Below are positions 1 through 63,461 of a stretch of 63,461 nucleotides of DNA, piece after piece. The notes under the pieces are model-generated. The model was not told where the DNA came from. It ran no database searches and saw nothing but the letters and a program-made list of their open reading frames with translations. The stretch covers positions 1 through 63,461 of IMG/VR virus record IMGVR_UViG_3300034092_001286, one strand, 5' to 3'. Made by a program: the position numbers and the translations under genes. Positions within the stretch are counted from its first letter, which is position 1; each line of letters begins with the position of its first letter. The DNA comes from a virus (taxonomy: Duplodnaviria > Caudoviricetes).

Positions 1-127
1 TCAGGTGCGCCCATTTCCACCGATCCCGATCATCTGTTTGTAGGCATCTTCAGGAGCGAGCGTCACGTCAGCTTTGCTCTGGATAGGCGGCAGGTCATCA
101 GCGCCACCAAGGGCGAGCTTGTCGCCG
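1..127. repeat. 127-bp direct terminal repeat, copy 1 (circular-assembly overlap)
   Basis: Identical to 63335-63461; 127 is a common assembler k-mer; the repeat lies inside terS/terL coding sequence. Confidence 0.95.
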
Positions 128-483
128 TACTGGCGGGCCTTGAGCTTGGACAGGAGCCACTTGCGGGACTCGACGCGCAGTCGGCGATGATCGGTCATAT
201 CGCGCGTCTCGATCTCTCGGCCGAGTATCTTGTCCTTGACGATCTGGCCGACGTGCTGCTCGTCCGATATTTCGACGATATCCTCTTCCCAGTGACGATA
301 CAAAGCGCCGCGCGCTTCCTCATACTGTCCGAGCCACTCTGAATTTGCGTGGCACCAATCCCACACCGACGAGATCGGTACGCCATGCATCGCTGCAGCC
401 TTGCGTGCCGTCATTCCATCCTTCATGGAACGGCACACAAGCGCAACGTACATAGCCTTCTCGTCGTCGGTAAATGCAGCCAT
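1..483 (-). CDS. terS: terminase small subunit
   Basis: N-terminal HTH (TARKAAAMHGVPISSVWDW), YEEAR and RLRVESRKWLLSKL..YGDK motifs of Sf6/P22-type TerS; directly upstream of terL across the circular junction; ATG at 483 preferred to 621. Confidence 0.85.
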   Translation of the reverse strand: MAAFTDDEKAMYVALVCRSMKDGMTARKAAAMHGVPISSVWDWCHANSEWLGQYEEARGALYRHWEEDIVEISDEQHVGQIVKDKILGREIETRDMTDHRRLRVESRKWLLSKLKARQYGDKLALGGADDLPPIQSKADVTLAPEDAYKQMIGIGGNGRT

Positions 484-484
484 G

Positions 485-700
485 CTAGGCAAAGCCGCTC
501 GTGAAGTCTTTGTCACCCTGCGCTTCAGCAGCGGCCGGGTCTTCACCTTGCTGCGAGTAGATCGCCTGCACCTGCTGCAGCGCCTCTTCAATCGACTGGA
601 CCGGCGTGCCCTGCGGCTCATCCATCTCTTCGGCTATCGGCTCCGTACCGACCGTGATGCCCTGCGGCGATACGCAAATCTTGATGCAGTAAGCGTCCAT
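485..700 (-). CDS. hypothetical acidic protein
   Basis: 71-aa ORF from ATG 700, abutting terS. Confidence 0.6.
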   Translation of the reverse strand: MDAYCIKICVSPQGITVGTEPIAEEMDEPQGTPVQSIEEALQQVQAIYSQQGEDPAAAEAQGDKDFTSGFA

Positions 701-768
701 AGTTTTTCTCAATCGGTTAGGCGACGGCGATAGGGTGCCCACATTTTTAACCGATGTCAAAATAATCC

Positions 769-797
769 TTGACAGCTCCAATGGAGCCATGTATAGT
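769..797 (+). promoter_or_regulatory. sigma70 early promoter with palindrome in the spacer
   Basis: TTGACA (769-774), 17 bp, TATAGT (792-797); spacer contains GCTCCA-A-TGGAGC. Confidence 0.85.
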
Positions 798-826
798 GGC
801 GTCAGTTGGGTGCATCAGTGACCCGC

Positions 827-840
827 CGCTCCTTAACAAT
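827..840 (+). promoter_or_regulatory. boxA-like antitermination element
   Basis: CGCTCCTTAACAAT, one mismatch from consensus boxA GCTCTTTAACA, ~30 nt after the promoter and preceded by a small hairpin (808-824). Confidence 0.6.
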
Positions 841-989
841 CCGATCGAAACACCCTAGCAACAAGCCGGCGCGAAGTGACGCTCACTCCCCGCTCAGTTG
901 AAGTCCGGCCAGATAACCACAGACGCAGCGCCTGCACACGCGGACGCTGCTGCGGTGGAATTAACCACCACTCACAGGAGATACAGACC

Positions 990-1226
990 ATGAAGCTCAA
1001 TCAAGTAGGGTCGAACCGCACCATCCTCACACTTAACAACGGCACGCGGATCGGCTTCTCGTATGAGACGCCCGTCGTCGCAGAAGTTGATGGTGTGACG
1101 TACAAGACGGAAAAGAAATTCAGCGTGACCACCAGCAAGCACTGCGGTCAGTTGTTGTCGGAGATGGGCAGCTACGGTGCCCCCGAACTCAAGCCGCAGG
1201 AATTCTTCGAGGCGCTGCTGCCATGA
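990..1226 (+). CDS. hypothetical early protein
   Basis: RBS CAGGAG then ATG 990; FSYETPV..TTSKH motif recalls a common phage early protein. Confidence 0.75.
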   Translation: MKLNQVGSNRTILTLNNGTRIGFSYETPVVAEVDGVTYKTEKKFSVTTSKHCGQLLSEMGSYGAPELKPQEFFEALLP

Positions 1227-1459
1227 CCACCACCGTCCGTTACACCGGCCACGGCATCAATACAGGTGGCCTGCAAGGTCACAGCGTCGGTGCCGATTAT
1301 CCGTACATGATCATCGGTATCGCCGACCGGATCGAACAGCCGACCGAATGGCAGGTCATGGATTGCCGCACCAGCAACCGCAGCGAACGCTTCCCGACCT
1401 ACCAGCGCGCAGTGATTGAGATGACATCGCTGCGCACCCGCAACCTGATGCACTCTTAG
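1223..1459 (+). CDS. hypothetical protein
   Basis: ATGA overlap with the previous gene. Confidence 0.65.
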   Translation: MTTTVRYTGHGINTGGLQGHSVGADYPYMIIGIADRIEQPTEWQVMDCRTSNRSERFPTYQRAVIEMTSLRTRNLMHS

Positions 1460-1504
1460 AGTAGCAGCCATAGCCGCGTGACAGGCGGCTATACCGGCAA
1501 CTCT
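1458..1504 (+). ncRNA. GTGACAG-loop hairpin element, copy 1
   Basis: ATAGCCGC-GTGACAG-GCGGCTAT within an outer AGAGT/ACTCT stem; intergenic. Confidence 0.65.
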
Positions 1505-1546
1505 GCCGTAACCGTAGCGGGCGGATACCCCGCATAGGAAAAACAA

Positions 1547-2611
1547 ATGTCAACACTTACACAAGCAAGCAACCAATGGGCAACGCGCCCGGCCGACGAG
1601 CGTTTCATCAGCCTGATCGGCATGCAGGATCATTTCCAGCAACAGCGCCTGCTGTCCGGCGAAAAAGTCGTGTCGTCGCGCAAGCTGATTGCATCGCCGA
1701 CCGAAGACAACAAGGGGCTGCTGATCAACGGATATGCACCGACACACTGGTCATTCGGGCAACTGGCCCAACTGGCTGAAGCACCAGCCGGCTACCTGCG
1801 CACGCTGCCGAGCCCGGTCGCTGCGGATTGCATCAACTACGGCTTGCAGTTCAAGCGCAACATCGAAGATGTCGGTGTCCTGCTCTACAAGAACGGCAGC
1901 AGCGTCTTGAAGGCTGCCACTGGCCCGCGATATGGGCGCATCTGGAACGACGACATCACCCACTCGCTGGTTAATCACTTCGGCGATGGCGTGACCGGTG
2001 ACTTCCGGGTGCCGGGAGAATTCGGCAAACAGGTTGAAGTGACCAAAGAGAACACCACGCTGTTTGCTGGCGATCGCGACATGTTCGTGTTCCTCGCCGA
2101 CGAAGAGCACCGCATCGAACTACCCAATCGCCGCAACGGCAAATCCGGCAGTCTCGCTCGTGGCTTTTTCTTCTGGAACAGCGAGGTCGGCGCACAGACT
2201 TTCGGCATGGCGAGCTTCCTCTTCGATTACGTCTGCTGCAACCGCATCGTATGGGGCGCGCAGGAGTTTCAAGAGGTCCGCATCCGTCACACGGCCAGCG
2301 CACCGGACAAGTGGCTCGGCGAGGTCATGCCAGCCCTTGAAGCGTACAGCCGCAGCAGCACCGGCAGCGTCATCGCCGCGATCGAGGATGCCCGCAAGGA
2401 CAAGCTCGACGACAAGGTGAACGACTTCCTCGCGCAACGCTTCGGCAAGCGCATGGTCGATTCGCTGCAGGCCACGCACTACGCTGAAGAGGGTCGCCCG
2501 ATTGAGTCCCGTTGGGATGTCATCACCGCCGTTACCGCACAGGCCCGCAACGTCCAGCATCAGGACGCACGGGTTGAGCTTGAGCGGCAGGCCGGCGCGC
2601 TTCTGCAGTAA
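1547..2611 (+). CDS. DUF932-like protein
   Basis: 354 aa; HWSFGQLA..AP.GYL, DRDMFVFL, RGFFFWNSEVG, VCCN and IRHT motifs typical of DUF932. Confidence 0.7.
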   Translation: MSTLTQASNQWATRPADERFISLIGMQDHFQQQRLLSGEKVVSSRKLIASPTEDNKGLLINGYAPTHWSFGQLAQLAEAPAGYLRTLPSPVAADCINYGLQFKRNIEDVGVLLYKNGSSVLKAATGPRYGRIWNDDITHSLVNHFGDGVTGDFRVPGEFGKQVEVTKENTTLFAGDRDMFVFLADEEHRIELPNRRNGKSGSLARGFFFWNSEVGAQTFGMASFLFDYVCCNRIVWGAQEFQEVRIRHTASAPDKWLGEVMPALEAYSRSSTGSVIAAIEDARKDKLDDKVNDFLAQRFGKRMVDSLQATHYAEEGRPIESRWDVITAVTAQARNVQHQDARVELERQAGALLQ

Positions 2612-2656
2612 GTGACTCAGTACAGCCGCGTGACAGGCGGCTGTCATGTACTCACT
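2611..2656 (+). ncRNA. GTGACAG-loop hairpin element, copy 2
   Basis: AGTGA-CTCAGT-ACAGCCGC-GTGACAG-GCGGCTGT-CATGTAC-TCACT between a stop codon and an RBS. Confidence 0.7.
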
Positions 2657-2673
2657 CACAGGAGGTAACAGCA

Positions 2674-3015
2674 ATGACAGACATCAACATCACCCGCTTC
2701 TACAACGAAGCCGCGCCGATGGACTACAGCGCGAGCGTCATGGAGATCGGCCAGAACGCCGGCCGCGACACATGGCGCGCAGCAATGGAAGACGCGCCCG
2801 ATTACGACCTGCTGAACAACGACGATGATCGCGAAGAGTTCCGCGCGCACGTCAAAGGTTTCGGCGCATGGTCTGACGAAGAAATTGCCGCATGGTCCGA
2901 CACGGAATTGAACGCACTGTTCATGCAACTGATCAGCGGTGACATCCGGTCAGGCGAGACAGATCGCATCTGGACCGACGAAGCAGGACAAACCTTTTAC
3001 TCAATAGGAGATTGA
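2674..3015 (+). CDS. hypothetical acidic protein
   Basis: Strong RBS AGGAGG; 113 aa. Confidence 0.75.
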   Translation: MTDINITRFYNEAAPMDYSASVMEIGQNAGRDTWRAAMEDAPDYDLLNNDDDREEFRAHVKGFGAWSDEEIAAWSDTELNALFMQLISGDIRSGETDRIWTDEAGQTFYSIGD

Positions 3016-3019
3016 CACC

Positions 3020-3262
3020 ATGAAAACCTTTCTCGCAAACCTGCAGCACGCCGCACGCACAGTAGAGCACACCCGCATCGGCGGCGGCATCTTCTCGCCG
3101 GCTGAATGTCAGCAAATTGTCACCCTGCTCCGCGACATGCAGGAAACGCTGGCGGCAATGGCATTCACCGTCGAAACCGTCGCGCACCTGCGCGGCATGG
3201 AGCAAGAACTACTGCCGGTCGCCGACAAGGCACGGGCGTTACTAACCAGAATGGAGGCATGA
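3020..3262 (+). CDS. hypothetical protein
   Basis: RBS AGGAG; tightly packed operon. Confidence 0.7.
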   Translation: MKTFLANLQHAARTVEHTRIGGGIFSPAECQQIVTLLRDMQETLAAMAFTVETVAHLRGMEQELLPVADKARALLTRMEA

Positions 3263-3681
3263 CAACCATGTACAAAATTGAAGTCACCGCAGCCGAAGCG
3301 CCGCGCCTGCTCGACTGGCTGACCAATCGCGGCGGCGTCGCGATATGGGAGTCGCTCGGTCTGTCCCGTGCAGGCGAACGTACCTTTACACCAGCCGATG
3401 CAGACCGCCCCGGCTGGCACTACTCTCAGAAGCCCGTCGAGATTGTCACCGACCGTGCCGACATCGGCGTCTATACCGAAACGCTCTACAAAGCGTTTGC
3501 TGTCGGCCTGCGCCGGTCCGGCATGACCCTGAAGCTGTCGGACGCAGCACAGCGCAAGCTGACGGCCACGATGGACGCCTGTATAGCCAAGCACGGCAAC
3601 GCGCACCATCGCAAAGGCGTTCTGGAAGACAAGGCAGCCAGCGTCGGCGTGTATTATGCCAGCGAGGTACAACCGCTATGA
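3259..3681 (+). CDS. hypothetical protein
   Basis: GGAGG RBS; ATGA overlap. Confidence 0.7.
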   Translation: MTTMYKIEVTAAEAPRLLDWLTNRGGVAIWESLGLSRAGERTFTPADADRPGWHYSQKPVEIVTDRADIGVYTETLYKAFAVGLRRSGMTLKLSDAAQRKLTATMDACIAKHGNAHHRKGVLEDKAASVGVYYASEVQPL

Positions 3682-3953
3682 CCAGCCGTATCATCAAGTA
3701 CCGTCTCGATCCGGTCAGACGCCAGACGATCGAGGTACCGGCCGGATCGTTCGTCTCGCACGTCCATGAGCAGGACGGCGCGGCAACGCTCTGGCTGATA
3801 CGCCCATCAGGCATGCTGCTGCTGCACAAGTGGCAGGTCACCTGTCTCTCGACGGGTGACAGCATTCCAGACGACGCGGGCCGCTATGTCGGCACCGCAC
3901 ACATCCACAGCGGCCGGACGGTCGTCCATGTTTTTGTAAAGGAGCCTACATAA
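3678..3953 (+). CDS. conserved phage hypothetical protein
   Basis: ATGA overlap; IIKY.L..Q...LW..TG..IP..YVGT..VVHVF pattern common in phages. Confidence 0.7.
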   Translation: MTSRIIKYRLDPVRRQTIEVPAGSFVSHVHEQDGAATLWLIRPSGMLLLHKWQVTCLSTGDSIPDDAGRYVGTAHIHSGRTVVHVFVKEPT

Positions 3954-4429
3954 TGCTGTTCAGATCACAAATCACACCAAAAGGCAACAGCAGCTACAGC
4001 TACGCATCACAGGCCGAAGCTGACGCACGCGCAGCAGCACTTGATACGAATAACTGCTCGGACTGCTCGCGCTGCTCTGTCTGCTCGGAATGCTCGCGCT
4101 GCTCGGAATGCTCGGACTGCTCGCGCTGCTCTGTCTGCGTGGAATGCTCGGACTGCTCGGACTGCTCGCGCTGCTCTGTCTGCTCGGAATGCTCGCGCTG
4201 CTCGGAATGCTCGGACTGCTCGGGTGAAGTCATTCAAGCCGGACGCCCGAACGGATGGTCATGCTACGGATGGTTGAAAGACGGCGCACTCTTTATCCAC
4301 TGCGGGTGCCGTCGTAAGACGTTCGCCGAAGCTGTCGAATACTGGTCGAACAAACCTGACCGGCTCGAAGTCTTGATGGCGTGTTACTACATCGCGTCCG
4401 TCGCACATTCCCGTGGATGGCCGACCTGA
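3953..4429 (+). CDS. Cys-rich (CSx)n repeat protein
   Basis: 19 Cys in tripeptide repeats followed by a small IHCGC domain. Confidence 0.75.
   Translation: MLFRSQITPKGNSSYSYASQAEADARAAALDTNNCSDCSRCSVCSECSRCSECSDCSRCSVCVECSDCSDCSRCSVCSECSRCSECSDCSGEVIQAGRPNGWSCYGWLKDGALFIHCGCRRKTFAEAVEYWSNKPDRLEVLMACYYIASVAHSRGWPT
4055..4222 (+). repeat. 9-bp coding tandem repeat including an exact 69-bp duplication
   Basis: TGCTCGnnn units; 4055-4123 is identical to 4154-4222. Confidence 0.95.
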
Positions 4430-4974
4430 TGCAGCCCATCACCCACAGCGATCTGATGGTGCTGATCGATACCGACATGCAGGAAATGCTGCAGTCGGTC
4501 ATTGACGAACCGACAACGCACGGCATCATCGTTCTCGATAATACCGTCTTCATTCCCTACGGGCCTAGCCATCCCTGCAAAGCACCGGCTGACGCAACGA
4601 ATGCCATGCCGCCCGCCACCTACTTCTACGTAAAGGAAAACTGCAATGGAAATCACAATCAAGATCGAACGCAAGTACGGCCGCACGCTGATCTACCCGA
4701 TCTGCCCGAAGGCGATACTGTTCGCCAAGCTGTGCCGGCAGGAAACGCTGACGCCGGGACAGATCGACGATATCAAGGCGCTCGGCTACACGGTGCGGGT
4801 CCAGCAGTTACCAGCAACCTTGTGAGCGAGGCAGAATGGGTCGATCGACTGACCCTGTTCTGCCCGCTCATCTGTTTCATCTCGTCGTCAGGTCTTCTGC
4901 TCTTTTCCGACCAGTACGGCATCGTCCGGGGTGCCTACCGTCCGATCGATGGGACGCACTACCTCACCCCCTAG
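4429..4974 (+). CDS. hypothetical protein (contains a nested out-of-frame gene)
   Basis: TGATG coupling with the upstream stop; frame open to 4974. Confidence 0.5.
   Translation: MQPITHSDLMVLIDTDMQEMLQSVIDEPTTHGIIVLDNTVFIPYGPSHPCKAPADATNAMPPATYFYVKENCNGNHNQDRTQVRPHADLPDLPEGDTVRQAVPAGNADAGTDRRYQGARLHGAGPAVTSNLVSEAEWVDRLTLFCPLICFISSSGLLLFSDQYGIVRGAYRPIDGTHYLTP
4646..4825 (+). CDS. small phage protein (59 aa, absent from the ORF track)
   Basis: AAGGA RBS; MEITIKIERKYGRTLIYPICPKAILFAKLCRQETLTPGQIDDIKALGYTV.. resembles a widespread phage family. Confidence 0.75.
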   Translation: MEITIKIERKYGRTLIYPICPKAILFAKLCRQETLTPGQIDDIKALGYTVRVQQLPATL

Positions 4975-5220
4975 CACCACATCCAAACCCTCCTCAATGG
5001 CCTTGAGCACCGATTCATGGACGAGCTTCGGCTCCCCTCCCTGATCGATGATCAAGGCCATTCCTTTTTGTGCCGCCGCGATCTGTGCAACTTCTCCGAT
5101 CCGACATGCAAACCGTACCGCCTCTTCGATCTGCATCTCGATCGTAACCTTTGCATCCGGTAGATCGAAGGCGATGTTGCCACCCTCGGTGACGCGAATA
5201 CCAATCCCACTCATGGTCAT
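4888..5220 (-). CDS. hypothetical protein
   Basis: AAGGAG RBS; overlaps the stop of the 5217-5837 gene. Confidence 0.6.
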   Translation of the reverse strand: MTMSGIGIRVTEGGNIAFDLPDAKVTIEMQIEEAVRFACRIGEVAQIAAAQKGMALIIDQGGEPKLVHESVLKAIEEGLDVVLGGEVVRPIDRTVGTPDDAVLVGKEQKT

Positions 5221-5837
5221 ACTCCTTGGTTAATGCGCGCAGCGGCTGCTGCACGCTCTTGCTCTAGCAACTGCCTGTCGGTCATCAGCGCAGCCTTGGT
5301 TGTCAGGCCGCGCCACACGCGCCCCTCTCGCACGTACCCACAGTCATCCAACACCCCGTTGAATTGTTGTTTGGAGATAGACCGCCCAAACCATTTGCAG
5401 AACGCAGCGTGCAAGTCCTTCGACGGGAGTCGAGCATAAGGATGAATCGTGCAATCAGCCGCGATCCAGTTTGTGATGCCGTCACGAACGGATGTGCCCT
5501 TGATCAGCAAACCATACCAGTAACACCCGTCGTTACGTGTCTTGCGAAGGAACCCTCGCGCGGTCAGCGCACGCCCGAATGTTTGCTTCGACAACGACGA
5601 GCCACTCCACGAAATGTAGTTGTCGTAAAGCTCGGCAGCCAACACTGCTTCCCCCGGCTGCCGATTACACCGATCTGTGATCCATTGATCGATACCGGCC
5701 GTATCTACGACAGGGGCAACTTCCTGCAACGTCTTTATCGCCGATCGCAGAACATACCGAAGGACATCACGGGATGCACCAGCACCTATCGCTTGCTGTA
5801 CTGCATTTTCGATTATCGCTTTTACGATCTGTTCCAT
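5217..5837 (-). CDS. tandem winged-helix protein similar to the primase C-terminal domain
   Basis: Two repeats I..WI...C...LY..Y/F..W....SKQ.F...L...G.....W.GL, matching the C-terminus of the 6086-8419 product. Confidence 0.7.
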   Translation of the reverse strand: MEQIVKAIIENAVQQAIGAGASRDVLRYVLRSAIKTLQEVAPVVDTAGIDQWITDRCNRQPGEAVLAAELYDNYISWSGSSLSKQTFGRALTARGFLRKTRNDGCYWYGLLIKGTSVRDGITNWIAADCTIHPYARLPSKDLHAAFCKWFGRSISKQQFNGVLDDCGYVREGRVWRGLTTKAALMTDRQLLEQERAAAAARINQGV

Positions 5838-6088
5838 GTTCTATATCTCCTGACAGATTATGACTGATTAAAATATGCTAAATAACTTCTATCATTTTTG
5901 AAGTAACTGATTCTATTAACTTTATGATAGATACTGACCGATTGACAGCAATTTCAAAGACTTTTCCCTAGTAAGACAAGATAGTTATATATTGTACAAG
6001 AATATAAAACCATAAATAACTATCTTGCTTTTCTAAGAAGACTTCTTGGAAACAGCCAAAAATCGGTCATCGTCAGTCATATCTGTCA
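5838..6088. other. putative replication origin
   Basis: Most AT-rich non-coding stretch, directly downstream of the primase-helicase, bounded by inverted repeats TGACAGAT(T)ATGACTGA (5851-5867 / 6073-6088). Confidence 0.6.
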
Positions 6089-8419
6089 TGCACGAACCGC
6101 TAGACCCGTTCGCATCGATCCATGCATCGTATGCATCTTCTTTAACCCTCGATCCGACAATCGACGACCGAACGATTGTGCTGTAAGTGGATTCTTGTAT
6201 CCGTTCTTTTCCGCCCAATCGCGATACGATGCGTACAGGAGCGATCCCATCGAAGATGCATCCGATCGTTCAACGCATCTTTCGATAATCCACTGCCCGA
6301 TCACATCCATCTCTTTACGATACTCATCTGTAGCTTCAACGATCGCTTCTGGAACTTCACCCAATCCGATCCGCTGCCATTCCATGCAACCTTCCAGCAT
6401 CCACGCAAGGATGTGCTCCGCTTCGTCACCGAAGCGATCCTTGAGAGTCTTGTCTGGATCATGGAAGATGCGCAGGAAGGGCACGAGCTTGATCCGTGAC
6501 CAGATGCCGTGGTCTGTGTTACGAATAACAGGTTTATGGTTGCCGAGCATGTTGATCTTGAACTGCGGCAGGAACGTCACAGGGTCTTTGTACAGGCCGC
6601 GTGCAGTGATGTGGTCACCACCGGTCATGGTCTTGATCAGCGCCTCATCCACGGTGGCGTCGGTCGTTTCTGACGACAATATGAACCGCGCGCCTTGCAG
6701 CTTGAACAGGTCCGGCGACGCCGCCCCACCCCCTGCCGCCGACTCTTGGAACGTCTTTTTATCAACAGTTGCAGCGTACTCACCGAGCACGGTGGCGACA
6801 GACTCGAACATGGTCCCTTTACCATTCCGCCCCATGCCGTAAGCGAAGACCAGAACCTCCTCTCTGGTGTTGCCAGTCAGGCAGTAACCAAACCACCGCT
6901 GCATCCACCGCACCAGCGCTTGGTCACCACCAAACACTTCCGACACAAACGACAGCCACCGATTGCTGCCGTCGGCGCGACCCACACCACTCACGCCAAG
7001 TGATTTGGTAATGTAGTCATCAGGACGGGCCGCCCGTACAGCGCCTGTCCGCAAGTCCAATACCTTGCGTGCCCCATCCAGTCCGCAAAGCATCGGGTCT
7101 GTATCAAGCATTGACATTGACACGCAGATGTCTGAGTAAAGCGCAAGCATGGTGATGGTATTGGTAACTGTCCGCACCTCGGCGCACTTGCGTGCCCACT
7201 TGACATAGGTGGCTGACTCCATGATGTTGCCGGCTCCCTCCTGATATATGTCGGTAGCTAGGTTTGCCGCAAGCCGCTTGACACGGGAGCCCTTCGGGTC
7301 CGACAGCCACTGCCCATCATGCCAGTACAGCCAGCCGCCAGTCTCGATGATGTACCGTAAAACACCAGCATACTTATCATGCATGCGCATGGCATTACCG
7401 TCCTCGGTCAATGGTCTGGTACTGGCCGTGCCGTCACGTGCATCACGTACAGCCTGTGGCAGGTTCGGTACGGAGAATGGTAACGACACACCACTGGTAG
7501 CCACGGGGGCTGCTGGCACCGCAGGTAGTACCACCGCCCCGCCGTTAGGGGCTGGTGGCACTGCGTTACCAGCAAACGCCACGTCAGGCGACACACTCTT
7601 CCAGCCCGTCGGTACATACGACCGCATCGTCACGGCCACACGTCCCGTCCGACCAAACGTGCCCCACTCACGCTCCAGCACCTGCCTGCCCTCGTACTTC
7701 GGCCAGCACATGCTGTACGCATCCCACATCGTCAGGCCAGCCTCGCTGCCGCCTGTCTCGTGATGCAGCGCCATGCCGACGCGCAACCATTCAGACCGGC
7801 TAGACATCTGCTCCGGTTGCACCCGACGCAGCAGGTCGTGCATCTCGTCCTCACGTAGCCCCATCGGCGGCAGCGTATCGTCAGGCATACCGTCGCGCGT
7901 CGCACTGCCCACCATCCACTGCGGACAGGCTGCCAGTGCTGCATGTGTTACAGCACCGCCGTGTGCCGGCCACCAGATGATGTAGCCACCGTCACCGCGC
8001 CGATCGATACCGGCACCGAGCATGCCTGCGTCTGTCTTGGCCTCACCTGTATCAGGCAGTCGATACAGCAGGTGCTGCCCGCCCGTCAGCGTATGGTTGA
8101 TGCGAGTGACTGGCGGCTGTAACGGCTGCACCGTCACGCGGCCGTCAATCCCCTCGGCAGGCTTGACATCCAGATCGAGCACGTACAGTCCGCTCCGAGC
8201 GCCGGTCGGCACCGCCACCAGTGCGTCAGGCCACTGCTGCCACCACCCGAGTATGACAGCCAGATCGGTCGTCGCATAGACCTGCCAGCCTGCAATGCGT
8301 GGGCTCTTGTGGTATGGCCGGCCGTCAGGTCGTGCCCCGTGTCCCTCTGGATAGCAGGGGAATACAGGTATGCCACCGGCTGCGAGGCGCAACGCCTCGT
8401 CAATAGCAGCGGCCGTCAC
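6086..8419 (-). CDS. primase-polymerase / PriCT-2 / D5-P4-family SF3 helicase
   Basis: Prim-Pol (VFPC, VLDLDVK, T.TGGQHLLY), PriCT-2 (WLRVGMALH), D5_N, Walker A GMGRNGKGT, IKTMTGGD.ITARGLY. Confidence 0.92.
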   Translation of the reverse strand: MTAAAIDEALRLAAGGIPVFPCYPEGHGARPDGRPYHKSPRIAGWQVYATTDLAVILGWWQQWPDALVAVPTGARSGLYVLDLDVKPAEGIDGRVTVQPLQPPVTRINHTLTGGQHLLYRLPDTGEAKTDAGMLGAGIDRRGDGGYIIWWPAHGGAVTHAALAACPQWMVGSATRDGMPDDTLPPMGLREDEMHDLLRRVQPEQMSSRSEWLRVGMALHHETGGSEAGLTMWDAYSMCWPKYEGRQVLEREWGTFGRTGRVAVTMRSYVPTGWKSVSPDVAFAGNAVPPAPNGGAVVLPAVPAAPVATSGVSLPFSVPNLPQAVRDARDGTASTRPLTEDGNAMRMHDKYAGVLRYIIETGGWLYWHDGQWLSDPKGSRVKRLAANLATDIYQEGAGNIMESATYVKWARKCAEVRTVTNTITMLALYSDICVSMSMLDTDPMLCGLDGARKVLDLRTGAVRAARPDDYITKSLGVSGVGRADGSNRWLSFVSEVFGGDQALVRWMQRWFGYCLTGNTREEVLVFAYGMGRNGKGTMFESVATVLGEYAATVDKKTFQESAAGGGAASPDLFKLQGARFILSSETTDATVDEALIKTMTGGDHITARGLYKDPVTFLPQFKINMLGNHKPVIRNTDHGIWSRIKLVPFLRIFHDPDKTLKDRFGDEAEHILAWMLEGCMEWQRIGLGEVPEAIVEATDEYRKEMDVIGQWIIERCVERSDASSMGSLLYASYRDWAEKNGYKNPLTAQSFGRRLSDRGLKKMHTMHGSMRTGLAVRA

Positions 8420-8730
8420 TGAGCATTCAGCGATGCTGCTGCTGCCTCACGCAGTTTCAGCGGTGCGTTACGTGCGCGGCGGTCACCGTGGGCCAGACCT
8501 TGCGCTACTACACGGAGATTACTGGTGCGGATCGCTTCGCCCATGATGGCCCGTTGCATCTGCGGCATGGTGCCTAGCCAGTGCGACACGAGCGCCGGGC
8601 TGCAGGCAGCAGCCAGTGCCACCGCATCACGGGTCACGCGCAGGTAGCCGACAGTCTCAGCCAGTCGCAGCGCAGCAGACAAGATAGCCTGTCGTCGGTC
8701 GTCGGTGCGTGAGTGGCTCATAGTATGCAT
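8416..8730 (-). CDS. TetR-like HTH DNA-binding protein
   Basis: RRQAILSAALRLA...TRDAVA.AA.CSPALVSHW. Confidence 0.7.
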   Translation of the reverse strand: MHTMSHSRTDDRRQAILSAALRLAETVGYLRVTRDAVALAAACSPALVSHWLGTMPQMQRAIMGEAIRTSNLRVVAQGLAHGDRRARNAPLKLREAAAASLNAQ

Positions 8731-8736
8731 ACCATC

Positions 8737-9348
8737 TTAACTTTCATTTGCTATCTCCAATAAAACATCACCATGACACGCCTCGGGCGCGCAGAAACAC
8801 ACAAGGTCTTTGCCGCGTAGCTCGCGCTTGGCTGCCACATACAGTTCGGGGTTGAGCACCAGATACAGCCTATAACGCTCGATGACCTCCTCCCGTGTGC
8901 CGTGCTTGTCTATGACATACGGGTTAGCCCACTTGGACGGTCGACCGATATACACGGTATCGAGCGGTGCGACCGGTCCGTTCAGTCGGTTATACAGTCG
9001 GGGCACGTGTGGCTGCTCGACATGCAGGCGCAGACCGAGCCGTGTCGCTATGGCAATCATGTGCTGCGTGCCGGGTGACACGTTGTCCCACAGGGCAATC
9101 AGCGCGTCAGCATGTTCGGCCATCTGCGTATTGCGTAGAAAGCCGGCACGCTTGCCGTGCGTATTCCAGTCAGCAGGATACCGTTCGATCGGCACGTAGT
9201 TGTAGTTCGCCCACCGCTCGCCGAGACGATCCGCGCCGGGTGCAGTGCCCGACAGCACGACTGTCGGTGTCCATCCACACTTGGCGAGCGCACGGTCCAG
9301 CCACGCCGGATCAGTAATGCTGCGACTGCCGGCAATTATTGTGCGCAT
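8737..9348 (-). CDS. SLOG (YspA/DUF2493-like) fused to DUF4326-like domain
   Basis: IIAGSR, SG.APGAD, AG..RN.QM, SPGT.HMI, then VYIGRPSKWANPY..LRGKDLVCFCAP..CHGDVL. Confidence 0.85.
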   Translation of the reverse strand: MRTIIAGSRSITDPAWLDRALAKCGWTPTVVLSGTAPGADRLGERWANYNYVPIERYPADWNTHGKRAGFLRNTQMAEHADALIALWDNVSPGTQHMIAIATRLGLRLHVEQPHVPRLYNRLNGPVAPLDTVYIGRPSKWANPYVIDKHGTREEVIERYRLYLVLNPELYVAAKRELRGKDLVCFCAPEACHGDVLLEIANES

Positions 9349-9590
9349 CAGCACCGCTCCTCACAGAGTTCGGCGACCATGAGCGGTATGTGGCTATAGG
9401 TAGCGCCGACCTTGTCGAACCACTGGATCAGATAGACGAAGCACCAGTCGCTGCACATGCCGTGCGTATATATCGCCTGCAGTGAAACTAATACCGGTCG
9501 CGTGTCGTCTAGTCCGCACATGGTTCTGGTCAGTTCCAGCGCCACGACAAGTTCCGAGTATTGCTCCTGTGTGAGCGGTGTGCTGCTCAT
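9348..9590 (-). CDS. hypothetical protein
   Basis: Coupled start/stop overlaps on both sides. Confidence 0.6.
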   Translation of the reverse strand: MSSTPLTQEQYSELVVALELTRTMCGLDDTRPVLVSLQAIYTHGMCSDWCFVYLIQWFDKVGATYSHIPLMVAELCEERC

Positions 9591-9934
9591 GACCGTTCGT
9601 CATCCAGCAGTGCGGAGAGTTCGGCAGGATCGCTGATGCGGTTCCAATCGCCGCCGCCCCATTGCACTGAGACGGATACTCGCGGCGATTGTGCGGCGAC
9701 GTGCCGCAGCAGGCGCTTGTATCGTTTTGCGTTGGCGTCCTTCAGGGTGAATGCATTGTCTTGGGTGCGGTTGATTATTTCAACGGACATGCTGGCCAGC
9801 GCGTCGGGCTCGCCGACTGCGACAAGCAACGTATTGCCCTCGCCTTCTGGAAAGCCAAATGCGGCACTCGTCATGTCTTGTGCTTCCATAAGTCTGACAA
9901 AGGTGGCAATCTGTTCTTTCATATCGTTCGTCAT
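9587..9934 (-). CDS. hypothetical protein
   Basis: AGGAG RBS; ATGA overlaps. Confidence 0.65.
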   Translation of the reverse strand: MTNDMKEQIATFVRLMEAQDMTSAAFGFPEGEGNTLLVAVGEPDALASMSVEIINRTQDNAFTLKDANAKRYKRLLRHVAAQSPRVSVSVQWGGGDWNRISDPAELSALLDDERS

Positions 9935-10299
9935 ATCGTGTCGCTCCTGTTAGTGATGATTGCATAGCCACCGAGCGACAGCACGAGGTCGCGCCACCGG
10001 CACTGCGCGAGGTATCGCTCGTCACGGTCGCTCGGCTTCCAGTCGGGGTGTTTCACTTCGATGGACGTAAAGATGCCGAGCGTATGGCCGACATGTTCGG
10101 GCAGTATTAGCACGGGTCGTATACCAATCAGGTCCGCACTGGCAATCTGCCTGTTGAGTTGTGGGCTGTCGTTAGCTAGCCCGAACCGCACGGGCCTGCC
10201 GTTACGGTCGGGCAGGACTCCGCAGTTATTTCTCCATAGCCGCCAGCCACGCTGACTGGCGAGGAGTCGTATCTGTGCTTGTACTGACGACTCAGCCAT
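9931..10299 (-). CDS. VRR-NUC family nuclease
   Basis: E..VQ..I, LWRNN.G, ADLIG, SIEVK, Q..W...V...GG. Confidence 0.85.
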   Translation of the reverse strand: MAESSVQAQIRLLASQRGWRLWRNNCGVLPDRNGRPVRFGLANDSPQLNRQIASADLIGIRPVLILPEHVGHTLGIFTSIEVKHPDWKPSDRDERYLAQCRWRDLVLSLGGYAIITNRSDTI

Positions 10300-10666
10300 G
10301 ACACACCCCGTTACGCCTGTCAGTATTTTCCAGCGGTGTCAGCACCTGCAGATGATCGGGATTTACACACGCAGGACGACAGCATTTGTGATCGATCTCC
10401 ATGCCGTCAGGTATCGGACGATGATTCGCTAGTGTCCAGAACACGTGATGCGCATAGACCTTGTAGCCTGTCGATACCGACACGCGCCGATAACCCTTGA
10501 GCGTACCGCCGCCAGTATGACGGTACAGGATGCAGCCTGTCGCTACGTCACGATAGACTGCAGCGGACAGTCTGGCTATCAGTCGTTCTTTGTCCTTGCG
10601 TATCATCTGCACCAGCCATGCGTAAATAATCTGGCCGTTGTAGGCACCGCGTCTGCGTGCGGTCAT
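10292..10666 (-). CDS. HNH homing endonuclease
   Basis: YAHH..W..IP.GMEIDHKC.RPACVNPDHL..T..EN. Confidence 0.85.
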   Translation of the reverse strand: MTARRRGAYNGQIIYAWLVQMIRKDKERLIARLSAAVYRDVATGCILYRHTGGGTLKGYRRVSVSTGYKVYAHHVFWTLANHRPIPDGMEIDHKCCRPACVNPDHLQVLTPLENTDRRNGVCHG

Positions 10667-12273
10667 TTGCTTATCCTCTCGATCAATGCAAGAGCTTCCG
10701 CCCTCGGTAACATCTGCGCCGACGCTACGTCAATGTCATAGCGCAGAAAAAACTCACGCTGCGCCTCGGCAATACTGATACCGCGTGCCGTCCGTGCGCC
10801 GCCCCACAATGCCATCTGTGCGCGCAGTGCGGTCTGTGCTTCCATCCTCTCGCGGTGCTCGCGCTGCTTGCGGCCGACGACCTCGGGACCGGCACCGACC
10901 GGGATCAGCAGCGCATCAGCGCGTGCAATCTCGCCACGCATGCGGGCCAGTACGTCGGGCGTCAGTTCGTTCAGGTCGCCATCCACAACATCAGGACTGC
11001 TGCGCCCGGCATACACGACAGGTGTCCCACAGTACGGGCAGACCACTTTGCTGCGCTCATACACACCAGCGCATTGCAGACAAGACCGAAGCGGGATTGG
11101 ACCTTCGCCCGGTGCGGTCTTGCTGCGCCGGTCGCGACGATCGAGCGTGAAGCTACGGGGTGCATCGGGCAGGCCGTGGAGTAGCACGTTGCCGACGTGA
11201 TCGATGATGATGCCGTGCGTCTTGCCGTTCAGGAGCCGCAGCGCGCGACCGAACTGTTGTATGTATAGAGCATAGCTCTGCGTCGGGCGGGCCATGCTAC
11301 AGACCTCGATGGCCGGGAGGTCGAAGCCCTCGCCGAACAGATCGACATTGACCAGTTGTTTCAGTTCGCCGCTGGCAAACATGCGCAGCAGCTTGTACCG
11401 GATGTTGTCAGGTGTCTTCGCCGATATCGCTTCGGCCGGTATGCCCTGCTGGCGATAGGCTGCAGCCAGTTCAACAGCACTCTCGACATCGACAGCGAAC
11501 GTAATACCGAGCTTACCGGCAGCGATCCGCATGTAGTGCGACACGACATCGCCGTGGATATGCGAGCGTCGTACTGCCTTGCGCAGCGGCTCGGGGCTGT
11601 AGTCACCGCCAGCACTGGTATTCACATCAGACAGATCGAGATCGTTCGGCGGTGCGAAAACACGATACTCGGTCAGGTAGCCGCCGTTGATCAGGTCGCG
11701 CATGCTCGGGCCGATGATCATCACGTCGATCACACCGTCATGGTGCCGACCGAGTCCCTTGCCGTCAGCACGGACAGGCGTGGCAGTCACGCCAAGGCCA
11801 AACGCATTGGGAAACATCTCGACGGTTCTGCCCCACTTGTTGCCGACAAGCAGGTGATGCGCTTCGTCACAGACCCATAGCCGCGTCTGATTGAACAGCG
11901 GGTCTTTCGCCGGATCGCGCCCCATGAGCGTATCGACGCCGGCAGCAGCGACAGATGCGGTAGCGTTGTAGAAACTGGTGCCAAGCTCTATGCCATGTAG
12001 CTGTACGCAGGAGCGGATCAGCGCGGGCTGGCCGATGATGCGGTGCCTGACGTTGTACCGTGCCAGTGCGAGACTGATCTGGCTGACCAGTTCGTGTCGG
12101 TGTGCGATAGCCACACTCGGCGCGATCATGCGGCGCTGGATGTTGGCGAAGGTGACCGTCTTGCCCGCGCCTGTCGGCAGTACTAGCAGCACGTTGCGTG
12201 CGCCGGCATGCCACGCTTCATAGATACGGCGCTCAGCTTCTTGCTGGTAGTCGCGGAGTATCGGTTCAGTCAC
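10663..12273 (-). CDS. SF2 DEAH-box helicase with C-terminal Zn finger
   Basis: LRDYQ, PTGAGKT, DEAHH, TATP, EGFDLP, QQFGRALR, CxxC..CPYC; GTG start at 12273. Confidence 0.93.
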   Translation of the reverse strand: MTEPILRDYQQEAERRIYEAWHAGARNVLLVLPTGAGKTVTFANIQRRMIAPSVAIAHRHELVSQISLALARYNVRHRIIGQPALIRSCVQLHGIELGTSFYNATASVAAAGVDTLMGRDPAKDPLFNQTRLWVCDEAHHLLVGNKWGRTVEMFPNAFGLGVTATPVRADGKGLGRHHDGVIDVMIIGPSMRDLINGGYLTEYRVFAPPNDLDLSDVNTSAGGDYSPEPLRKAVRRSHIHGDVVSHYMRIAAGKLGITFAVDVESAVELAAAYRQQGIPAEAISAKTPDNIRYKLLRMFASGELKQLVNVDLFGEGFDLPAIEVCSMARPTQSYALYIQQFGRALRLLNGKTHGIIIDHVGNVLLHGLPDAPRSFTLDRRDRRSKTAPGEGPIPLRSCLQCAGVYERSKVVCPYCGTPVVYAGRSSPDVVDGDLNELTPDVLARMRGEIARADALLIPVGAGPEVVGRKQREHRERMEAQTALRAQMALWGGARTARGISIAEAQREFFLRYDIDVASAQMLPRAEALALIERISK

Positions 12274-12608
12274 TCGCCGCCCGCCTCTTTGTGCGCCGCC
12301 TCGATGATCGGCTTGATAGCTATCGGCGACTCGCACCGTACCGTCAGCAGGATGGTGCCGGGTACCGGGCCTTTGGTTTGTGTGTAGGTGAGGCTGGCCG
12401 CATCAAGATGTTTCTTGAATATCGACAGTTTCCACGGCTCGATGACAATGCCGGCAACCCGCAGCACTGGCTTCATCTTCTGTTGATGATGCCGATCGCA
12501 CAGCACGCCACCGCCATTACTATGAGTACCAATCTGCGTGCAGCGTTTGCCGTCCCGCCGCTTGGCCGTGCATTGCACACGGTCTTCCTCGTAGCTGCCG
12601 TTACGCAT
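12270..12608 (-). CDS. hypothetical protein with Cys/His motif
   Basis: QCTA..DGKRC...LCDRH; GTGA overlap with the helicase. Confidence 0.65.
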   Translation of the reverse strand: MRNGSYEEDRVQCTAKRRDGKRCTQIGTHSNGGGVLCDRHHQQKMKPVLRVAGIVIEPWKLSIFKKHLDAASLTYTQTKGPVPGTILLTVRCESPIAIKPIIEAAHKEAGGE

Positions 12609-12703
12609 TATTTATATCCCCCTGACCTATTGACGAAGCCGTCAATGTACGATAATCTCCGTCGTGTTGCAACTGTTTTTTAACCCGTCACATGGAGAAT
12701 CAT

Positions 12704-13492
12704 ATGTCCCTTGAACAAGCACTGGCTGCCAATACGGCCGCTCTGCAAGCTCTTACCGCAGCACTGTCGTCCGGTACTGTCCTCCCTCATCCGGCACCGT
12801 CCGCACAACCGGCTCCGATCGTTGCCCCCTCTACTGTGGCTGTCGCTCCAGTGCCGACTGCCCCCGTGGCGACGCTGGATATTTCGCCCGCTCCGACGAC
12901 CGCATTCGCACAGCCTGCTCCGATCGCACCGGCACCGGTCACGACTGCTGCACCCCCTACGGCCAGCCCTGCGGCCAGCGTTGAGCGTGACGCAAAGGGT
13001 ATGCCGTGGGACGGTCGTATCCACGCATCCAGCAAGGCCAAGGTAGCTGACGGATCGTGGCGCTACAAGCGCGGCGTGGATGACACGACCATTGCTCCGA
13101 TCGAAGCTGAAATCCGTGCCGCTCTGACTGCACCTGTGCCGGTCGGAGGTTCCCCGGCGTTTGCCCCGCATCCGTTTTATGAGCCTGCCCCCGTGGTGGC
13201 TCCGCCGCAGGCCGCAGCAGTGGCCGCTATACCAGCCGCTCCCATCCCCGCCGCACCGGCCCCCGTGGTTGCACCCCCGCCTGCAGCCCCTGTGGCGGTT
13301 CCTGTCCCGCCTGTTACCGCCATAACCACATATGACACGTTGATGGCCGCGCTGCCGCCGAAGATCGTGTCTGGCGAACTGACTGCTGCTCAGATGCAGG
13401 AAGCGTGCGAACAGTACGGTGTGCCGAGCATTGCCGCACTGGCGCAGCGTCCCGATCTGGTGCCGTTCATCGCGGCAACGCTCAAGCTCTGA
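12704..13492 (+). CDS. Pro/Ala-rich protein
   Basis: GGAG RBS; low-complexity arms around a D..G.PWD.RIH..DGSWR.KRGV core. Confidence 0.8.
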   Translation: MSLEQALAANTAALQALTAALSSGTVLPHPAPSAQPAPIVAPSTVAVAPVPTAPVATLDISPAPTTAFAQPAPIAPAPVTTAAPPTASPAASVERDAKGMPWDGRIHASSKAKVADGSWRYKRGVDDTTIAPIEAEIRAALTAPVPVGGSPAFAPHPFYEPAPVVAPPQAAAVAAIPAAPIPAAPAPVVAPPPAAPVAVPVPPVTAITTYDTLMAALPPKIVSGELTAAQMQEACEQYGVPSIAALAQRPDLVPFIAATLKL

Positions 13493-13493
13493 C

Positions 13494-14624
13494 ATGAGCT
13501 ATCCAGCCCGAGAACATGCGCAACTGCCGCCAAGCAGTGCGCATTGTTGGGTCCGTTGCGCAGGGTGGCGGTCGCTTCATACCGCGTTCCCTGACAGCGG
13601 GGATACTGTGCCTGCAATGGAAGGCACGGCGGCACACTGGTGCTTCGAGCAGATGTTTGCCGGTGTCATACCGGAGGTCGGTGCGTCAGCGCCGAACGGT
13701 ATCCTCATCACTGACGAGATGCTTGACGGTGCGGAACTGTATGTTGATACGGTGCGCAGCATGGTGCCGGCCACTGGCGCGAGCACGTATGTCGAAGACC
13801 GAGTGTCGATGGCTACGACCGTGCATGACGCGAATTGGGGAACACCCGATACGTTCGCGATTGCACATGACCGCTCAGTAGTGTGGCTCTTCGACTACAA
13901 GTTCGGGCACCGCTACGTCGAAGAATTCGAGAACTGGCAATGCATCGATTATGTCGCTGGTATTTACGATGCGATGTTGCCTGTCGTTGCGTTGCCCGAC
14001 TCGACCGTCGTTCACATTACAATCTGTCAGCCTCGGGTCTTCAATCGCGGCCAGCCTGTCCGCACATGGACGACGACTATCGGTGCGCTCAAGCCGTACT
14101 GGCAGCAACTGGCTGCCGCCGCGCCGCTGGCAATGTGTGACGACGCGCCGTGCGTGCCGGGTGACTGGTGCGAGTTCTGCAACGGTAGGCATGCATGCGA
14201 GGCGCTGCAGCGCACAGCACTGGCCGCAACGGACGCAGCCTACAGCAGCATACCGCTGGTGCTACCGCCCCTTGCTGCGGCTCGGGAGCTACGGGCAATG
14301 CAACGGGCTGCGTCCATGCTCGAAGCGCGCGTCACGGGCCTGCAGCAGCAGTTGCTTGACCTGTGTCGGGCGGGTACCAACGTACCGTATTACAGCATCG
14401 AGCGGGCGCAGGGCAGGCAGCGTTGGACTCGTCCGATAGCGGAGGTCATTGCGCTCGGTCAGATGTTTGGACTGGACGTAAGCAAGCCCGGTGCGATCAC
14501 GCCGAAGCAGAGCGTAAAGCTCGGCGTGCCGGCCGGCGTCGTAGCGCAGATGTCGGACGAACCGCTCGGCGAATGGCGTCTGGTCGAAGCAACGACCGAC
14601 AAGGCGCGGAAAGTGTTTGGATAA
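13494..14624 (+). CDS. DUF2800 / Cas4-like PD-(D/E)XK exonuclease
   Basis: HA.L.PSSA..W..C, EGTAAH, GTPD, DYKFG, I.QPR, PG.WC.FC...C. Confidence 0.85.
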   Translation: MSYPAREHAQLPPSSAHCWVRCAGWRSLHTAFPDSGDTVPAMEGTAAHWCFEQMFAGVIPEVGASAPNGILITDEMLDGAELYVDTVRSMVPATGASTYVEDRVSMATTVHDANWGTPDTFAIAHDRSVVWLFDYKFGHRYVEEFENWQCIDYVAGIYDAMLPVVALPDSTVVHITICQPRVFNRGQPVRTWTTTIGALKPYWQQLAAAAPLAMCDDAPCVPGDWCEFCNGRHACEALQRTALAATDAAYSSIPLVLPPLAAARELRAMQRAASMLEARVTGLQQQLLDLCRAGTNVPYYSIERAQGRQRWTRPIAEVIALGQMFGLDVSKPGAITPKQSVKLGVPAGVVAQMSDEPLGEWRLVEATTDKARKVFG

Positions 14625-14639
14625 CCACAGGAGAACGAT

Positions 14640-14855
14640 ATGCATGAAGGTGACAAAGTGACGGCAGCACAGCAACTTGGCTGCTACAAAGAAAAAGACC
14701 CGATGTCGCAGCTGACGTGCGGCGAGAATTTGGAGCGCAAGATCGCCGAACAAACCGAACGGCTGATGATGCTCGAAGCGGCCAAGAAAGAAATGCAAGA
14801 TACGGGTCTTTACAACGTGAAGATTTCCACGCTGCGCGACACGATGTCGTGGTAA
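14640..14855 (+). CDS. hypothetical protein
   Basis: CAGGAG RBS. Confidence 0.7.
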   Translation: MHEGDKVTAAQQLGCYKEKDPMSQLTCGENLERKIAEQTERLMMLEAAKKEMQDTGLYNVKISTLRDTMSW

Positions 14856-14865
14856 CACGCAACGC

Positions 14866-14895
14866 TTGACAAACCCTAACGGTGTATGCCAACAT
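14866..14895 (+). promoter_or_regulatory. putative extended -10 sigma70 promoter
   Basis: TTGACA, 18 bp, TG-c-CAACAT; similar to 22145-22173. Confidence 0.45.
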
Positions 14896-14933
14896 ACGCC
14901 ACCGTAATATAACCACGTAAGGAGTAATACCGT

Positions 14934-15635
14934 ATGAGCAAGCCTTGCAAACGATGCGGCGGCACTGACAGATACCCTAGTGGTGGATGTAAGCGTTGCG
15001 TATCTGAGCAACGCAAGCTCTGGCAGCAAAACAATCCCGAACGAGTAAAGGAAACACTTGCTGCTTGGATTGCCAAAAAAGTTCCGTGCAAACGGTGCGG
15101 CGGAACAAAGCGCGGGGCGAACGGTACGTGCTCTGCGTGCGCCGCTGCCGATACTAAGCAGTGGAAAAAAGACAATCCAGAGAAGAACAAAGCTCACCGC
15201 AAGGCGTGGCATAAAAAGAATCCTGACAAACAGCGAGCGCGTACCAATAAGTATCACGCAGCACATCCTGAGAAACGGAAGGTAGTTGGCGAGCGTTATC
15301 GTGCCAACCATCCTGAGAAGGTGCGCGAGACTAGGCGTCGAGTTGTAGCTGCTTGGACAAAGGCCAATCCTGAAAAGGTGAAAGCTAACGCAGCGCGTCA
15401 CCGTGCCGGAAAGATTAAGGCCACCCCAACGTGGGCAAACAAATTCTTTATGGAGGAAGCATATGCGTTAGCTCTGTTACGTTCAGCCACGCTTGGATTT
15501 GATTGGCATGTCGATCATATCGTGCCACTTAATTCCAAGATCGTGTGCGGACTGCACGTCGAACACAATCTGCAAGTAATACCAGCGTTACATAACCTGA
15601 CCAAAAGCAATTTGATTTGGCCGGATCAACCGTAG
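14934..15635 (+). CDS. HNH homing endonuclease with Zn-finger N-terminus
   Basis: CKRC repeats; WHVDHIVPL..VCGLHV..NLQVI...NL.KSN; lower GC than the flanks. Confidence 0.88.
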   Translation: MSKPCKRCGGTDRYPSGGCKRCVSEQRKLWQQNNPERVKETLAAWIAKKVPCKRCGGTKRGANGTCSACAAADTKQWKKDNPEKNKAHRKAWHKKNPDKQRARTNKYHAAHPEKRKVVGERYRANHPEKVRETRRRVVAAWTKANPEKVKANAARHRAGKIKATPTWANKFFMEEAYALALLRSATLGFDWHVDHIVPLNSKIVCGLHVEHNLQVIPALHNLTKSNLIWPDQP

Positions 15636-15656
15636 TTACTTTTAGGAGAAATACAT

Positions 15657-16571
15657 ATGTCAATCAATTTGACGAGTCCTGTAGGGAGAATCGTCCAAGG
15701 CGAACTGTGGAAAGCACAGCCCGTTCTCGATCAGCGTACCAACCAGCCGAAGCTCGGCAGCGACAACCAGCCGCTCGTGCAGCACTTCTTTGCACTGGCA
15801 ATCCCCAAGACTCCCGGCCATACCCATTGGGCACAGACCGAATGGGGCCAGAAGATTTGGGCTGAAGGCAACCGTGCGCATCCGAACTTCGCGCCGCACC
15901 CGACGTTCTCATGGAAGATTGAGGATGGCGACTCGCAGGTGCCGAACAAGAAGGGCAAGAAAAACGCAGACCGCGAGGGCTTTCCGGGCAACTGGATTCT
16001 GAAGATGCGCTCGGGCTTTCCGCCCAAGACCTACAACGCCAACGGCAGCGAGATGGTTCCGGCCGAGTCGTTCAAACCGGGTCATTACGCGCAGGTCAAC
16101 ATCAACGTCGCCGGCAACACGGGTGATAGTCCCGGTGTGTATCTCAATCCGGTGATGGCAGCACTGGCTGGCTATGGCGTAGAGATTGTGAGCGGACCCG
16201 ACGTTGCCGAGGCCGGCTTCGGTCAAGGCGTCGCGCTGCCCGCTGGTGCGTCCGCTGTGCCGGTCGGTGGCTTTGCACCGCCCGCCGCAGCAGCACCGGT
16301 ACCGGGCCACCCTTTGGCCCCTGCCGCGCCTGCCTACGCCCCGCCCGTTGGTGCTCCTGCAGCACCGTACCCGCCTATTGGTGCGCCGGCTGCGAGCCCT
16401 TCTAGCCCTGTGGCTGCTCCGAATCCGGCATTCCTTGGCGTGCCCCCGCCCCCTCCCGCTGCACCGGTCCGTAACATGACCGCCAAGGCGGCAGGTGCCA
16501 GCTACGAGCAATTGATCGCAGCCGGCTGGACTGACGCAACGCTTCTCCAACATGGGATGATGACAGCATGA
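15657..16571 (+). CDS. ssb: single-stranded DNA-binding protein (DUF2815 / T7 gp2.5-like)
   Basis: KI.DGD, PG.Y..V.......GVYLN; located between exonuclease and polymerase; Pro/Ala-rich tail. Confidence 0.75.
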   Translation: MSINLTSPVGRIVQGELWKAQPVLDQRTNQPKLGSDNQPLVQHFFALAIPKTPGHTHWAQTEWGQKIWAEGNRAHPNFAPHPTFSWKIEDGDSQVPNKKGKKNADREGFPGNWILKMRSGFPPKTYNANGSEMVPAESFKPGHYAQVNINVAGNTGDSPGVYLNPVMAALAGYGVEIVSGPDVAEAGFGQGVALPAGASAVPVGGFAPPAAAAPVPGHPLAPAAPAYAPPVGAPAAPYPPIGAPAASPSSPVAAPNPAFLGVPPPPPAAPVRNMTAKAAGASYEQLIAAGWTDATLLQHGMMTA

Positions 16572-16789
16572 GCGCCTTCAACGACGGGACCGAAGCCCGC
16601 AAACTTCGGATGAAGCTCGGCCAGAACCAGACGCAATTCTGGTCGCGTGTCACCGTGCAGCAGTCCGCTGCCAGCCGGTACGAGACGGGGCGTGAAATCC
16701 CCGAGTCGGTGCAGGTGCTGCTGATGATGGCATACGGCACCGACAAGCAGGCCGCTGCTGCACTGGCGGGCCTGCGCAAGCAGCCGTAG
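16568..16789 (+). CDS. XRE-family HTH regulator
   Basis: LR.KLG.NQ..FW..V.V.QS..SRYETGR.IP..V. Confidence 0.85.
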   Translation: MSAFNDGTEARKLRMKLGQNQTQFWSRVTVQQSAASRYETGREIPESVQVLLMMAYGTDKQAAAALAGLRKQP

Positions 16790-16833
16790 TGACTCAGTGC
16801 TGCCGTGTGACAGACGGCAGCCATGTACTCACT
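16788..16833 (+). ncRNA. GTGACAG-loop hairpin element, copy 3
   Basis: AGTGA-CTCAGT-GCTGCCGT-GTGACAG-ACGGCAGC-CATGTAC-TCACT; compensatory changes relative to copy 2. Confidence 0.7.
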
Positions 16834-16849
16834 ACAGGAGACGTATAGC

Positions 16850-17041
16850 ATGACCGTACCTGATCACAACGCCCGTATCGATAAGCTGCTCGCCGAAGCT
16901 GTTGGCCGCGATCTGTCGTCGTGGGAGCGCAACGAGTTCCTGCCGTCGCTGCGCAATTTCTGGACGCTCAGTGCCAAGCAGGAAAAGATACTCGCCGACC
17001 TTGAGCGGCGCGTGTATGACGGCGAGGATGATTGCGCATGA
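16850..17041 (+). CDS. hypothetical protein
   Basis: CAGGAG RBS; LSSWE..F..S.....LS.KQ..IL..LE motif. Confidence 0.7.
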   Translation: MTVPDHNARIDKLLAEAVGRDLSSWERNEFLPSLRNFWTLSAKQEKILADLERRVYDGEDDCA

Positions 17042-17253
17042 TGCAAACATACGACGACCACGCACAGATACTGGCTGATCCGAAGGCAACGGCAGACGAA
17101 CTGCGCAGTATTATTGACGATTTGCGAACAAGGCTCTGCCGCATATCGGCAGTGTGCGTGCTTTCATCCCATGATCTAGGGTCATCACCGATCGCTGCCA
17201 TCTTTCGTAGCATTGGTCGGTCTGCAGATGATGTACTCCCTCCTACGCCATGA
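17038..17253 (+). CDS. hypothetical protein
   Basis: ATGA overlaps on both sides. Confidence 0.6.
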   Translation: MMQTYDDHAQILADPKATADELRSIIDDLRTRLCRISAVCVLSSHDLGSSPIAAIFRSIGRSADDVLPPTP

Positions 17254-18524
17254 CCTACCGCACGCTCTTCTGCTGCGAGTCCTGCGGTTGTGGCTACTGG
17301 CAGGCACAGGCGGGCGCTGGCTGTCATCACTGCGGTGCAGGTGACTGGTTGTCGCATCGTCTTGCCCCACTCACCGTGCCGTGCGATACCGAGTGCTACC
17401 CTGACTACTGGCTGTGCAGTGTGGGCGAGCAGCACTTCCAACTCTTTCCCGGTCACCCGCTCGATACGGTCGGGCTCAAGCAGGTGCTGACCAACGCCAC
17501 GATGCTGACATTCAACGGCAACTACTACGATCACCCGATGATCAGTCTCGCGCTGACTGGTGCGAGCGCGGCTGAGTTATGGCAGGCCAACAACCGCATC
17601 ATCGTACCGGGCGGGCAGGGTCTGATGCCGTGGGAGTTCGCCAAGTTCTACGGTATCAACCTGCTGCTGTGGGATTCAATCGACATAATGAATGTCGCGC
17701 CCGGCATGGGTACACTCAAGGCGTATGGTGGCAAGATGCACATGCGCAAGCTGCAAGACTTGCCGATCGATGTCGGCACCAGCATCAGCCTGTTCGATCG
17801 TCCTGTCGTGCGTGACTATTGCACCAATGACCTAGAGACGACGGCGGCGCTAGGTGCTCGTATGAGCGCGCAGATCAAGCTCCGTGAGGAAATGTCGGTT
17901 CAGTATGGTACCGACCTGCGCAGCAAGTCTGACGCACAGATCGCAGAGGCGGCCATGAAAGCGGCCCTGTCCTTCGAGGTGACGATACCTGTCGTGCCGC
18001 AGGGTGCGACCTTTCATTACCGGCCGCCTGCGTGGATGCGCTTCCAGACCGCGCAGATGCAGGACGTGTTCGCAACGATGTGCCGCACACCATTCGCTGT
18101 CAATCCGAGCGGTGGTGTGTCACCAGCCTACGAGAACTGCTACGTCGATTGGGGCAAGGATCAGGTGCGCATCGATCCGCACGGTCAGTTCGTCAAGCGG
18201 CCTGCTGATTGGCAGCACAAACTGGTCACGATCGGTGGCATGTCCTACGCAATGGGCATCGGCGGGTTGCATTCCACGGAGAGTCGTGTTGCTATGGTTG
18301 CCGGCCACGGTCGCAAGCTCCTTTCCCCCGATGTTGCATCCTACTATCCAAATCTCATATTGGAAACTGGTATATATCCGCAGCAGATCGGCGCAGTGTT
18401 CCAAGACATATATCGAGGGTGGGTTGATACCCGAATGGAAGCAAAACATCGTGCGTCTGCTTTGAAAAAAGAACTGCAGACGTTGAAAAAGATGTTAGAC
18501 TCTTTGCCTAACGAACCATCTTAG
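17250..18524 (+). CDS. family-B-like DNA polymerase, N-terminal part (3'-5' exonuclease and motif A)
   Basis: ExoI DTECY, ExoII FNGNYYD, ExoIII YCTND, GIGGLHS, motif A DVASYYPNLI. Confidence 0.88.
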   Translation: MTYRTLFCCESCGCGYWQAQAGAGCHHCGAGDWLSHRLAPLTVPCDTECYPDYWLCSVGEQHFQLFPGHPLDTVGLKQVLTNATMLTFNGNYYDHPMISLALTGASAAELWQANNRIIVPGGQGLMPWEFAKFYGINLLLWDSIDIMNVAPGMGTLKAYGGKMHMRKLQDLPIDVGTSISLFDRPVVRDYCTNDLETTAALGARMSAQIKLREEMSVQYGTDLRSKSDAQIAEAAMKAALSFEVTIPVVPQGATFHYRPPAWMRFQTAQMQDVFATMCRTPFAVNPSGGVSPAYENCYVDWGKDQVRIDPHGQFVKRPADWQHKLVTIGGMSYAMGIGGLHSTESRVAMVAGHGRKLLSPDVASYYPNLILETGIYPQQIGAVFQDIYRGWVDTRMEAKHRASALKKELQTLKKMLDSLPNEPS

Positions 18525-18542
18525 ACCTATAGGACGGACGAC

Positions 18543-19220
18543 ATGGCAAAATACAGATTGCATAGACCTTATCACAAAAGGAATGAGCCTATTCAGGGAT
18601 ATCGCACGGTCGACCACCCGTTGTACGCAACGTGGAGCAATATGATCGGACGCTGTTCAAATCCTGATGACACAAATTATGCAAATTATGGTGCTCGCGG
18701 CATTACTGTTTGTGCCCGTTGGCGGAAGTCATTTGCCGCGTTTGCCGCTGACATGGGGCAGCGACCGACGCCCGAGCATTCGATCGATCGGCGGGATAAC
18801 TCGAAGGGCTATTCGCCTGCAAATTGCAAATGGGCAACGCGTATCGAACAGGCACAGAACAAACGCACGTACATAACCAGTTCAACAGGCGCTGGTGGCG
18901 TACTCCCGACCAAGGCCGGCAACTTTATAGCCCGCTGGAACTACAACGGTGCGCGTTTCAATCTTGGTAGATACCCAACAATAGAGGCAGCGACGCTCGC
19001 TCGCAACGAATTTATCGTGCTGTACTTTGTTAATCGTGAGGCCGCCATGAAGATGACAGAACGTCGCGCTCGGCACGATAGCACGACGGGCGTGCGTGGC
19101 ATTACACCTCACGCCGACGGCGGGTACACGGTGCGTAAAACAGTCGATGGTGTACGCAAGTACCTTGGGTATCGCAAGACATATGAGGAGGCGCTTGCGC
19201 TATGGACCGAGCACAACTGA
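18543..19220 (+). CDS. free-standing HNH-like homing endonuclease with AP2-like C-terminal domains
   Basis: LY.TW..M..RC, YGARGITVC.RW, SIDR.DN.KGYSP.NCKWAT..EQ..N; C-terminal GV...LG.Y.T.E.A repeats. Confidence 0.88.
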   Translation: MAKYRLHRPYHKRNEPIQGYRTVDHPLYATWSNMIGRCSNPDDTNYANYGARGITVCARWRKSFAAFAADMGQRPTPEHSIDRRDNSKGYSPANCKWATRIEQAQNKRTYITSSTGAGGVLPTKAGNFIARWNYNGARFNLGRYPTIEAATLARNEFIVLYFVNREAAMKMTERRARHDSTTGVRGITPHADGGYTVRKTVDGVRKYLGYRKTYEEALALWTEHN

Positions 19221-20149
19221 TCGCGCGCATCGCAGAGGTTGAGAAGGAACTTGCTTCCCAAACGAGCCGTGCCAACAGTCTTAAAATTAATTTGAATGGA
19301 ACGTTCGGCAAGCTCGGCAGCAAATACTCGATCTTCTACGCACCGTCTGAATTGATTCAGGTCACGCTCACCGGTCAGCTTGCGCTGCTGATGCTGATCG
19401 AGGAGATGGAGCGGGTCGGTATCCCTGTTGTGTCGGCTAATACGGACGGTCTTGTTGTCGACATTAGCGATGAACAATACCCTTTGTATATATCCGTCAT
19501 ATCATGGTGGGAGCAACTGACCGGCTTCGAGATGGAGACAACAGAGTTCCGTGCGATCTACAGCCGTGACGTTAATAGCTACGTCGCAATCACAACTGAC
19601 GCTTCGCATAAATCAAAAGGAGCCTACGCCCCGCCAGAGCCCGGCCCGTCAGGCTGGCCCAATCCGACCACGCAGGTATGCGTCGATGCGGTCTGTGCGT
19701 ACCTGCAGCACGGCACACCGATCGAGACAACCATCCTTTCCTGCACCGACGTGCGCCAGTTCGTCACGATCCGTGACGTGAAGGGTGGCGGGGTCTGGTC
19801 GAACACACAGGTCGCTGTTGATGATTGGGTGTTGCTAATCGACACCGGCACGGCACAAAACGTGTGGGCCGCAGCCGGCGATCCGACCAAGACGGTCAAA
19901 CGCAAGAGCCGGCCGCCTGCACGCATGGTATGGGTTGATGACGTGCGGCTCGGCCGCATGGTCCGCTGGTACTACGCGACCAACGGTGCCGGCACGATAC
20001 GGTACCGCACCAGCGGATCGACTGTGCCGAAGAGCGAGGGGTGCAAGCCGCTCATGGAATTGCCGGACACACTGCCGGTGGATGTAAATTATCTCTGGTA
20101 TTTTGCAGAGGCCCGTAGCTTACTTAATGACGTGGGGGTAACGATATGA
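19202..20149 (+). CDS. family-B-like DNA polymerase, C-terminal part (motifs B and C)
   Basis: Own RBS GAGGAGG (19185-19191); LKINLNGTFGK, VT..GQL.LLMLIE, SANTDG, DVNSY. Confidence 0.88.
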   Translation: MDRAQLIARIAEVEKELASQTSRANSLKINLNGTFGKLGSKYSIFYAPSELIQVTLTGQLALLMLIEEMERVGIPVVSANTDGLVVDISDEQYPLYISVISWWEQLTGFEMETTEFRAIYSRDVNSYVAITTDASHKSKGAYAPPEPGPSGWPNPTTQVCVDAVCAYLQHGTPIETTILSCTDVRQFVTIRDVKGGGVWSNTQVAVDDWVLLIDTGTAQNVWAAAGDPTKTVKRKSRPPARMVWVDDVRLGRMVRWYYATNGAGTIRYRTSGSTVPKSEGCKPLMELPDTLPVDVNYLWYFAEARSLLNDVGVTI

Positions 20150-20352
20150 AGGTTCAGTATTTCCAACAAGAGACAGCCGACGCCGACGACATGATGCTCG
20201 GTATGGCGAAGATGCAAGGTTACGTGCCGCAAAACTGCCTCCTCGGTGGAACGGTAGTGATGGCCGAAGTACAGAACGGCAAAAGCCCGTGCGACGGATG
20301 CAACGGCCCGCGTGACAAGTGCAGTGGAAAACCGAAGGGGGTAGTGGTATGA
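20146..20352 (+). CDS. hypothetical Cys-containing protein
   Basis: ATGA overlap; PCDGC..R.KC. Confidence 0.65.
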   Translation: MKVQYFQQETADADDMMLGMAKMQGYVPQNCLLGGTVVMAEVQNGKSPCDGCNGPRDKCSGKPKGVVV

Positions 20353-20591
20353 GAGCAGATGGAGGACCGGCGTTTCCGGTGACGGCAGGTGTGGTGTGCG
20401 ACCATAGTAGCGGGACAAGTGTGCCGTTGATGGGTATGTCGTTGCGTGACTACTTCGCGGCACATGCGCTGGCTGGTATTGCTGGACATCTCAGCGGGCC
20501 TGAGAAACGCGAATATGAGACAGGGCCGCAAGCACATGCACGCTGGTCTTATCAGGTCGCCGACGCCATGCTTGCCGAGCGTGTCAAATGA
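20349..20591 (+). CDS. conserved phage protein (GGPAFP / GMSLRDYFAA family)
   Basis: GGPAFP, GMSLRDYFAA.A, Y.VADAMLAER. Confidence 0.85.
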   Translation: MRADGGPAFPVTAGVVCDHSSGTSVPLMGMSLRDYFAAHALAGIAGHLSGPEKREYETGPQAHARWSYQVADAMLAERVK

Positions 20592-20884
20592 CACTACACG
20601 CACTCAATGCACTACCGGTCGTCTCCGCGCAATGGCCTGCCTTCAAGCTCGATCCGGCGTGGTGCATGCGGTACCTTGAACTGGTGTCCGACTTCCTCAC
20701 GACGCATCGCACCTTCACAGCCGAGCTTCCGCTGGTGCATGTCATCGATGCCGGGTTGCGCACGTCCGAGAAACTGAACGATGACTGCTGGTGCAGCGGG
20801 TTTGACATGATGCTGAAGCTCGGATGGATCGCTCCGATCTCGCAGCGACTGCACGGCAGCAAGCAATGGATGTCGCTGCTATGA
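20588..20884 (+). CDS. hypothetical protein
   Basis: ATGA overlaps on both sides. Confidence 0.6.
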   Translation: MTLHALNALPVVSAQWPAFKLDPAWCMRYLELVSDFLTTHRTFTAELPLVHVIDAGLRTSEKLNDDCWCSGFDMMLKLGWIAPISQRLHGSKQWMSLL

Positions 20885-21801
20885 AAGCGTTAGTACTTTA
20901 TCATAACGCATGTGCCGACGGATACGGAGCCGCCTTTGCGTGCTGGCAGAAGTACCACGCGGACGGTGCCGACTACGTGCCGATGGATTACATGCGCAAG
21001 GACGCGACGCCGCAAGACCTGCTGGCGCTGGTCGGCGCGGTCGCCGGCCGCACGGTCTATATCGTCGACTTCTCGCTGCCCAAACATCTCATGCAGTACG
21101 TCTTCACCTGCGCCGCCAACACGGTATGGATTGATCACCACAAAGGTAGCTTCGAGATGTGGCTCGGCAAGTACGAGAAGGGTCTGAAGTACACCAAGAT
21201 CAGCAAGGACGAGCGGGTCGAGATTATTCTTGACGACAACCGATCCGGTGCGTGGCTGACGTGGATGTACTTCAACCCGAGCACCAACAAGGTACCGCCG
21301 ACGCTGTTCATGTTGATTGACGACCGTGACCGTTGGCAGTTCAAGCTGAAGGGCACCAGCGAGGCGCATGCGGCCCTCATGGCGATGCGCCCTTGGACGT
21401 TCTACAAGTGGTCTGTCATCTCCATCCCTGACCTGTTGGAAGTTGGCGGCAAGATCATGCAGTACCAGAACGCTCAGATCGAAGCTGCGTTGAATAACGT
21501 GCAGTCAATCCACATCCCTGTTGATCTAGCAATACAAGGTATGTTCGATGAGCAAGTGAAGGGGCTGGCTGTCAATGCACGGGACAACGTGTCTGAGATT
21601 GGCAACCGGCTGGCGCTTGCGTCAGGCACGTTCGGTGTCTGCTGGTCCGTCGATGGTGACGGTGTTGTATGGATGAACCTGCGTAGCACAGACAACGGAA
21701 TTGACGTGTCCGACGTAGCCAAGCGATATGGCGGTGGCGGGCATCGCAATGCGGCCGGTTTCAAAACCGATCTTATGACAATAGCGAGGTGGTTGAAATG
21801 A
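20881..21801 (+). CDS. DHH/DHHA1 phosphoesterase
   Basis: YH..CADG, VDFS, IDHHK, SGA.LTW, DRDRW, LRS, GGGGHRNAAGF. Confidence 0.9.
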   Translation: MKALVLYHNACADGYGAAFACWQKYHADGADYVPMDYMRKDATPQDLLALVGAVAGRTVYIVDFSLPKHLMQYVFTCAANTVWIDHHKGSFEMWLGKYEKGLKYTKISKDERVEIILDDNRSGAWLTWMYFNPSTNKVPPTLFMLIDDRDRWQFKLKGTSEAHAALMAMRPWTFYKWSVISIPDLLEVGGKIMQYQNAQIEAALNNVQSIHIPVDLAIQGMFDEQVKGLAVNARDNVSEIGNRLALASGTFGVCWSVDGDGVVWMNLRSTDNGIDVSDVAKRYGGGGHRNAAGFKTDLMTIARWLK

Positions 21802-21962
21802 ACAAGGTTAAATTCAAGAGCCCGACCGGCAAGGTCGTCAGTGTCAAAGTAACGCAATATGCTGACGTGTCACAGCGCAGCCCCGGTGCCAAGACGGTTG
21901 CTGAGACGACTCGCTACATGATGCGACAGGGTTTCGTCCGTTGCGGTCTGCGTGCATCGTGA
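21798..21962 (+). CDS. small basic hypothetical protein (54 aa)
   Basis: GAGG RBS and ATGA overlap; below the ORF-track cutoff. Confidence 0.55.
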   Translation: MNKVKFKSPTGKVVSVKVTQYADVSQRSPGAKTVAETTRYMMRQGFVRCGLRAS

Positions 21963-22141
21963 TTCTCTACGGCTGCAACAACACGCCGCGCGAGGACGGC
22001 TACATGGTCCGTGACAGCACGCTCGTCAAGGGCTCGATCGAGATACAGGTTATGCGGTATCACAAGAATACCAGCACCCGTGACTGCCAGTACCGCCGTG
22101 AGACGCCTGCTGATCCGCGCTGTACAGGTTGCGCTAAATAA
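21959..22141 (+). CDS. hypothetical protein
   Basis: GTGA overlap; C-terminal DCQY..D.RC.GC. Confidence 0.55.
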   Translation: MILYGCNNTPREDGYMVRDSTLVKGSIEIQVMRYHKNTSTRDCQYRRETPADPRCTGCAK

Positions 22142-22144
22142 GGT

Positions 22145-22173
22145 TTGACAATCCCGTTGGGTTATGTCAGCAT
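22145..22173 (+). promoter_or_regulatory. putative extended -10 sigma70 promoter
   Basis: TTGACA, 17 bp, TG-t-CAGCAT in an intergenic gap. Confidence 0.55.
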
Positions 22174-22266
22174 ATCGACTGCCACCCCGTTGCGTGACCA
22201 TCCTTTCTGTCCGTTTGGGTGTTCAGTGAGAACGCAATGTGGGCGGCACCTTACAGGAGGATCAAA

Positions 22267-22476
22267 ATGAAGACTCAACGCTCCACCGTCCTCGCGGAAC
22301 GTCTCATCATTTGGACAGCCATCATCGTGCTCACATGGTTCACCGGCTACGAGTGGGGGAGCTATTCCACACGGGTCGAGCTACAAGCTGCTTGCAAAGA
22401 GCCACGCAAGATGCAATTGCAGATGAACAAGACGCAGCAGAAGCGGTTCATCAATTACTGGAAAGCTAGGACATGA
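22267..22476 (+). CDS. small membrane protein
   Basis: AGGAGG RBS; one hydrophobic segment. Confidence 0.65.
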   Translation: MKTQRSTVLAERLIIWTAIIVLTWFTGYEWGSYSTRVELQAACKEPRKMQLQMNKTQQKRFINYWKART

Positions 22477-22625
22477 AGCTGCTCTACAGATTCTTTCTCT
22501 GGATGGCTGAGTTCGATGTTGCTATTGGAGTCTCTACCGGACGGAATCCAGAGGTCGTGGAAGCTGATCGTGAGATGGTCAGGAAGTTTGAAAACGAGTT
22601 GACCAAGTTGGAGCTAGGGCTATGA
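22473..22625 (+). CDS. hypothetical protein (50 aa)
   Basis: ATGA overlaps on both sides. Confidence 0.5.
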   Translation: MKLLYRFFLWMAEFDVAIGVSTGRNPEVVEADREMVRKFENELTKLELGL

Positions 22626-22711
22626 TGAATGATCCACTGATCGAATCAGCAAAAGAAATCGAAGCCCTGCGCGAGAAGGTTGCGGAACTGACAGCAGATG
22701 TCAGCTTCTGA
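22622..22711 (+). pseudogene. 5' fragment of an interrupted coiled-coil gene
   Basis: 29-aa ORF with ALREKVAEL, a peptide that resumes at 23295. Confidence 0.45.
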
Positions 22712-22728
22712 CGAAGAAAGGAAACGAA

Positions 22729-22971
22729 ATGAACACCTGCGCAACCTGCAAATTTTGGGACAAGCACGACGCCGAATACTACCTTGGGCTTGGGCGCTGC
22801 CGGGCTGCGGTTGAGTTCTTTAACGCGACCGGATGGAACGACGAAACCGGCGACCGGGAATTCACGAAAGAGGCGGCAAACGTCAAAGCCTTCACGCAAG
22901 ACGGCTCGGACTACCGCTCGATCCTGCTGGTGAAGGCAGACTTCGGCTGCGTATCCCATGAAGCGCCCTAA
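22729..22971 (+). CDS. Cys-motif hypothetical protein (cassette-like)
   Basis: AAGGA RBS; TC.TCKFW..G.C..DFGC..H; its stop lies in the CTAAC of an attC-like site. Confidence 0.75.
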   Translation: MNTCATCKFWDKHDAEYYLGLGRCRAAVEFFNATGWNDETGDREFTKEAANVKAFTQDGSDYRSILLVKADFGCVSHEAP

Positions 22972-23053
22972 CGTAGAAAGTGAGGGAGCGTCCGCAGCTT
23001 TATCGCCCGGCGTCCAGCGACCAAAGGGAGCGGCGTTGAGCGCCGAGTTAGAA
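22966..23053 (+). mobile_element. attC-like recombination site
   Basis: CCCTAAC...GTTAGAA ends, ~88 bp, directly after a stop codon; 3' end TTGAGCGCCGAGTTAG. Confidence 0.65.
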
Positions 23054-23074
23054 CTCAGGACAGGAGAATAATGC

Positions 23075-23287
23075 ATGTGGCCGTTCAAAACATTGGCGCA
23101 GCAAATAGGCGAACTGGAAGACAAGATCGCAGGAAAGAAGGCAAAACTCGATTGCATTGTGACTACCTTCGCCGGCCTTGAAAAAACGACTTCGTACTGG
23201 ATAGAGGAACGCGCCAACTTAGCGGAACAAATTGCTGCGCTGACGAGTCGTTGTAACCGCATGAAGAACGCGAGTTCTAACGTGTAG
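23075..23287 (+). CDS. coiled-coil hypothetical protein in an integron-like cassette
   Basis: Bounded by GTTAGAACTC (23047-23056) and its exact reverse complement GAGTTCTAAC (23272-23281). Confidence 0.7.
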   Translation: MWPFKTLAQQIGELEDKIAGKKAKLDCIVTTFAGLEKTTSYWIEERANLAEQIAALTSRCNRMKNASSNV

Positions 23288-23294
23288 GTGACCG

Positions 23295-23687
23295 GCCCTA
23301 CGCGAGAAGGTTGCAGAGTTGGGTGACGGGCTGACAATCGCATACATGGCTGGAGCCGCAAAAGTGACCGAGCAACTCGCCGCCATGACGCAGGAGCGGG
23401 ATCGCAACTGGAGCAACGCTACCGCGAATGCGATGCGGCTTGTCTATGCCCAAGCTCACATCAAGGAACTGCGGGAGGCGTTGGAGCGAATTGCAAAGTA
23501 CCCGCGAGTGCGGGGCGACGAACTCGGGTACGAAGGGTGCAGACAAGTAGCAAGTAAAGCCCTCGCCATTCCCGACGACCAATCGGCCCTTGATGCTGCT
23601 CTTAAGGTGGAGAGGGAGAAGATTTGCAACGTGATGGAGTTGCAACTGTCTGAGCGGCAGCGCAGAATTTTCAGGAGCATGAAATGA
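23295..23687 (+). pseudogene. 3' part of the interrupted coiled-coil gene (or TTG-started CDS at 23319)
   Basis: Frame opens at the direct repeat just after a TGA; no clear RBS. Confidence 0.5.
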
Positions 23688-23771
23688 TCCTCAGATATGT
23701 TATTGAGTATTGCTTGGTTGTAGTAGGGTGCTTTGTCATGGGCTATCTGCTTTCATGTGTGGTGTGACGAA

Positions 23772-24065
23772 ATGAACAAACTAACAGCACTCATCGAAGC
23801 GGCGAAGGAGACAGCAGAGAAGGAACCACTTGTTGTCGATGAAGACATTTCCATTCATGGAAGCACTTCATGGTGCAGGACTCAGCGCAAGTACCTTACC
23901 CTCGCCAACCCCGCCACCATCCTAGAACTCTGCGCCCTGTTGGAGAAGGCGGAGGAGGCGTTGGAGACTATTAAGTCGTGCTCTGCAACAGAAGGTGAAT
24001 ACGGTAGAGCACTTCAACGCACAATTAGTGAACCCCTCGCCGCAATCAAACAGTGGAAGGAGTAG
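23772..24065 (+). CDS. Ead/Ea22-like hypothetical protein
   Basis: L..AA..T...ANPATILEL..LLE..E pattern. Confidence 0.6.
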   Translation: MNKLTALIEAAKETAEKEPLVVDEDISIHGSTSWCRTQRKYLTLANPATILELCALLEKAEEALETIKSCSATEGEYGRALQRTISEPLAAIKQWKE

Positions 24066-24067
24066 AC

Positions 24068-24316
24068 ATGAGGCCGGAGCATTGGTACTTGAATGACGAA
24101 GATGAGTACATGTCAGAGAAGCTGCGGCTCGAACACGAACGCCTCAATAGCTTCACGTTTAAAAATTGCAAAAAGGCAACTGCTCTCTACACCGCTGACC
24201 AACTCCAGCAAGCGAAGGTGGAGGTGCTGCGTGAGGCGGCGGGAGAGATGAGCATCGCATCGGACTACGCAATCCTTTGGCATAGAGCCGACGAAATTGA
24301 AAGGAGCAAGACGTGA
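24068..24316 (+). CDS. hypothetical protein
   Basis: AAGGAG RBS; LYTADQL..AKVEVLREAA. Confidence 0.65.
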   Translation: MRPEHWYLNDEDEYMSEKLRLEHERLNSFTFKNCKKATALYTADQLQQAKVEVLREAAGEMSIASDYAILWHRADEIERSKT

Positions 24317-24398
24317 CCCTAGATGAAATTATGTTCTGGTACGCAGCAGTCCTGTTTGTTCTGATCGTTGTGCTGACGATCTACCAAGGAGGAATGAA

Positions 24399-25199
24399 AT
24401 GACCGACATCAAGGAACTCATTAGAGGAATTCTAGACGCCGAGTTAGTGGAACAAAAAGGCGAACTAGAAGGGTTAACGCTTCGACAAATGAACGCTGTC
24501 AATGCGATTGCGTGGAACGTCGCCCAACGCTTCCTCGCCGCCTACATCGCGGAACAGGAACCGGAGTGGTATCACTACTGCATCAATGATAATTGGGATG
24601 GGTTCAGCAAAGAACTCCCGCCTGATGACGCCTGCGACGAAGGGACACTAACCAAGCTATTCACCGCACCACCACTCCCTAAACCCGCACCAAAGGAGGC
24701 AGGATTTCATGACGTAGCTGAATTCTACAAAGAGCCTGCTGTGTGTGCGACCCCCTTGCCAGATTGCATTCTGTGTGCCAACGGAAACGATCTGCCTGAA
24801 GGCGAATATTGCCGTGGTTGCGGCCGCAGCAATGAATCAAACTTGAAGCGGGCTGTAAGGCTTGCGCGTGGAAGTAGCGAACCACCATCAGTGAAGATTG
24901 GCTTTGCGGCCCCGGCGTCCGAGGAGGTGCAGTGGATGCTGAACCACTTACGCGCAATCAGAATGACACAAGCTGCTGACCTGATCGAAAGCCTAGCCAA
25001 GCAAGTACAAGATGCGGACAACGAATGGGTTGCGCTGCACGCGGAAATCTATGCGTTGAAGCAGAGCCTAGCCGCTCGGGTTCCTGTTGGCTGGCTCGAC
25101 GGTCGTGGTAGGTTCTTTTATGCCGACGATCCGATGTATAAGAACAACCACGAAGGAATGCGAGAGGTGTTTGCAGCGGCGCATCTCACCGCGCCTTAA
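24399..25199 (+). CDS. mosaic hypothetical protein with Zn ribbon
   Basis: GGAGG RBS; CILC..CRGC; last gene of the plus-strand operon. Confidence 0.7.
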   Translation: MTDIKELIRGILDAELVEQKGELEGLTLRQMNAVNAIAWNVAQRFLAAYIAEQEPEWYHYCINDNWDGFSKELPPDDACDEGTLTKLFTAPPLPKPAPKEAGFHDVAEFYKEPAVCATPLPDCILCANGNDLPEGEYCRGCGRSNESNLKRAVRLARGSSEPPSVKIGFAAPASEEVQWMLNHLRAIRMTQAADLIESLAKQVQDADNEWVALHAEIYALKQSLAARVPVGWLDGRGRFFYADDPMYKNNHEGMREVFAAAHLTAP

Positions 25200-28100
25200 A
25201 CATCTCGTTGTATCGACGGGTCGTAGCGGTGATCCGTTCCTCAAGCATCTTGACTCGCTCAGGATTGCCGCCCTTCGCAATGACCTCGCGCTTCTGCCGG
25301 CGCAGATAACCTATCTCGCGCTGCGCCCGGTCTGCAACCTGCACCAGTCGTGCGTCAGGATGTTCCGACAGATACGTTCGCATCGCCTCACCGTTGCCGT
25401 CGTCCTTCATTGCTTCCAGCGCGGACTTGTGCTCGCCGATACGTTCAAGGTTGCGATAGAACCTGCTTGTCTCCGACGACTGCCCCTTCGTCTCGCCGAT
25501 GAAGCGACCCACACCAAGCGGTGTCTTGTGCATCGGCAGTTCCTCACCGGTCACCTTGCTGCCGACATACTGTGCGGTCTTCAGTAATTCGCGGCCGACA
25601 CCACCGGTTGCTTGACCGACGAGGTAGTCGATCTGGTCAGGCGTTGGCGACGCCATGCCGATCTCATACTTGCCGCCACCCGTAATGTAGTTGATTCCAT
25701 AGGACAGCCAACGACTCGGTGGCGACGCGCTGTCCTTGGTCCGCGTCCAGCCTGCGGTCGGATGCATCTTGTTGAAGTCTTCTTTGAAGATCGACTTGCC
25801 AGTCCAGTCTTTGTTCTCACCGAGTGCAATGATCGGATCGCCAATCGTCGGCGATAGCGTCTGCGCGAGCGTACCGCTGCCGATCGGGTTGAATGCATCG
25901 AGCATCAAGCCGGCCAGACGAACAAGACGCTTGCCGGGGTTTTTGAATCCGCCCATCATCCACTCGGCGGTGATGCGGCCGATGTTAGGAATGACGTGGA
26001 AGCCGAGCGGCATCGGCACATTGATAACCTTGTCGGTGCCGAGGATCGGAATGATGAAATTCTTCTCGCGCTGGAACTGCGGCGGTTCGTCGTCATCCCA
26101 TCCAGCCGCCGCGCCGAGCATCGCCTGCAACACACCAAGCATCATGCCACCGTAGAGAATCTTTTTGCCGGCGTCAGTCAGCTTGCCGTCCTTGTAGGTC
26201 GTCTCGCCGATCCGTGCGGTGCCCTGCACGGCAGCATTGAAGAATGCGTACAACGCGCCGGTCTGTGTGGCGGCCAGTCCTTTCTTGTTGAAATTGACCG
26301 TCAGGTTCTTGGCGAGTGACGCAGCCGCATCACGACTCATGCCTTTGTCCAGAGCCACCTTGTACGCAGACAGCCGCATCGCATTCTCAACTGCGGTGTT
26401 GTAGTCGGACAGCCAGCCAAACACGGCGCTGTGCCGCTCGCCGCCCGTGACCCATTGCTTTCCCTTGCCGGCGTGCTCAAGCTCCTTGGCGATCGCTTCC
26501 GCACGATCGGTACTGGTAGCAAACGCATCGCGATAGCCGGTCTTACCGCCGTCCATTGCGAACTGCTCAAACAGTTGAGCCCATTGCGAGGTGGGCTGCT
26601 TGCCCGCACGATGATCGCGCAAGTCGGCATAGACACCACGTAACGCATCGAAGGCATGTCGCGCTACAGCCGCTCTATCAGCAGACAACGGTGTACTCGA
26701 CAGGTTCAGCATGCCCGTGCTGAAGTCGCGGATACCGTTGGTCATGCCGAAGATCGGGTTGTACTGTGTATTGACACTGGCGAACCATCGTGTGACCGGA
26801 GCGATAACTTGCAGCACACCACTGACCGACGCTGCGTCCAGATTCTTCAGGCCACGAACCATCTCCTGTGCGCGTTTCTTGTTGGAGAAAAATACGTACC
26901 GTTCCTCGCCGTTAATGCGCGTGCTCAGTACGTCGTCACGACCGCGCAGTTGCGGATTGATCCGCTGCATCTCAAGCCCGGTCTTCGGATCGGTGTATCG
27001 CTGCACCGGTTCGTATGCCAGATTCTTCGCATCCAGCGGATTGACACCGATCGCTACCAGTTCAGCAATAGCCGCTTGTAGCGCAGCCGGCGAGAGCTTC
27101 TTATTTAGTTCAGGATTGACCGGTATCCAGAACTCAGGATTCGGTGCCGACAGTGCCAGTCCATAGACAGCCTGCGCCACACGGTTCTTCTCGCTGCGCG
27201 TAATCGCCCGCTCGCGCTGCATGGCAATGTTTGCCAGCACATCGGTGACAGCACGCTTGCTGCCGAGGGCGCGCTTGCTGGCTGCACCACGCACCGAGAA
27301 GCCGGTGCCTGTACCGTTGCCAAGGCCGAACGCTCCCGAGTAGTTCGCATCGGACTCCATGTCCCGCTTGAGTGGTGCGTAGTGTGCGTAGGTGCGCTTC
27401 CACGTATCGACCGTCTCTTGGGTTTCCAGACCGCTCGATACGAGCAGATCGAGCGTGCCGTTGGTAATCGCATCAACCCTGCTAGCGACCGCCTGCGCGG
27501 CCCGCAGTGCGGCAGGGGTAAGTTGTATCGTCCGACCGTTCAGCGTGACCGCCTGCCCGGCAAGGATGGCGGCTGACTGCGCATCCGACATGCCCGAGCC
27601 ATCAGTAATTGTTGGATTGGTACGATTGTTGGCGGCATTGCGCTCCGGTGCGTGTCGTGCCCACAGGTAATCATCCAGATCGGCCATAGTCAGCTTGCGC
27701 ATCGCCATGTCTTCCATCAGCTTGCGCAGTTCCCCATCGGCGAACGCATCGACCCGAGCGGCAGCCCGACCGTGATAGTTCGTTTCCAGCAGGTAGGCAT
27801 CGAACTTCTCCTTGACCGCTACACCAGCCTCACGGATCGCACGGAGCACACGCTTCGTATCGATCTTGTCGTCCTGCATCTTTCTTACAAAGTCGTCCCA
27901 ATCCGTCACGTCTGGATCGGTCCATGACTGGTTGATCGGCTGACCATTTGTGCGGGAGCGGGGAGTGCTCTGGCGCGGTACGTCAGCAGCAGCAGTCAGC
28001 AGTGCCGCGATCTTTTTCTCAGCGGCAGGATCGTCAGGAATATCAGACTGACTATCGTATCCTTCAGCAAAGTGCTGCTTGTGCGTGATGTGTTCTTCAC

Positions 28101-31100
28101 GTTTGAATCGAGCGAGCCATGCAGCAGGTGACGACGCGCTACCGAGGAAGTCGTAGATCGTACCGTCGATTCGAGCGCCGTAATGATCAGTCATATCGTT
28201 ATTACTGCGAACGATACGCACCAAATCACCGCCGCCGAATGCACGGATCAGAGCCTTCGCGCAGATCAGACAGCCGCCATCGAACGGCCCGCTGTTGTTA
28301 CTCGGTCCGAAGTCAAGTGCCTCGTACAGTCGGTCATCCTTATAGACAGCAGCTATTGCCGCGTCTATGCGTCGCTCACTCCGACGTATGTCATCGTCCT
28401 CACGACTATAGGCACCGGAGTTACCGCTGGCCGACTTGACCTGATTGGGCGAGAACACCGCAAGGTTCGTCACGCCGCGCTCGCGAACGTAAAACGAGTC
28501 GTGGTTCTCACGGATATATTCCTGCACCTGCGGACTCTCAATAGCGTTCCAGTCGCCGCGTTCCAGATCGCCGATATGTTGTGCAACCTCGACCATCTCG
28601 CCGTTGATGAATTCATGCCCCATCCACGATCCGCCGAGCAATTGCTCGATCTGCTGTACGTGCTGCGGGTTGCGGTAGTCGAACGGGTTTTCAGCCCGCA
28701 CGTACAGCGGCATGATGTTCGATTCGCTCGGCATGAACTTCTCGACCGCACGACGCATGTACTGGCTCGGCTGCTGGCTCTGGTTTAAGAGCCGTTCCTC
28801 GCGGTTGTATAACGAGCTACCCGGCAGTGCATCAGCCAGCAGCATCTTGCGCGCATCAGCCTTCGCTTCCTGTATCTGATCGGGCGTCATCCACGTCCAG
28901 AAGTTGTTCAGCATCCAGCTATGCGACAGGTCTGAAAACTCTGCGGCAAACTCGGGATCGTCGGTCAGGAAGATCGCGTCAGCCTGCTGTGGCCGGAACG
29001 TCGATATGTCACGGGCGGTGCCGTGGTACATGACGGTGCGTACCTTGGACTTGCCGAGCCATTGGTCGCGACGTTCAGAGAAGCGCGGAGTACCTTCGTC
29101 TCGAAGTTCTTTGTCACGTGCGAGAAGTTTGTCAGGATGCCACGGACCGTCAGCCAGTTCGCCACCTGCGTAATATTTGACTTCGACAGGCATGTGCTTC
29201 CAGCCGAGTTCAAGCGCAGCCATGATGCGATGATTCCCTTCATTGACCCACGGCATTCCGTTGTGATCAATCTGGATGAACGGCGCGTACTCGTCAGTGC
29301 TTTCCTCTCGCACAGACGGCAGGCGACCTGTCTTGCCCATGTGGTCTTTCAGCCAGTTTAGATCGTCGGTGCGCACGCTACGCTGCTCGCCCATAATTCC
29401 TTTGACATATTGAAGGCGACGAAGCGGGATGAGCACCTTGTCCGAGAAATAACCAGTCACGGCACCGAACCGTTTGGGCGCACCGTGCGTGTTCGTTCCC
29501 GCTGCTTCTGCGTCACGTTGTTGCGTGCGCAGCCAGTCGCCACCGGGATTGTCGGTACGCAGGCGCGGCTCACTACGTTTCTCCGGTGCATCCTTCGGCA
29601 TATCGGCAAGACGCTTATAGAAAGTTTCGCCGACCTTATATCCGCGCAGCTTCCATCTACCAACTGCTTCGGAACCGAGCATTGTCTTGCCAGTGCGCCC
29701 GGTATCCCACACTTCAATTTTCACCACATCGTCGGATGTTCTACGAGAGGCGCGCTTTACGCCGGGAACGGTAGTCTCAACCACCCACCCACCTGCCGGC
29801 TTACGTGCCGTGCTAAACAACGGCATGCCGATCCGTGCCTGTTGCCGCATCTCGTCGGTGATGTCGAAGCCGGGTTGGGGCGCGCCGGCTCGCTTCTTTA
29901 GAGCAGCTTCGGCAGCTTTTTCAGTACGATAAACAGTGTCGTCGCCATCAACATGCCATGCATTCGGATTTCCGGCATCTCGCCACACACCTTCGCCTGC
30001 TTCGTGCCCATCTGTCGTAAGCTGCACCTGTAGCAGCGTCGCACCGAGCTTGCGCGCGACCTGCTTAACGATACCGTCATAAAACGCGACCATCCCTTCG
30101 CCGCCGACTCGCAGAGCCTGCCCGCGCATGACGCGCTGGTTGTTCATGTCAGGCTTCATTGCCAGCAGTTTTGCTGCTGCGTCTTTACCAATCAGGTCGG
30201 CGAGTTCTTTCTCGTCGGCAAACGTGCGCTCGATTACATTCGCGCCATCCTTGCGGGCTACGAGGGTGTTATCGTCATATGCGACCAACTCGTCAACCTG
30301 CTTGCTCAAGTCATAACGCTCGACCTGTTGCTCACCTGTCGTCCATGCCACCCGGTCAAATCCGTTATCGACGGCATAGGCAATCGCGCGCTTTAGCGCC
30401 AGTGCGGTCCATGCCTGCGTGTCGGTGACGAAGGGTGCTGATGGTACTGCCCCTAGCTGCACGTCAGTCTCGACGACACTAAAGTCCTCAAGGCCAGCAT
30501 CACGCCCATACTGTTCAGCATCTGCGCGACTACCGAAGTACGTCGGACGCAGAGGGCCTCCGGTGTTATCTGTGATGGTGTACCGCGCGGTGCGCCCAGC
30601 AAACCCGTCCTTCCGCCCCTTCTGCGCCCAGTCGCTCTGCACTTCCTCGATGAACAGCACGCGCTTGCCGCCAGCATCGGTCCGCTCGTCAAAGCGGACG
30701 TGCGCGAGGATGTTCGGTTGCGGGTAGTGCGAGCCGCGGAACTCTTGCTTGCGACTCTTGTCGGTTTGCATCTTCTCGATGCGTAACGGGTATTTCTCAA
30801 GATCACTGGCAAGTTCTGGCACCGACGATATGCGGTCAATATAACCTTGAGCGTCTTCGCGCGTCTTGAACCCATCATGCGGGAATGCACCATAAACAGA
30901 GAACGTATTTTCTTCCGGTGTGCGGCGCGGCAGTACCAGCAGCAACTCACGGTACGTACCGGGCTTGCCACCCGGCAGTGACTGCTCGCTGTATTTAACC
31001 TGCTCACCAATCGCCGCCTTACGCTGCTCAAACAGTTCGTTCTTGCGGTTGAGTGCGCGCCCGTAGGCGAGCATGGCGTCGAGTTGTTCGGGCGAGAATG

Positions 31101-34100
31101 GGTCGTTGGTTTCAACAACACCGGTACGATTTATCCGCTCCATCGCTAAATATGACGACGAACTGTTTTTCCATTGCGCACCAAACGCAGCCTTCCGCAG
31201 CCGTGCAACCTCTACCTCCTGCTCCTGCAACTCAGCATCCAGCCGCTTGTACTCGGCCGACTCCTCACCGAGCATCACGTCCCTGACGCGCACGCCGTTG
31301 CTCGCCAGCCAGTCCTGTATCTGCGCGCCCGTCACGCTGCGTTGCGTCGCCAGCCAGTCCAGTACGCCGGACCATTGCAGTTCGTCTTTCTTGACACCGA
31401 GCTTGCTGGCATTGCTCTGCAGCCACAGCGCCGCTTCCTTGCCTGTGCGCACCTTGGCCGGCAAGCCACCGACCGCTTCGGACAGTTGCGAGCGATACCA
31501 TTCCTTGCGGGCCTCAGACTTACGGGCTTCGGCGCTGGCACGGCGCTGCGAGAATAGCGGCATACCGGCAGCGGCCGACTCACGGAGCTTGTCGGTAATC
31601 TCGAAGCCTTGCTGAGTACCAATCTCTATGGCAGCCTTGCTGGTTGTGAGCGATTCGACGTTTAGTTCTGCACGTTCCTTCGTCGGATGCGACACAAGTT
31701 CCTTGCCGTCCTGCTGCACGATCCAGCGACCGGCCGTGTCAGGATCAGGTGCGACACTGTACTGCCGCACCTTATGCACCTCAATGTCCTTCACCCGCAC
31801 GTCCTTGTCGAACTTTTTAAGTATGTCGTTTGCAATGTTCGGCAGCATCCGATCATAGAAGCCGGCCATGCCGGTATCGGATATGGTAATGTCATCGCCG
31901 GTAATCTCGCCCGACTGGTTCGGATCGGCGATGATCTGCTTCGCCATCTGTTTGCCGATCGCATCGGACAGTGCCGTCTCGCTGACGCGGGTGTCTGTAC
32001 GCTGCCTGCCGTTCTGGCTGGCGACAATATGAATGCCGTCAGGTGTTTTCTCCCATGCGATCGTATCGACCTGTTTGCGCAGGCTGTGACGCCACCGCTC
32101 GACCTGTTGGGCACCGCTCGTCCAGACCACTTTGTCAAAGCCGTACTCGACAGCATGAGCGATCATGCGCTTGAGCACCAGACCAGCCCATTGCGGCGTC
32201 TTCTCGATGAATGGTGCGGCGTCGGGTAGGTCGCGACTGAGCGCGTCATACTCGCGTTGCAGTTCGCGCCGGTTTGTCTCTAGCTTGGCAATCTTGTCGG
32301 CCGCAACCTTGGCGTCGGACGATACGTCGTTAGATAGTGCACGTGATCCCATCGACCTGACGTTATTCCAGTCAGAACTTGTCCATGCGTCTTCAGCTTC
32401 CGGCAAGACTTGCTTCAGCGCGAATATCGCGTGAACGCCTTCGTCACCTAGCTCATCAATCTGCTTGATCAGTACCGCAGCCCGCTCTGCCGCCTCCAGC
32501 CCCTCACGCCGCTGCTGACCCCAATCACCCTGCACTTCCTGCAAGACCATGACGCGCTTGCCGTCGCTGTCGGTATGCTCGTCCCATCGGGCATGGCCGA
32601 CGACGTTTGCTTCCTGCCAGTGTGTCGTGTAGTAATAGTCTTTGACAGGCGTGCGTTCGGTACGCAATTCGTCGGGCCTATATTCCCATCGACCGCCGAT
32701 GCGTTCAGCCTCTCGCTTGGCAGATTCTTCCGATACCGTACCGAGCGTCGCGTTGCCGTCCGCATCAAACACGGTGTATGAATCGCGCTTCAGCGTCTCA
32801 GTTACCGGCATACCAAACGCACCGACCGGCAGCGTCAGTTGTACCTCACGATACGACCCCGGCACCGCACGTCTAGTATCTAAGTTGTAGTCTTTGCTTT
32901 CCCATTTAACGCTATGGAAGTCACCACCGGAGCTACCGGAAACCAGACCTTCCTCCATGACGAGCTGACGGATCACACCTTCTACATCAGCGTCGTCAGC
33001 ACGGCGCGGCAGCGGTATGTCGCGCCCGTCAAAATACACCCGACGCTCACCATACGACGTACTGTCATAGAACGTACCATCCACACCATCGACCGTGATA
33101 GCGCGCGTCTGCGGAGATTCATAATCGTCGTAATACCACGTGCGTTCCTGCTCCGTCAGTTCTTCCAACAGCTCGTCGTCGTCAATCTCGGCACGGGCGC
33201 GACGACGGGCTTCCTCTTCCAGTGCTTCAATGTCACCGGACAGCACGGCAAACGCGCGATCGACCGCTTCGGCCTGCACCGCTTCGTCGGTCATGTCGTT
33301 GCTGTCGTCTGTGTATTCCTGCCACGTATCGCCGGCTACCTGTGCCGCCGCAATACTACGAGCGGCTTGTTCAACCAGCGTTTCATCGACCGGGAACATG
33401 TCACCCATCTGACGCTGCACGTCGGCCGCAATGTCAGGCAGATTGACCTCTATCCGTGTGCGGGCTTCGTGCTCTATGTCGTCGTAAATGTCTTCCCACG
33501 ACTGCTCGACGCGATCATCAACAACCTCATCGAACCGATTATTCGCACGCTCGGCCAGCCAGTCCTCGTCAGGATCGTCCATCTCCCACTCACCGACGTT
33601 CAGTTCAATGTCACTGTCTTCCGCATCGACCTCTTGCGTGCTGTCAGTTACCGGGCTGCGCTCACCTCGCAGTATGGTTTCGATCTTTACGCCAAACTCA
33701 GACAGATACGCCTGCACCTGCTCGCGTGTGACCTGCGCCTCGCCCTGCGCGTCGAGCCACTCTTCAATACCGGACCACTTGATTTCATCCGGCTTGACAC
33801 CCTTGGCCGCCAGCGACTTGAGCCACGACTTCCAGCCCGATGCCGGCGCTTTCTTCATCTGTGCAGTATCAGCCTGACGGGCGAGCGGGGAGTACCACCA
33901 TGTAGCGGGACGACTCTCAGAGAGACGTGCAACCGGTTCTGCAAGTGCGGCTTGTGCCGCAGCGAGCTTGTCTGTATTTGAGAACGATTCCGGTATTGGC
34001 CGCAACGTGCCGTCCTGCGTCACTGCGTATCGGTTGTAGCCGCTAGCGCCATAAACGACACCCGTGCCGCCGTTGTCTTTGTATAGATCGTAGGTGCGCT

Positions 34101-37100
34101 CGTCAGGATACTCGGAGCGCATACTTTCGGCTTCTCTCCACAGCGACCGGAACGTGTTGTATCCGTAATCGCCGTCCATCGTGAGTTTGCCGTTCTCGAT
34201 CTCTTGCAACGCCGCAAGCATAGGACGAGTCTCGCTCATGCGTGCCGGCTCTGCACGAGGTACCAACTCATCACGACGGTACATCTTGTCATTGTCGAGC
34301 CAGCGCGGATCAAGTTCAGGCATCTCACGCAGCAGAGCGCGCTTCCATTCCAGACCGGTCATCTTGCCAGCAGGCAACGCGCGGTTTGCCATCAGCTTGC
34401 GACGCAGCACCTGCTCGTCGCTAAACTTCGGTGCCGGCATATTCGGTACATCCGGTCGTGCCCGCTCGCCCTCATACTGCACCGGCACACTGTGAGCGCC
34501 GAGCAGCACGACAGCACCGCCCTTGCCGAACTCACGTGTCATGTAGCCGTCGAAGCCGGCGTCAATGACGCCCGCCTCGAAGTCGTTCATCAGGTTGTCG
34601 GGTGACTGGTACGGATCGCCTTCAGCGAGACGCTTGTATAGACGCTTTGGATCAACGTCCATGTCATAGACGTTGTTGAGCGTGACGCTATGTGCGTGGT
34701 GCCCGACATCCGACTCGGGCGCGATGCCCTTGCCGGTGTTGGCATAGAAGTACAACCGTTTCTTTATGCGTGAGTCTTTGGCCTCGGCAATACGGAACCG
34801 TTCTTGGGCCTTCATGCCCGTGCCGAAGAACCCGCTACTTAGGGTGTCTCGCTGCTGTCGGGAGTAGTGGACTCCGACGACTGTTTCGCCGCTTCCTTCG
34901 CCGTAGCTAGGGCGCTGTTCGCTCTTGCGCGCAACGCCTGCTCGATCTGATCGATCGCCGGCTGCATCGGATCGGCCTCGGAGCTTGCGGGCTTCATCAC
35001 GCCACTGATTAACGTCCCGCGCTTGAGCGCGCAGTCTGGCGGAAGACCCCTGATCACTTTGCATACCATAATCGTTCTCTCCTATCATTGCGCCGAAGCC
35101 TTCGTCGAAATAGACGGTAGCGACGCCTGCCTTGTCCAGAATGGACACGACTTGTTGCTCCAACTGATTCATGCGTTCGACAGGCAGACCGATATACATC
35201 TCGTTGTCCAGTGTCGAATGCCCTGATATTGCATCGCTGTCCAGCGCCCTGATCTGTGTGTAAATCTTATGCACCAGCGCACGGTCAGACGAATCAATAT
35301 TGAAATGGATTATGCCGGTCTTTTCACCACCTGTAAAGGGCTTTAATCCGAGCGCATATACCGCTTCCTGATCAAGCACATAGCCGACAGCGCGGGCAGC
35401 AACGGCAGGATCGCCACGTGTTACAACCAGCGCGAACGACGGATTCGTATCTTCCATCCAGCCACCAAGCTGCGGTCGGATAGTTCCGGTAACTCCAAGG
35501 TCTTTCAGCAGACCCGGTATCACGCGAGACTTTATATCCTCGCTGACAGCACGTTGCTGCTTGTCGCTGAGTTTGTTCCACGCGGCAGCTTCATTCGGTT
35601 TCGGTGCGACCTCAAAGAACAGGCGCTGGTCACGTTTGACACGCGCAGGCGACAGCGCAGCAAGCTCACGGGCCCGAGCGTCTGACAATTCGTCATCTGT
35701 CTCTAGCACAGCGGGCTCACCCTCACCGGCCTGCGATCGACTGTGCGTCCGCGACGTATTGATCCGATGCTCCGTGGTGTGCTCACCTTGATCCGGCTCG
35801 ACAGTACGTTCGCCACGGATGAACGCAGCATACGCGCTGCTGATTGCATCACGGGTCGCTTCGATCTGCTCGGGCGAGATGGTCGCGTAGTCGCCTTGTT
35901 TCTGCGCACGGACGACAGCGAGAAACTTGCCGAGCGTCTCGCGTATCGCCATTACCATCCGTTCGATGATGCCGCGAGCTTTATCGCCCTCCTGCTTCTC
36001 GATCTTTGCAAACACGTCAAGCCAGAACTTTTCATCCGACCAGTGCTGACCGCCAAGGTCGGACACCATCTCGTCCAGCAGGAACGCTTCGACGGTGTTC
36101 TCGCTGGTGTGGAACAACTCTTTCTGCTCGGGCGTGAGCGCGGACGACCAGTCAGGCATGGCGCGTGCGGCTTCGAGCTTTGCGGCATTCTCAGCGTTGC
36201 CGCCCCAATAGTCAGAGGCGAATGCGTCCAGCGCCTTGCGCTTGTCCGGCATCGTGGCAACCAGCGCATCACGCACCGCAGCCCACGCCTTTGCGTGCCG
36301 ATCGCGCAGAACGTGCGTGACCTCATGGCCCATGACCTGCATCGGATTGATCTGTGCGGCCGTGTTGATATGAACCGTGTTCTCCGATCGATTCGGTACG
36401 GCACCATCGCTGCTGCCCGGTGCGAACTCGAATACCACCTTCGTACCGGTGATCCGGCCCATCTGCACAAGCACCTTGCGCATGTTGCGTGTGACCTTCT
36501 CACCCTTGATGTCCGGTCCGGTTTCGCTACGTAGCTGACTCTGCGGTCCGAAGATCGGTCGCGGCTGGCTAGAACGCTCTGCATCGGCCGCCATGCGGTT
36601 AAGCTCTATCTGCTCTGCGGTGAGCGGCGCGGCCGGCACAGCGGGGCGCGCAACAGGTGCGGCGGGCATTGCCGTAGCAGGTGATTCTTCGTCAGCGAGA
36701 CGTTGCTGCTCGGTTACGGCCGGCTGCGTCGAGAATACCCCACGGGCCGGGCCTGCTGCGCTGATAACAGGCACCACCTCGAAGCGACCAGCAACCTCGC
36801 GGTGCGGACGCATCTCCTGCGACGGGTCTTTGCTGACGATTTCCTGTGCAGCACGTTGCGTGTAGGCCGGCACGTTCGTCACGGCGGTACCAGTGATAGG
36901 TTGCACGCTGCTGGCGGCTACCGTGGCTTCATTGGTGATACGCGCCGCTTCACCCTGACCGGGCTGCACACCAGCGTCAGGCGTGACGATACCGGACGGA
37001 ACGGCGGGATCGAGCGCACGCATCGTCTGTACGACGCGCTGGCGCATGTCGGCATCGAGACGCATCAACGCCTTGGTCTGTTCCCCGGCCGGAAGGATCG

Positions 37101-38325
37101 CAAGCTGTTCAGCCAGTGCGATCAGTGCGGGACCAGCAGGGCGATCTGGTGTGACGATCTGTTGCGCGACAGGTACGCCGTCAGTCGGTAGTGCGATGGT
37201 GGGCTGTGCGGCAGTCGGCTGCTCGGGCATGCCGACCATCGGTATCGCGCTGTCTGCAGGCACACGTGCAGCTTCGGCAGCGGCAGACCATTCGCTCTTA
37301 AACGCATCTATTGCCGGTGCGAGCGTATCGATCGGTGCAGCAAGCGCGGCATCGGCGGCAGCGATAGCGTCTGGTAGCGTTGGTGCTTTAGCGATGTCGT
37401 CGACGGTGGGTGCGGGACGTGCGAGCGATCCGAGCAGATTGCCACCGCCGCCCATTGCTGCGCCGACGAGCATGCCTTGCGCCGCAGCCTTATCAACACC
37501 TTCCATCAGCGGTTTGCCGAGCGCTGCGTTCTGCCACACCTGTTCTTGCGCAGACTGCGGCAATTCTTCAAAGACACCTTCGCTCAATCCACCTTCAAGG
37601 ATGCGACGGACGATACCTTTCTTGACAGTCGCAACGGCCGCGTCCTCGCTTGCATCAGCGGCGATGCCTTTGACCAGCATCGTATCAACGTCATCAACGC
37701 CGAGCCGTTTTGCCAGACGACCGCCGATCGCACCGAGCGCACCTGTACCGATACCGGATGCAATGGACATAGCGGACTGCGCAGCGGTCAGATCGCCGGT
37801 TGTCTGGCGAGTGCTCTCAGCCATTGAGCCTGCCGTGATCGAACCTTCGCCGATCGCAGCCGCAATCCACGGAGCGACCTTCGGCGCAGCAGCAACAACA
37901 CCACGACCGACGACGCCGCCTGCGCCCATCGAGCCGAGCGATTCGATTGCACCGTGAGCAATGACGCTAGGGTTTGCAAGCAGCGCACCGATCGTCGGGA
38001 AGAAACCGTCAGCTTGATCGACTCGACGATTTGCGGCTTGCTGTGCCGGCGAGAGTTCTTCGTCGAGGATGCGCTTGGCTTCTTTGAATCTGACTCCCGC
38101 GCTTTCGACTAGATTGCCGACCGCACCGCCCGTTGGAATGTCAGCAAGACCGACCGCTGCTTCCGGCACTGAGATTGCAGACTTGAGCGCGGATATACCG
38201 ATGTCTTTTACGGTTCCGCCGAAGGTGCGTTCTGCAGGTTTGTCGGGTGCAAACAGTTCGTCGGTAGTGTAGATACGATCAGACGAACCGAACAGTTCGT
38301 CGGTAGTGTAAATCTTGTCAGCCAT
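25186..38325 (-). CDS. giant polyvalent protein, probably virion-ejected (metallopeptidase, ART-like, ParB-like, papain-like, duplicated domain, LPD38-like C-terminus)
   Basis: 4379 aa; HEVTH; YHGT..IFLT..PLYVR.ENP..VFSPNQVKS; EGNHRI.AA; GGC..DHY..YD; NFNKKG..FFNA.VQG; last gene of the internal-virion cluster. Confidence 0.85.
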   Translation of the reverse strand: MADKIYTTDELFGSSDRIYTTDELFAPDKPAERTFGGTVKDIGISALKSAISVPEAAVGLADIPTGGAVGNLVESAGVRFKEAKRILDEELSPAQQAANRRVDQADGFFPTIGALLANPSVIAHGAIESLGSMGAGGVVGRGVVAAAPKVAPWIAAAIGEGSITAGSMAESTRQTTGDLTAAQSAMSIASGIGTGALGAIGGRLAKRLGVDDVDTMLVKGIAADASEDAAVATVKKGIVRRILEGGLSEGVFEELPQSAQEQVWQNAALGKPLMEGVDKAAAQGMLVGAAMGGGGNLLGSLARPAPTVDDIAKAPTLPDAIAAADAALAAPIDTLAPAIDAFKSEWSAAAEAARVPADSAIPMVGMPEQPTAAQPTIALPTDGVPVAQQIVTPDRPAGPALIALAEQLAILPAGEQTKALMRLDADMRQRVVQTMRALDPAVPSGIVTPDAGVQPGQGEAARITNEATVAASSVQPITGTAVTNVPAYTQRAAQEIVSKDPSQEMRPHREVAGRFEVVPVISAAGPARGVFSTQPAVTEQQRLADEESPATAMPAAPVARPAVPAAPLTAEQIELNRMAADAERSSQPRPIFGPQSQLRSETGPDIKGEKVTRNMRKVLVQMGRITGTKVVFEFAPGSSDGAVPNRSENTVHINTAAQINPMQVMGHEVTHVLRDRHAKAWAAVRDALVATMPDKRKALDAFASDYWGGNAENAAKLEAARAMPDWSSALTPEQKELFHTSENTVEAFLLDEMVSDLGGQHWSDEKFWLDVFAKIEKQEGDKARGIIERMVMAIRETLGKFLAVVRAQKQGDYATISPEQIEATRDAISSAYAAFIRGERTVEPDQGEHTTEHRINTSRTHSRSQAGEGEPAVLETDDELSDARARELAALSPARVKRDQRLFFEVAPKPNEAAAWNKLSDKQQRAVSEDIKSRVIPGLLKDLGVTGTIRPQLGGWMEDTNPSFALVVTRGDPAVAARAVGYVLDQEAVYALGLKPFTGGEKTGIIHFNIDSSDRALVHKIYTQIRALDSDAISGHSTLDNEMYIGLPVERMNQLEQQVVSILDKAGVATVYFDEGFGAMIGENDYGMQSDQGSSARLRAQARDVNQWRDEARKLRGRSDAAGDRSDRAGVARKSEQRPSYGEGSGETVVGVHYSRQQRDTLSSGFFGTGMKAQERFRIAEAKDSRIKKRLYFYANTGKGIAPESDVGHHAHSVTLNNVYDMDVDPKRLYKRLAEGDPYQSPDNLMNDFEAGVIDAGFDGYMTREFGKGGAVVLLGAHSVPVQYEGERARPDVPNMPAPKFSDEQVLRRKLMANRALPAGKMTGLEWKRALLREMPELDPRWLDNDKMYRRDELVPRAEPARMSETRPMLAALQEIENGKLTMDGDYGYNTFRSLWREAESMRSEYPDERTYDLYKDNGGTGVVYGASGYNRYAVTQDGTLRPIPESFSNTDKLAAAQAALAEPVARLSESRPATWWYSPLARQADTAQMKKAPASGWKSWLKSLAAKGVKPDEIKWSGIEEWLDAQGEAQVTREQVQAYLSEFGVKIETILRGERSPVTDSTQEVDAEDSDIELNVGEWEMDDPDEDWLAERANNRFDEVVDDRVEQSWEDIYDDIEHEARTRIEVNLPDIAADVQRQMGDMFPVDETLVEQAARSIAAAQVAGDTWQEYTDDSNDMTDEAVQAEAVDRAFAVLSGDIEALEEEARRRARAEIDDDELLEELTEQERTWYYDDYESPQTRAITVDGVDGTFYDSTSYGERRVYFDGRDIPLPRRADDADVEGVIRQLVMEEGLVSGSSGGDFHSVKWESKDYNLDTRRAVPGSYREVQLTLPVGAFGMPVTETLKRDSYTVFDADGNATLGTVSEESAKREAERIGGRWEYRPDELRTERTPVKDYYYTTHWQEANVVGHARWDEHTDSDGKRVMVLQEVQGDWGQQRREGLEAAERAAVLIKQIDELGDEGVHAIFALKQVLPEAEDAWTSSDWNNVRSMGSRALSNDVSSDAKVAADKIAKLETNRRELQREYDALSRDLPDAAPFIEKTPQWAGLVLKRMIAHAVEYGFDKVVWTSGAQQVERWRHSLRKQVDTIAWEKTPDGIHIVASQNGRQRTDTRVSETALSDAIGKQMAKQIIADPNQSGEITGDDITISDTGMAGFYDRMLPNIANDILKKFDKDVRVKDIEVHKVRQYSVAPDPDTAGRWIVQQDGKELVSHPTKERAELNVESLTTSKAAIEIGTQQGFEITDKLRESAAAGMPLFSQRRASAEARKSEARKEWYRSQLSEAVGGLPAKVRTGKEAALWLQSNASKLGVKKDELQWSGVLDWLATQRSVTGAQIQDWLASNGVRVRDVMLGEESAEYKRLDAELQEQEVEVARLRKAAFGAQWKNSSSSYLAMERINRTGVVETNDPFSPEQLDAMLAYGRALNRKNELFEQRKAAIGEQVKYSEQSLPGGKPGTYRELLLVLPRRTPEENTFSVYGAFPHDGFKTREDAQGYIDRISSVPELASDLEKYPLRIEKMQTDKSRKQEFRGSHYPQPNILAHVRFDERTDAGGKRVLFIEEVQSDWAQKGRKDGFAGRTARYTITDNTGGPLRPTYFGSRADAEQYGRDAGLEDFSVVETDVQLGAVPSAPFVTDTQAWTALALKRAIAYAVDNGFDRVAWTTGEQQVERYDLSKQVDELVAYDDNTLVARKDGANVIERTFADEKELADLIGKDAAAKLLAMKPDMNNQRVMRGQALRVGGEGMVAFYDGIVKQVARKLGATLLQVQLTTDGHEAGEGVWRDAGNPNAWHVDGDDTVYRTEKAAEAALKKRAGAPQPGFDITDEMRQQARIGMPLFSTARKPAGGWVVETTVPGVKRASRRTSDDVVKIEVWDTGRTGKTMLGSEAVGRWKLRGYKVGETFYKRLADMPKDAPEKRSEPRLRTDNPGGDWLRTQQRDAEAAGTNTHGAPKRFGAVTGYFSDKVLIPLRRLQYVKGIMGEQRSVRTDDLNWLKDHMGKTGRLPSVREESTDEYAPFIQIDHNGMPWVNEGNHRIMAALELGWKHMPVEVKYYAGGELADGPWHPDKLLARDKELRDEGTPRFSERRDQWLGKSKVRTVMYHGTARDISTFRPQQADAIFLTDDPEFAAEFSDLSHSWMLNNFWTWMTPDQIQEAKADARKMLLADALPGSSLYNREERLLNQSQQPSQYMRRAVEKFMPSESNIMPLYVRAENPFDYRNPQHVQQIEQLLGGSWMGHEFINGEMVEVAQHIGDLERGDWNAIESPQVQEYIRENHDSFYVRERGVTNLAVFSPNQVKSASGNSGAYSREDDDIRRSERRIDAAIAAVYKDDRLYEALDFGPSNNSGPFDGGCLICAKALIRAFGGGDLVRIVRSNNDMTDHYGARIDGTIYDFLGSASSPAAWLARFKREEHITHKQHFAEGYDSQSDIPDDPAAEKKIAALLTAAADVPRQSTPRSRTNGQPINQSWTDPDVTDWDDFVRKMQDDKIDTKRVLRAIREAGVAVKEKFDAYLLETNYHGRAAARVDAFADGELRKLMEDMAMRKLTMADLDDYLWARHAPERNAANNRTNPTITDGSGMSDAQSAAILAGQAVTLNGRTIQLTPAALRAAQAVASRVDAITNGTLDLLVSSGLETQETVDTWKRTYAHYAPLKRDMESDANYSGAFGLGNGTGTGFSVRGAASKRALGSKRAVTDVLANIAMQRERAITRSEKNRVAQAVYGLALSAPNPEFWIPVNPELNKKLSPAALQAAIAELVAIGVNPLDAKNLAYEPVQRYTDPKTGLEMQRINPQLRGRDDVLSTRINGEERYVFFSNKKRAQEMVRGLKNLDAASVSGVLQVIAPVTRWFASVNTQYNPIFGMTNGIRDFSTGMLNLSSTPLSADRAAVARHAFDALRGVYADLRDHRAGKQPTSQWAQLFEQFAMDGGKTGYRDAFATSTDRAEAIAKELEHAGKGKQWVTGGERHSAVFGWLSDYNTAVENAMRLSAYKVALDKGMSRDAAASLAKNLTVNFNKKGLAATQTGALYAFFNAAVQGTARIGETTYKDGKLTDAGKKILYGGMMLGVLQAMLGAAAGWDDDEPPQFQREKNFIIPILGTDKVINVPMPLGFHVIPNIGRITAEWMMGGFKNPGKRLVRLAGLMLDAFNPIGSGTLAQTLSPTIGDPIIALGENKDWTGKSIFKEDFNKMHPTAGWTRTKDSASPPSRWLSYGINYITGGGKYEIGMASPTPDQIDYLVGQATGGVGRELLKTAQYVGSKVTGEELPMHKTPLGVGRFIGETKGQSSETSRFYRNLERIGEHKSALEAMKDDGNGEAMRTYLSEHPDARLVQVADRAQREIGYLRRQKREVIAKGGNPERVKMLEERITATTRRYNEMFKAR

Positions 38326-38357
38326 TTGGCCTCTCCCGATAGGAGGTTAAGGGGGTG

Positions 38358-39407
38358 TTACTTCAGCGTGGTGCGAGTTTGGATCATACCGTCTTTGCCG
38401 TATTCTTTGTCGAGCAGATTGGCTTCAATGCCGTTGAATGCAGGTTGCGGTTTGCCACCAGCCGCTGCAGCCTTCGCTGCTCGCCACTTGTTGTCGCCGA
38501 GATACTCCATGTCGCCTTTACCGGGCACAGGTACAACTTGACCGACAGTATACTTCTCGCCACCACCACCACCACCACCCGGCGTACCTGCACCCTTGCC
38601 ACCAGTCGCCGCTGTCATTTGCGTCAGCACGTTATCGCGGGCAGCTTTTGCCTTTTCGATCGTACCAGCGTCTGTCATCGGATCGGCGATCGTCTTGTTC
38701 AGCTTTTCCAGAGTGGCCGACAGGTTCAGGTGCTTCGCGAACTCGGACGTATCGTTGCCTACATCCACACGGAACTGCTTGAGCTTCAGCGCGTCTTTTT
38801 CCATCTGCTGTTTCGCGGCGGCGATCAGATCAGGATCGTCCTTGAGCGCGACCAACCGTTCGTACTCGCTCTTGTTCGTGACGTAGGAATCCGACGTAGC
38901 GGCAAAGTCTTTCGCTTCCTGCGCCTTCAGACCAAGCTGTGCCGCCTGCTGACGAATCGTGGCGTCATGGAACCGTTTCGTCTCTTCGTGCGTCGCCTTC
39001 CACTTCTCATCAGCAGACTTCTGCGCAGCGGCCTGTGTGGTACGCAATTCGTGCTTGTCGTCAGATCGATCAGCAGCAGCATATTCCCGCTCGCTGTGGT
39101 CAATCATGCCGACCTTACTCAGCGCATCACCACGATCACGACGATATTCGCCTTCGGTCTTTGCCCGTTCCGTCACACCGAGCGACGAACCGTCTTCGGT
39201 CGGACCGGCAATCTCGACAGTCTTGTTGCGCGATACACCAGCAAGCACCGCAGCAATACGTGCCTGCTTGTCCTGTTCGACCTTGGACTTTAGCGCCTCA
39301 AGATTCGTCGCGTCCTCAAGGTTTCGCTCACGCTTGATCGAGTCGCTGATAAGACCGGCACCTGCGCCGGCCGCTGCTGCTACACCTGCTCCAAAGTCCC
39401 AAGGCAT
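38358..39407 (-). CDS. putative ejection / internal virion protein
   Basis: Gly/Ala N-terminus, helical charged body; position. Confidence 0.55.
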   Translation of the reverse strand: MPWDFGAGVAAAAGAGAGLISDSIKRERNLEDATNLEALKSKVEQDKQARIAAVLAGVSRNKTVEIAGPTEDGSSLGVTERAKTEGEYRRDRGDALSKVGMIDHSEREYAAADRSDDKHELRTTQAAAQKSADEKWKATHEETKRFHDATIRQQAAQLGLKAQEAKDFAATSDSYVTNKSEYERLVALKDDPDLIAAAKQQMEKDALKLKQFRVDVGNDTSEFAKHLNLSATLEKLNKTIADPMTDAGTIEKAKAARDNVLTQMTAATGGKGAGTPGGGGGGGEKYTVGQVVPVPGKGDMEYLGDNKWRAAKAAAAGGKPQPAFNGIEANLLDKEYGKDGMIQTRTTLK

Positions 39408-39408
39408 G

Positions 39409-39927
39409 TTATGCTCCTTGCATGTGTTGTTGCATCTTCGCGGCGATCGCGGGGTCTTTCATCGCCTCAGAGGTCTTGCTGAGAATCTGGTCGAAGTTGC
39501 CGCCAGACCCCTTCATCACAGTTTCCGACATGGCACGTGTTGCCGTTTCCAGATCAGCCGCCGTACCTTCGATACGACCGGTCTGCTTCATGTAGTCAAG
39601 AATCTCGGTGAGCAAGACACCGGTTGCCGGCCCGATCAGCGCCTTCGGTAACGTGCCGCGACTCTCGCGCATGAGCACACTCAACAGTTCAGCAGCGCCA
39701 GCACCTGCGGCTGCTGCAGGATTGTCGGACGATTGCAACCGCTTCTCGACTGCGCTGTTGGTTGTCTTGTCATACAGAATTTTCTGTCCAGCAAGAATGA
39801 TCCGCTGCAGCGAGGCTTGCTGGTCGGCTGGCACCTTCTGCTCGAAAGCCGCACGGGTCTTTGCAATTACGTCACCGCCGTCAGTGGCGGGTGCGGGTGC
39901 AGCGGTACTGTCGTCGATAAGTCCCAT
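39409..39927 (-). CDS. hypothetical virion-associated protein
   Basis: GAGG RBS; operon position. Confidence 0.6.
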   Translation of the reverse strand: MGLIDDSTAAPAPATDGGDVIAKTRAAFEQKVPADQQASLQRIILAGQKILYDKTTNSAVEKRLQSSDNPAAAAGAGAAELLSVLMRESRGTLPKALIGPATGVLLTEILDYMKQTGRIEGTAADLETATRAMSETVMKGSGGNFDQILSKTSEAMKDPAIAAKMQQHMQGA

Positions 39928-39929
39928 GA

Positions 39930-40976
39930 TCAAGCCCTCGTTTGAATAAAACCAGCCGGTCGAACGCCCGCTGCTGTAACCGGCGTCTTGTTGTAGATCG
40001 GTGCGTTGCGATTTACGGAGAAACCACCGACAGTCGGTATCGCATTAGCATTAGCCGCCTGCGTCTGCATTTCGGCAGTACGTGCATCGTAGAGATTGGC
40101 CGTCGAATTGCTGGCCCGTGCTTGTGCGTCCAGTGCTGCCGCTTTTTCAGACGATTGGTACATGCCGGCTATGCCGGTAAGTGCAACCTGCGAAAGTTCT
40201 TTGTTCTCCTTGCCGAACTTCAGAATCTTGTCGAACAGACTTGGGCCTGTGTTGATACCATCTGCTGCAGCTTTAACGGCGGCGGCTGTTTTTTCAGGCG
40301 ACGCGACACGGCTCATCAGCGAGGGTTCGCCAGATGCAGTTGCTGCAGTGTCAAGCGCAGGATTGGTCGCAGCGACAGCATCGGCAGACGCACCGGGTGT
40401 AGCGCCGGCCGCTGTACCGTCCACAAGCTGCATGGTCGGCTCGCTGACCAGACCAGTCGGTGACGCCTCGACGCCCGGTGCAAGCATACCTGACGTGTCT
40501 GCTGCACTGGTAGCGTGTGCGAGGTTCAGATCGCCGGTAGCGATCGGCGCGCTGCTGGCGCTCACGTCAGCAACCTGACTGGATGTCATACCATCAACCA
40601 TTGTGGCACTGTCGGCCGTCGTCGCAGCAGAACTGATGTTGCTTGCGGTAGATGACGCAAAGGACTGATTGATCTCACCTGCCCACGATTTCATTCCCTC
40701 ACCAAACATGCCGCCCTGCGCCATCGTGCCGAAACCACCGACGAGGCCCATGACGCCACCGATCTTGGCGAGGTCGGAATTACCCGTCACCATGCCGACG
40801 ACGCTGACGACAGCACCGATAGCCGCGATCGTCTCGAAGGCTGTCGCCACCGCAAAGAATGCGGTTACCGGTTCGTTACGCTCACCAAACGCAGGACCGC
40901 CGAACGGATCGCCGATCGGCGCGTCAAGTGACCATGCTCGCGTCATTGCGCGCGACAGGTAAGTTTTCTTAAACAT
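39930..40976 (-). CDS. putative ejection (pilot) protein with N-terminal hydrophobic segments
   Basis: Gly/Ala-rich hydrophobic N-terminus, Ala/Ser/Thr-rich body. Confidence 0.55.
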   Translation of the reverse strand: MFKKTYLSRAMTRAWSLDAPIGDPFGGPAFGERNEPVTAFFAVATAFETIAAIGAVVSVVGMVTGNSDLAKIGGVMGLVGGFGTMAQGGMFGEGMKSWAGEINQSFASSTASNISSAATTADSATMVDGMTSSQVADVSASSAPIATGDLNLAHATSAADTSGMLAPGVEASPTGLVSEPTMQLVDGTAAGATPGASADAVAATNPALDTAATASGEPSLMSRVASPEKTAAAVKAAADGINTGPSLFDKILKFGKENKELSQVALTGIAGMYQSSEKAAALDAQARASNSTANLYDARTAEMQTQAANANAIPTVGGFSVNRNAPIYNKTPVTAAGVRPAGFIQTRA

Positions 40977-41328
40977 GGTTCATCCTTTCGATCCGATAAT
41001 AAATGTCGTTGGCGTCACGATGCGACTCAACGAAACCCAACCGTGCAACAAACTCCTGACTTGCCGTTCGCCATACGGGAACCCGTGTAACCGCATGCCC
41101 GTACCTAGCTATAACTCCACCGAGGTGCTGCCGCAACATACTGCGCGTGCCTTGCTCGCCGTGCTTCCATGCTACGTGAATCTCGTCATCTCGCGTGAGC
41201 ACGACTCCAATCAACAGCCCGTCGTGAAAAACTGGATGTCGCGTGAAACTTGACAGCGCCTGCAGATACTCTTCCTTCGTGCAAAACAAAAAGCCCGACA
41301 CCTGCAACCACAGCAGGTCGTCCATCAC
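40969..41328 (-). CDS. GNAT-like protein
   Basis: EIHVA..TRV......FVARLGF motif; position typical of podoviral tail/core modules. Confidence 0.55.
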   Translation of the reverse strand: MMDDLLWLQVSGFLFCTKEEYLQALSSFTRHPVFHDGLLIGVVLTRDDEIHVAWKHGEQGTRSMLRQHLGGVIARYGHAVTRVPVWRTASQEFVARLGFVESHRDANDIYYRIERMNHV

Positions 41329-42071
41329 ACAACAGCCGGTGCCGCACTGAAGTTAAGCAGCTCACCGAGATTCATGTTGCCGATCGCGCCGGCAATCTCG
41401 AAGCCCTGCTTCATCAGGTAGAACTGGTTATCGACCGCAGCCTGCTTTGCTGCCAGTGTCATATCCTTGTTCGCCTGAATATCCGAGATGTTCTTGACGG
41501 TCTGCTTATACATCTCGCTGGCCGTTGCCGAGTTCTGCATGGTCGTCTTGTAGTCAGCTTCGATTGTGGCAAGCTGCGTCTTCATTGCCGCGTCCATGTT
41601 TGACTTCATCGCATCGACGGTTGCAGACAAGTTGCGACCGGACATATCGTTGATGCCGGCCGTGTTGGTCTTGAGTGCCTCGTTCTGGTAAGCGAGGTTC
41701 TGCTTTGCATTCGTGTCATAGACCGACGCGTCAGCCTGTGCGATTGGCAGCGCAGCCGCGTATGCTGCTTGGTCGCTGGCCGTCACCGCGAGGGACGAAT
41801 TGAACAGGCCGCGCGAGTTCATCTGCTGGTTCGCGCTGGTCCGTGCCATCTGCATGTGGGGCGAGTCGGTTTCGATCAGACCTCTCATCTGACCGGCGAC
41901 AGTCTCTTGCGTCGGATCGACGGTGCGCTGTGCCGAGTTGTACGTAGCGGCCTGACCGACAGGCGGGGTGACGGCAGGAAACGTCGTGCCGTCCGTATTG
42001 GCGACCGTGCCGGGCACTGCCGTTGCGGGAGGTACGAGCGGTGTGTCAATCAAACCGTTTTGGATACTCAT
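41325..42071 (-). CDS. putative internal virion protein
   Basis: Gln/Ala/Asn-rich; RGL.NSSLA motif. Confidence 0.55.
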   Translation of the reverse strand: MSIQNGLIDTPLVPPATAVPGTVANTDGTTFPAVTPPVGQAATYNSAQRTVDPTQETVAGQMRGLIETDSPHMQMARTSANQQMNSRGLFNSSLAVTASDQAAYAAALPIAQADASVYDTNAKQNLAYQNEALKTNTAGINDMSGRNLSATVDAMKSNMDAAMKTQLATIEADYKTTMQNSATASEMYKQTVKNISDIQANKDMTLAAKQAAVDNQFYLMKQGFEIAGAIGNMNLGELLNFSAAPAVV

Positions 42072-42382
42072 TTACAATGACCTCCGTTTTCAAATGGATC
42101 GAGCCAGTTGCTGCAAAAGTAATACGCAACATCGGCTCGCCAGTTATCGACACGTTTCAGTCTGCCGCATTTCTGGCTGAACGTCCATTCCTGCGGCGCG
42201 TCGACCATGAGCAGCGAGGCAAGCAGATTGAGCAGGATGTCGACGAGCCAGCCGATCGTGACGACGACCGCACCGACAATCTTGACCTCGATGCGTAGCG
42301 TTTTCCAGTTCGCCTTGAGTGCGGTGTAGGCGAGGAAAAACACCCACACCACGAAGGGGAGGGATAGAGCAAGCCAGATCAT
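42068..42382 (-). CDS. membrane protein
   Basis: Two hydrophobic segments; E.T.S..LDPF..GHC. Confidence 0.7.
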   Translation of the reverse strand: MIWLALSLPFVVWVFFLAYTALKANWKTLRIEVKIVGAVVVTIGWLVDILLNLLASLLMVDAPQEWTFSQKCGRLKRVDNWRADVAYYFCSNWLDPFENGGHCK

Positions 42383-42834
42383 TCGTTGATCCTCCCGGTG
42401 CGTTTGGTGATCGTCAGATCGTTGAACGCCTTGAACTTGGCGTAAGCGTGGGAGTAATTTGGATGCTGCGGATCAAGCATGTCGACCTCTGAGATGCCTA
42501 CCGTCTGAGCGAGAAGCTTCTGTACCCCAAGCATGAACTCTCTCTGAGTGCGGTGGGTAATTGGCGTGCTGGACTCCATCGCAAGGATTTCATCGTTGAT
42601 CACCTTGTTGTGATCCCGTGTTGCACCGTTGGCGAAGTGGGCGAGGATGACAGGCTCGACTAAGTTCTCCGGCTCCTCGTATTCCTTCTGGCCTGTTCCG
42701 ACATAGTTGGAATAGAACACCACACTATTTCCAGCGGTGTCGATGTGCCAGCCATCCGGCCCAATTGCTGCAACAAGTTCCTGCCGCAGGATTTCGGCGT
42801 CGAAGGACTGACCTTCTTGTAGTATATAAATCAT
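42379..42834 (-). CDS. hypothetical protein, possible tail fibre chaperone
   Basis: AAGGAG RBS; directly downstream of the tail fibre gene. Confidence 0.55.
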   Translation of the reverse strand: MIYILQEGQSFDAEILRQELVAAIGPDGWHIDTAGNSVVFYSNYVGTGQKEYEEPENLVEPVILAHFANGATRDHNKVINDEILAMESSTPITHRTQREFMLGVQKLLAQTVGISEVDMLDPQHPNYSHAYAKFKAFNDLTITKRTGRINE

Positions 42835-42835
42835 A

Positions 42836-45466
42836 TTAACTCCTTGCTTCCACGGTGAGGTTGCGTGCATAGCTAATTGCTGTCACTGAAGTTGATGCAG
42901 GGGAGCCATACAGACCCTCAACTTTATGCAAGCCTGTTTTAAATGTTTGCGTCACTGATGGTGATATGACCATTACGCCATTAGCCGTTGGCGCAGTTGC
43001 GTACAGCATGGCAGGGGTTGTCGCATTTGATGGTGTAATAATTACACCATCAACACGCAATCCACAACTGCTGTTATTTCCAGAGGTTGCATTATTTAGA
43101 CTTGAGTACATCTGAGCATCCAAGTCACTTCCAATTAGATATAACTCCATATCTGGAAGCAGCACAGCACTCGGGCTAGAGGTAGAAGGATTCGTAGTCA
43201 CCCCTCTCCGAACCTCTCGCTGCACCACCTGTTCAAACTGATAATTCCTCGGCACACCGCACAGTTGCTTCACGCTAACCGGAGTACCGGAATTCCACAG
43301 ACTCGGGAACAGTGCAGACTTATCACCTGACCAATGTGCGAACTCGGAGCAGGTGTTGCTGCCTGCGGTGGGGAGAAGCATTCCGCCTTGGTAGTATTTG
43401 ACGTATGACCAGATGGCGTCGGCATTACCGCTTGCCGCTGAAGAACCATCACCAAAGTACACCGCAGCAGAACCGCCACTACCGGCAGCTTTCCCTGTTC
43501 CATCCACAATCAATTTGCCGTTGCAGAACAGGTAGTAATCCGATCCCTTGGCTTGAAGCACAAACACATTTTCTTGCGACTTGAAGTCACCTTGGTATGT
43601 GAATTGAACCGCACCACCGGCATCGGTTGTCAGGAAATACTCTGCAATGTTGATGCGGAAGCTGTTCGTGTTATCCGTAACCTGAAACACTACAGATTGA
43701 TCGCCAGTGTTAGGCGAATAAGGAACACGAACCTTGAATGCGACAGCCCATCCGGTTGCGCTTACAAGCGACATTCCGGTTTTTGCGTAATACCTAGAGT
43801 CAGTAGAAGCAAACCCTGCAAAGCTCTGGTACAACTTGTTGTTCTGGATGCTGAAGTAGGTAGATTCCGTACCGCCTCCAGTGAATGTCCACCCCTGCGC
43901 TGACGGCAGACTCGTCATCTGCATGTCCTGCGTCCAAGTCGGAGCAAGGCCGAAGCCATCACCGAGTCGGCAATTACCCAACTTAGCAAAGTTCACGTCC
44001 ATCGTGAATGTCTGCGCCGTCAGCGGAGTTCCTACAGACACACCATCGACATAGAGTGTGGCGTAGTCGGCACCATCGCCCACAGTACGAACACGAATGC
44101 CAACATCGTGATTGCCACTTGCGACACTGCCCGTACCCGTGACAGTAGCGACGGTGCGATCTGCTTCATAGATCGTTAGAACAGGGTAGCCACTGGCATT
44201 GATGGTGAGCGTGATCCGGTCATGGTCAAGACCGTAGGTAAAGTCCCATACGTTCGTGGATACTGCAAAGGTTCCGCGATAGAGAACGCTGCACGTCTTT
44301 CCATCGTAGAAGTTGACAAGAGGCTGCGCCACGCTGCGCGACTGATTGACCGGAGTACCGGGATTGAAGCAGAGCTTGTAATCGAACATACCACCGGATT
44401 GAATCAGGGAGTTTGCGGAGAGGTTTTGGATGAGGAAGCAGAGCGCAATCGTTGTGGTAGGCGTCCATACGGGGGCAGACGTACCCGCATTGTAATAGCC
44501 GTGCGGATACTTTTTTGCTGATGTGTATTTCCAGACGAAGTAGTTAGATGCGTCTGTAGTTCCCATCGTCCCTAGCAAATGGTATTGCGTATTGGCGTTT
44601 ATGGTTCCAGTAAATTGAATCGGATACCATTCGCCATCCGTCTTGCTTGTAACTAACCTCCCCCCGATTGTTCCACTGATTAAATCTGCACCAGTTGGTG
44701 AGCCGCCTGAGTTAGCTCTAAACGACAATGTTAGTGCCGCAGGGGGATTACCTACCTTGTATAACTTTACCCAGACAACTGGATTTGTCAGGTTTTCAGA
44801 AACAATGAACCCTTGAGTGAGATAGTAGACGCTTGCGGCAGAGCTAATCTGAGCAGCAGCGTTGTCCTCAATATTCCCAGTCGCCACGCTTCCAAAGCTA
44901 CCATCCGGCAACGTACCCCACTGCGCTCCACCCCACTGCTGATTGAACCAGCTAGGGAGCCAGCCTGAACGGTACATGTCTTGGAAGGCTGAACCTGCGG
45001 CGGGATAGTAGTAGCCGGTGAGGGATTGTTCTGTATTTATTGGGTTGCTCAGAGATGCGTACAGCGTGTCGAAGTACACCTTAAGTGTTGCCTTCAGATT
45101 CGCCCATGTGACTTTTCGTAACAGACCTGACACACTATCCCATATACCAACTTCGTCAGCGTCGACCGGCGTTGCTTTATTTGTTGCCGCGTGTATGGTT
45201 GCTGCGATATCAACAAGATAATCAGTACCAGCTATCGCAATAGTAGGGATACCGGTCGTGCTTATCTTCAATAGCCCGTCACCGCCAGTCGCAACCATTG
45301 CTGAGCCACTTGCGTTGATGTATACGATCTTGTACCCATTACCAGTAAGTGCCGGCATCTTGTCGAAGCCGGCTGCAATGGCCGCAAACTCGGCCCTCAT
45401 ATTTGGCGTAACAACTTGACTGCCTTGCGCCGGAGTCCCGCTCGCATTAAAGAAATCGTTTGACAT
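42836..45466 (-). CDS. tail fibre / receptor-binding protein with lectin (LamG-like) domains
   Basis: N-terminal anchor (EF.AI.AGFDK.P); beta-rich Thr/Ser/Gly body with LYVDG and LFCNG motifs. Confidence 0.75.
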   Translation of the reverse strand: MSNDFFNASGTPAQGSQVVTPNMRAEFAAIAAGFDKMPALTGNGYKIVYINASGSAMVATGGDGLLKISTTGIPTIAIAGTDYLVDIAATIHAATNKATPVDADEVGIWDSVSGLLRKVTWANLKATLKVYFDTLYASLSNPINTEQSLTGYYYPAAGSAFQDMYRSGWLPSWFNQQWGGAQWGTLPDGSFGSVATGNIEDNAAAQISSAASVYYLTQGFIVSENLTNPVVWVKLYKVGNPPAALTLSFRANSGGSPTGADLISGTIGGRLVTSKTDGEWYPIQFTGTINANTQYHLLGTMGTTDASNYFVWKYTSAKKYPHGYYNAGTSAPVWTPTTTIALCFLIQNLSANSLIQSGGMFDYKLCFNPGTPVNQSRSVAQPLVNFYDGKTCSVLYRGTFAVSTNVWDFTYGLDHDRITLTINASGYPVLTIYEADRTVATVTGTGSVASGNHDVGIRVRTVGDGADYATLYVDGVSVGTPLTAQTFTMDVNFAKLGNCRLGDGFGLAPTWTQDMQMTSLPSAQGWTFTGGGTESTYFSIQNNKLYQSFAGFASTDSRYYAKTGMSLVSATGWAVAFKVRVPYSPNTGDQSVVFQVTDNTNSFRINIAEYFLTTDAGGAVQFTYQGDFKSQENVFVLQAKGSDYYLFCNGKLIVDGTGKAAGSGGSAAVYFGDGSSAASGNADAIWSYVKYYQGGMLLPTAGSNTCSEFAHWSGDKSALFPSLWNSGTPVSVKQLCGVPRNYQFEQVVQREVRRGVTTNPSTSSPSAVLLPDMELYLIGSDLDAQMYSSLNNATSGNNSSCGLRVDGVIITPSNATTPAMLYATAPTANGVMVISPSVTQTFKTGLHKVEGLYGSPASTSVTAISYARNLTVEARS

Positions 45467-47520
45467 TATCGTAGGCCTCGTCTCGGGGTGTAGTGAATGA
45501 TCAGACTGTTGATCGTGAATTGCCCGGTGTAATCGGTATTGTTTGCAAACGTCATTGCGATGTTTTCGGCAGACCCCATCAATTCAATCTCGCTTGGCAT
45601 TAACGTCTGTCCGTCCCACACCAAACCGCTATCCCAAAACAAACCGCTGTCCCAATTACTGACTGTGAAGTTCGAGGCGTAGCTGACCTGCGCCTGCGGA
45701 GCGATGTCGGTCTTTCCGTACCCGAGCGAATAGCTGACGGTGAGCGGCGCATACGTCGAGCCGGTGATTTCCGCCGACGCCTTGCGGAACCGCTTGATGA
45801 GGCGCGGCCCACGGATCGCGTCATAATTGAGCGTGATGTACGAATTGATCGCCACTCCATCGAAGCTGGTACCTACATCAAGCTGATGCACATAGCCGTC
45901 GTTCGATCCGAAGTACGTGACCTCATTGCCGCTGCTGTCTTCACCTTCCCACACGCAGAACACGGGATCGGGGAAATAAATAGGAAGCGAACCGATAAAC
46001 TTGTCGTTTATGATTGTGGCATACAGCCCGTAACCGTTGGAGAAGAACAGTCTGTACTGGCTGCGCTCACGATTGGCGCAGCACGCCTGCCCGAACTGAC
46101 GGTTACTGACAATGAACGGGCGAATATTTGCAGAAAGCGACGCCTGATCGAAGTTGCCGTATGCCAACGTTGCGTTGAGCCCCATAATGCCGCGATCGTC
46201 CAGCGAATAGATACCGGCCATGTTCGCAGCGGTGTAATCGATAGCGCCGACGCCATTGTTGTACGTGACAAGGTTGAAGTCGGCGGTCGATGAGCCGTAC
46301 AGGATAAGCGTATTGTTGCGGGTCTGTACCAGCAGTGCGCCGCCGCTCTGCGAGCCGGGTAGAAGGATTAGATTTGTGATGCGCTCGCCGGCTGATATTT
46401 CTGCCGCGCCAAGGATTGCAGTCCATCCGAACGGATCGCCGATGCCGCTGACTTGCAAGCTGGCAACGAATGACAGGATCAGATGGTTCTTGAACACCGC
46501 GATATGCTTTGGCGTATCGGTCGGCATTCCTGTAGCGATCGGTGCCAGTACATCGCCATCAAACTCGAAGGCTTTGTTGACGTTATCGCATCCGTAGATG
46601 CGAGTCGCACCGGTCGTTCCGCCGAAGTTGCCGGACACAAACTCGAAGTGCCCGCCCGGCGCAAGGGTGATAGATGTCTGCACGCCCGACAGAGTGACCG
46701 TGGCACCACCAGACAGCGTTGCAGCGCCTGCCGCAAAGTTTCCACTACCACCGCTCGGCGTCGTGATAACAAACGCGCCAGCGGCAGTTCCTGACCACGC
46801 GCCAGACTGTTTGCACACACGCTTGACTGTTGCGGTCACCGCGCCCTGCGTGAGCGTCTCGCCATCGACAGGTGCAGCTGTACCACCGACTGTAAAGCTG
46901 ACCGTCTTGTAGAGCGGTACAGCGGCCCATCCTGCCGCGCTCGACTTCCACACATCTACAGCTGTACCGCCAGTGTTGTTGCGGAAGGCATAGACGTTGC
47001 TGCCGTACTGCACGACGCCACGCACCGGACCGGAGCCTGTAGGTCGGGAGATAGCTGCGCGATAGCTATTGGCAGCCAGTGCGCTATAGGCGGCCGACAG
47101 TGATGCCGTTCCGCTCTGGCCGATCGTGCTGTTACACACAGCAACTACAGATACACCAACACGCAGGTTCTCACCGTCCGTGAAACCGCCAGTCGTTGCA
47201 GTCAGTACGAGTTGTCCTGTCGGCGTTGCGAGGAGCACGCCGGTCGTTCCAGAGGTCTGCCCGTTGATCGTGTCACCGAGGCTGACACTACCACCCATCG
47301 TTACACCAAGGATGGTATAGATTGCAGCTGACGGCGATGCATGCCCATCAAAACGCTCGTAACCAGCAATACGTGTGTAACCACCTGTGACATTGCACTC
47401 GTAGTTGATTGCATCACGAGCGACACCGGGTTTCAGAGACAGCGTAGGCGTGACAAGATCAAGACCGCCCTTTAGAGCTATCATCTCGTACATCACGCGA
47501 GGCATGTCCATCGGCTTCAT
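45466..47520 (-). CDS. tail nozzle / DNA stabilization protein (P22 gp10 / tubular B-like)
   Basis: 684 aa, beta-rich; GGL......PG.A....N N-terminus; follows the adaptor. Confidence 0.65.
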   Translation of the reverse strand: MKPMDMPRVMYEMIALKGGLDLVTPTLSLKPGVARDAINYECNVTGGYTRIAGYERFDGHASPSAAIYTILGVTMGGSVSLGDTINGQTSGTTGVLLATPTGQLVLTATTGGFTDGENLRVGVSVVAVCNSTIGQSGTASLSAAYSALAANSYRAAISRPTGSGPVRGVVQYGSNVYAFRNNTGGTAVDVWKSSAAGWAAVPLYKTVSFTVGGTAAPVDGETLTQGAVTATVKRVCKQSGAWSGTAAGAFVITTPSGGSGNFAAGAATLSGGATVTLSGVQTSITLAPGGHFEFVSGNFGGTTGATRIYGCDNVNKAFEFDGDVLAPIATGMPTDTPKHIAVFKNHLILSFVASLQVSGIGDPFGWTAILGAAEISAGERITNLILLPGSQSGGALLVQTRNNTLILYGSSTADFNLVTYNNGVGAIDYTAANMAGIYSLDDRGIMGLNATLAYGNFDQASLSANIRPFIVSNRQFGQACCANRERSQYRLFFSNGYGLYATIINDKFIGSLPIYFPDPVFCVWEGEDSSGNEVTYFGSNDGYVHQLDVGTSFDGVAINSYITLNYDAIRGPRLIKRFRKASAEITGSTYAPLTVSYSLGYGKTDIAPQAQVSYASNFTVSNWDSGLFWDSGLVWDGQTLMPSEIELMGSAENIAMTFANNTDYTGQFTINSLIIHYTPRRGLR

Positions 47521-48188
47521 GCCAACGGTCCTCCCATCTGGATCATCGGCAACTGATTGACTTCGAGCTTGTCGAGGGCAATACCGTATTCGTTCATACC
47601 ACGGTTATACGCCTCGCCAGCCGCCTCGTAACCGCCGTAGAACATAAGTGCCCGCCACACGATACCCATGTGGAACGTCGCGGGCATGTCAGGCTCTGCG
47701 CTATCACCGGATAACTCGGCAGGTTTTTTGTAGTAGTCGTTCGTCACGGTATGGTCGCCGTTCGGTACAGGTCCGAAAGACAAGGTGTTGTCTGGATTTA
47801 TCGTGAAGACCAGCGGGCGGGACTGTGCGTACCGGAGCGCACCGTACAGGTAGGAATTGCGAAAGTCGTCGTACTCGACGAAGTTCATAAATATCTCTGT
47901 GATAAGACCCTGCGATGTCACGTAGTTACGACACGTATCGAGTGTCCATGTTGCAACGTCAGTTGCCACTGCCGTGTAAGTACCGGATTGGCCGGCGACA
48001 GTGACGATGGTTGCCGACTTGCGCATCCACCGCCACGTCGTATGGGCCGACTGGATGTCGAGCCACGCCTGCTGAATCCAGTTGACAACCCGCCCCAACT
48101 CGCCCGTTTGATTGACGGTCGTTGTCATAGGCTGTGCCGTGATACCAGCTTCAGCAATAAGCCTATTGCATAATTGGAGCAGAGTCAT
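47517..48188 (-). CDS. head-tail adaptor (tubular A-like)
   Basis: MTLLQLCN..W.WM..P.P.....Y..P..FH..IV..AL. Confidence 0.7.
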   Translation of the reverse strand: MTLLQLCNRLIAEAGITAQPMTTTVNQTGELGRVVNWIQQAWLDIQSAHTTWRWMRKSATIVTVAGQSGTYTAVATDVATWTLDTCRNYVTSQGLITEIFMNFVEYDDFRNSYLYGALRYAQSRPLVFTINPDNTLSFGPVPNGDHTVTNDYYKKPAELSGDSAEPDMPATFHMGIVWRALMFYGGYEAAGEAYNRGMNEYGIALDKLEVNQLPMIQMGGPLA

Positions 48189-48192
48189 GGTC

Positions 48193-48663
48193 TTAGCCCT
48201 CGGCCATCAATCGATTGAGCCACTCGATGCCACGCGGCGTGTCTTCCAGAACGGAGAACGGAAACTGCGAAGAGGTCGTGCGGATCACTTCGTTCTGCGG
48301 GTTGAGCGACTCTTCGGCCGACTCGTGCTTGGTCTGTACGCTCATCGGTTTCGAGCGGGCCAGCACCTCGACGTACTTGCGGCGCATGATCCACGGCCGA
48401 CCGACGGGCACCCACTCGGCCTTGCCATTGACATAGAGGTCGATCATCTTGCGCGGATTCTTTTCGTTCAGCGGCTCGACGCGAATCTTGACCAGTTCTT
48501 CCATGAACATCATTTCGGCAAAGTCGTTCTTGGTCAGCGACGATACGACAGGCTCGATCGCAATCGATTCACGATCGATCTGCACGTCAAGCGGCGGAAG
48601 AATGAAATTACCAGCGGTTTGCTGGCCGACTTCCATGTCGGCGGTATGAGCAAGTTCTTGCAT
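48193..48663 (-). CDS. hypothetical protein
   Basis: AAGGAG RBS; VNG....P.G......YVEVLA. Confidence 0.7.
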   Translation of the reverse strand: MQELAHTADMEVGQQTAGNFILPPLDVQIDRESIAIEPVVSSLTKNDFAEMMFMEELVKIRVEPLNEKNPRKMIDLYVNGKAEWVPVGRPWIMRRKYVEVLARSKPMSVQTKHESAEESLNPQNEVIRTTSSQFPFSVLEDTPRGIEWLNRLMAEG

Positions 48664-48721
48664 GTGATACTCCTTGTGTGGTTGGTACAGGACAACCCCC
48701 TGTTGCCAAGGGGCTGTGGTG

Positions 48722-49207
48722 TTAGGCCACTTGCGGACGGTCAGGCAGAGTCATGCAATCCACCAGAACCTTCGTGATGCCGGTCTGCGAGGCTTGATTG
48801 CTGACACCCATCGTCCATGCCGAGCCGGTCGAGATGACCTTCGTCAGCTGATAGCCGATCGGACAGAGCGTGTCGGGAATGCCGGGGAATTGCGGAGCGT
48901 TGGCAAAGACACCAGCGTCCGAGTAATCCACGATCTGACCCTGCACGACCTTGAGTGCTGCGCTGGTATCGAGGCACCAGACGAACACACCGGCCTTGTT
49001 GACAGCGATCGGCAGGAACGCGGCACCAGTCACTGCGTCAGTCGTCGGCGTCGCGCCGTTGCTGGCACCCGTGAAGGTGTACATCTTGCCCTTGATGCTG
49101 TAGTACATGACGAGCGCATTGGTAGTCGTGGTAGTCGTAGTGGTACCGACAGCCAGACCTGCCTTGGTGAGCATCGCAGTCAGCGGAGTTTGCTGAAGAT
49201 TATCCAT
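48722..49207 (-). CDS. putative capsid decoration protein
   Basis: Downstream of the major capsid gene; similar to 49235-49738. Confidence 0.55.
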   Translation of the reverse strand: MDNLQQTPLTAMLTKAGLAVGTTTTTTTTNALVMYYSIKGKMYTFTGASNGATPTTDAVTGAAFLPIAVNKAGVFVWCLDTSAALKVVQGQIVDYSDAGVFANAPQFPGIPDTLCPIGYQLTKVISTGSAWTMGVSNQASQTGITKVLVDCMTLPDRPQVA

Positions 49208-49234
49208 GGTGCTTGTTCCTTTCGTTGTGTAGAG

Positions 49235-49738
49235 TTAGCCGAGCGAAATGCTCGGATCGAATGCGCCTACCGGACTGACATAAATCGTCGTTGCGGTATC
49301 AAGCGCCGTCGAGTTGCCTGTGAATGCTGAAGCATAGGTAATCATCAGATAACCGATGATGGCCTTACCCTCGGGTGTTTGCGGAAACTTGACCGCAGCC
49401 GCCGTAGCGCCCTCCGTGCCGAAGCCAACGGTCTTGGTGCCCGCCGAATCGACATAGAAAACAGCAACGTTGAACTTGCCTGCGCCGATCGAAAGACCGG
49501 TAAGTGCGGGCATGTCCGTCGAGGCAGCGATCGTGACATGCTTGCCATTGGCGACGGCTTGAAAATCGGTAGCACCGACTTTGGCAAGCACACCGCCACC
49601 GGCCTTGATGACAAGGCCGGCAGTAGCAAGCGCCTGACTCGACATTCGATCAGCCAGCGCGTTGAGCAAGGGGCGAAGAGCCTCCCGGTCACCGCTGGCC
49701 GCAACGGCGGCGAGTTGTTGTGCAACTGTGTTTTGCAT
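49235..49738 (-). CDS. putative capsid decoration protein
   Basis: Immediately after the major capsid gene; AAGGAG RBS. Confidence 0.55.
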   Translation of the reverse strand: MQNTVAQQLAAVAASGDREALRPLLNALADRMSSQALATAGLVIKAGGGVLAKVGATDFQAVANGKHVTIAASTDMPALTGLSIGAGKFNVAVFYVDSAGTKTVGFGTEGATAAAVKFPQTPEGKAIIGYLMITYASAFTGNSTALDTATTIYVSPVGAFDPSISLG

Positions 49739-49784
49739 AATGATCTCCTTGAACGGAGCCGCTGAACTAGCCGGCCCCTATGGC

Positions 49785-50846
49785 TTACAGGTTGGTCACG
49801 CCAACGTTGGCGACAGCCAGCCAGCCGTAGTTCTCGACCATCGCTGCCTTCCACCAGATCGTGCCGGCGTAGCCACGCTGACCGAAGGGATCGCTCTTCG
49901 ACTTCTGGCCGGGCGGCAGGAAGGTCGGATCGAGAGACTCCTTGCCGCGCACCGCGACTTGCGACCATGCATCTTCGGCAGCCACGATCAGCGGATACAC
50001 GTCGATGCTGGTGCCGGTCGTCGAGTACAGGCCGAGCGTGCCGATTGCCGCACCAGCGTCCTGATAGGACGGCAGGTCAGGCGAGGTGACAAAGCGGAAG
50101 CGTTCGCACTTGCCGACTTCGTTTGCCATCGGCGTGCCGCTGGAATATTTCTCGATAGGGGTGAAGCCGGGCAGATCGCGAATGTCCGGTTCCAGATCGG
50201 TATGGCAATACACGATGAAGCCGGAGGCCACAGCGTCGGTGCCGTACTGGTTGGAAGCCGACAGCACGCGCGTCACGCTCTTGCCGTGGTTCGCCTGCAG
50301 GGACTTGACGATCTTGCGGATCAGCGGCAGCGTGAGCTTGCCGTTGACGGTCGCGCGGCTGGTGCCGGTGCCGCCGTACCACTGATTGGTACTGGCCTTG
50401 ACGATGCCATAAACGATCATCTCGTTCACCAGTGCAACGCGCTCGCCGATCTGCTCCTGCATGGCCTGCGGAATGTCATCCTCGTACAGGTCGTAGGTCT
50501 TGTCGCTGAAGCCATACAGGCAGGAATACTGCTGCATGACGACAGAGATGTCCATCGGAGTGATGGACTCGGGCAGCACGGTCACGCCTTCCTGCGTCAG
50601 GTGCGCATTGACCAGCGTGTTTGCACGGTCGCCGGTTGCATTCTGGAAGAACTGGTTCGGGTTGGTCGTAGTCGCACCGTAGGGCACCCAACGACGGGCA
50701 ACATACGTGTCCGAGTTGTTCTTCGGGAACTTGACCTGACGGCCACCTTTGGCGAGAACTTCCACCGGTACAGCGTGCTTCAGAATCTGACCCTTGAACT
50801 TATTGATTCGGCCGGGGGTCAAGCCGAAAGTTTGCATCTGGCCCAT
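49785..50846 (-). CDS. major capsid protein (N4-gp56-like)
   Basis: P.N..T...RR, L.EGVT, QY, H.DLE.DIR, E.G...RFRF, K.DP.GQRG...W. Confidence 0.88.
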   Translation of the reverse strand: MGQMQTFGLTPGRINKFKGQILKHAVPVEVLAKGGRQVKFPKNNSDTYVARRWVPYGATTTNPNQFFQNATGDRANTLVNAHLTQEGVTVLPESITPMDISVVMQQYSCLYGFSDKTYDLYEDDIPQAMQEQIGERVALVNEMIVYGIVKASTNQWYGGTGTSRATVNGKLTLPLIRKIVKSLQANHGKSVTRVLSASNQYGTDAVASGFIVYCHTDLEPDIRDLPGFTPIEKYSSGTPMANEVGKCERFRFVTSPDLPSYQDAGAAIGTLGLYSTTGTSIDVYPLIVAAEDAWSQVAVRGKESLDPTFLPPGQKSKSDPFGQRGYAGTIWWKAAMVENYGWLAVANVGVTNL

Positions 50847-50877
50847 GAGAGGCTCCTATAAAAGAATGACGATATGA

Positions 50878-51678
50878 CTACGACTTAAATCCTGCATCGA
50901 ATTCGTCGTTGTCGGTTGAGCCAGCATTGGGCGCTTGCCCTCCGCTACCCGTTACTTCAACTGCGGCGTCGAGAACTTCCCTTCGCCCTTGCGCCTTCGT
51001 CTGCGCTGCCCTGAACTTGGTCAGCGCGTCCGTAAGGACCGTGGCGCTATACGTTGATCGGACGCGTGTCTGGTATTCCTTCGGCTGTTTGACAAGCCAT
51101 TGCCTGAATGGTGTATCGGGAATTACCCCTTTGTCATCAGGCAGACCGATGGTTTCCTTCCACTTCTCGTCGAATTCGTTCAACGTCTCTTCAGTGATCG
51201 CACGACGGACTCGGCGCTCGATGGCCTCCTCGTCAATGACAGGCGCTGAAGGTTGGGCGGCATCTTGCGGTGCCGGGGTGATGGTGCTGGTGTTGATCGT
51301 ATCGACCAGTTTCTGCAAGGTCTTGAACTGCAGCTTCGCCATCTCGGGGAACTCAGCAGCCAGATCGGCGACGACCTCCTCGGACAACTCGATCTTTCCA
51401 CCAGCAGGAGCAGAGGACTTGAGCTGGTCAATCACACGCTCGATGCCGCCGATCTTGCCGAAGGCTGTACCGAACTGCTTCTCCAACGAGGCCTCGATCC
51501 CTTCGATCCGTGCCACGCCATCGAGCAACTTACGATACTCATCCTCGGGTACCTGCATCATCTTCGGTTCGTCAGCCGGTGTGGCACCTGTAACTACCTC
51601 ATCACCAAACCCGCCATTGAACTCAGCAGCTTCCTGCTCTGCTGTCGGTGCATCAACCACTACGTCATCATCTTCCAT
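50878..51678 (-). CDS. capsid scaffolding protein
   Basis: Acidic and helical, F..WL..QP motif, directly upstream of the major capsid gene. Confidence 0.7.
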   Translation of the reverse strand: MEDDDVVVDAPTAEQEAAEFNGGFGDEVVTGATPADEPKMMQVPEDEYRKLLDGVARIEGIEASLEKQFGTAFGKIGGIERVIDQLKSSAPAGGKIELSEEVVADLAAEFPEMAKLQFKTLQKLVDTINTSTITPAPQDAAQPSAPVIDEEAIERRVRRAITEETLNEFDEKWKETIGLPDDKGVIPDTPFRQWLVKQPKEYQTRVRSTYSATVLTDALTKFRAAQTKAQGRREVLDAAVEVTGSGGQAPNAGSTDNDEFDAGFKS

Positions 51679-51696
51679 GTCATGCTCCTAGTTATC

Positions 51697-51753
51697 AACG
51701 ACCGGCGTTTCCGTGGGTCGTCATCCTTGCCGTGGACCTCTCGGTCGGCGGCA
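51697..51753 (-). promoter_or_regulatory. tandem GNRA-capped hairpins in the scaffold gene leader
   Basis: UGCCG-CC-GACC-GAGA-GGUC-CA-CGGCA then GACGACC-CA-CG-GAAA-CG-CC-GGUCGUU, just before the AGGAG RBS. Confidence 0.6.
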
Positions 51754-51754
51754 C

Positions 51755-51967
51755 CTACATTCCCTGAACCGTAATTGCTTCCGGCTCGGGTGAATCCATA
51801 TCCAATATCGCGCGGCACTCAGCGATGCGACCGCGCAGCACAGCAGTCTCCTTCTCGCTCAGTGCGGTATTGTCGTTGTCCATGCGAAGCTGCGCGAGAC
51901 GTGTCGTGTAGTGAGCACGCAGCGCCTGCCACAAGGGGTTGGTCGATTGGGCTTCGGTTATCTTCAT
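51755..51967 (-). CDS. conserved small head-module protein
   Basis: W..L......RL..LR..ND......T..LRGRI. Confidence 0.7.
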   Translation of the reverse strand: MKITEAQSTNPLWQALRAHYTTRLAQLRMDNDNTALSEKETAVLRGRIAECRAILDMDSPEPEAITVQGM

Positions 51968-52320
51968 ACCAGCCTCTTCAGCTTGTAGAGCGTCTTCTGA
52001 TACAGCGCCACAACATCATCCAGTAGCGCGAGCAGCGACGGGTCTTCCTGACAGGTATCGTCACGAGTGGCCTGCAGCCAGTCGATGTCGTCCTGCATTT
52101 GCACATCAATGTCATACTTGCCGCTCGGCAGCGTCACGTCGAAGTCACCGACCAGATCGAACATGCCTTGGTACGCTTCGACCAGCGCATCAACCGCACC
52201 GGGCAGTGCCTCGTAGAACGCACCGAGCGCCATGTGCCGAGCGTAGCTGTCCGTGCGGAAGTGCTCGCGGTGAGCAGCGTCACGCATGGCGAAGGTGCGG
52301 GAAACCAGTTCATCGATCAT
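51964..52320 (-). CDS. ferritin/Dps-like four-helix protein (DUF5856-like)
   Basis: AH..H..T.SYA.H.AL..FY......D.LVEAYQG...YKL..L; GGAG RBS before ATG 52320. Confidence 0.75.
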   Translation of the reverse strand: MIDELVSRTFAMRDAAHREHFRTDSYARHMALGAFYEALPGAVDALVEAYQGMFDLVGDFDVTLPSGKYDIDVQMQDDIDWLQATRDDTCQEDPSLLALLDDVVALYQKTLYKLKRLV

Positions 52321-53024
52321 TTGCGCCACTCCATCTGCGTCCACGGAACATCAATCCGCTTGTTTGCCTTTTTGAGATTCAACGCTGCCGGGATTACAGC
52401 GAGATTGAACGCATTGTGAAGACCAGATACGGTACTGCCGTGCAACGGCTCAATATGATCGACATGCCATTTGATGCCAGTCATAGTTGTGCGGCACCGA
52501 CGTAAAATTGCAGCTTCCTCAAGCACCAAGACATCGAGTTCTGTTTTCCTACCGCTGCGAAGGACACCCGTGTGTCGTTTGCGCAACGAGGCATACAGTC
52601 TCTCTGGATATTTCGCACGATATGCACGCTGACGGTTGTTGACTTTGTCTCTATTGGCCTTTGCATAAACACTGGCGCGAGCTTTGTTTGTTGTAGCATC
52701 CGCCGCGTATAGCTTCTTGCGATATTCAGGATCAGCCGCAACAAAAGCCGCAGTACGCGCACGTTGGTAAGCGACCAGTGCATCACGATTTGCCAACCAC
52801 CTAGCATTGAAATAATCAGGATTCTTTGCGAGCCATTCAGCGCGATAGGTTGGTCGTTTTGCAAACCACTCTTTTTGATATTGTGAGATACGCTCGGCGT
52901 TATCCTTTTTCCATTGCGCCATATACAACTTCTTGCACGGCTTGCACCGTGACGCATTTTTTGGGAACGCAGTAACAGCCAGAACCGCACCACAATTACT
53001 GCAGGTTTTAGTTAGTGTGTTCAT
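52317..53024 (-). CDS. HNH homing endonuclease
   Basis: KTCSNC..CKPC; WHVDHIEPL..VSGLH..NL.VIPA..NL.K.N; lower GC. Confidence 0.88.
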   Translation of the reverse strand: MNTLTKTCSNCGAVLAVTAFPKNASRCKPCKKLYMAQWKKDNAERISQYQKEWFAKRPTYRAEWLAKNPDYFNARWLANRDALVAYQRARTAAFVAADPEYRKKLYAADATTNKARASVYAKANRDKVNNRQRAYRAKYPERLYASLRKRHTGVLRSGRKTELDVLVLEEAAILRRCRTTMTGIKWHVDHIEPLHGSTVSGLHNAFNLAVIPAALNLKKANKRIDVPWTQMEWRK

Positions 53025-55396
53025 TGCGCAAAACTCTGACCGGCGGGAGCACGCCCTGCTGGCTCTATTGACGGTGCAATCGGTGGGGGTGGATTTCTGT
53101 GCTTGTGCAGATCGATCGTTGCAGACCCGAGCGCAAGTTCTTTGGTAGTGCGCAACTTCATTACAGTCTCAGCCAACTTGCCCTTGATCTGCTCAAGCGT
53201 CTGCTGATGCTTGTTGGCGTAATCGAGCAGTGCCAATTCGCGACGCACCGCCAGTTCCTCACGACGTGATGTGAATTCAACCTGCGTCCGCTGCGTCTCG
53301 GCCTGCACATACACGGCGTCACGATCCGTGTCTTTCTTGATGCGCAACTGAGCAGTCTGCTCACGCAACTTGTCGCTCTGCATCTGCGCCTGCGCTCTGA
53401 TCTGTGCGGCCTGTACGGCTGGCGCTGGCGGCGGCTGACGCTTCGCCATCTCAGCCTTCTCTTCGTCGGTCAGCTTCAGGCTGCGGTAGTCGATGCGCTT
53501 GCTCTTCAGGTACTCTTCCATCACGCGCGCCGGGCTCAACTCGAAGGCCGGATTCAGGCTCGGCTCGACCAGTTGCTGGATGACCTGATCCTGAATCGCG
53601 CGCTCAACCAGAGCGGACGATCCGTGGGCGTTGATGTTGAAGTCACCCTTCTCTTCATTCGGTACATCAGGATCGAGCAGCAACCACTCGTAGTAGTCGC
53701 GGATCAACGGCTCGGTGATGCAGTCGTCGCACGTCGTGGCGATGCTGCGCAGCAACTGGTTCGCGTTGTTATTCTGCAACGCGGCCGCACCGTATGTGTC
53801 GGGCGTACTCGCTCCGCTCTGGCCCTGAGAGATAAGGGGTATGTTTGTGCTCTCTTCGGCAATACGGAACGAGTACTCGATGATGTTCATCAACGACTGC
53901 TGCCGATCGGGAATCTCGACGGCAGTAAACGCCTTCGTCATGTCATCGATCGTTGCGTCGGATTTCTTGACCCACACCTTGTTCGGCGTGATGATCCACT
54001 TGCCGTCAACAGGAACGATCGACGTGCGGTCAATGATCAACTGCACACCGGCAGACTGACCGGCATTCGTCAGCATGGCGCGCGTGGCACCGTTGCACAT
54101 CACCTGTGCCGGCGAGCACTGCTCGCCAATACCGACGCCAGTCCAATGACCGGAGCGACGACGCCACGGGAACACACGGTACGGCATGCGGCCGGTATCG
54201 AGCGGATTGAGCACGACGCGCACGACGCGCTCGTTGATCAACGTGGCAGTGACGTGATACGTCTCGCGCTTGGCAACCTTGCTGGCGAGGTTCTCGTTCG
54301 CTACCATCAAATCTTCGGCACTGATCTCACCGTAGAAATGGTAAAGCTCAAATCGTTTCGCCCTGATCTTCGGATCATCGACCGCGCTCGGATTGCGCTG
54401 CCCGTCTTCAGTCAGATAGCATTTCGACGGGCCTTCATCGAGAACCAATTCGATCTGATCCGGCAGGTAGCTACCGACAGCAGGCAGCTTCTTGACTTGT
54501 GCCGGCGACATGTAGTCGCGCTCGAAGCAGTACGACCCCTTCGTTACATCCTCGCCACACGCCGGATCGGGAAAGAAATTCCATGGATCAACCTGACGCT
54601 CGCCGGGCTTGCGTTCCTTCTTTATCTCGATCGCGACGTTGCCCTGCTCGTCCTTTGTCAGCGCAGTGGAGGTACGCGCCTCAACGAACGGTCCCTTCAG
54701 GATGCCGACGCCGATACGCGCCGAATCGAACAGCACCTTACGCATCTCGACTGCATGCTTCGCTTCGACGATCCAGTCGTAGATGCGTTTCTCTGCCGCC
54801 TTGGCCGAAGTCGTGGCACGGGCTACAGCGTCCTTGGCAGCGGCAAACGCATCCTGTGGGGTCTGCGGTACCGGCTGCATTGATGCGGCCGGCTGCTGCG
54901 TCATCAGGCTATCTGGCGCGACAGCCTGTGCCATCGGCTGCGGTTGCTGCGGCGGTAACTCGCCACCGTTCTGCATGACCTGCTTGAGCATGTCCCGAGC
55001 GGCGATCAACTCAGGTACTGGCGTCGGATCGAAGGCGAAGGGTTTGTCATCCATCGGCAGCAGAAGCTCAGACACCTTTGCATGACCGGCATCGACGTAA
55101 CGTGCGGTCAGCGGGATGAACACCGTGCTGCGGTTGTCCGTACCGTCACCGGCCGTTGCGCGAGTCAGCGGCCCCTGCATTGAGGTCGGCTTCGCCCACT
55201 GCGCTTTTTCCCACTGCGCGCGATTGACATCATCAATGCCAAGGTACGCTTCCTCGGCAGACTTCCAGACATCCTCGATACCGGACGACTTGCGGCCCTC
55301 GACGGCTTCCTTGCGAAGATCGACGAGACGCCCTGCCAGCGCGGCTAGGCGCTTGTTCTTTTCCTCATCGGCAGGTAGCTGTTGCTGGTCGTCCAT
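53021..55396 (-). CDS. portal protein
   Basis: 791 aa; G.GILKGP, VDPWNFFPDP, P-rich clip region, Gln-rich C-terminal barrel; P22-like size. Confidence 0.85.
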   Translation of the reverse strand: MDDQQQLPADEEKNKRLAALAGRLVDLRKEAVEGRKSSGIEDVWKSAEEAYLGIDDVNRAQWEKAQWAKPTSMQGPLTRATAGDGTDNRSTVFIPLTARYVDAGHAKVSELLLPMDDKPFAFDPTPVPELIAARDMLKQVMQNGGELPPQQPQPMAQAVAPDSLMTQQPAASMQPVPQTPQDAFAAAKDAVARATTSAKAAEKRIYDWIVEAKHAVEMRKVLFDSARIGVGILKGPFVEARTSTALTKDEQGNVAIEIKKERKPGERQVDPWNFFPDPACGEDVTKGSYCFERDYMSPAQVKKLPAVGSYLPDQIELVLDEGPSKCYLTEDGQRNPSAVDDPKIRAKRFELYHFYGEISAEDLMVANENLASKVAKRETYHVTATLINERVVRVVLNPLDTGRMPYRVFPWRRRSGHWTGVGIGEQCSPAQVMCNGATRAMLTNAGQSAGVQLIIDRTSIVPVDGKWIITPNKVWVKKSDATIDDMTKAFTAVEIPDRQQSLMNIIEYSFRIAEESTNIPLISQGQSGASTPDTYGAAALQNNNANQLLRSIATTCDDCITEPLIRDYYEWLLLDPDVPNEEKGDFNINAHGSSALVERAIQDQVIQQLVEPSLNPAFELSPARVMEEYLKSKRIDYRSLKLTDEEKAEMAKRQPPPAPAVQAAQIRAQAQMQSDKLREQTAQLRIKKDTDRDAVYVQAETQRTQVEFTSRREELAVRRELALLDYANKHQQTLEQIKGKLAETVMKLRTTKELALGSATIDLHKHRNPPPPIAPSIEPAGRAPAGQSFAQ

Positions 55397-55460
55397 CAGG
55401 GGCGCTCCAAAACTGTTGATAGTTATAAACTATTGCTGTCTTACGGTCAATAGGTAACGG

Positions 55461-55589
55461 CTATCGCCTGCCAAGACGGCGGGCACGGACGATATAGTCC
55501 TGCATTGCTTCAACAAAGCCGCGCTCCCCGGCCAGCGCGATGAAATGCCGAGCGCCGAAGTGCAGAGCAGCAAAGTGACTAAGTGCCAT
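55461..55589 (-). CDS. small hypothetical protein
   Basis: 42 aa; overlaps the upstream stop. Confidence 0.45.
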   Translation of the reverse strand: MALSHFAALHFGARHFIALAGERGFVEAMQDYIVRARRLGRR

Positions 55590-56454
55590 CAACAACCACC
55601 GACGATCGGTTACCGCTGGCATCAACCGTGCTGACGATGCGGTTCGTCGTGCCGTCAAGACCGACGAAGGTTTCTGTACCACTGCCAGCGCCGCTCACTT
55701 TGCCAGCAAGTGCGGCAGCGACGATGCGCAGAATTTCTTCAGCCGTCAGCCCGCTCTCGATGATTGCCGACCACGGGTTTCCGCCCGCACCAGCATTCGT
55801 CAGCGCAAGCCCTGCTGTGCCGGTATCCGGGTAGTTCGCCAGCACAGCAGTCCATACCGCATCGCGCAGACCTTCCGGCGTCAGGTCGCCGTAGCCACGG
55901 ATGGTTGCCGCTATGTCCATCAGTGCGGTGTTGCCGGCAACGACAACGCCAGCGCCCGTGAGAGCCGCGCCAAGGTCTGCAAGGCCCGCCGCCGCTGCTG
56001 CAATGTCACCCGAGCCGGTAATGGTTGCTACCATTGTCGCCAGTGCCGTTGCGTCTGCCGAACTGATGTCACCGCTGGCTGTAAGCACCGCCGCGATAGA
56101 TACGATCAGGCCGATGTCGCAACCGGGAATGTCACCAGCGCCAGATATTCCCGCTGCGATGTTGTAGCCGGACTGCATAGTGGCGCTGGATACACCACCA
56201 CTACCGATGGCCGTATTGCGAGCGGCCAGTAACCCCGGCTTCTGCGGCATCATCCATGCAGCCGGGTGCCTATAACCAGAAGGAATGCCCACCAGTTCGC
56301 TAGTGATTCCCTCCCCCGCCGTAATGTTCCTGATCCGACCTGTCTGCGAGAAGTTCCCCTGTAGCGCAGATGGATAAGCACTCAACACAGCAGTCGCCCC
56401 GGCGTAGTACATACCGCAGGATGCAAACTGGTTACCATTGCAGCACAGAGCCAT
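55579..56454 (-). CDS. Gly/Ala-rich structural protein
   Basis: Repetitive I.G.G.I.A; C-terminal LR...AALAGKVSG..RI..TVD..GNR. Confidence 0.7.
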   Translation of the reverse strand: MALCCNGNQFASCGMYYAGATAVLSAYPSALQGNFSQTGRIRNITAGEGITSELVGIPSGYRHPAAWMMPQKPGLLAARNTAIGSGGVSSATMQSGYNIAAGISGAGDIPGCDIGLIVSIAAVLTASGDISSADATALATMVATITGSGDIAAAAAGLADLGAALTGAGVVVAGNTALMDIAATIRGYGDLTPEGLRDAVWTAVLANYPDTGTAGLALTNAGAGGNPWSAIIESGLTAEEILRIVAAALAGKVSGAGSGTETFVGLDGTTNRIVSTVDASGNRSSVVVDGT

Positions 56455-56606
56455 CAGAGCGCCTCCGCAGCCTCGGGAAATCCGGCGTCAATCAGCTTCT
56501 GCCGGTCCAGTTCTTTCTGCGCCTCAACGATCAGATTGGCAAGGGTGAACGTGTTGCCCTGCCACTGTGCGAAGTCCTTGACCAAATCCAGTATCTGCCT
56601 ATCCAC
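56454..56606 (-). CDS. small hypothetical protein (50 aa)
   Basis: GGAGG RBS, GTG start, TGATG coupling. Confidence 0.6.
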   Translation of the reverse strand: MDRQILDLVKDFAQWQGNTFTLANLIVEAQKELDRQKLIDAGFPEAAEAL

Positions 56607-56608
56607 AA

Positions 56609-57505
56609 TCAGCCTCCGTAGCCGTAGTCGAAGTCGACATTGACCGTACCTGCCGAAGTCGTCGCGCCCGTCTGGAACAGCAGGAATTGGATGTTCGCTC
56701 CGTCCTTGATCTGACGCATCGACGGCATGGCATTCACCAAGTCCATCTTGTTGTAAAGGCCTGTCGCCGGCAGCGGCAGCGTCCAGAGCGGCTTGCACAG
56801 GCCGATGATGACCGTACCCGACGCGTGAGCAGTACCGGCCCATGTCAGCGTTTCAATGTCGGACACGCCGGTATCGCCAGCGGCCAGCGGCAGGAACGGG
56901 TTGTACTTGTTCGCCGCCGCCCCGGTATTCAACAATCCACCCACCGGAACCGATGCGGTAGAAGTAAATGTCGTCGTGTTGTGTGAGACGCCTGCCGTGT
57001 TCTTGTACGCAACGACGCAAGTCGGGGCATTCGCGCCGAGCGCCGTATCTGCCGCAACGAACATCCTGAGTCCGGCACCTGCGGCGTACCGATCGCCTTT
57101 GCCAGCGCCGGAACCGATGGCCGTCATAGTCACTGTCTTCGCACCCGTGCTCGATACGTTCGCACCGGACAGCGGGACGAAACCCACAAGGTCAATCGCC
57201 ATGATGTACCACGGCGCACCCGCCGCAGCGACAGCACAACCACCGGCAGTCAGGAAATGTTTGGTCGCCGTCGAGACATCACCGCCCGTATAGATCGTAC
57301 CTTCCGACCACGTGTCGTCCGTCGGTACGTAAGTCAGGTCTGCGCCGGTAAAGGTCGCAGCAGGTGGATACCCTGCGTGTCCTGCCAGCAGAGTCCATGC
57401 GCCGGCCAACTGCGCAGCAGCGAGCGTCTTGGTCGTTGTGACTGTATCACCCTTGCCATTGACGGTCAGTTGCGTGATCAGGTCGTCTTGACTGGAGAAC
57501 CCCAT
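56609..57505 (-). CDS. virion structural protein (paralog B)
   Basis: AAGGAG RBS; YNPFLPLAAGDTGV..IE and IKDGA shared with 57520-58404. Confidence 0.7.
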   Translation of the reverse strand: MGFSSQDDLITQLTVNGKGDTVTTTKTLAAAQLAGAWTLLAGHAGYPPAATFTGADLTYVPTDDTWSEGTIYTGGDVSTATKHFLTAGGCAVAAAGAPWYIMAIDLVGFVPLSGANVSSTGAKTVTMTAIGSGAGKGDRYAAGAGLRMFVAADTALGANAPTCVVAYKNTAGVSHNTTTFTSTASVPVGGLLNTGAAANKYNPFLPLAAGDTGVSDIETLTWAGTAHASGTVIIGLCKPLWTLPLPATGLYNKMDLVNAMPSMRQIKDGANIQFLLFQTGATTSAGTVNVDFDYGYGG

Positions 57506-57519
57506 TTTATAATACTCCT

Positions 57520-58404
57520 TCAGTTCCATACAGTTTCGAGGGTGCCGACCAACATGGACGACGCGAGTGATCCCGCTGTTCCCTCGGCAAAGAAATTCAG
57601 CACCGCACCGTCCTTGATCTGCGGAGCGCCTGCTGCGTGAATCAACGACATGAATTCGTCTGCTGCACCGTAAGCGACACCGGTTGTCGTTCGACATTCC
57701 TGCGTGACATATCCGTTGAACAGTGGCTTGACAATTACCAGCGCCATCAACCCGCCGCCTGCCGCAGTGAAGGTCACGGACTCGATAGACCTGACGCCCG
57801 TGTCTCCGAGTTGCAACGGCAGGTATGGGTTGTAGCTCGCACCGACACCATCAGCCGACACGACCTGTCCGCCACCGGCCACCGCAAAGGTGAATTCGTT
57901 CTGGCTCACCCTGCCAGCCACACCGTCTTGATTGGTGTAGGTGAAGGTGAATTGCCCTATGGTCGAAGCGGCAGACTGAGCAACCGCAATCACCCGTCCG
58001 CTGGTGTATCGCGGCAGCGGGACTGTGTTGTCCATCAACTGCTCTTCGCCGATAGCATCCGTGTCGATGAACGGGTAGTACAGCAGGTAGTCGCACAGCA
58101 CCAACCGCTGCCGCGCATTGACCGCTGTGGATGTGTTTGCTGTCATCACCATCATGGATTTCAGGTGCTGCGTCATGGGTGAAACATTCGGCACGTAGAT
58201 ACCACGAGAGGCTTCAACGAGTGCAGCGACAGATGGCGACGACGCATAGAAGTTTGCAGCAGGACTGCCCGCAAAATAGCTGTAGTCGATCCACGCATTC
58301 GTCGTAGTGGCCGCAGACGCTACAGCCTTGCGAAATTGCGTGATCCAACACTGACCGAGCAGATCAGCGTTGGCGAACTCTCCGACAGTGCGGAAACCTC
58401 TCAT
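57520..58404 (-). CDS. virion structural protein (paralog A)
   Basis: YNPYLPLQLGDTGVRSIE, IKDGA. Confidence 0.7.
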   Translation of the reverse strand: MRGFRTVGEFANADLLGQCWITQFRKAVASAATTTNAWIDYSYFAGSPAANFYASSPSVAALVEASRGIYVPNVSPMTQHLKSMMVMTANTSTAVNARQRLVLCDYLLYYPFIDTDAIGEEQLMDNTVPLPRYTSGRVIAVAQSAASTIGQFTFTYTNQDGVAGRVSQNEFTFAVAGGGQVVSADGVGASYNPYLPLQLGDTGVRSIESVTFTAAGGGLMALVIVKPLFNGYVTQECRTTTGVAYGAADEFMSLIHAAGAPQIKDGAVLNFFAEGTAGSLASSMLVGTLETVWN

Positions 58405-58438
58405 CCCGCCGCCTTACCGCTGCCGACCAACCGAGCGC

Positions 58439-58669
58439 TCAGACACACCGTCCCGTCAGCCGCGTCAGGAACCGCCGCAGGTGCCAGTCCAGTCGCACTG
58501 TCATCGGTACTCCGTTCAGTGTCCCGTCGCCCGTCAGCAGTACCTTCCGTGGCGCGTTGATCGTTGCTGTCGTGTGGTTGCATGTTCGTTTTACCTTGTC
58601 CTTGGTTACTCGGGCCTTCGCTCCGCATTCAGCGCAGGAGTAAAGATATGGGTATTGTGGGAACAGCAT
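58439..58669 (-). CDS. small Zn-ribbon protein
   Basis: YSCAECG...C.H; TGATG coupling. Confidence 0.55.
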   Translation of the reverse strand: MLFPQYPYLYSCAECGAKARVTKDKVKRTCNHTTATINAPRKVLLTGDGTLNGVPMTVRLDWHLRRFLTRLTGRCV

Positions 58670-59109
58670 CAGGTTTCCGTTATGACAAGCGCATTGGCGA
58701 GGAACTGCGGCGTGATACTTGCTGCTGCGCCGATGGTGATCGGACTGTTCAGCGCGCCGTAGTGCCAGACCGCCGTCGCGCCAGATACGGTCGTGCCGGT
58801 CGATACCGCTGCCAGCGTTGCGCCGGTTGCACCGGACTGGTCGAACTGAAGCAACGCGGCGTTGCTCGTCGAACCGCCTGAACCGGCGACCCATCCCGCG
58901 CCACGAGCGACCGGCTTCCGCACATAGTTGGTGTATGCGACCTCGTTCTCAGCCTGCGAGTTCGTTACCGCCGTCAGTGTCGCCGTGTGGAGCGCAACAT
59001 AGACATCGGTAAGTGGAGCAGCAGAGGCGTTGTCCGCTACGTTTGCCCACGCGGTTGCTCGATACAGCAGGTTGAGGATTCGATTACAAGCATCGGTTGA
59101 TTTTGGCAT
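58669..59109 (-). CDS. phage structural protein
   Basis: AAGGAG RBS; YVALHTA..E..Y..Y.R..V.R..N...F pattern common in virion proteins. Confidence 0.7.
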   Translation of the reverse strand: MPKSTDACNRILNLLYRATAWANVADNASAAPLTDVYVALHTATLTAVTNSQAENEVAYTNYVRKPVARGAGWVAGSGGSTSNAALLQFDQSGATGATLAAVSTGTTVSGATAVWHYGALNSPITIGAAASITPQFLANALVITET

Positions 59110-59114
59110 GACGG

Positions 59115-59336
59115 TTACTCCTTGGTTGTGCCTACAGCAGCGGTACGACATTTGAAATAGATACCGGTCACCTCGACCAGCTTATTGACTGTCGCGCCGA
59201 ACGTAGCATCGACCAGTGGCGGCAGTCGTTCGGGACACGACGAGATAGCGACAGGATTGCCCGGATCAGGTTGTGTCGGGTTGCAGGCCGATCCACTCAG
59301 CATGACAGCCATGAGCAGCAGGAGCAGCGATTTCAT
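59115..59336 (-). CDS. o-spanin (Rz1-like lipoprotein)
   Basis: Signal peptide ending in Cys (LSGSAC), Pro-rich, CP..L..L...Y.KC. Confidence 0.7.
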   Translation of the reverse strand: MKSLLLLLMAVMLSGSACNPTQPDPGNPVAISSCPERLPPLVDATFGATVNKLVEVTGIYFKCRTAAVGTTKE

Positions 59337-59337
59337 T

Positions 59338-59478
59338 TCAGTCTCCTGTAACGATTCTCGACGGCGCGGTACCAGCCGGACGTACCTTCGCGCAGATCAG
59401 GGAACTTCGCGCGCACCTGTCGTCTTGCCAGTTCTCGAAGGTTCGTACCATTGCTGTATCCAAATATCGGCATGTCAT
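59338..59478 (-). CDS. small ORF between the spanin genes (46 aa)
   Basis: GGAGG RBS; ATGA overlap with the i-spanin stop. Confidence 0.4.
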   Translation of the reverse strand: MTCRYLDTAMVRTFENWQDDRCARSSLICAKVRPAGTAPSRIVTGD

Positions 59479-59765
59479 TTACCTCCCGACAGAGCCTCGT
59501 TGATCGTCTTCATCACAGCTTCTGTATTTTTACAGTCACGATACACAGGCACCTCACGAGTCTGTGTCTCAAGTGTCTGTCGTATCGTCACGTTGCGCAC
59601 GTCGATCTTTGCGATCTCATGGGCCATGGCCGTCAGCGCATCGCTCTTGCTCTTGGCTTCTGCCAGTTCCAGCGCATCGCGCCGGTTGCTGCACGCTTCC
59701 CACCCGCCCCACGCGCCAGCAGCGAGCAGACCGACCATGACAAAAACATAGACCAGTGGATTCAT
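59475..59765 (-). CDS. i-spanin (Rz-like)
   Basis: N-terminal TM segment, coiled coil, PVYRDC. Confidence 0.7.
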   Translation of the reverse strand: MNPLVYVFVMVGLLAAGAWGGWEACSNRRDALELAEAKSKSDALTAMAHEIAKIDVRNVTIRQTLETQTREVPVYRDCKNTEAVMKTINEALSGGK

Positions 59766-60019
59766 TCTGTTGTCTTCCCTTCCGTATAGACCTTAAATGC
59801 TGCCGCTTGCAATGCAGCGAACGGTGCGGTAATTGCAGCCAGAGTGGCCGCCACGTCATAACCGCCGACACCTGCCGTTGCGTTGGCAAAGTCAAATGCC
59901 CATGCCGTCACGCGCCATGTCATCCACATCGTGACGACTAACACCAACCGGCTGAACGGACGGCGCGTCAGGTTCGACAGCAACCGCCAGCCCAATGACA
60001 TGCGGCGCTCTTCTGTCAT
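59762..60019 (-). CDS. holin-like membrane protein
   Basis: Two TM segments, charged C-terminus, inside the lysis cassette. Confidence 0.55.
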   Translation of the reverse strand: MTEERRMSLGWRLLSNLTRRPFSRLVLVVTMWMTWRVTAWAFDFANATAGVGGYDVAATLAAITAPFAALQAAAFKVYTEGKTTE

Positions 60020-60492
60020 GGCTCGCACCCCGCGTCCCACACATAAATGAAGGTGTGCTGACCGGCACCAAGGTGCTCAACCAGCCGAGCCAGCGTATCC
60101 TTGCTCGACAGGATGCCGAACTGCTGCTCACCATCTTTGCGCTGGATCATGCCGTAACCCATGCCGACTGCGGTGCAACCATGCACCTGCGTGATCAGAT
60201 CACCGGCATTGCCATCACCGTCCAGATCAAGCGACACGTCACCTGCCCATGTAGCGTTGTGGATCAGACAGTCTTTGCGGCCATGCCTGTCTTCAAGACG
60301 AATGACCGGACGGCCCAATGTAGGCGAATGCCATATCCAGCCGACGTAGCTATCATCCTTAATGCACGACATGCCGCGCTGATTGTCTTTCCATGGCAAT
60401 TCGAGGGTATCGCAAGCGAATCCACCCTCGGCGACTAGCCGACCGATCGTACCGGTCGGCATGCACTTGCTACGGCGAATGATGACCTTCAT
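60016..60492 (-). CDS. DUF5675-like putative endolysin
   Basis: TIGRL..C.TLELPW.DN...SCI...ILIH-like..GC.AVG; lysis-cassette position. Confidence 0.7.
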   Translation of the reverse strand: MKVIIRRSKCMPTGTIGRLVAEGGFACDTLELPWKDNQRGMSCIKDDSYVGWIWHSPTLGRPVIRLEDRHGRKDCLIHNATWAGDVSLDLDGDGNAGDLITQVHGCTAVGMGYGMIQRKDGEQQFGILSSKDTLARLVEHLGAGQHTFIYVWDAGCEP

Positions 60493-60836
60493 CACACGTG
60501 CCCCTTCGCCAGCGCCGGCCATACGACCTGCACCAACAGCCAGCCCAAGAAACCAAGCAGCCCCCACTTCACCAACTCGAAGCGCATCTTTTTCCAGAAC
60601 TCGGTACGTGCCTTGCTCTCAGCAATGAACTGCTCATGCGCAGAGCGATGGCCGTCATAGTCGGGCTCGCCGGTATGCGCGTCCTTTGGAAACGCCACAG
60701 CAATGCTGGTCTGCTTATCCATGTACGACGTTATGGATTGCGTCAGCGATGAAAGCTGCTGCTCGATGTGCGTCAGCCGCTCACCTACTGTATGTGACGG
60801 GCAGTCTGTAATTTCTGGAGAACACTTTATAACCAT
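60492..60836 (-). CDS. membrane protein (holin/antiholin candidate)
   Basis: Coiled coil, AFP..D..GHR..HE, C-terminal TM; upstream of the endolysin. Confidence 0.55.
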   Translation of the reverse strand: MVIKCSPEITDCPSHTVGERLTHIEQQLSSLTQSITSYMDKQTSIAVAFPKDAHTGEPDYDGHRSAHEQFIAESKARTEFWKKMRFELVKWGLLGFLGWLLVQVVWPALAKGHV

Positions 60837-60877
60837 GTCATTCCCTCCCACCCTCTTTGGGGTAGATGCGATTGTAA

Positions 60878-61405
60878 TTACCCGAGCAGCTTGACAACGG
60901 CCTCCCGTGCCGCTGCGAGCTTGGCCTCCACCGCCGCTAGGTCGGCACTGGCTGCAGCAACAGCAGCAGCCAGCGACGCACGGTCTTCCGTCATCCGAAC
61001 GAGTTGATCGCCGAGCGATGTAACCTGCACGATCAGAGTGTCATATTGGCCCTGTGCCGGCGCAACAATCTCTGTAGCTTTAGCACGTGCAGCATCGACG
61101 ATGTTTGTCGCCTGCATCTCGGCAGCAGCGACCATTGCATCAGTCTTCTCCTGCGCACGTTTGGCCGCATCCTTGACACTGGCGGCACCCTTGGTGCGCG
61201 TGTCAACCAGTTCGCGGTCTGCATCGGCGATCTGCGCTTGCAGCGCAGTCAGCGCCGCCTGTGCAGCCGACACGCGCTGCTCGGTAGCAAGGGCCGTCTC
61301 TTCCATGCTCTGCATCTGGTCGAGCGTATCGGCCGCAGCCGTCAGCCCCTGCACGAATGTAACGAAACGACGCAGATCGCTCGCCACTGTGGATTTGTTT
61401 GCCAT
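60878..61405 (-). CDS. Ala-rich coiled-coil protein
   Basis: Heptad pattern; GAGG RBS. Confidence 0.7.
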   Translation of the reverse strand: MANKSTVASDLRRFVTFVQGLTAAADTLDQMQSMEETALATEQRVSAAQAALTALQAQIADADRELVDTRTKGAASVKDAAKRAQEKTDAMVAAAEMQATNIVDAARAKATEIVAPAQGQYDTLIVQVTSLGDQLVRMTEDRASLAAAVAAASADLAAVEAKLAAAREAVVKLLG

Positions 61406-61408
61406 GAT

Positions 61409-61783
61409 TTAAGTCCTCATCGGGTTAGCACGACGCATCAGCAGATACACGCCGATGCCGGTAGCAGCGCCGCCCGTAATCTTCGGACGGATGTAACGCG
61501 GACGCTCAACGATCTGCTTCATCGCATCAGTCAGCGCCGTGAAGCTCAGAGCAGCACCTTGCGCATTGTTCAGCGTGTTGTAGTTCGTGCCGTCATTGCT
61601 GCCTTCGATCACGACCGTTGCACCACCGATCGTGCCGATGATCTGCACGCAGTTGTCAGCCCATTCAGGCAACTCGACGGCAGTAGCGGCACCATCGGCC
61701 GTTGCGCCACCAGTCCATGCAATCAGCTTGCTGCTGCCTTCCCCTTCACCGATCGGCGTCGGTCCTGTAATTGTCCAAGTCAT
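61409..61783 (-). CDS. small beta-rich virion protein
   Basis: VQ..GT.GGATV.IEGSNDG...RYIRP. Confidence 0.65.
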   Translation of the reverse strand: MTWTITGPTPIGEGEGSSKLIAWTGGATADGAATAVELPEWADNCVQIIGTIGGATVVIEGSNDGTNYNTLNNAQGAALSFTALTDAMKQIVERPRYIRPKITGGAATGIGVYLLMRRANPMRT

Positions 61784-61800
61784 TTGTCATACTCCTCTGG

Positions 61801-63348
61801 TTACATACCCGAGCCGGGCGCGTGCGGTTGATACGATGGAACAACAGGTAGCCGATCCTCAACCACAGGGGCCGGCGGTACAGCAAAAGTGAGAGCGAGC
61901 GAGTCGAATCGGTCAGGGCTCTTGATGCCGCGCCGCTTCGCATCGTCCTTGGATTCCAGCAGCAGTTCGCCAGCCCGATAGCCGTACTGCAGCGCCGTCA
62001 GGTCGGTCATCAGGTCAGGGTCGTTCGGTATCGACGCACCGACCAGCCACTCACGGACACTGGTCGCCATCTTGGCGCGCAGGTTGTAGTTCTGGCCGTC
62101 GTCCATGCGGATTGCCGAATTGACATCGATCACAGTCTTTGTGATGCGGCCGGTACGATGGTCAGTCTTGTCGGGCCACCATGCTCGCATCATATCCGCC
62201 ACACCGGCACCGATGCCGATCGTATCGACGGCGATCTGTTCCAATCGGATGTTATAGGCAGCGATCTCGTTGCGCGCTCTAGCCGCCGTCTGCACCAGAT
62301 CATGCTTGGCCCACACGACCTGCTTGAGCAGTACGCGACCACGACGCAACGTCAGCACCGTTTTGTCATCACCGAAGCGCGCCACATCCAGACCGGCCAT
62401 CAGACCGCCCGTTGCCTGCACGTCCATCGGACCGCGCGACATGGCATTGCGCACCAGATCGCCGCTGATAAAACTGTTCGCGATCGAGCCCTCATAGTTG
62501 CGGTCAATCTCCTGCGCCACGATCACCGGATCGAGCTTCGAGCACTGGTCGCGATACCACGCTTCGTCCTTGCGCGGATCGTCATGCCAATCGAATATAA
62601 AAACGTCAATCTTACCGCCATGCCGCTTGCGATAGAACGCATTGCCCGGTCCGTTCGGCGTGCTCACGTCGATCTTGCAGTTGCTGGTCTGAGAGAGCGC
62701 AGCATCGATCGATTCTGCGTGTTCATAGAACGCGGACTCGTCCTTGAAGTAGATAGAGGTTCGATTGCCTCGTCCGATGTTGTCGCCAGCCTCGCCGACG
62801 ATTGCCGCGCCGTTCTCAGGGTTCAGGATGCGCATGTGTGGCGCGTGCTGCTTCTCGTCGTAGCCGCGCGGCCGTAGCTCCTGCGGCAGCAGGCCGATGA
62901 ACTGACGCACTTTCCAGAACAGTGACTTCGGGTCGCCGAGCTTGTCGACGTACTCTTCCTTGCGTGAGCCGAAGCCGACGACCGTGCCCTGATGGAAGCG
63001 CCACATCCAGACAGCGAACGCACAGCAGAGCCACGACACGCCCATATCGCGGGACTTCTCAGCCAATCCATCAGCCCGGCCACGCCACTTGGCGTATAGC
63101 CAGTTGATAAATTCAACCTGCTTTGGGAACAGTACGAAGGGCACCATCGTCGGCTTGCCGATCTCGGCCATACGCGGATCGAACGTCATCCCCCAATCTG
63201 AGATAAACGCGACAGGATTGTCCTTGTAGAACTCAAGCACTGACGGCACAAGCTCAGGCTTCGCTCTGAGGTTCTCGACGGCAGCGATCCGTGACCTAAA
63301 TACAATGTCATAATCGGGATCGCGCCAGTTGAGATCAGGTGCGCCCAT
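61801..63348 (-). CDS. terL: terminase large subunit
   Basis: Walker A KSRDMGVSW, Walker B YFKDESA, STPNG, RNase-H-like GLDVARFGDD, D.IG.GAG, SPD..D. Confidence 0.93.
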   Translation of the reverse strand: MGAPDLNWRDPDYDIVFRSRIAAVENLRAKPELVPSVLEFYKDNPVAFISDWGMTFDPRMAEIGKPTMVPFVLFPKQVEFINWLYAKWRGRADGLAEKSRDMGVSWLCCAFAVWMWRFHQGTVVGFGSRKEEYVDKLGDPKSLFWKVRQFIGLLPQELRPRGYDEKQHAPHMRILNPENGAAIVGEAGDNIGRGNRTSIYFKDESAFYEHAESIDAALSQTSNCKIDVSTPNGPGNAFYRKRHGGKIDVFIFDWHDDPRKDEAWYRDQCSKLDPVIVAQEIDRNYEGSIANSFISGDLVRNAMSRGPMDVQATGGLMAGLDVARFGDDKTVLTLRRGRVLLKQVVWAKHDLVQTAARARNEIAAYNIRLEQIAVDTIGIGAGVADMMRAWWPDKTDHRTGRITKTVIDVNSAIRMDDGQNYNLRAKMATSVREWLVGASIPNDPDLMTDLTALQYGYRAGELLLESKDDAKRRGIKSPDRFDSLALTFAVPPAPVVEDRLPVVPSYQPHAPGSGM

Positions 63349-63461
63349 TTCCACCGATCCCGATCATCTGTTTGTAGGCATCTTCAGGAGCGAGCGTCAC
63401 GTCAGCTTTGCTCTGGATAGGCGGCAGGTCATCAGCGCCACCAAGGGCGAGCTTGTCGCCG
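63335..63461. repeat. 127-bp direct terminal repeat, copy 2
   Basis: Identical to 1-127. Confidence 0.95.

Follow-up and report, generated by a model that had tools for sequence, protein, structure and literature searches.

The window, a stretch of 63.5 kb that makes up a complete phage from lake water, holds three hairpins on the + strand (hp1, hp2 and hp3; table 1), each intergenic and each with an 8-bp inner stem closing the loop GTGACAG. All three lie in the gap from a stop codon to the following gene's ribosome-binding region: hp1 begins within the stop codon of an ORF, hp2 follows a DUF932 gene, and hp3 follows the gene of a 73-aa RsaL-like HTH protein. An earlier note on this DNA had reported three such copies, starting at stop codons, with the second and third placed before a ribosome-binding site and none followed by a U-tract; all of this was recovered, including the three stem positions at which hp2 and hp3 differ, every one compensated, and the outer stem and internal loop that they share unchanged. 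An outer stem of 5 bp, of different sequence, is present in hp1 too. The fold of hp2 and hp3 consists of 8 + 2 + 5-9 pairs with internal loops, that of hp1 of fewer. The word GTGACAG is not itself enriched in the window (8 sites vs 11.8 expected), and a stem closes it at three of the eight sites only, those of hp1-3.

Table 1. Positions and composition of the hairpins and neighboring features in the window.
Feature	Position	Strand	Sequence	Context
Sigma-70-type promoter-like site	769-797	+	TTGACA, 17 nt, TATAGT; 11/12 matches	
hp1, element	1458-1504	+	Inner stem ATAGCCGC (1470-1477) / GCGGCTAT (1485-1492); loop 1478-1484	Starts inside stop TAG 1457-1459 of ORF 1223-1459
hp1, outer stem	1458-1462 / 1500-1504	+	AGAGT / ACTCT	
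Companion hairpin	1517-1533	+	GCGGG / CGGATAC / CCCGC	Between hp1 and DUF932 start ATG 1547
hp2, element	2611-2656	+	Inner stem ACAGCCGC (2622-2629) / GCGGCTGT (2637-2644); loop 2630-2636	After DUF932 stop TAA 2609-2611; then AGGAGG 2660-2665, ATG 2674
hp2, outer stem	2611-2615 / 2652-2656	+	AGTGA / TCACT; internal loop CTCAGT / CATGTAC	
hp3, element	16788-16833	+	Inner stem GCTGCCGT (16799-16806) / ACGGCAGC (16814-16821); loop 16807-16813	After stop TAG 16787-16789 of HTH gene (16568-16789); then AGGAG 16836-16840, ATG 16850
hp3, outer stem		+	AGTGA / TCACT; internal loop CTCAGT / CATGTAC	

The phage that carries hp1-3 uses the host RNA polymerase as far as gene scans show, no RNA polymerase gene having been found in the ORFs scanned; a hairpin promoter for an N4-type virion RNA polymerase was set aside on the same grounds, and the 4379-aa ORF encodes a polyvalent protein (LPD38, ART-PolyVal, DarB-like) rather than a polymerase. 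The promoter-like site is kept in three relatives and probably drives a + strand operon that includes hp1 and hp2. We tentatively take hp1-3 to be RNA hairpins of the sense strand, carried by transcripts of early and replication genes. An intrinsic (Rho-independent) terminator was rejected for all three: a T-run is missing after each, and they do not figure in the list of terminator-like structures.

Folding energies in the window are lower than those of shuffled sequence on the + strand (z-scores of -2.8, -2.5, and -3.4 for hp1, hp2, and hp3) and about equally so on the - strand (-1.7, -3.6, and -3.8); the window alone thus has no power to tell the strand. Pairing is maintained in close copies: in eight orthologous or paralogous sequences (seven distinct), 98.2% of cells pair and five of eight pairs have changed on both sides, a pattern that 0 of 500 shuffles equal. 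Among 82 distinct members of the wider family, nine of ten stem pairs have changed on both sides, with a covariation score of 0.451 against 0.138 in shuffles, again matched by 0 of 500. Counted from the loop-distal end, the fifth pair of the 10-bp stem is one of the positions left free by our search patterns; there, AU occurs 46 times, UA 24, GC 8, CG 2, and GU 2, and none is unpaired. All seven loop columns are invariant in these 82 rows; yet, the loop was fixed in the pattern for most of the wide sample, so this invariance across lineages is partly built in, and the unbiased samples (orthologous sites and 80 sites ahead of a DNA polymerase gene) are small. With compensated stems and an invariant loop, the hairpin is a structure under selection, as the earlier note had proposed. 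That proposal had named RNA, with single-stranded DNA as an option. Among distinct hairpins of at least 8 bp, GTGACAG is found 46 times and CTGTCAC 24 times, and TTATGAG, a second loop type discussed below, 5 times versus once for its complement. The sense strand has 82 G·T pairs vs 27 A·C (a count that ignores relatedness), and sense-strand wobbles occur in the apical stems of L458, L485, and L009. The G·U bias points to the sense strand and is consistent with RNA.

The three copies belong to a large, widespread, and unnamed family of intercistronic phage hairpins, rather than forming a three-copy oddity. Two 17-base versions, GCCGC-loop-GCGGC and GCCCC-loop-GGGGC, were found in 94 and 97 viral stretches, that is, in more than 90 uncultured phage contigs apiece, and a stem of at least 7 bp closes 78 of 92 and 86 of 94 of these hairpins, respectively. 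A control with the reversed loop gave 33 stretches, which look like coding sequence and of which none has a stem longer than 7 bp. The family comprises 82 distinct sequences, and 97 loci resolve into 40 lineages at the nucleotide level. For 117 hairpins, an ORF of at least 50 aa ends just 5' in 108, and a Shine-Dalgarno sequence and start codon follow within 150 nt on the same strand in 89. The genes on the 3' side fall into 47 unrelated clusters. The motif had been suspected to be unnamed, and Rfam gave no match at gathering scores in the window, in the 20-kb loci of two relatives, or in 10 hairpin-bearing loci; at E<=10, positions 700-3100, which take in hp1 and hp2, gave only two chance matches to snoRNA models, both away from the hairpins.

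Conservation among relatives is variable. Orthologues of hp1 with compensated stems occur in L004, L007, L009, and L010, and L011 and L012 lack the element, which is dispensable. Of the 80 sites that precede the DNA polymerase gene, 61 have no GTGACAG hairpin; the alternatives there include direct stop/start overlaps and ordinary terminator-like hairpins. In the T7-size phage clade, one and the same lower stem bears either GTGACAG (19 of 80 loci) or TTATGAG, and the latter recurs in an unrelated locus, L238, some 470 nt from a GTGACAG hairpin.

The earlier note had made no connection with tRNA; both loop types are exact reverse complements of anticodon loops. GTGACAG mirrors the anticodon loop of tRNA-Asp(GUC) at 7 of 7 bases, and the center of GUGACAG is the Asp codon GAC. 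In fact, L385 and L225 contain real tRNA-Asp(gtc) genes whose anticodon arm is identical to the reverse-complemented 17-mers, a letter-for-letter match that takes in C32, U33, A37, and C38; only the anticodon arm is mirrored, on the strand opposite to the hairpin. For TTATGAG, the reverse complement is CTCATAA, which five of six tRNA-Met genes in the loci examined have as their loop. When 18 tRNA loops were tested, complementary intergenic hairpins resembling the family were found for the Asp and Met loops only, with predicted loop-loop duplexes of -9.0 kcal/mol (Asp) and -5.4 kcal/mol (Met). The apical module, about five G+C-rich pairs and a 7-nt loop, has the size of an anticodon arm, and neither tRNA-Asp nor initiator tRNA-Met is known to carry a bulky base modification at position 37. 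Many resemblances had been tried before this one, and a match to one tRNA could be luck, at roughly 1 in 100 with both orientations counted; chance becomes unlikely because a second, independent loop also matches a tRNA. Complementarity alone fits tRNA binding and mimicry of tRNA by the other strand equally.

A loop that exactly mirrors an anticodon loop suggests that phage messages may dock on host tRNA. Our favored, if still tentative, reading from these sequence comparisons is that the sense-RNA hairpin kisses the anticodon loop of a host tRNA and in this way influences translation or stability where two genes meet. The loop would form a kissing complex with an abundant tRNA, which once bound would clamp or mark the hairpin, and the lower stem would tie the stop-codon region upstream to the Shine-Dalgarno or start region downstream. 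The tRNA-bound hairpin could then set the translation of the downstream gene, by coupling or by de novo initiation, and/or shield the junction from nucleases.

Several known systems share part of this design. In T-box leaders, an mRNA loop (the Specifier loop) likewise presents a codon able to base-pair with a single tRNA's anticodon, and the element is likewise untranslated and precedes the gene under control. The phage element, on the other hand, amounts to ~23-45 nt of bare hairpin: the Stem I platform, the T-box bulge that takes the tRNA 3' end, and the terminator/antiterminator switch are all absent. Its seven loop bases are all complementary, rather than three or four, and the family resides in phages. 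A T-box riboswitch was thus rejected, the codon-bearing loop being the sole common feature and Rfam giving no T-box match. Full pairing of 7-nt loops would give recognition as in the kissing of ColE1 RNA I and RNA II, and the A-rich loop of HIV-1 pairs with the anticodon loop of tRNA-Lys3; unlike in either, the partner here would be a host tRNA at phage mRNA junctions, with no replication primer or reverse transcriptase. Lambda-type nut sites resemble the family as small hairpins with a conserved loop, found in early operons in several same-loop copies per genome; moreover, one copy (hp3) follows a small HTH gene and one relative has switched the loop at both sites. The family, unlike nut, spans unrelated phages. 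In lambda boxB, a 5-bp stem carries a GNRA-like pentaloop that the arginine-rich N protein binds; the loop here has 7 nt, and no N-like or arginine-rich small protein was recognized among the operon ORFs. The boxA consensus, which in nut sites lies a few bases upstream of the hairpin, has one exact match in the window, at 828-839, 640 nt from hp1 and no closer to the other hairpins, with none near hp1-3; the match is not kept in G001 or G002. The boxB-like antiterminator suggested in the earlier note is therefore not upheld, and what stands of its reading is a selected, unnamed structure consistent with RNA. A CRISPR repeat, solitary repeat, or RNA anti-CRISPR was also dismissed, a 19-mer search of the genomes of 185,579 species having returned 12 stretches, none in arrays; the same stretches have one match each, which speaks against a REP- or MITE-like host repeat. 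The Caballeronia match lies between convergent chromosomal genes. A tRNA gene or tRNA-like element was discarded as well (no ARAGORN cloverleaf in the window).

Whether a phage or host RNA-binding protein instead reads the apical stem-loop in a sequence-specific way, as with boxB/N, coat-protein operators, or the T4 gp43 and RegA operators, deserves consideration, even if we regard it as rather unlikely; such a protein would turn translation at the junction down or up, or antiterminate there. The anticodon-loop match would then be due to chance, or to a protein reader whose own targets are loops resembling codons or anticodons. Both orthologous hairpins of L008 carry another loop, the 8-nt GGAACACG, along with two identical closing pairs set on different stems. 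This joint switch is better explained by a co-evolving, genome-specific protein reader; none of the tRNA loops tested is complementary to GGAACACG, whose duplex with an Asn loop of assumed sequence reaches only -1.9 kcal/mol. The hairpin of the T7-size clade sits directly before the ribosome-binding site of the DNA polymerase gene, in the manner of the gp43 operator of T4. The operators of gp43 and RegA are also hairpins with a sequence-specific loop just upstream of a ribosome-binding site; however, the genes downstream of our family are unrelated, and no common candidate repressor was found. The HTH gene 5' of hp3 has diverged (~60% identity, judged by eye, in L017, a contig of the L008 sample) compared with the neighboring SSB (84%). 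Conversely, in the part of the flanks examined, no protein family is common to more than 6 of the 40 hairpin-bearing lineages, which fits a host-borne partner. The only candidate reader by phyletic pattern is a 140-aa protein (3268-3681), which hairpin-bearing relatives encode and the hairpin-less G005 lacks; it has no Pfam family, and its confident model (pLDDT 90.8) matches no solved fold. Nor would a protein reader be expected to yield two different loops that each match the complement of a tRNA loop at 7 of 7 bases.

A purely structural junction hairpin, be it a processing site (RNase III-type or other), a stabilizer of 3' ends, or a coupling hairpin that hides the Shine-Dalgarno sequence until the upstream ribosome terminates, seems improbable overall; the loop would be kept for stability or by descent. 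RNase III sites of the T7 type, with about two helical turns of duplex and often an internal loop, are likewise intercistronic, associated with early genes, placed from stop codon to ribosome-binding site, and free of a U-tract, and the element with its outer stem comes to 17-19 pairs around an internal loop. In many relatives, the lower stem joins the post-stop region to the Shine-Dalgarno sequence (e.g. in stems of 14-16 bp), in others such as L333 the ATG comes directly after the stem with no Shine-Dalgarno sequence, and in distant relatives unrelated hairpins occupy the same intergenic slots. Contigs from one freshwater metatranscriptome sample of low depth stop at 1468 and at 2616 and resume at 2667, adjoining hp1 and hp2, with none bridging either; these ends, a weak hint of cleavage, could be reverse-transcriptase stops. 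Nonetheless, the helices are shorter than in T7 sites, the 8-bp inner helix is short by RNase III standards, and the enzyme would not require an invariant apical loop. An RNase III site or mRNA stabilizer, both raised in the earlier note, is possible; neither explains a loop invariant across unrelated phages (as noted, fixed in most searches) while nearly all stem pairs vary, nor the exact complementarity of two loop types to tRNA. Quite improbably, it is the - strand hairpin (CUGUCAC) that matters, as a mimic of the anticodon arm of tRNA-Asp, and also of tRNA-Met, serving as decoy or substrate for an anticodon nuclease, a synthetase, or a tRNA-guanine transglycosylase/DpdA-like enzyme (the loop has U-G-U). 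The letter-for-letter arm and a swapped module of exactly anticodon-arm size agree with mimicry, but such an RNA would be antisense to genes in every case seen, no promoter for it was seen, and the sense-strand wobbles become A·C mismatches in the mimic, some within its 5-bp stem (L458 and L485). Very improbable, finally, is a DNA-level site. This could be a core for recombination or integration, its inverted arms flanking an asymmetric 7-bp spacer much as in the attachment sites that tRNA-targeting integrases use in anticodon loops, or else a hairpin at which gene cassettes recombine at their borders. Gene content does vary at the hairpins (a DNA polymerase, HNH, or PP-loop gene may follow the same hairpin), G002 has a different hairpin and an additional gene at the hp3 position, and hp2 and hp3 have flanks in common with the ribosome-binding region of the first gene. 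Arms that covary between copies within one genome are, however, unexpected for protein-bound half-sites, and the sense-strand G·T bias also speaks against a DNA site; the ORF scans of the window revealed no integrase, no 3' half of a tRNA gene adjoins the hairpins, and ARAGORN found no tRNA gene in the window. An integron attC site, whose long imperfect hairpin has GTTRRRY core sites (R''/R') at its base, was rejected, since none of these cores occurs in the flanks of hp1-3.

Returning to pairing with host tRNA, the hairpins may perhaps be viewed as modular, horizontally spread "anti-anticodon" elements, in which a 7-nt loop would pair along the full anticodon loop of one particular host tRNA, that for Asp or one for Met (possibly the initiator). 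If so, an abundant tRNA would be a trans-acting ligand gating what happens where phage genes meet, be it translation, coupling, or decay; alternatively, the hairpin could report the state of the tRNA (its level, modification, or cleavage by defense nucleases). Either would amount to tRNA sensing without a T-box. A different loop is seen in the companion hairpin next to hp1: in L008 and L010, read by eye, this loop is the same and the stem is compensated (GCGAC/GTCGC).

The three hairpins of the window that close a GTGACAG loop (hp1, hp2 and hp3; see table) read as the earlier note had described them, each with an 8-bp inner stem around the heptamer and each beginning within or just after a stop codon. 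The ribosome-binding site reported there is likewise present as AGGAG a few bases 3' of hp2 and hp3, and a T-run is indeed absent 3' of all three. Two of them belong to a + strand operon, in which hp1 separates a 78-aa ORF from the DUF932 gene and hp2 separates the latter from an acidic ORF of 113 aa. The third, hp3, is part of the other + strand block, 3' of a 73-aa RsaL-like HTH gene and 5' of a 63-aa ORF that precedes the polymerase. In the window the heptamer as such shows no enrichment (8 sites observed vs 11.8 expected), and only three of the eight sites, those of hp1-hp3, are closed by a stem. Fold z-scores of the + strand range from -2.5 to -3.4 for the three; the - strand folds equally well, so that the strand is undecidable from the window alone.

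Close relatives show how the element changes. A DUF932 protein is encoded in 12 viral contigs, six of which (L004-L007, L009, L010) retain hp1, hp2 or both. Their loop is unchanged, whereas their stems are new and compensated (GCAGCCCC/GGGGCTGC and ACAGCCGG/CCGGCTGT, for example); the stem of L009 includes a T·G pair, a wobble on the + strand only. The compensatory changes proposed for the window extend to eight copies, in which 98.2% of the cells pair and 5 of the 8 pairs are changed on both sides, a pair count reached by none of 500 shuffles. In contig L008 (relative G001, - strand), both orthologous sites (2903-2955 and 4083-4135) have stems of 10 bp around an 8-nt loop, GGAACACG; the two stems share their two closing pairs, of which one is U·G in the + strand, and otherwise differ. 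In two further contigs (L011, L012) both hp1 and the hp2 inner hairpin are missing, unrelated hairpins occupy the same intergenic slots in more distant relatives, and G002, another relative, has at the hp3 site a different, longer hairpin and an extra gene. This pattern of loss, loop switch and slot replacement indicates that the element is accessory and modular, and placed at sites of gene-content change. A metagenome protein scan gave no further close relatives with the hairpin.

The family is far wider than these relatives. Among prokaryotic genome contigs, a 19-mer from the window has single matches at 12 places, several phage-like and with the same stop/hairpin/Shine-Dalgarno (SD)/ATG layout; in one of these (L205), a different stem closes a further GTGACAG loop, beyond the reach of the 19-mer pattern. 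These phage-like loci have no proteins in common with the window, tblastn matching only a helicase-like stretch of L202. Scans of viral contigs gave 94 stretches with the 17-mer GCCGC-loop-GCGGC and 97 with its variant GCCCC-loop-GGGGC, whereas a reversed-loop control gave 33, with stems of only 5-7 bp (16, 14 and 3 matches) that resemble Ala-rich coding sequence. Stems reach at least 7 bp in 78 of 92 and 86 of 94 hairpins of the true sets, with a maximum of 16 bp, and the chance rate is one GTGACAG-loop hairpin in 1.57 Mb of unrelated viral loci. At the nucleotide level, 97 loci represent 40 lineages. An ORF of at least 50 aa ends upstream of 108 of 117 hairpins, and an SD with a start follows within 150 nt on the same strand in 89 of the 117; the genes that come next belong to 47 clusters, among them DNA polymerase, HNH, a PP-loop protein, DUF932 and numerous small unknown ORFs. 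Among 82 distinct 27-mers, an alignment that leaves out a row found to be a tRNA gene (L225) and keeps seven bacterial-chromosome rows, possibly chance matches, 9 of the 10 stem pairs are changed on both sides, and the covariation score is 0.451 vs 0.138 when shuffled (0/500 reach it), slid controls giving 0.10 or less.

That tRNA row points to a candidate partner. In L225 and in L385, the pattern matches are real tRNA-Asp(gtc) genes read backwards: the 17-mers, reverse-complemented, give their anticodon arm, and GTGACAG gives the loop of that arm, CTGTCAC. As an unbiased sample we took the 80 closest relatives of the DNA polymerase found in a clade of T7-size phages and examined the region 5' of their genes. 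A GTGACAG hairpin is present in 19 of the 80; the remaining sites include direct stop/start overlaps and ordinary hairpins with U-tracts. In a few, the identical lower stem is topped by another apical module, whose loop reads TTATGAG. Its reverse complement, CTCATAA, forms the anticodon loop in 5 of the 6 tRNA-Met genes that all the collected loci contain. The clade has 5 distinct sequences of this module; it is also present in an unrelated locus, L238, again flanked by a stop and an SD/ATG, at a distance of about 470 nt from a GTGACAG hairpin. When 18 tRNA loops were compared with 6,007 distinct hairpins, only Asp (65) and Met (5) had complementary-loop intergenic hairpins of family type. Two independent, exact 7/7 loop matches make chance unlikely. 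The anti-tRNA-Gly loop TTGGAAG (4 distinct hairpins, more at a looser cut) was discarded, almost all cases coming from one conserved coding region with weak stems.

Complementarity alone cannot separate a sense RNA that pairs with the tRNA from an antisense strand that imitates it. However, the hairpins are almost always oriented as their flanking genes, distinct hairpins reaching 8 bp number 46 on the GTGACAG strand vs 24 on the opposite one (5 vs 1 for TTATGAG), and G·T pairs outnumber A·C pairs by 82 to 27, a count that includes related sequences; in L458 and L485 wobbles fall within the apical 5 bp. Orientation, stem counts and G·T excess together favor the sense strand. A sense-strand mimic of the tRNA-Val(GAC) anticodon loop was dropped, since GTGACAG fits it but TTATGAG does not. 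The lower stem often pairs bases just 3' of the stop codon with the SD, and in some phages the ATG follows the stem directly, without an SD, which makes the hairpin part of a translational junction. In the T7-size clade, the polymerase ATG often stands immediately at the 3' foot of a hairpin without an SD (L333, 1641-1680; L481, L483), the hairpin being either a family member or an ordinary terminator-like one with a U-tract; this arrangement suggests reinitiation or structure-guided initiation.

From sequence complementarity, we tentatively propose, at somewhat under an even chance, that the loop of the sense-RNA hairpin kisses the anticodon loop of the host tRNA-Asp. A tRNA bound there would stabilize or mark the junction hairpin, which in turn could control access to the downstream start or protect the RNA. 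The predicted energies of the loop duplexes are -9.0 kcal/mol for Asp and -5.4 kcal/mol for Met. Both tRNA-Asp and the initiator tRNA-Met are among the tRNAs not known to carry bulky modifications at position 37, and this would permit pairing along the whole loop. A host-borne partner also fits the protein content of the partial flanks, in which no cluster common to hairpin-bearing loci extends beyond 6 of 40 lineages, that one being terminase-like. Against tRNA kissing stand the dispensability of the element and the loop of L008, which fits no tested tRNA loop; its switch at both sites is left unexplained by a tRNA partner and looks like co-evolution with a reader, that is, a protein recognizing the loop. 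As such a reader we considered the protein at 3268-3681, picked by its phyletic pattern, and rejected it: none of its 17 homologues is named, it has no Pfam family and no Foldseek match at E≤0.001 (best VIA Z 4.7), and the best of five models has a pLDDT of 90.8, the other four ranging from 71 to 40.

Other readings were set aside on their own evidence. An N4-like hairpin promoter is excluded, as no RNA polymerase gene was found among the scanned ORFs of the window and the giant ORF encodes a polyvalent protein. With the loop taken by eye as the -35 box of a host sigma-70 promoter, a spacer of about 13 nt separates it from any -10-like hexamer; in relatives the SD and ATG come immediately after, the L008 loop is dissimilar to a -35 box, and a promoter scan of the window gave no promoter-like site at the hairpins. 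A nut site (boxA/boxB) was rejected in that the boxA-like word of the window adjoins none of hp1-hp3, and a CRISPR-repeat mimic or host REP in that the matches in prokaryotic genome contigs include no arrays and no multi-copy genomes. A mini-ORF from the GTG of the loop to the next start codon is neat in hp1-hp3 but unsupported over 134 instances: stops near the start number 19 in frame 0 vs 18 in frame 2, and the in-frame cases come from related lineages.

The suggestion that the motif is unnamed holds against Rfam, with no match at gathering scores and none at E≤10 around hp1 and hp2. The element was not seen in cultured phages: a 66-nt family member has no true blastn match among 50,697 phage records. 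The window itself shows short and distant DNA matches only. The 17-mer was found in no paper; in what was accessible of the literature, GUGACAG in phage gave only unrelated primer and miRNA matches, and work on anticodon-complementary or anticodon-kissing phage mRNA hairpins and tRNA sponges described no such motif. The element has single features of T-box Specifier loops, of boxB, of phage translational operators and of T7 RNase III sites; the defining ones of the first three are lacking. If the loops do dock onto anticodon loops, this would be a new viral use of a host tRNA, as a regulatory ligand for the virus's own messages, for which the smallest possible RNA element suffices. Phage gene expression would also be tied, in a directly testable way, to the state of individual tRNAs, which matters given that many bacterial defenses cut or deplete specific tRNAs. 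Even with a protein reader, the family stands as an RNA motif of phages that is widespread, covaries well and has so far no name; it merits one, along with a covariance model, and it marks junctions of gene-cassette exchange in lake phages.

Features of the window and of two relatives' leaders
Feature	Position	Strand	Details
hp1, inner 8-bp stem	1470-1477/1485-1492	+	own outer stem AGAGT/ACTCT
hp2, inner 8-bp stem	2622-2629/2637-2644	+	internal loop CTCAGT/CATGTAC, outer stem AGTGA/TCACT
hp3, inner 8-bp stem	16799-16806/16814-16821	+	internal loop and outer stem identical to hp2
Near-consensus sigma-70-type promoter	769-797	+	heads + strand operon; kept in relatives
boxA-like 12-mer	828-839		exact match to the consensus; 3' of the promoter; not kept in relatives
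ORF	3953-4429	+	long run of Cys-Ser-rich pentapeptide repeats (CSxCS type); absent from G001 and G002
Endonuclease VII/HNH-like gene	14934-15635	+	paralogue of the next; both match same PHROG families
Endonuclease VII/HNH-like gene	52317-53024	-
Family-A DNA polymerase, two ORFs	17250-18524 and 19202-20149	+	interrupted by HNH endonuclease gene
HNH endonuclease gene	18543-19220
T7-style replication set			primase-helicase, helicase, exonuclease, gp2.5-like SSB, split family-A polymerase
Small and large terminase, portal, major head and tail genes		-
Polyvalent protein, 4379 aa	25186-38325	-	LPD38, ART-PolyVal (ADP-ribosyltransferase domain), DarB-like parts
GCAA-hairpin leader, L022 (G002)	about 9900-10090
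GCAA-hairpin leader, L020 (G001)	about 8300-8500	-

The record is a complete virus of 63,461 bp with terminal repeats. Its polyvalent protein is probably an injected anti-defense protein, and the paralogous endonuclease VII/HNH-like genes may be mobile. The phage is common in lake-water metagenomes, with at least half of the sampled words found in 20 DNA runs; the runs listed for its words number 24, from 22 studies. In one freshwater metatranscriptome, RNA contigs cover 1249-1468, 1706-2616 and 2667-2850, their ends adjoining hp1 and hp2 and none bridging either, a weak hint of processing or strong structure; coverage is confined to parts of 1249-3812 at a depth of 2-5, so the gaps are uninformative.

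Further small elements accompany the hairpins. Between hp1 and the DUF932 start, a small hairpin (GCGGG/CGGATAC/CCCGC, 1517-1533) has a 7-nt loop that is kept in L008 and L010 on a compensated stem, GCGAC/GTCGC; the loop contains the other Asp codon, GAU, followed by A, but complements no tRNA loop in full. The sequence 3' of hp2 and hp3 (CTCAC..AGGAG; 2651-2665 and 16828-16840) recurs as the ribosome-binding region of the first gene in the operon (971); it is a repeated start-region cassette and a possible recombination point. In two relatives (G001 and G002), a stretch of about 190 nt rich in short GCAA-loop hairpins, for which Rfam gave no match, takes the place of this operon's leader. One leader stem, CACC/GGTG, carries a GCAA loop in one genome and TTCG in the other, an exchange that is a mark of structured RNA.

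Follow-up and report, generated by a model that had tools for sequence, protein, structure and literature searches.

Integrons are the classic bacterial device for the capture and reshuffling of genes, and their attC recombination sites, roughly 57–141 bp in total length, have a variable terminal structure. A functional site is recombined by an integron integrase with a preference for the bottom strand, and a complete integron has intI and an attI beside its array. In T4-type phages, promoter/stem-loop "mobile regulatory cassettes" are found between genes; these are understood to use homologous recombination and are not known to be related to attC. The elements described below resemble them in being repeated intergenic hairpins beside small accessory genes, linked to modular shuffling, but differ in being attC sites with integrase-type crossover points.

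According to Nivina 2016, an attC site is defined by an imperfect L stem with extrahelical bases on the R″-side arm and by an unpaired central spacer. Groups of at least two close attC sites without intI are termed CALINs, as in Qi et al. 2023 (PMC9892861), and such groups in phages are, as a kind, already published: among 10,705 NCBI phage genomes, that study reports 21 phages with integron sequences and 17 CALINs, so far a rare curiosity. A few of these phages have complete integrons; the mechanism proposed is host IntI in trans, and IntI1 recombined five of six phage attC sites (PMC9892861). According to Loot et al. (bioRxiv 10.1101/2022.09.11.507474), attG-type insertion lets cassettes into a genome that lacks attI, and a folded attC is easily deleted by replication slippage, which leaves domesticated cassettes.

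The cassettes studied here are like those of PMC9892861 in that attC sites and cassettes are found in virulent and temperate phages without intI. They differ in that dozens of metagenomic viral contigs share a single attC family (the two phage lists may overlap), in arrays of up to 12 sites per locus (E ≤ 0.01), in an attC family common to betaproteobacterial chromosomal integrons, in cassette ORFs that lie on the attC bottom strand, and in the decayed state of the window copy. Positions ~22691–23297 of the window are probably a fossil integron-type cassette array (CALIN) among the early genes of a phage that looks virulent.

A probable cassette remnant in the window

The window is the whole stretch of DNA analysed, a viral record of 63,461 nt (IMGVR_UViG_3300034092_001286) that represents a complete genome with terminal repeats. 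Re-check of its sequence reproduced all of the coordinates given in an earlier note on this DNA, and the following features were assigned:

22622–22711, plus strand, 5′ fragment of gene X, a 29-aa ORF
22664–22690 (left) and 23295–23321 (right), plus strand, imperfect 27-nt direct repeat with ALREKVAEL in frame in both copies
22729–22971, plus strand, cassette gene A, 80 aa, Cys-rich, of no known family
22966–23053, plus strand, decayed attC in bottom-strand form, best match of covariance model R1 in the window; box1/R′ CCCTAAC (22966–22972), spacer GTAGA and a non-homologous 5′ arm (22978–22995), then on the 3′ side arm end TTGAGC (23036–23041), spacer GCCGA and box2/R″ GTTAGAA (23047–23053)
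22972–23280, plus strand, putative mobile unit "cassette B", attC then ORF B, with ends at AA|C of the two box1 copies
23075–23287, plus strand, cassette gene B, 70 aa, with a coiled-coil prediction and no family match above threshold
23275–23297, plus strand, truncated attC that keeps box1 TTCTAAC, spacer GTGTA and the first part of the 5′ arm, the remainder being gone
23295–23687, plus strand, remainder of gene X on the 3′ side, which continues the frame of the right repeat copy

The TAA of gene A sits within CCCTAAC, that is, in box1 of the next attC, and the 88-nt element that starts there reaches GTTAGAA. GTTAGAACTC (23047–23056) is the perfect reverse complement of GAGTTCTAAC (23272–23281), and the pair encloses ORF 23075–23287; the earlier claim of a perfect inverted repeat around this second ORF was borne out in 10 of 10 bases, and the same bases form the complementary ends of cassette B. 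TAACGTGTAGGTGACCGGC comes next, at 23278.

By itself, the 10-nt inverted repeat is at chance level: first-order Markov simulation of 22001–24500 gave a mean of 0.95 expected perfect 10-nt inverted repeats no more than 400 nt apart, and at least one such pair was found in 46% of the simulations. On neither strand did the 88-nt element fold better than its shuffles (z +0.33 and −0.57), and the fold check suggested earlier revealed no attC-like hairpin around 22966–23053. The Rfam scan of 21500–25000 (E ≤ 10) returned noise alone. Neither YTAACG (20 matches, with 38.8 expected) nor TAACGTAGA is enriched in the window. No match was obtained in an INPHARED DNA search with 22000–24400 as the query, and searches that started from gene X and from ORF 24399–25199 returned no relatives. 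As a candidate relic of a third site, CGCCGAGTTAG at 24437 was dropped; no further attC feature is found upstream.

A chance origin, with an ordinary intergenic hairpin or terminator and a fortuitous 10-nt inverted repeat, is favoured by the chance frequency of the repeat, the lack of a significant fold or an Rfam match, and the absence of YTAACG enrichment. The relatives speak against such a reading, and the window element is meaningful because of them. The 16-nt pattern that retrieved the attC family has an exact match inside the element. Covariance model R1, which was built from the family itself, gives the element a weak score (13.9 bits, E 0.25), yet this is the top match in 2 × 63 kb and falls exactly on 22966–23053. 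Aligned to the long variant in locus L042, the element agrees at 11 of 12 positions over box1 and spacer and at 49 of 58 over the 3′ part, and it was also aligned to the variant in L003. A stretch of 19 bases in the truncated element (23279–23297) recurs without a change where a full element of L188 begins (an R1 match at oriented position 6862). Complementarity at all seven variable box positions, as in the window, is observed in 24% of true gene-flanking pairs vs 0.7% of shuffled ones, and arrays are found in relatives at the same locus. Set against its family, the window element is far beyond chance. The chance reading is already contradicted by the model match, the 19-nt identity and the family alignment, and is hardly credible. 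An attI-like terminal site was also considered for the stump 23275–23297 (compare TAAC-GTGTG, which ends the L190/L192 array) and was rejected because of the 19 nt identical to the start of the full attC in L188.

The claim of attC-type sites in the window is upheld through this family membership (model match, L042 and L188 alignments), and so is the accompanying caveat that the full element may be hybrid or decayed, its 5′ arm being unrelated to its 3′ arm. With respect to the consensus RYYYAAC/GTTRRRY, CCCTAAC and GTTAGAA are off at one degenerate position each, and TTCTAAC deviates from RYYYAAC at the first position. The L stem expected of an attC is missing from the window element, which has no attC-like hairpin and a 5′ arm that matches the long variant of the relatives (L042) at only 4 of 18 positions. 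The window holds one degenerate full-length site and a 23-nt stump 222 nt further along; both look dead, the one without L pairing and the other truncated.

Codon usage supports both cassette genes (scores of 11.1 for A and 12.2 for B, vs 0 for any antisense ORF). In a search of 5.8 billion proteins, gene A had four homologues only, all without a name; in viral contigs, distant homologues of A show 41% identity, and gene B has a single relative (L127, 44% identity). A tblastn search of the small ORFs of the window against all fetched loci found no relatives of A and B in arrays, and no R1-type site was matched within 3 kb of their distant homologues (L124–L127), which counts against the array reading.

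The attC family and its arrays

The family search with the 16-nt pattern returned 111 IMG/VR stretches, and a box1 and L signature was present upstream in 87 of 118 pattern matches. Pairing in the 12-pair L stem reaches 92.3% across 54 unique short copies, and 7 of the pairs have compensatory changes. The whole 19-pair structure is 87.4% paired as drawn, compared with 24–47% when the partner columns are shifted by 1–3 positions. Across all 54 copies, AAC and GTT vary hardly or not at all, with 16 columns fixed by the pattern used to collect the seed elements. Three bulged bases are located on the 3′ arm of the family stem, and spacers of 5–6 nt are drawn unpaired in the supplied structure, so that the family shows the imperfect stem, extrahelical bases and unpaired spacer of attC. 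Its members are 54–133 nt long with variable loops; the window element has 88 nt.

The earlier note took complementarity between the first bases of a cassette and its own R″ box as the hallmark of an integron cassette. For the boxes on either side of a gene this holds family-wide; the two boxes of one integrated attC have no need to be complementary. Over 168 unique adjacent pairs, the score for gene-flanking boxes is 5.33 of 7 variable positions matched, vs 3.58 for boxes of the same element and 3.38 for shuffled partners (maximum of 500 shuffles, 3.64). Bacterial arrays behave alike (5.28 vs 3.27). Such complementarity is as expected if the boxes had once made one attC stem in a circular cassette. 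The attC family is real and structured.

Model R1 gave 241 matches at E ≤ 0.01 in 73 loci searched (of 113), with a median inter-site spacer of 343 bp, and matches within one locus share a strand in all but 2 of 67 loci. At the locus of the window, its closest relatives still have intact arrays, with five sites in L001 and four in L002. In L186–L190 and L192, all 20 R1 matches are on the early-gene strand. The arrays of these relatives comprise 4 to 6 sites in readable stretches at the same locus as in the window, between a DHH phosphoesterase gene and a convergent giant virion-protein gene; a second array locus lies upstream of the DNA polymerase gene. With 4 to 6 nearby sites each and no intI, the relatives clearly carry CALINs, in which every cassette has an attC and, after it, a single small gene on that strand. 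Cassette genes in phages often seem to end with the TAA of the R′ box, and a conserved leader often seems to be ahead of the gene. In variants of ~123 nt, the translation start seems to be within the attC loop.

Junctions, cassette exchange and recombination

A direct view of cassette mobility is offered by L190 and L192: the former equals the latter plus exactly one cassette, and elsewhere the two are 99.5% identical. The breakpoints are in the conserved AAC, the ends of the extra cassette are complementary over 10 nt, and the sites that bound it have only AAC and one base in common. Breaks at AA/C (G/TT on the other strand) are those proposed earlier as a check in relatives. Exchange of cassettes by phages, as the earlier note proposed, is seen directly in these two relatives; nothing shows it in the window phage. 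The integron-type nature of the cassettes is supported by stem covariation, gene-flanking box complementarity and this one-cassette difference.

The polarity of the sites determines where the crossover falls. The phage plus (coding) strand corresponds to the attC bottom-strand form: box1 RYYYAAC is R′, and the extra bases adjoin the GTTRRRY box, which is therefore R″. The labels R′ and R″ had previously been swapped, so that the polarity was reversed. From the corrected polarity, and on grounds that include Nivina 2016, the crossover lies in AA|C of box1, and its earlier placement at 23047|23048 is corrected to CCCTAA|C (22971|22972) and TTCTAA|C (23280|23281). The limits proposed for cassette B follow from this polarity and from the crossover position in L190 vs L192.

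The outer junctions of the window insert are of another kind. Homology between the window and L001 stops at 22625, and the gene X fragment, the start of which overlaps the stop of a conserved upstream ORF (22473–22625), matches the N-terminal end of gene X in L186, where the gene is intact (169 aa), with 80% identity over residues 2–21. The 3′ part shares 37% identity with the same protein over 113 aa, and its first possible start is TTG at 23319 with GAGAAGG ahead of it. A 631-bp insert splits gene X, and its borders are the two copies of the direct repeat (91% identity over 23 nt; four differences over 27 nt, all synonymous). Breakpoints at G/TT, which were expected for this insert, are not seen; compared with L186, the outer junctions lie inside the split gene X and away from the conserved triplet. 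Integrase action does not produce a 27-nt duplication of this kind. The window resembles the domesticated cassettes of Loot et al., but its duplication is not made by the attG reaction and no attG-type junction was identified.

This duplication is one of several observations that would fit attC-derived sequences reshuffled in phages by general or phage-encoded homologous recombination and single-strand annealing at arms and leaders, where they may act as intergenic RNA hairpins and no IntI works on phage DNA. Window ORF 15657–16571 is a Gp2.5-like single-strand annealing protein. Box complementarity, once present, survives crossovers anywhere between box1 and box2, and array-bearing phages with complete or near-complete genomes (G009 and G028, 100%; G002, 99%; G004, 92%) have no tyrosine recombinase at all. 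One L190/L192 junction lies in the conserved leader after box2, outside any attC, so ordinary recombination also reshuffles these arrays. As a full account, however, this explanation is quite unlikely: AAC and one base at the bounds of the L190 cassette do not suffice for homologous recombination, and the break falls precisely at that point; the gene-flanking complementarity needs a split-attC origin; and 109 of 114 strand-called phage cassettes have a polarity that is in the minority in bacterial arrays.

Integrases, polarity and a possible phage cassette pool

No PF00589 match was found in the complete window genome, in agreement with the earlier statement that this phage has no integrase. 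In bacteria, the attC family is present in 46 stretches of mostly betaproteobacterial genomes (178 model matches), titled Ca. Desulfobacillus denitrificans, Ca. Accumulibacter, Propionivibrio, Thiobacillaceae, Nitrosomonadales and Methylotenera. Judged by sequence, the window sites belong to an attC family typical of betaproteobacterial chromosomal integrons, and bacteria that share this family are likely hosts of the relatives. Bacterial arrays adjoin intI in four of four cases checked (in the complete genome G041, seven sites directly follow it), and an integron integrase above the cut-off is encoded by 5/5 tested family-carrying bacterial genomes vs 0/14 control genomes.

Three of the 40 array-bearing viral records contain a gene for an integron integrase, with TIGR02249 scores of 476, 479 and 464 bits (cut-off 265), and in these the array is directly upstream of intI on the same strand. 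These contigs also contain phage-like genes, including a lambda-type integrase with an Arm domain, PAPS-reductase-like genes, DHH phosphoesterase, ParB and HNH. It could be argued from them that the integrase serving the arrays is phage-borne, with related phages that have a complete integron supplying IntI in co-infection or from a prophage. This is an unlikely source: intI is absent from the window and from the other 37 records, the three contigs are fragments (19–44% complete) that may be integron pieces called viral, and bacterial IntI, found in all five genomes tested, is the simpler source. Host IntI in trans and a phage system of its own, the two sources suggested earlier, are both supported elsewhere (in the five bacterial genomes and the three viral records, respectively), with no exchange shown in the window phage.

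The betaproteobacterial sedentary chromosomal integrons share with the phage arrays the attC family and the gene-flanking box complementarity, and their attC polarity relative to intI is that of the intI-bearing viral contigs. They differ from the window in having intI, and from the viral contigs in the direction of the cassette ORFs. Strand calls by longest ORF were too noisy in viral contigs (93 vs 67), and codon-usage log-odds were used instead. Of the strand-called viral cassette ORFs, 109 are sense and 5 antisense to the attC model; the bacterial ORFs, which lie on the top strand and point away from intI, are 35 antisense and 13 sense. Compared with bacterial cassettes, those of phages have their ORFs the other way round, and because 109 of 114 have the bacterial-minority polarity, the phage cassettes were probably not imported ready-made.

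For the fossil integron-type array preferred here, an integron integrase acting in trans, from a host chromosomal integron or from a co-resident phage with intI, would fold the plus (bottom) strand of replicating phage DNA and insert or excise cassettes. In the window, this system is presumably dead. From the loss of the 5′ arm in one attC and the truncation of the other, genes A and B would now be fixed passengers, probably co-transcribed with the early operon, in an insert that splits gene X.

A phage lineage, probably of Betaproteobacteria, may well keep its own integron cassette pool at fixed early loci, most members without an integrase and a few with intI, in cassettes built opposite to the bacterial ones. 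In such a lineage, the gene would follow its attC and share the strand that folds into the recombinogenic bottom-strand hairpin.

The window itself is modest: it documents an end state, with cassettes fixed after site loss. The family would offer a testable system for IntI action on phage DNA during infection, for cassette polarity, and for the roles of small early genes. If the lineage-wide picture is true, cassette exchange would be a regular route for the renewal of early accessory genes in some phages, and their accessory genes, anti-defence genes perhaps among them, would be turned over routinely by the integron integrase. These phages would use the host integrase and the host attC type but a separate, oppositely oriented cassette pool, and the phage and host pools would be largely separate despite one common attC type.

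The cassette locus and its weak signal in the window

At 63,461 bp and bounded by direct terminal repeats, the window represents an entire phage genome. Its genes include those for a terminase (less than 50% identical to those of its nearest isolated phages), a portal or adaptor protein, a major head protein, a primase-helicase, a DNA polymerase in split form and an annealing protein resembling Gp2.5. In agreement with the earlier note, which held that the phage has no integrase, the complete genome lacks a tyrosine recombinase (no PF00589 match; the control search was positive in 14 of 14 genomes). The features considered here are:

17250-18524, 18543-19220 and 19202-20149, + strand: split DNA polymerase locus; two ORFs correspond to the N- and C-terminal regions of phrog_1252, with a 225-aa ORF between them
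22622-22711 and 23295-23687: 5' fragment and 3' part of gene X
22729-22971: gene A (80 aa)
22966-23053: decayed attC site
23075-23287: gene B (70 aa)
23275-23297: truncated attC site
25186-38325, - strand: 4,379-aa ORF, converging on the cassette locus

The 225-aa ORF may be a homing-endonuclease-type insertion. Two strongly hydrophobic + strand ORFs, 23684-23767 (27 aa) and 24331-24402 (23 aa), fall under the threshold of the ORF list; inspection by eye indicated an ATGA overlap for each, between the start of the former and the stop of the gene before it, and between the stop of the latter and the start of the gene after it.

All of the sequence features described in the earlier note are present where it had placed them, but taken on their own they are weak. 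In this 2.5-kb stretch, 0.95 perfect 10-nt inverted repeats at most 400 nt apart are expected by chance, the window elements have no match in Rfam, and on neither strand is the fold of the 88-nt element better than that of shuffled sequences. Compared with the long variant in the viral locus L042, this element matches at 11 of 12 positions of the first box plus spacer, 49 of 58 of the remainder and 4 of 18 of the 5' arm, because of which the L stem cannot form. It is the top match in the window (13.9 bits, E 0.25; runner-up, 10.6 bits) to R1, the covariance model built from the attC family described below. Of the second element a 23-nt stump remains, 19 nt of which are identical to the beginning of a full element in the relative L188.

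By eye, the unusual 5' arm seen at 22978-22995 in the decayed site (…GTGAGGGAGCG…) resembles that of another subtype (…ATGAGGGGCG…, L001:11543-11613 and L033), and judging from this likeness the site may be a hybrid of two subtypes and not merely mutated. A candidate relic of a third site, CGCCGAGTTAG at 24437-24447, repeats 11 bases that also stand at the 3' end of that site; it lies inside ORF 24399-25199, no further attC features were found around it, and it is probably a chance copy.

An attC family shared by related phages and bacterial integrons

Relatives turn this weak signal into a strong one. The viral locus L001, whose DHH phosphoesterase is 97% identical to that of the window, aligns collinearly with the window as far as 22625 and differs entirely after that point, and its variable stretch holds gene-end elements resembling that of the window. 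A 16-nt pattern common to both matched 111 IMG/VR stretches; an upstream signature shared by 87 of 118 pattern matches yielded 73 distinct sequences of 43-133 nt, from which 54 distinct copies of 54-73 nt were aligned, omitting the 18 longer ones and a spurious one of 43 nt. From 5' to 3', the family comprises RYYYAAC (box 1), a 5-6-nt spacer (unpaired in the structure as drawn), a stem, a variable loop, a second spacer and GTTRRRY (box 2), with three bulged bases in the stem, all on the 3' arm. This is the attC site architecture as outlined in Nivina et al. 2016. With 16 alignment columns fixed by the collecting pattern, the 12-pair stem is 92.3% paired in the 54 copies, with two-sided changes at 7 pairs, and the 19-pair structure as a whole is paired in 87.4% of cells. 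None of 500 shuffles reached either the observed pairing or the observed covariation score, and pairing fell to 24-47% when the partner columns were offset by 1-3 positions.

In variants of about 123 nt (L045:601-723(-), L040:1226-1349, L058:557-679(-), L011:12916-13037(-), L089:2218-2340), the loop contains a ribosome-binding site and ATG, and by eye a frame passes through the 3' arm and box 2 (peptide ...SALSAGL...) into the gene downstream; part of the attC site would be translated in these variants.

Over the 73 loci searched (L054 and L075-L113 were left out), R1 gave 241 matches at E ≤ 0.01, with up to 12 sites per locus (13 in L056 at E ≤ 0.1), a median spacing of 343 bp, and all sites of a locus on one strand in all but 2 of 67 loci. 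The earlier note took complementarity of the boxes flanking a gene as the cassette hallmark. Measured on 168 unique adjacent pairs, complementarity between the box after one element and the box opening the next amounts to 5.33 of 7 variable positions, compared with 3.58 for boxes of the same element and 3.38 for shuffled partners (highest of 500 shuffles, 3.64); all seven positions agree in 24% of true pairs, against 0.7% of shuffled ones. The gene-flanking pair of the window matches at 7/7 positions, or 10/10 with three more bases.

A stricter 23-nt pattern detected 46 stretches among species-representative genomes, by record titles mostly Betaproteobacteria (Rhodocyclaceae, Thiobacillaceae, Nitrosomonadales, Gallionellaceae, Methylotenera; few others). 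These loci contain 178 densely arrayed R1 matches, with box complementarity of 5.28 versus 3.27. With the TIGR02249 cut-off, an integron integrase was found in 5/5 family-carrying genomes tested versus 0/14 control genomes; in G041, a complete genome, 7 sites lie within the 8 kb after intI, and cassette ORFs terminate in the sites. Some of the 46 stretches are phage contigs in genome bins (e.g., L156 equals L035 across 6,067 bp), and certain cassettes are common to viral and bacterial contigs (e.g., L109 and L129, 99% over 815 bp).

Cassette polarity, exchange and integrase source

The R1 orientation, which is gene-sense in phages, is the canonical bottom strand, since R1 matches lie on the intI-sense strand in the bacterial genomes G041, G042 and G044, and the cassette ORFs of G041 run opposite to intI; the fourth genome, G045, has one match per strand. 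This assignment agrees with the bulged bases adjoining the GTTRRRY box (as outlined in Nivina et al. 2016) and with the crossover position in L190 versus L192. ORF strands were called by codon-usage log-odds.

Table. ORF strand relative to R1 in unique cassettes
Viral contigs (175 cassettes): sense 109, antisense 5, unclear 61
Bacterial arrays (103 cassettes): sense 13, antisense 35, unclear 55

Thus, the phage cassette gene lies on the other strand relative to attC. The cruder longest-ORF count points in the same direction in bacteria (85 antisense, 18 sense) but for viral contigs the count carries much noise (of 162, 93 sense and 67 antisense). The polarity assumed in the earlier note has to be reversed: in the window, CCCTAA|C and TTCTAA|C take the role of crossover boxes in place of G|TTAGAA.

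At the window locus, which the DHH gene borders on one side and the convergent gene of 4,379 aa on the other, arrays are found in L001 (5 sites), L002 (4), L187, L188 (6) and L189. The C-terminal 400 aa of the 4,379-aa protein has 168 confirmed IMG/VR relatives, and the R1 search detected arrays near this gene only in relatives at least 77% identical. L186-L190 and L192 together gave 20 matches, every one on the early-gene strand, and the 25 other loci of the same search gave none (24 loci of remoter relatives, and L191, whose contig stops immediately beyond the array). In L190 and L192 the arrays occupy a second locus, flanked by homologues of window 16871-17039 and 17249-18422:

L190 oriented 603-3096 (locus 9840-12333), - strand: second array locus, upstream of the DNA polymerase gene
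L186:13290-13255(-), L190, L192 and L001:11620-11656: conserved leader

The leader (…CAGCGCCGACTTTTGA-AGGA…) was observed between box 2 and the start codon in several cassettes of the window's lineage. The L190 array terminates in a non-attC site (TAAC-GTGTG…) adjoining the newest cassette, a position that would be analogous to attI.

The presence/absence breakpoints sought in relatives were found here: L190 and L192 are 99.5% identical and differ by exactly one cassette, the last in the array, with both junctions in a common AAC and insert ends complementary across 10 nt. This is the product that integrase-type excision or insertion would be expected to leave, and the sequence shared by the two sites is too short for homologous recombination. 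Another junction between L190 and L192 lies inside the conserved leader, indicating that ordinary recombination acts on the arrays too. One cassette gene is common to L002 and L186, at different array positions.

Some tyrosine recombinase is present in 10 of 40 viral records with arrays; three of these 10 are integron integrases (476, 479 and 464 bits), each with an array directly upstream of intI on the same strand and phage-like genes around:

L062:3709-6778, one strand: array, PAPS-reductase-like gene, intI, lambda-type integrase with Arm domain
L066:501-3312: PAPS-reductase-like, intI and HNH genes
L029:2615-8777: DHH gene, array, intI, ParB gene

No tyrosine recombinase was found in the complete or nearly complete array-bearing phages G002, G004, G009 and G028. 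We infer that the integrase acts in trans, from the host or a co-resident phage.

State of the window's insert and standing of the finding

For the window's own insert, comparison with a relative showed other junctions. Gene X is intact (169 aa) and free of cassettes in L186, a relative with a giant protein 98% identical to that of the window; in the window the gene is broken into a 5' fragment of 29 aa and a 3' part, with the two cassettes between. The outer junctions lie within X and are not of integrase make. A nine-codon stretch is duplicated on both sides of the insert: its copies, at 22664-22690 and 23295-23321, form an imperfect direct repeat of 27 nt, and each has ALREKVAEL in frame. 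The window locus reads as a remnant that may have been shifted or trimmed via illegitimate or homologous recombination, with genes A and B now apparently fixed. Both genes have coding-like codon usage and no known family in family and homologue searches. Folded attC sites are described as easily lost through replication slippage (Loot et al., bioRxiv 10.1101/2022.09.11.507474).

The interpretation as integron-type attC cassettes stands as to kind, with reversed polarity and with exchange seen in relatives, not in this phage. As a kind, phage integron cassettes are already known: Qi et al. 2023 (PMC9892861) report 17 phage CALINs (attC clusters without integrase) and 21 integron-bearing phages among 10,705 NCBI genomes, with IntI1 recombining 5/6 phage attC sites. 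The present attC family, the betaproteobacterial integron link and the ORF polarity were not found in the passages of that paper that were compared. Lineage-wide arrays, an attC type shared with likely hosts and an inverted cassette build together make this a new variant of phage integron cassettes.

Follow-up and report, generated by a model that had tools for sequence, protein, structure and literature searches.

The giant open reading frame and its modules

The window, the whole stretch of 63,461 nucleotides that was analyzed, is the complete genome of a 63.5-kb tailed phage; its virus record is complete and bears direct terminal repeats. The open reading frame (ORF) list and the translation of the window showed an ORF of 4379 aa on the minus strand that accounts for 20.7% of the genome (Table 1). 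This ORF encodes a polyvalent virion protein, with Pfam matches to LPD38 at residues 4079-4269 and to ART-PolyVal at residues 3200-3305. About a dozen exchangeable modules make up the protein. Its N- and C-terminal domains are conserved and flank a predicted peptidase domain together with some nine modules of cargo. The C-terminal domain is common to the whole family (922 proteins at E<=0.001) and was matched by tblastn in 348 phage records, including 10 of Burkholderia, 31 of Ralstonia, and many Stx phages.

Table 1. Features of the giant ORF, with positions in the window
Feature	Residues	Position (nt)	Strand	Basis
Polyvalent virion protein, 4379 aa		25186..38325	-	ORF list, translation, Pfam LPD38 and ART-PolyVal
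Conserved N-terminal domain, motif-free	27-294	37444..38247	-	phrog_30335, E 9.6e-58
HExxH domain	581-857	35755..36585	-	HMM envelope
Possible 12th junction RSSQPR	584-589	36559..36576	-	regex match; matrix score <6
HEVTH (HExxH motif)	667-671	36313..36327	-	translation, HMM envelope
Junction site ALSPAR, Ser 892	890-895	35641..35658	-	matrix score 7.7
M1	896-1131	34933..35640	-	tandem ferredoxin-like fold (AF2)
Junction site ARKSEQR, Ser 1135	1132-1138	34912..34932	-	matrix score 12.3
M2	1139-1360	34246..34911	-	well-folded conserved domain, AF2 blocks mostly >90
Junction site ARMSETR, Ser 1364	1361-1367	34225..34245	-	matrix score 11.3
M3	1368-1465	33931..34224	-	missing from close homologs
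Junction site ARLSESR, Ser 1469	1466-1472	33910..33930	-	matrix score 13.7
M4	1473-2255	31561..33909	-	paralog of M5
Junction site PLFSQRR, Ser 2259	2256-2262	31540..31560	-	matrix score 17.9
Junction site ARKSEAR, Ser 2270	2267-2273	31507..31527	-	matrix score 9.8
M5	2274-2834	29824..31506	-	paralog of M4
Junction site PLFSTAR, Ser 2838	2835-2841	29803..29823	-	matrix score 19.7
M6, rare	2842-2914	29584..29802	-	homologs in 3/255 proteins
Junction site EKRSEPR, Ser 2918	2915-2921	29563..29583	-	matrix score 8.0
M7, rare	2922-3079	29089..29562	-	homologs in 4/255 proteins
Junction site PRFSERR, Ser 3083	3080-3086	29068..29088	-	matrix score 20.0
M8, ADP-ribosyltransferase	3087-3312	28390..29067	-	ART-PolyVal, Pfam E 9.3e-17
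Junction site IRRSERR, Ser 3316	3313-3319	28369..28389	-	matrix score 16.1
M9	3320-3449	27979..28368	-	weak YunG-like match PF24591
Junction site PRQSTPR, Ser 3453, precedes C-terminal domain	3450-3456	27958..27978	-	matrix score 13.8
Conserved C-terminal domain with LPD38	3457-4379	25189..27957	-	phrog_14770, E 7.1e-181

A preliminary description of this DNA proposed that each interval between recurring motifs holds one domain, and this was true of every interval in which it could be tested, namely, those of ART-PolyVal, M1, M2, and the paralogs M4 and M5. ART-PolyVal falls inside the M8 interval, the tail of which (...KSAxGNxGxF...DIRxS) runs into the junction; 149 of 255 proteins carry modules of this type, with 189 copies in all. 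In an AlphaFold (AF2) model of residues 880-1380, the M1 and M2 intervals are each filled by one well-folded domain. M1, for which Foldseek returned only generic ferredoxin-fold matches, has homologs in 51 of 255 proteins, and M2 in 112 of 255, with the motif by the N-end of 45 and by the C-end of 62 of 79 full-length M2 copies. M4 and M5 are 29% identical (BLASTP, E 1e-38), and both terminate in GMPLFS; among full-length M5 copies in peptidase-bearing proteins, the motif lay by the N-end in 59 of 67 and by the C-end in 67 of 67. M7 gave no Pfam or NCBIfam match, and the match of M9 to PF24591 (E 6.5e-4, 19.9 bits) is under the Pfam cut-off of 27.

A conserved peptide marks module boundaries

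All 11 motif strings listed in the preliminary description were found in the translation of the ORF, with correct coordinates, and the ARKSEAR site lies only 11 residues past the PLFSQRR site. RSSQPR adjoins the HExxH domain on its upstream side and is likely a twelfth junction site; at the corresponding position the motif is clear in homologs, e.g., GLFSQPR and KLSTQR. The description had also raised the question of motif frequency relative to shuffled sequence. Using 2000 residue shuffles of the giant ORF and patterns picked after the sites were known, we observed 6 occurrences of R.SE.R against 0.10 expected (reached in 0/2000 shuffles), 7 of SE.R against 1.37 (1/2000), and 14 of S[EQT].R against 3.29 (0/2000), with no enrichment of the loosest form, S..R (24 against 18.6; 216/2000). 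Because these patterns were picked post hoc, an independent check was made with a matrix trained on the homology breakpoints of 121 proteins of the family. With this matrix all 11 sites scored at least 7.7 bits, and a threshold of 10 bits picked out 9 sites in the ORF versus 0.51 in shuffles. Two more hits in the ORF, at residues 1302 and 2446, are without the Arg at +3; the former is probably due to chance, since the residue sits in a high-pLDDT part of the structural model.

The near-invariant positions of the motif are the Ser (0.91) and the Arg at +3 (0.86). The serine is encoded by TCN codons at 5 of the 11 sites and by AGY codons at 6, and no DNA repeat of at least 16 nt coincided with a junction. 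The use of both codon families and the lack of a junction DNA repeat show that it is the peptide that is under selection. In the AF2 model of residues 880-1380 (overall pLDDT 80.6), three of the four segments with pLDDT <50 contain the three motifs of this stretch, so that all three lie in low-confidence linkers; the segments are model residues 13-17 (892-896) for ALSPAR, 1119-1135 for ARKSEQR, and 1360-1380 for ARMSETR.

The proposal that the motif is a junction for module gain and loss was borne out by homology breakpoints. Among the high-scoring-pair ends of 120 homologs, 176 of 606 were no farther than 5 aa from the serine of a motif, whereas random placement predicts 21.0 +/- 16.5 (0/2000 reached 176). 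When 604 unique breakpoint contexts were analyzed by expectation-maximization without any motif being supplied, an S-x-x-R motif emerged, [GP]x[APIV][RLK]F-S-x-x-R. Of the 434 matrix hits in the 121 proteins, 295 are no more than 15 aa from a breakpoint peak, in zones that cover 6.7% of the sequence; only 300 of 937 breakpoint peaks have a hit of at least 10 bits, which counts against the cleavage reading that we favor below. Whole modules are present or absent among homologs, with the break exactly at the motif serine. M3 is missing in P0003, P0011, P0014, and P0015, each of which keeps a single junction site there, the hybrid ARMSESRPATWW in P0003. M6 and M7 are missing together in P0006, P0012, and P0015, with both breaks at the motif, and loss of M9 in P0012 leaves the hybrid site DIRASTPRS. 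These data demonstrate that the motif marks module boundaries throughout the family and is the point at which modules are gained, lost, and swapped.

The HExxH domain and the register of the motif

The HEVTH sequence noted in the preliminary description was confirmed at residue 667, within a domain that we predict to be a gluzincin-like metallopeptidase. The residues H667, E668, H671, E752, D756, and G759 do not vary among 20 aligned sequences, down to 17% identity, and all 176 domain copies examined retain an intact HExxH. In a fold search with the AF2 model of the domain (pLDDT 77.1), 15 of the 50 matches listed were zinc metallopeptidases by title, including PprI (Z 5.0), lethal factor (4.3), neprilysin and PepO (4.0-4.5), and thermolysin (3.5); these matches are weak, and those with Z <8 may be due to chance. 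Foldseek gave nothing at E<=0.001, and there was no PDB sequence match. The domain belongs to no Pfam or NCBIfam family and matched no Pfam model at E<=1, models for polyvalent-protein peptidases included. Its profile matched 3294 representative proteins at E<=0.001; tblastn with the domain of the giant ORF (P0001) found nothing in 50,697 phage records.

The register of the motif varied with this domain. Proteins with the HExxH domain (n=63) had a mean of 5.49 matrix hits, whereas those without it (n=58) had 1.52. Past the same ADP-ribosyltransferase (ART) module, Arg at +3 was present in 124 of 138 copies in proteins with the HExxH domain and in 0 of 31 in proteins without it, where the junctions read F-S-R. 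The presence of ART modules in both groups indicates that the +3 Arg does not track ART. Ahead of the same C-terminal domain, S..R was found in 58 of 70 peptidase-bearing homologs versus 8 of 57 others, and 135 further proteins found via the peptidase profile alone contained 338 matrix hits versus 38.6 in shuffles. Near the peptidase copies themselves, the motif was found on one side in 80 of 176 and on the other in 79 of 176, versus 32 of 176 random windows, a result that we counted against cleavage. Common descent or a common pool of modules confounds this co-variation. Phylogenetically independent contrasts ran in the right direction with too few pairs for significance: nine supported pairs on the C-terminal-domain tree gave 5.2 the same way, 0.6 opposite, and 3.2 with no difference (median p 0.125), and seven pairs on the ART tree gave 4.9, 0.0, and 2.1, respectively (median p 0.0625).

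On indirect evidence from sequence and structural models, we favor the hypothesis that the in-cis peptidase cleaves at the motif, because the motif is conserved at the amino acid and not the nucleotide level, because it falls in predicted flexible linkers, because the HExxH...E...D signature is invariant, and because the S-x-x-R register strictly co-varies with the HExxH domain. The giant protein may then be a self-processing polyvalent virion protein with a logic like that of the MARTX toxins, a reading to which we give an even chance. The peptide [P/A/I/V]-[R/K/L]-x-S-x-x-R is present at every module boundary, in what is predicted to be a flexible linker, and the HExxH...E zinc peptidase (residues 581-857) would recognize and cut it there, releasing the N-terminal part, the peptidase itself, separate effectors including the ADP-ribosyltransferase, and the C-terminal part. 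Release after injection, as proposed in the preliminary description, is speculative. Given a uniform site, any inserted module would still be released, and one motif would serve both processing and shuffling.

It is possible, though we consider it rather unlikely, that the motif is instead an uncut linker or adapter, a flexible joint for in-frame swapping in a protein that acts at full length, with the HExxH domain as another effector directed at host proteins or the cell wall. In favor of this reading, module gain and loss is the sole role of the motif actually shown. Homologs without the HExxH domain keep the F-S-R junction, and 16 of these 58 have no HExxH anywhere; therefore, the junction motif does not need an in-cis zincin. 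A preprint on phage phi24B proposes a wall-degrading role for the metallopeptidase domain of gp47 (bioRxiv 10.64898/2026.04.10.717836), and the phage N4 virion RNA polymerase is described as having a zincin domain and being packaged uncut (Iyer, Burroughs, Anand, de Souza, and Aravind, 2017, PMC5512222). However, a passive linker fails to explain the near-invariance of the Ser and the +3 Arg, the retention of serine across both codon families, or a Ser-to-Arg spacing that switches with the HExxH domain while the flanking modules are unchanged.

The junctions of relatives without any HExxH would also suit a site cut in trans by a protease of the host or by a separate protein of the phage, the HExxH domain then having a different job. 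We regard this as improbable, as it fails to explain why the register of the site follows the in-cis domain, and searches of 20 other window ORFs against PHROGs and of 10 against Pfam revealed no protease family. Very improbable is a modification or docking site (phosphorylation of the Ser, ADP-ribosylation of the Arg by the ART of the same protein, or repeated binding to the packaged DNA or the inside of the capsid), which an invariant Ser with basic flanks would suit in general, R-x-S-x-x-R resembling a basophilic kinase site: Pfam found no kinase family in the giant ORF, some ART modules are followed by the +3 Arg and others are not, and the motif is confined to module boundaries, with only 1 of the 434 matrix hits in the first 300 aa, which include the conserved N-terminal domain, and 20 in the last 900 aa.

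Comparison with known systems

Like the polyvalent proteins, for which processing by zincin-like metallopeptidases has been predicted, the giant protein is a single phage polypeptide with many effector domains, and it has the phage-type marker LPD38 as well as ART-PolyVal; the main text of that study names no junction or cleavage motif (PMC5512222). Unlike those proteins, its HExxH domain lies outside the Pfam polyvalent-protein peptidase models at E<=1. Distant homologs have been identified as virion proteins by mass spectrometry (PMC9144972; bioRxiv 10.64898/2026.04.10.717836). The giant ORF has its C-terminal domain in common with the "DarB-like antirestriction protein" of podophages that are Bcep22-like or related and with gp47 of the Stx phage phi24B, both detected in virions by mass spectrometry; within the virion module, all of them occupy an identical position. 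Because Pfam revealed neither a helicase nor a methylase family in the giant ORF, the DarB name does not suit it. Bacillus phage Dartukuta gp57 and the protein of Escherichia phage phi367 are without the peptidase domain, and their junctions read [FY]-S-[RK].

In polymorphic toxins, a short peptide such as VENN in CdiA or DPxGL in Rhs marks the point at which toxin modules are exchanged, and the Rhs motif doubles as a self-cleavage site. The motif described here is likewise a short conserved peptide at the exchange point of variable modules; VENN and DPxGL, however, form one boundary ahead of a single C-terminal toxin, whereas this motif occurs about 12 times among many cargo modules. Prohead proteases cut internal head proteins at short consensus sites (T4 gp21 at L/I-x-E and phiKZ gp175 at S/A/G-x-E), and self-processing of the giant protein would similarly cut a head-packed phage protein at a short consensus. 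The consensus differs, the candidate enzyme is part of its substrate, and the ORFs of this genome that were scanned (PHROGs, Pfam) yielded no match to a prohead protease family.

The MARTX (multifunctional autoprocessing repeats-in-toxin) toxins of Vibrio have conserved delivery ends, an exchangeable string of effectors reshuffled by recombination, and an in-cis protease that cuts between the effectors. That protease is a cysteine peptidase, activated by inositol hexakisphosphate, that cuts after leucine; the C80 peptidase family was absent from the Pfam scan of the giant ORF. Here, in contrast, the candidate is a zinc peptidase with an S-x-x-R site, and a phage capsid carries the protein to a bacterial target. 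By analogy, the giant protein, which is not a member of the MARTX family, would work as the MARTX toxins do.

A phage-type polyvalent protein

The virus record is a complete genome, 63,461 bp long, and has direct terminal repeats. Scans against PHROGs and Pfam placed the terminase, portal, major head protein and tail protein genes on the minus strand, and the left half of the window encodes DNA polymerase, primase and helicase. In the giant protein of this phage, P0001, a whole-protein Pfam scan (E ≤ 0.01) identified only two families, LPD38 and ART-PolyVal, and PHROGs identified a conserved block at either end (see the table). LPD38 is given as a phage-only marker in the available text of Iyer et al. 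2017 (PMC5512222). P0001 carries this marker and combines many unrelated domains, namely ART-PolyVal, LPD38, an HExxH domain and two more folded domains, within a complete phage genome. On the basis of the two Pfam families and the PHROG-conserved end blocks, P0001 belongs to the phage-type polyvalent proteins as defined in PMC5512222.

Features of P0001 and its genome, with the number of module copies carrying the junction motif near either end (full-length copies in peptidase-bearing proteins, motif at ≥8 bits)
Feature	Window position	Strand	Residues of P0001	Motif near N-end	Motif near C-end	Remarks
Giant ORF (P0001)	25186-38325	minus				4379 aa, 20.7% of genome
Opening tandem repeat	38252-38313		3-26			
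Conserved N-terminal block			27-294			PHROGs, E 9.6e-58
HExxH domain			581-857			HEVTH at 667-671
Module M1			896-1131	only 17/34	only 9/34	
Module M2	34246-34911		1139-1360	45/79	62/79	
Modules M4 and M5 together	29824-33909					
Module M4			1473-2255			
Module M5			2274-2834	59/67	67/67	
ART module (M8)			3087-3312	51/69	55/69	
ART-PolyVal			3200-3305			Pfam, E 1.1e-13
Conserved C-terminal block			3476-4367			PHROGs, E 7.1e-181
Match to phrog_10089			3973-4244			
LPD38			4079-4269			Pfam, E 4e-42
Conserved C-terminal domain	25189-27957					
Endonuclease VII-like gene	52317-53024	minus				phrog_1035, E 1.1e-18
Random 46-aa windows						motif in 5 to 7 per set

A tblastn search with the C-terminal domain matched 348 phage records, all at less than 60% identity, among them Stx-converting podophages and phages of Vibrio, Ralstonia, Burkholderia and Bacillus. 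Megablast of the P0001 ORF against phage records gave no match, and searches for related loci in viral contigs returned 5 loci and 3 loci, close relatives only. Two DarB-like homologues, JC1 gp69 (PMC9144972) and phi24B gp47 (bioRxiv 10.64898/2026.04.10.717836), have been detected in virions by mass spectrometry, and the available text of these two reports mentions no fragments of either giant protein. DarB of phage P1 contains helicase and methyltransferase domains, whereas Pfam detects neither in P0001; the link between the two is phrog_10089 only, within the shared C-terminal domain.

At its start P0001 has a peptide repeated in tandem, first as DKIYTTDELFG and then as DRIYTTDELFA, which at the DNA level is a 23-nt direct repeat of 96% identity. 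Its N-terminal domain has hydrophobic runs rich in glycine and alanine, and a hydrophobic stretch, ILYGGMMLGVLQAMLGAAAGW, lies within the conserved C-terminal domain; both features would be compatible with an ejection protein that inserts into a membrane. Elsewhere in the genome, the portal gene is followed immediately downstream, toward the head genes, by an endonuclease VII-like gene.

A boundary motif at which modules are exchanged

The preliminary description had named 11 strings of the S-x-x-R type at apparent module boundaries of P0001, and each of the 11 was found at its listed position. The recurrence of the motif beyond chance was confirmed for its specific forms. Against 2000 shuffles, the specific forms R.SE.R (6 observed versus 0.10 expected; no shuffle reached 6), SE.R (7 versus 1.37; one shuffle) and S[EQT].R (14 versus 3.29; no shuffle) were enriched, but the bare pattern S..R was not (24 versus 18.6; 216 of 2000 shuffles). 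Because these patterns had been chosen post hoc, the motif was derived again from homologues without them. A search with the C-terminal domain scored 1652 proteins, 922 of them at E ≤ 0.001, and the best 120 (2.4 to 6.1 kaa) were used; they have the C-terminus in common and differ widely in the middle. When P0001 was aligned with these homologues, 606 HSP ends lay over 30 residues away from any protein end, and for 176 of these a motif serine was no further than 5 aa away, compared with 21.0 +/- 16.5 for random placement of 11 sites (0 of 2000). All-against-all comparison of the 121 proteins gave 937 breakpoint peaks, reduced to 604 non-redundant 41-aa contexts. Expectation-maximisation from random seeds on these contexts recovered the motif as [GP]-x-[APIV]-[RLK]-F-S-[REPT]-x-R, with the serine at a frequency of 0.89 and a match in about 38% of contexts.

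The matrix learned from the breakpoints gives at least 7.7 bits to all 11 strings. At ≥10 bits it finds 9 sites in P0001, compared with 0.51 in shuffles, and across the 121 proteins it makes 434 hits (3.59 per protein versus 0.39 when shuffled). No more than 15 aa separate 295 of the 434 hits from a breakpoint peak, and such zones make up 6.7% of the sequence; the last 900 aa hold 20 hits and the first 300 a single one. Nineteen of the 121 proteins have no matrix hit, and only 300 of the 937 peaks carry one. In a six-frame scan of the phage genome (stop-to-stop segments of at least 80 aa, real genes or not), 11 hits at ≥10 bits lay outside the giant frame versus 9 inside, and no pattern emerged among those elsewhere. 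No description of the junction motif was found in the literature searched, a scope that stopped short of subscription journals and supplements.

The earlier suggestion that the motif is a junction for gain and loss of modules is borne out by close homologues of P0001, in which indels end at the motif and break at the serine. The module at residues 1368-1465 is missing from P0003, P0011, P0014 and P0015, and the join in P0003 is ARMSESRPATWW, whose left half is that of site 1364 and whose right half is that of site 1469. Where modules 2842-3079 are missing, in P0006, P0012 and P0015, GMPLFS leads directly into the ART module, and where module 3320-3449 is missing, in P0012, the join is DIRASTPRS. 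The sequence before the motif serine moves with the upstream module and the sequence after it with the downstream module. M4 and M5 are paralogues (29% identity, E 1e-38), and GMPLFS ends both.

The 11 motif serines are encoded by TCG, TCT, AGC and AGT (5 TCN and 6 AGY), and no family of direct or inverted repeats of ≥16 nt occurs at any junction. The use of both serine codon families and the lack of junction repeats indicate that the motif is kept by selection on the protein, and the same two observations rule out a DNA-level recombination site of the shufflon kind. An AlphaFold2 model of residues 880-1380 (whole-protein alignment A2, 20 sequences; mean pLDDT 80.6, pTM 0.51) contains two domains that are well folded, while pLDDT drops below 50 in four segments, at 892-896, 1087-1095, 1119-1135 and 1360-1380. 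The three motifs of the region (Ser 892, 1135 and 1364) lie in three of these four segments. The modelled fold of the HExxH domain stops near residue 842; a low-confidence stretch of about 38 residues comes next, and then a short helix that leads up to Ser 892. These results demonstrate that the motif marks module boundaries, sits in flexible linkers, is selected as protein and is a site of module exchange.

The cargo itself is largely without assigned families: eight of the nine modules M1-M9 lack a Pfam family above cut-off, and NCBIfam gave no family for the 10 segments scanned, eight cargo modules included. M2 has a high-confidence fold, occurs in 112 of 255 family proteins and matches no known family. 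Its near-invariant residues include G272, H274, S276 and R280 (numbering of the first sequence of A2), and M2 may well be an effector that awaits characterisation. With the 880-1380 model as query, Foldseek returned generic ferredoxin-fold matches only, with no function indicated. M4 and M5 are without a Pfam or NCBIfam family and have homologues in 78 of the 255 proteins; the stretches conserved in both, H.R.DE.TD..GKRV....E.Q.DW and a GFD.V.WT.G.QQ block, look like those of an enzyme of no recognised kind.

The HExxH domain and the register of the motif

Across 20 sequences with 72% down to 17% identity to P0001, residues H667, E668, H671, E752, D756 and G759 of the HExxH domain are invariant, and the HExxH itself is intact in 176 of 176 domain copies not at protein ends. 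The predicted structure (pLDDT 77.1, pTM 0.72) consists of three strands, the HExxH helix (model residues 86-101) and a later helix (model residues 170-187) bearing E752 and D756, either of which may be a zinc ligand; gluzincins have their third metal ligand, a Glu, on a later helix. Strands, HExxH helix and later helix follow one another in this order in zincins. Fold comparisons gave weak direct evidence for a zincin: Foldseek found nothing at E ≤ 0.001. In a VIA-align scan the best match was the PprI metalloprotease (Z 5.0, under the value that the tool regards as safe), and 15 of the 50 fold matches listed are zinc metallopeptidases by title, likewise under that value at Z 3.4 to 5.0: lethal factor (4.3), PepO, neprilysin and ECE-1 (4.0 to 4.5), and BepA, LasB, ZMPSTE24, thermolysin, PPEP-3 and HtpX (3.4 to 3.7), among others. 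Prediction of a complex between a junction peptide of 36 aa (3066-3101) and the core of the peptidase (A1 residues 14-267) scored 0.02 (mark 0.32) and speaks neither for nor against.

Pfam peptidase models, including the families built from Iyer et al. 2017, did not match residues 601-895 at E ≤ 1, and the MuF_C domain of homologue P0006 is in another module (3068-3155). The HExxH domain has no Pfam or NCBIfam family, its nearest ESM Atlas clusters are unnamed, and its profile matched only spidroin (E 0.26) among PDB sequences. As judged from these comparisons, the domain is a family separate from the Pfam polyvalent-protein peptidases; a zincin peptidase of the Pfam type is a feature of many polyvalent proteins and not a requirement. 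Among 1.84 billion representatives, the profile detected 3294 proteins at E ≤ 0.001, with 1392 reaching 1e-10 and 216 reaching 1e-30, and nearly all of the best 150 are giants of 1 to 5 kaa. A tblastn search with the P0001-type domain had no match in 50,697 phage records, so that no cultured phage with this domain is at hand.

The domain is present in 63 of the 121 proteins and missing from 58, and the two groups differ in the motif. Matrix hits averaged 5.49 per protein with the domain versus 1.52 without it (p 1e-15; 121 proteins), and 4.56 (n = 34) versus 1.47 (n = 55) among distant members alone. Separate motif searches yielded [PAIV][RKL]F-S-x-x-R in the domain-bearing group (S 0.91, +3 R 0.86) and x-F-[SGA]-[RDK]-[SG] in the other. 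The difference persisted when a flanking module was kept the same. Downstream of the conserved ART tail, the +3 Arg is present in 124 of 138 unique copies (107 proteins) with the domain versus 0 of 31 (28 proteins) in its absence (Fisher 2e-23). At the junction that leads into the C-terminal domain, 58/70 versus 8/57 have S..R (Fisher 1.7e-15): this junction reads S-T-P-R-S-R-I-T-G-Q with the HExxH domain and F-S-R-S-x-I-T-G-Q without it, the Arg being common to both groups and the serine lying two residues further upstream with the domain. A further 135 proteins found via the peptidase profile only, 23 of which have a BLAST-detectable C-terminal domain, gave 338 matrix hits versus 38.6 in shuffles.

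Because related proteins share both traits, the raw counts overstate the case. On the C-terminal-domain tree, presence of the HExxH domain changes at least 16 times, and nine supported independent pairs gave 5.2 in the same direction, 0.6 in the other and 3.2 without a difference (median p 0.125). The ART tree (138 copies, with tail and junction left out) has at least 22 state changes, and its seven supported pairs gave 4.9, 0.0 and 2.1, respectively (median p 0.0625). The direction is consistent on both trees, with neither reaching 0.05, a level that 7 to 9 supported pairs are too few to attain.

Relatives without the P0001-type domain also retain a motif at their junctions; among these 58 proteins, 16 are without any HExxH, which indicates that the junction motif as such needs no in-cis zincin. 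An HE[WF][FWG]H motif is carried by 18 of the 58. Bacillus phage Dartukuta gp57 (L009, CDS 4032-16643) and Escherichia phage phi367 (L010, CDS 4453-11721), both without the P0001-type peptidase, contain HEWWH or HEWFH, and their junctions are of the [FY]-S-[RK] form, e.g., DIRFSRSAN, FYSRKGM and YYSRTSS; this form may represent a second code for junctions, read by a different enzyme.

Proposed cleavage at the motif and comparison with known systems

The preliminary description had proposed that the motif is a cleavage site, possibly cut by the in-cis peptidase, and we judge the case for cutting by this peptidase to be evenly balanced. Cutting by this zinc peptidase would divide the polyprotein into an N-terminal part, the peptidase, the effectors and a C-terminal part, and one uniform site would account for exchange and release at the same spot. 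The motif could instead be an adapter that stays uncut, a less probable reading to be set beside the relatives that keep a junction without any HExxH and beside the change of register with the domain. Cutting by a trans-acting protease is more doubtful still: no protease family, that of a prohead protease included, was found in the window ORFs covered by the scans, 20 against PHROGs and 10 against Pfam, and many of the ORFs are without any family. That the motif serves for modification or docking is very improbable.

Should the in-cis peptidase cut at the motif, a wider proposal can be made tentatively. An unnamed zinc-peptidase family of 3294 representatives might make virion giants self-cutting cassettes, in which a code phi-[RKL]-x-S-x-x-R is read in cis and any module flanked by it is delivered and released, while relatives with another or no in-cis peptidase use F-S-R. 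Protease and site would then have co-evolved within a mobile effector system in two registers or more, S-x-x-R and F-S-R among them, and metagenomes could be searched for new anti-defence effectors with this readable grammar. The boundary motif provides a simple rule for splitting thousands of giants into single candidate effectors.

The closest family to P0001 is that of the polyvalent proteins, which are thought to be the first proteins that a phage puts into the cell and most of whose domains are without known function. Self-processing of polyvalent proteins by zincins was predicted in 2017, with no site given in the available text (PMC5512222); if the HExxH domain cuts at the motif, both the enzyme family and the site of the predicted processing become defined. 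In logic, the closest analogy is the MARTX toxin, which is processed by an in-cis cysteine protease, C80, whereas the whole-protein Pfam scan (E ≤ 0.01) found no C80 in P0001. The position of the motif and its co-variation with the HExxH domain suggest that a MARTX-like cleavage may take place between the effector domains of P0001, in which case these giants would be a phage counterpart of the MARTX toxins, targeting bacteria.
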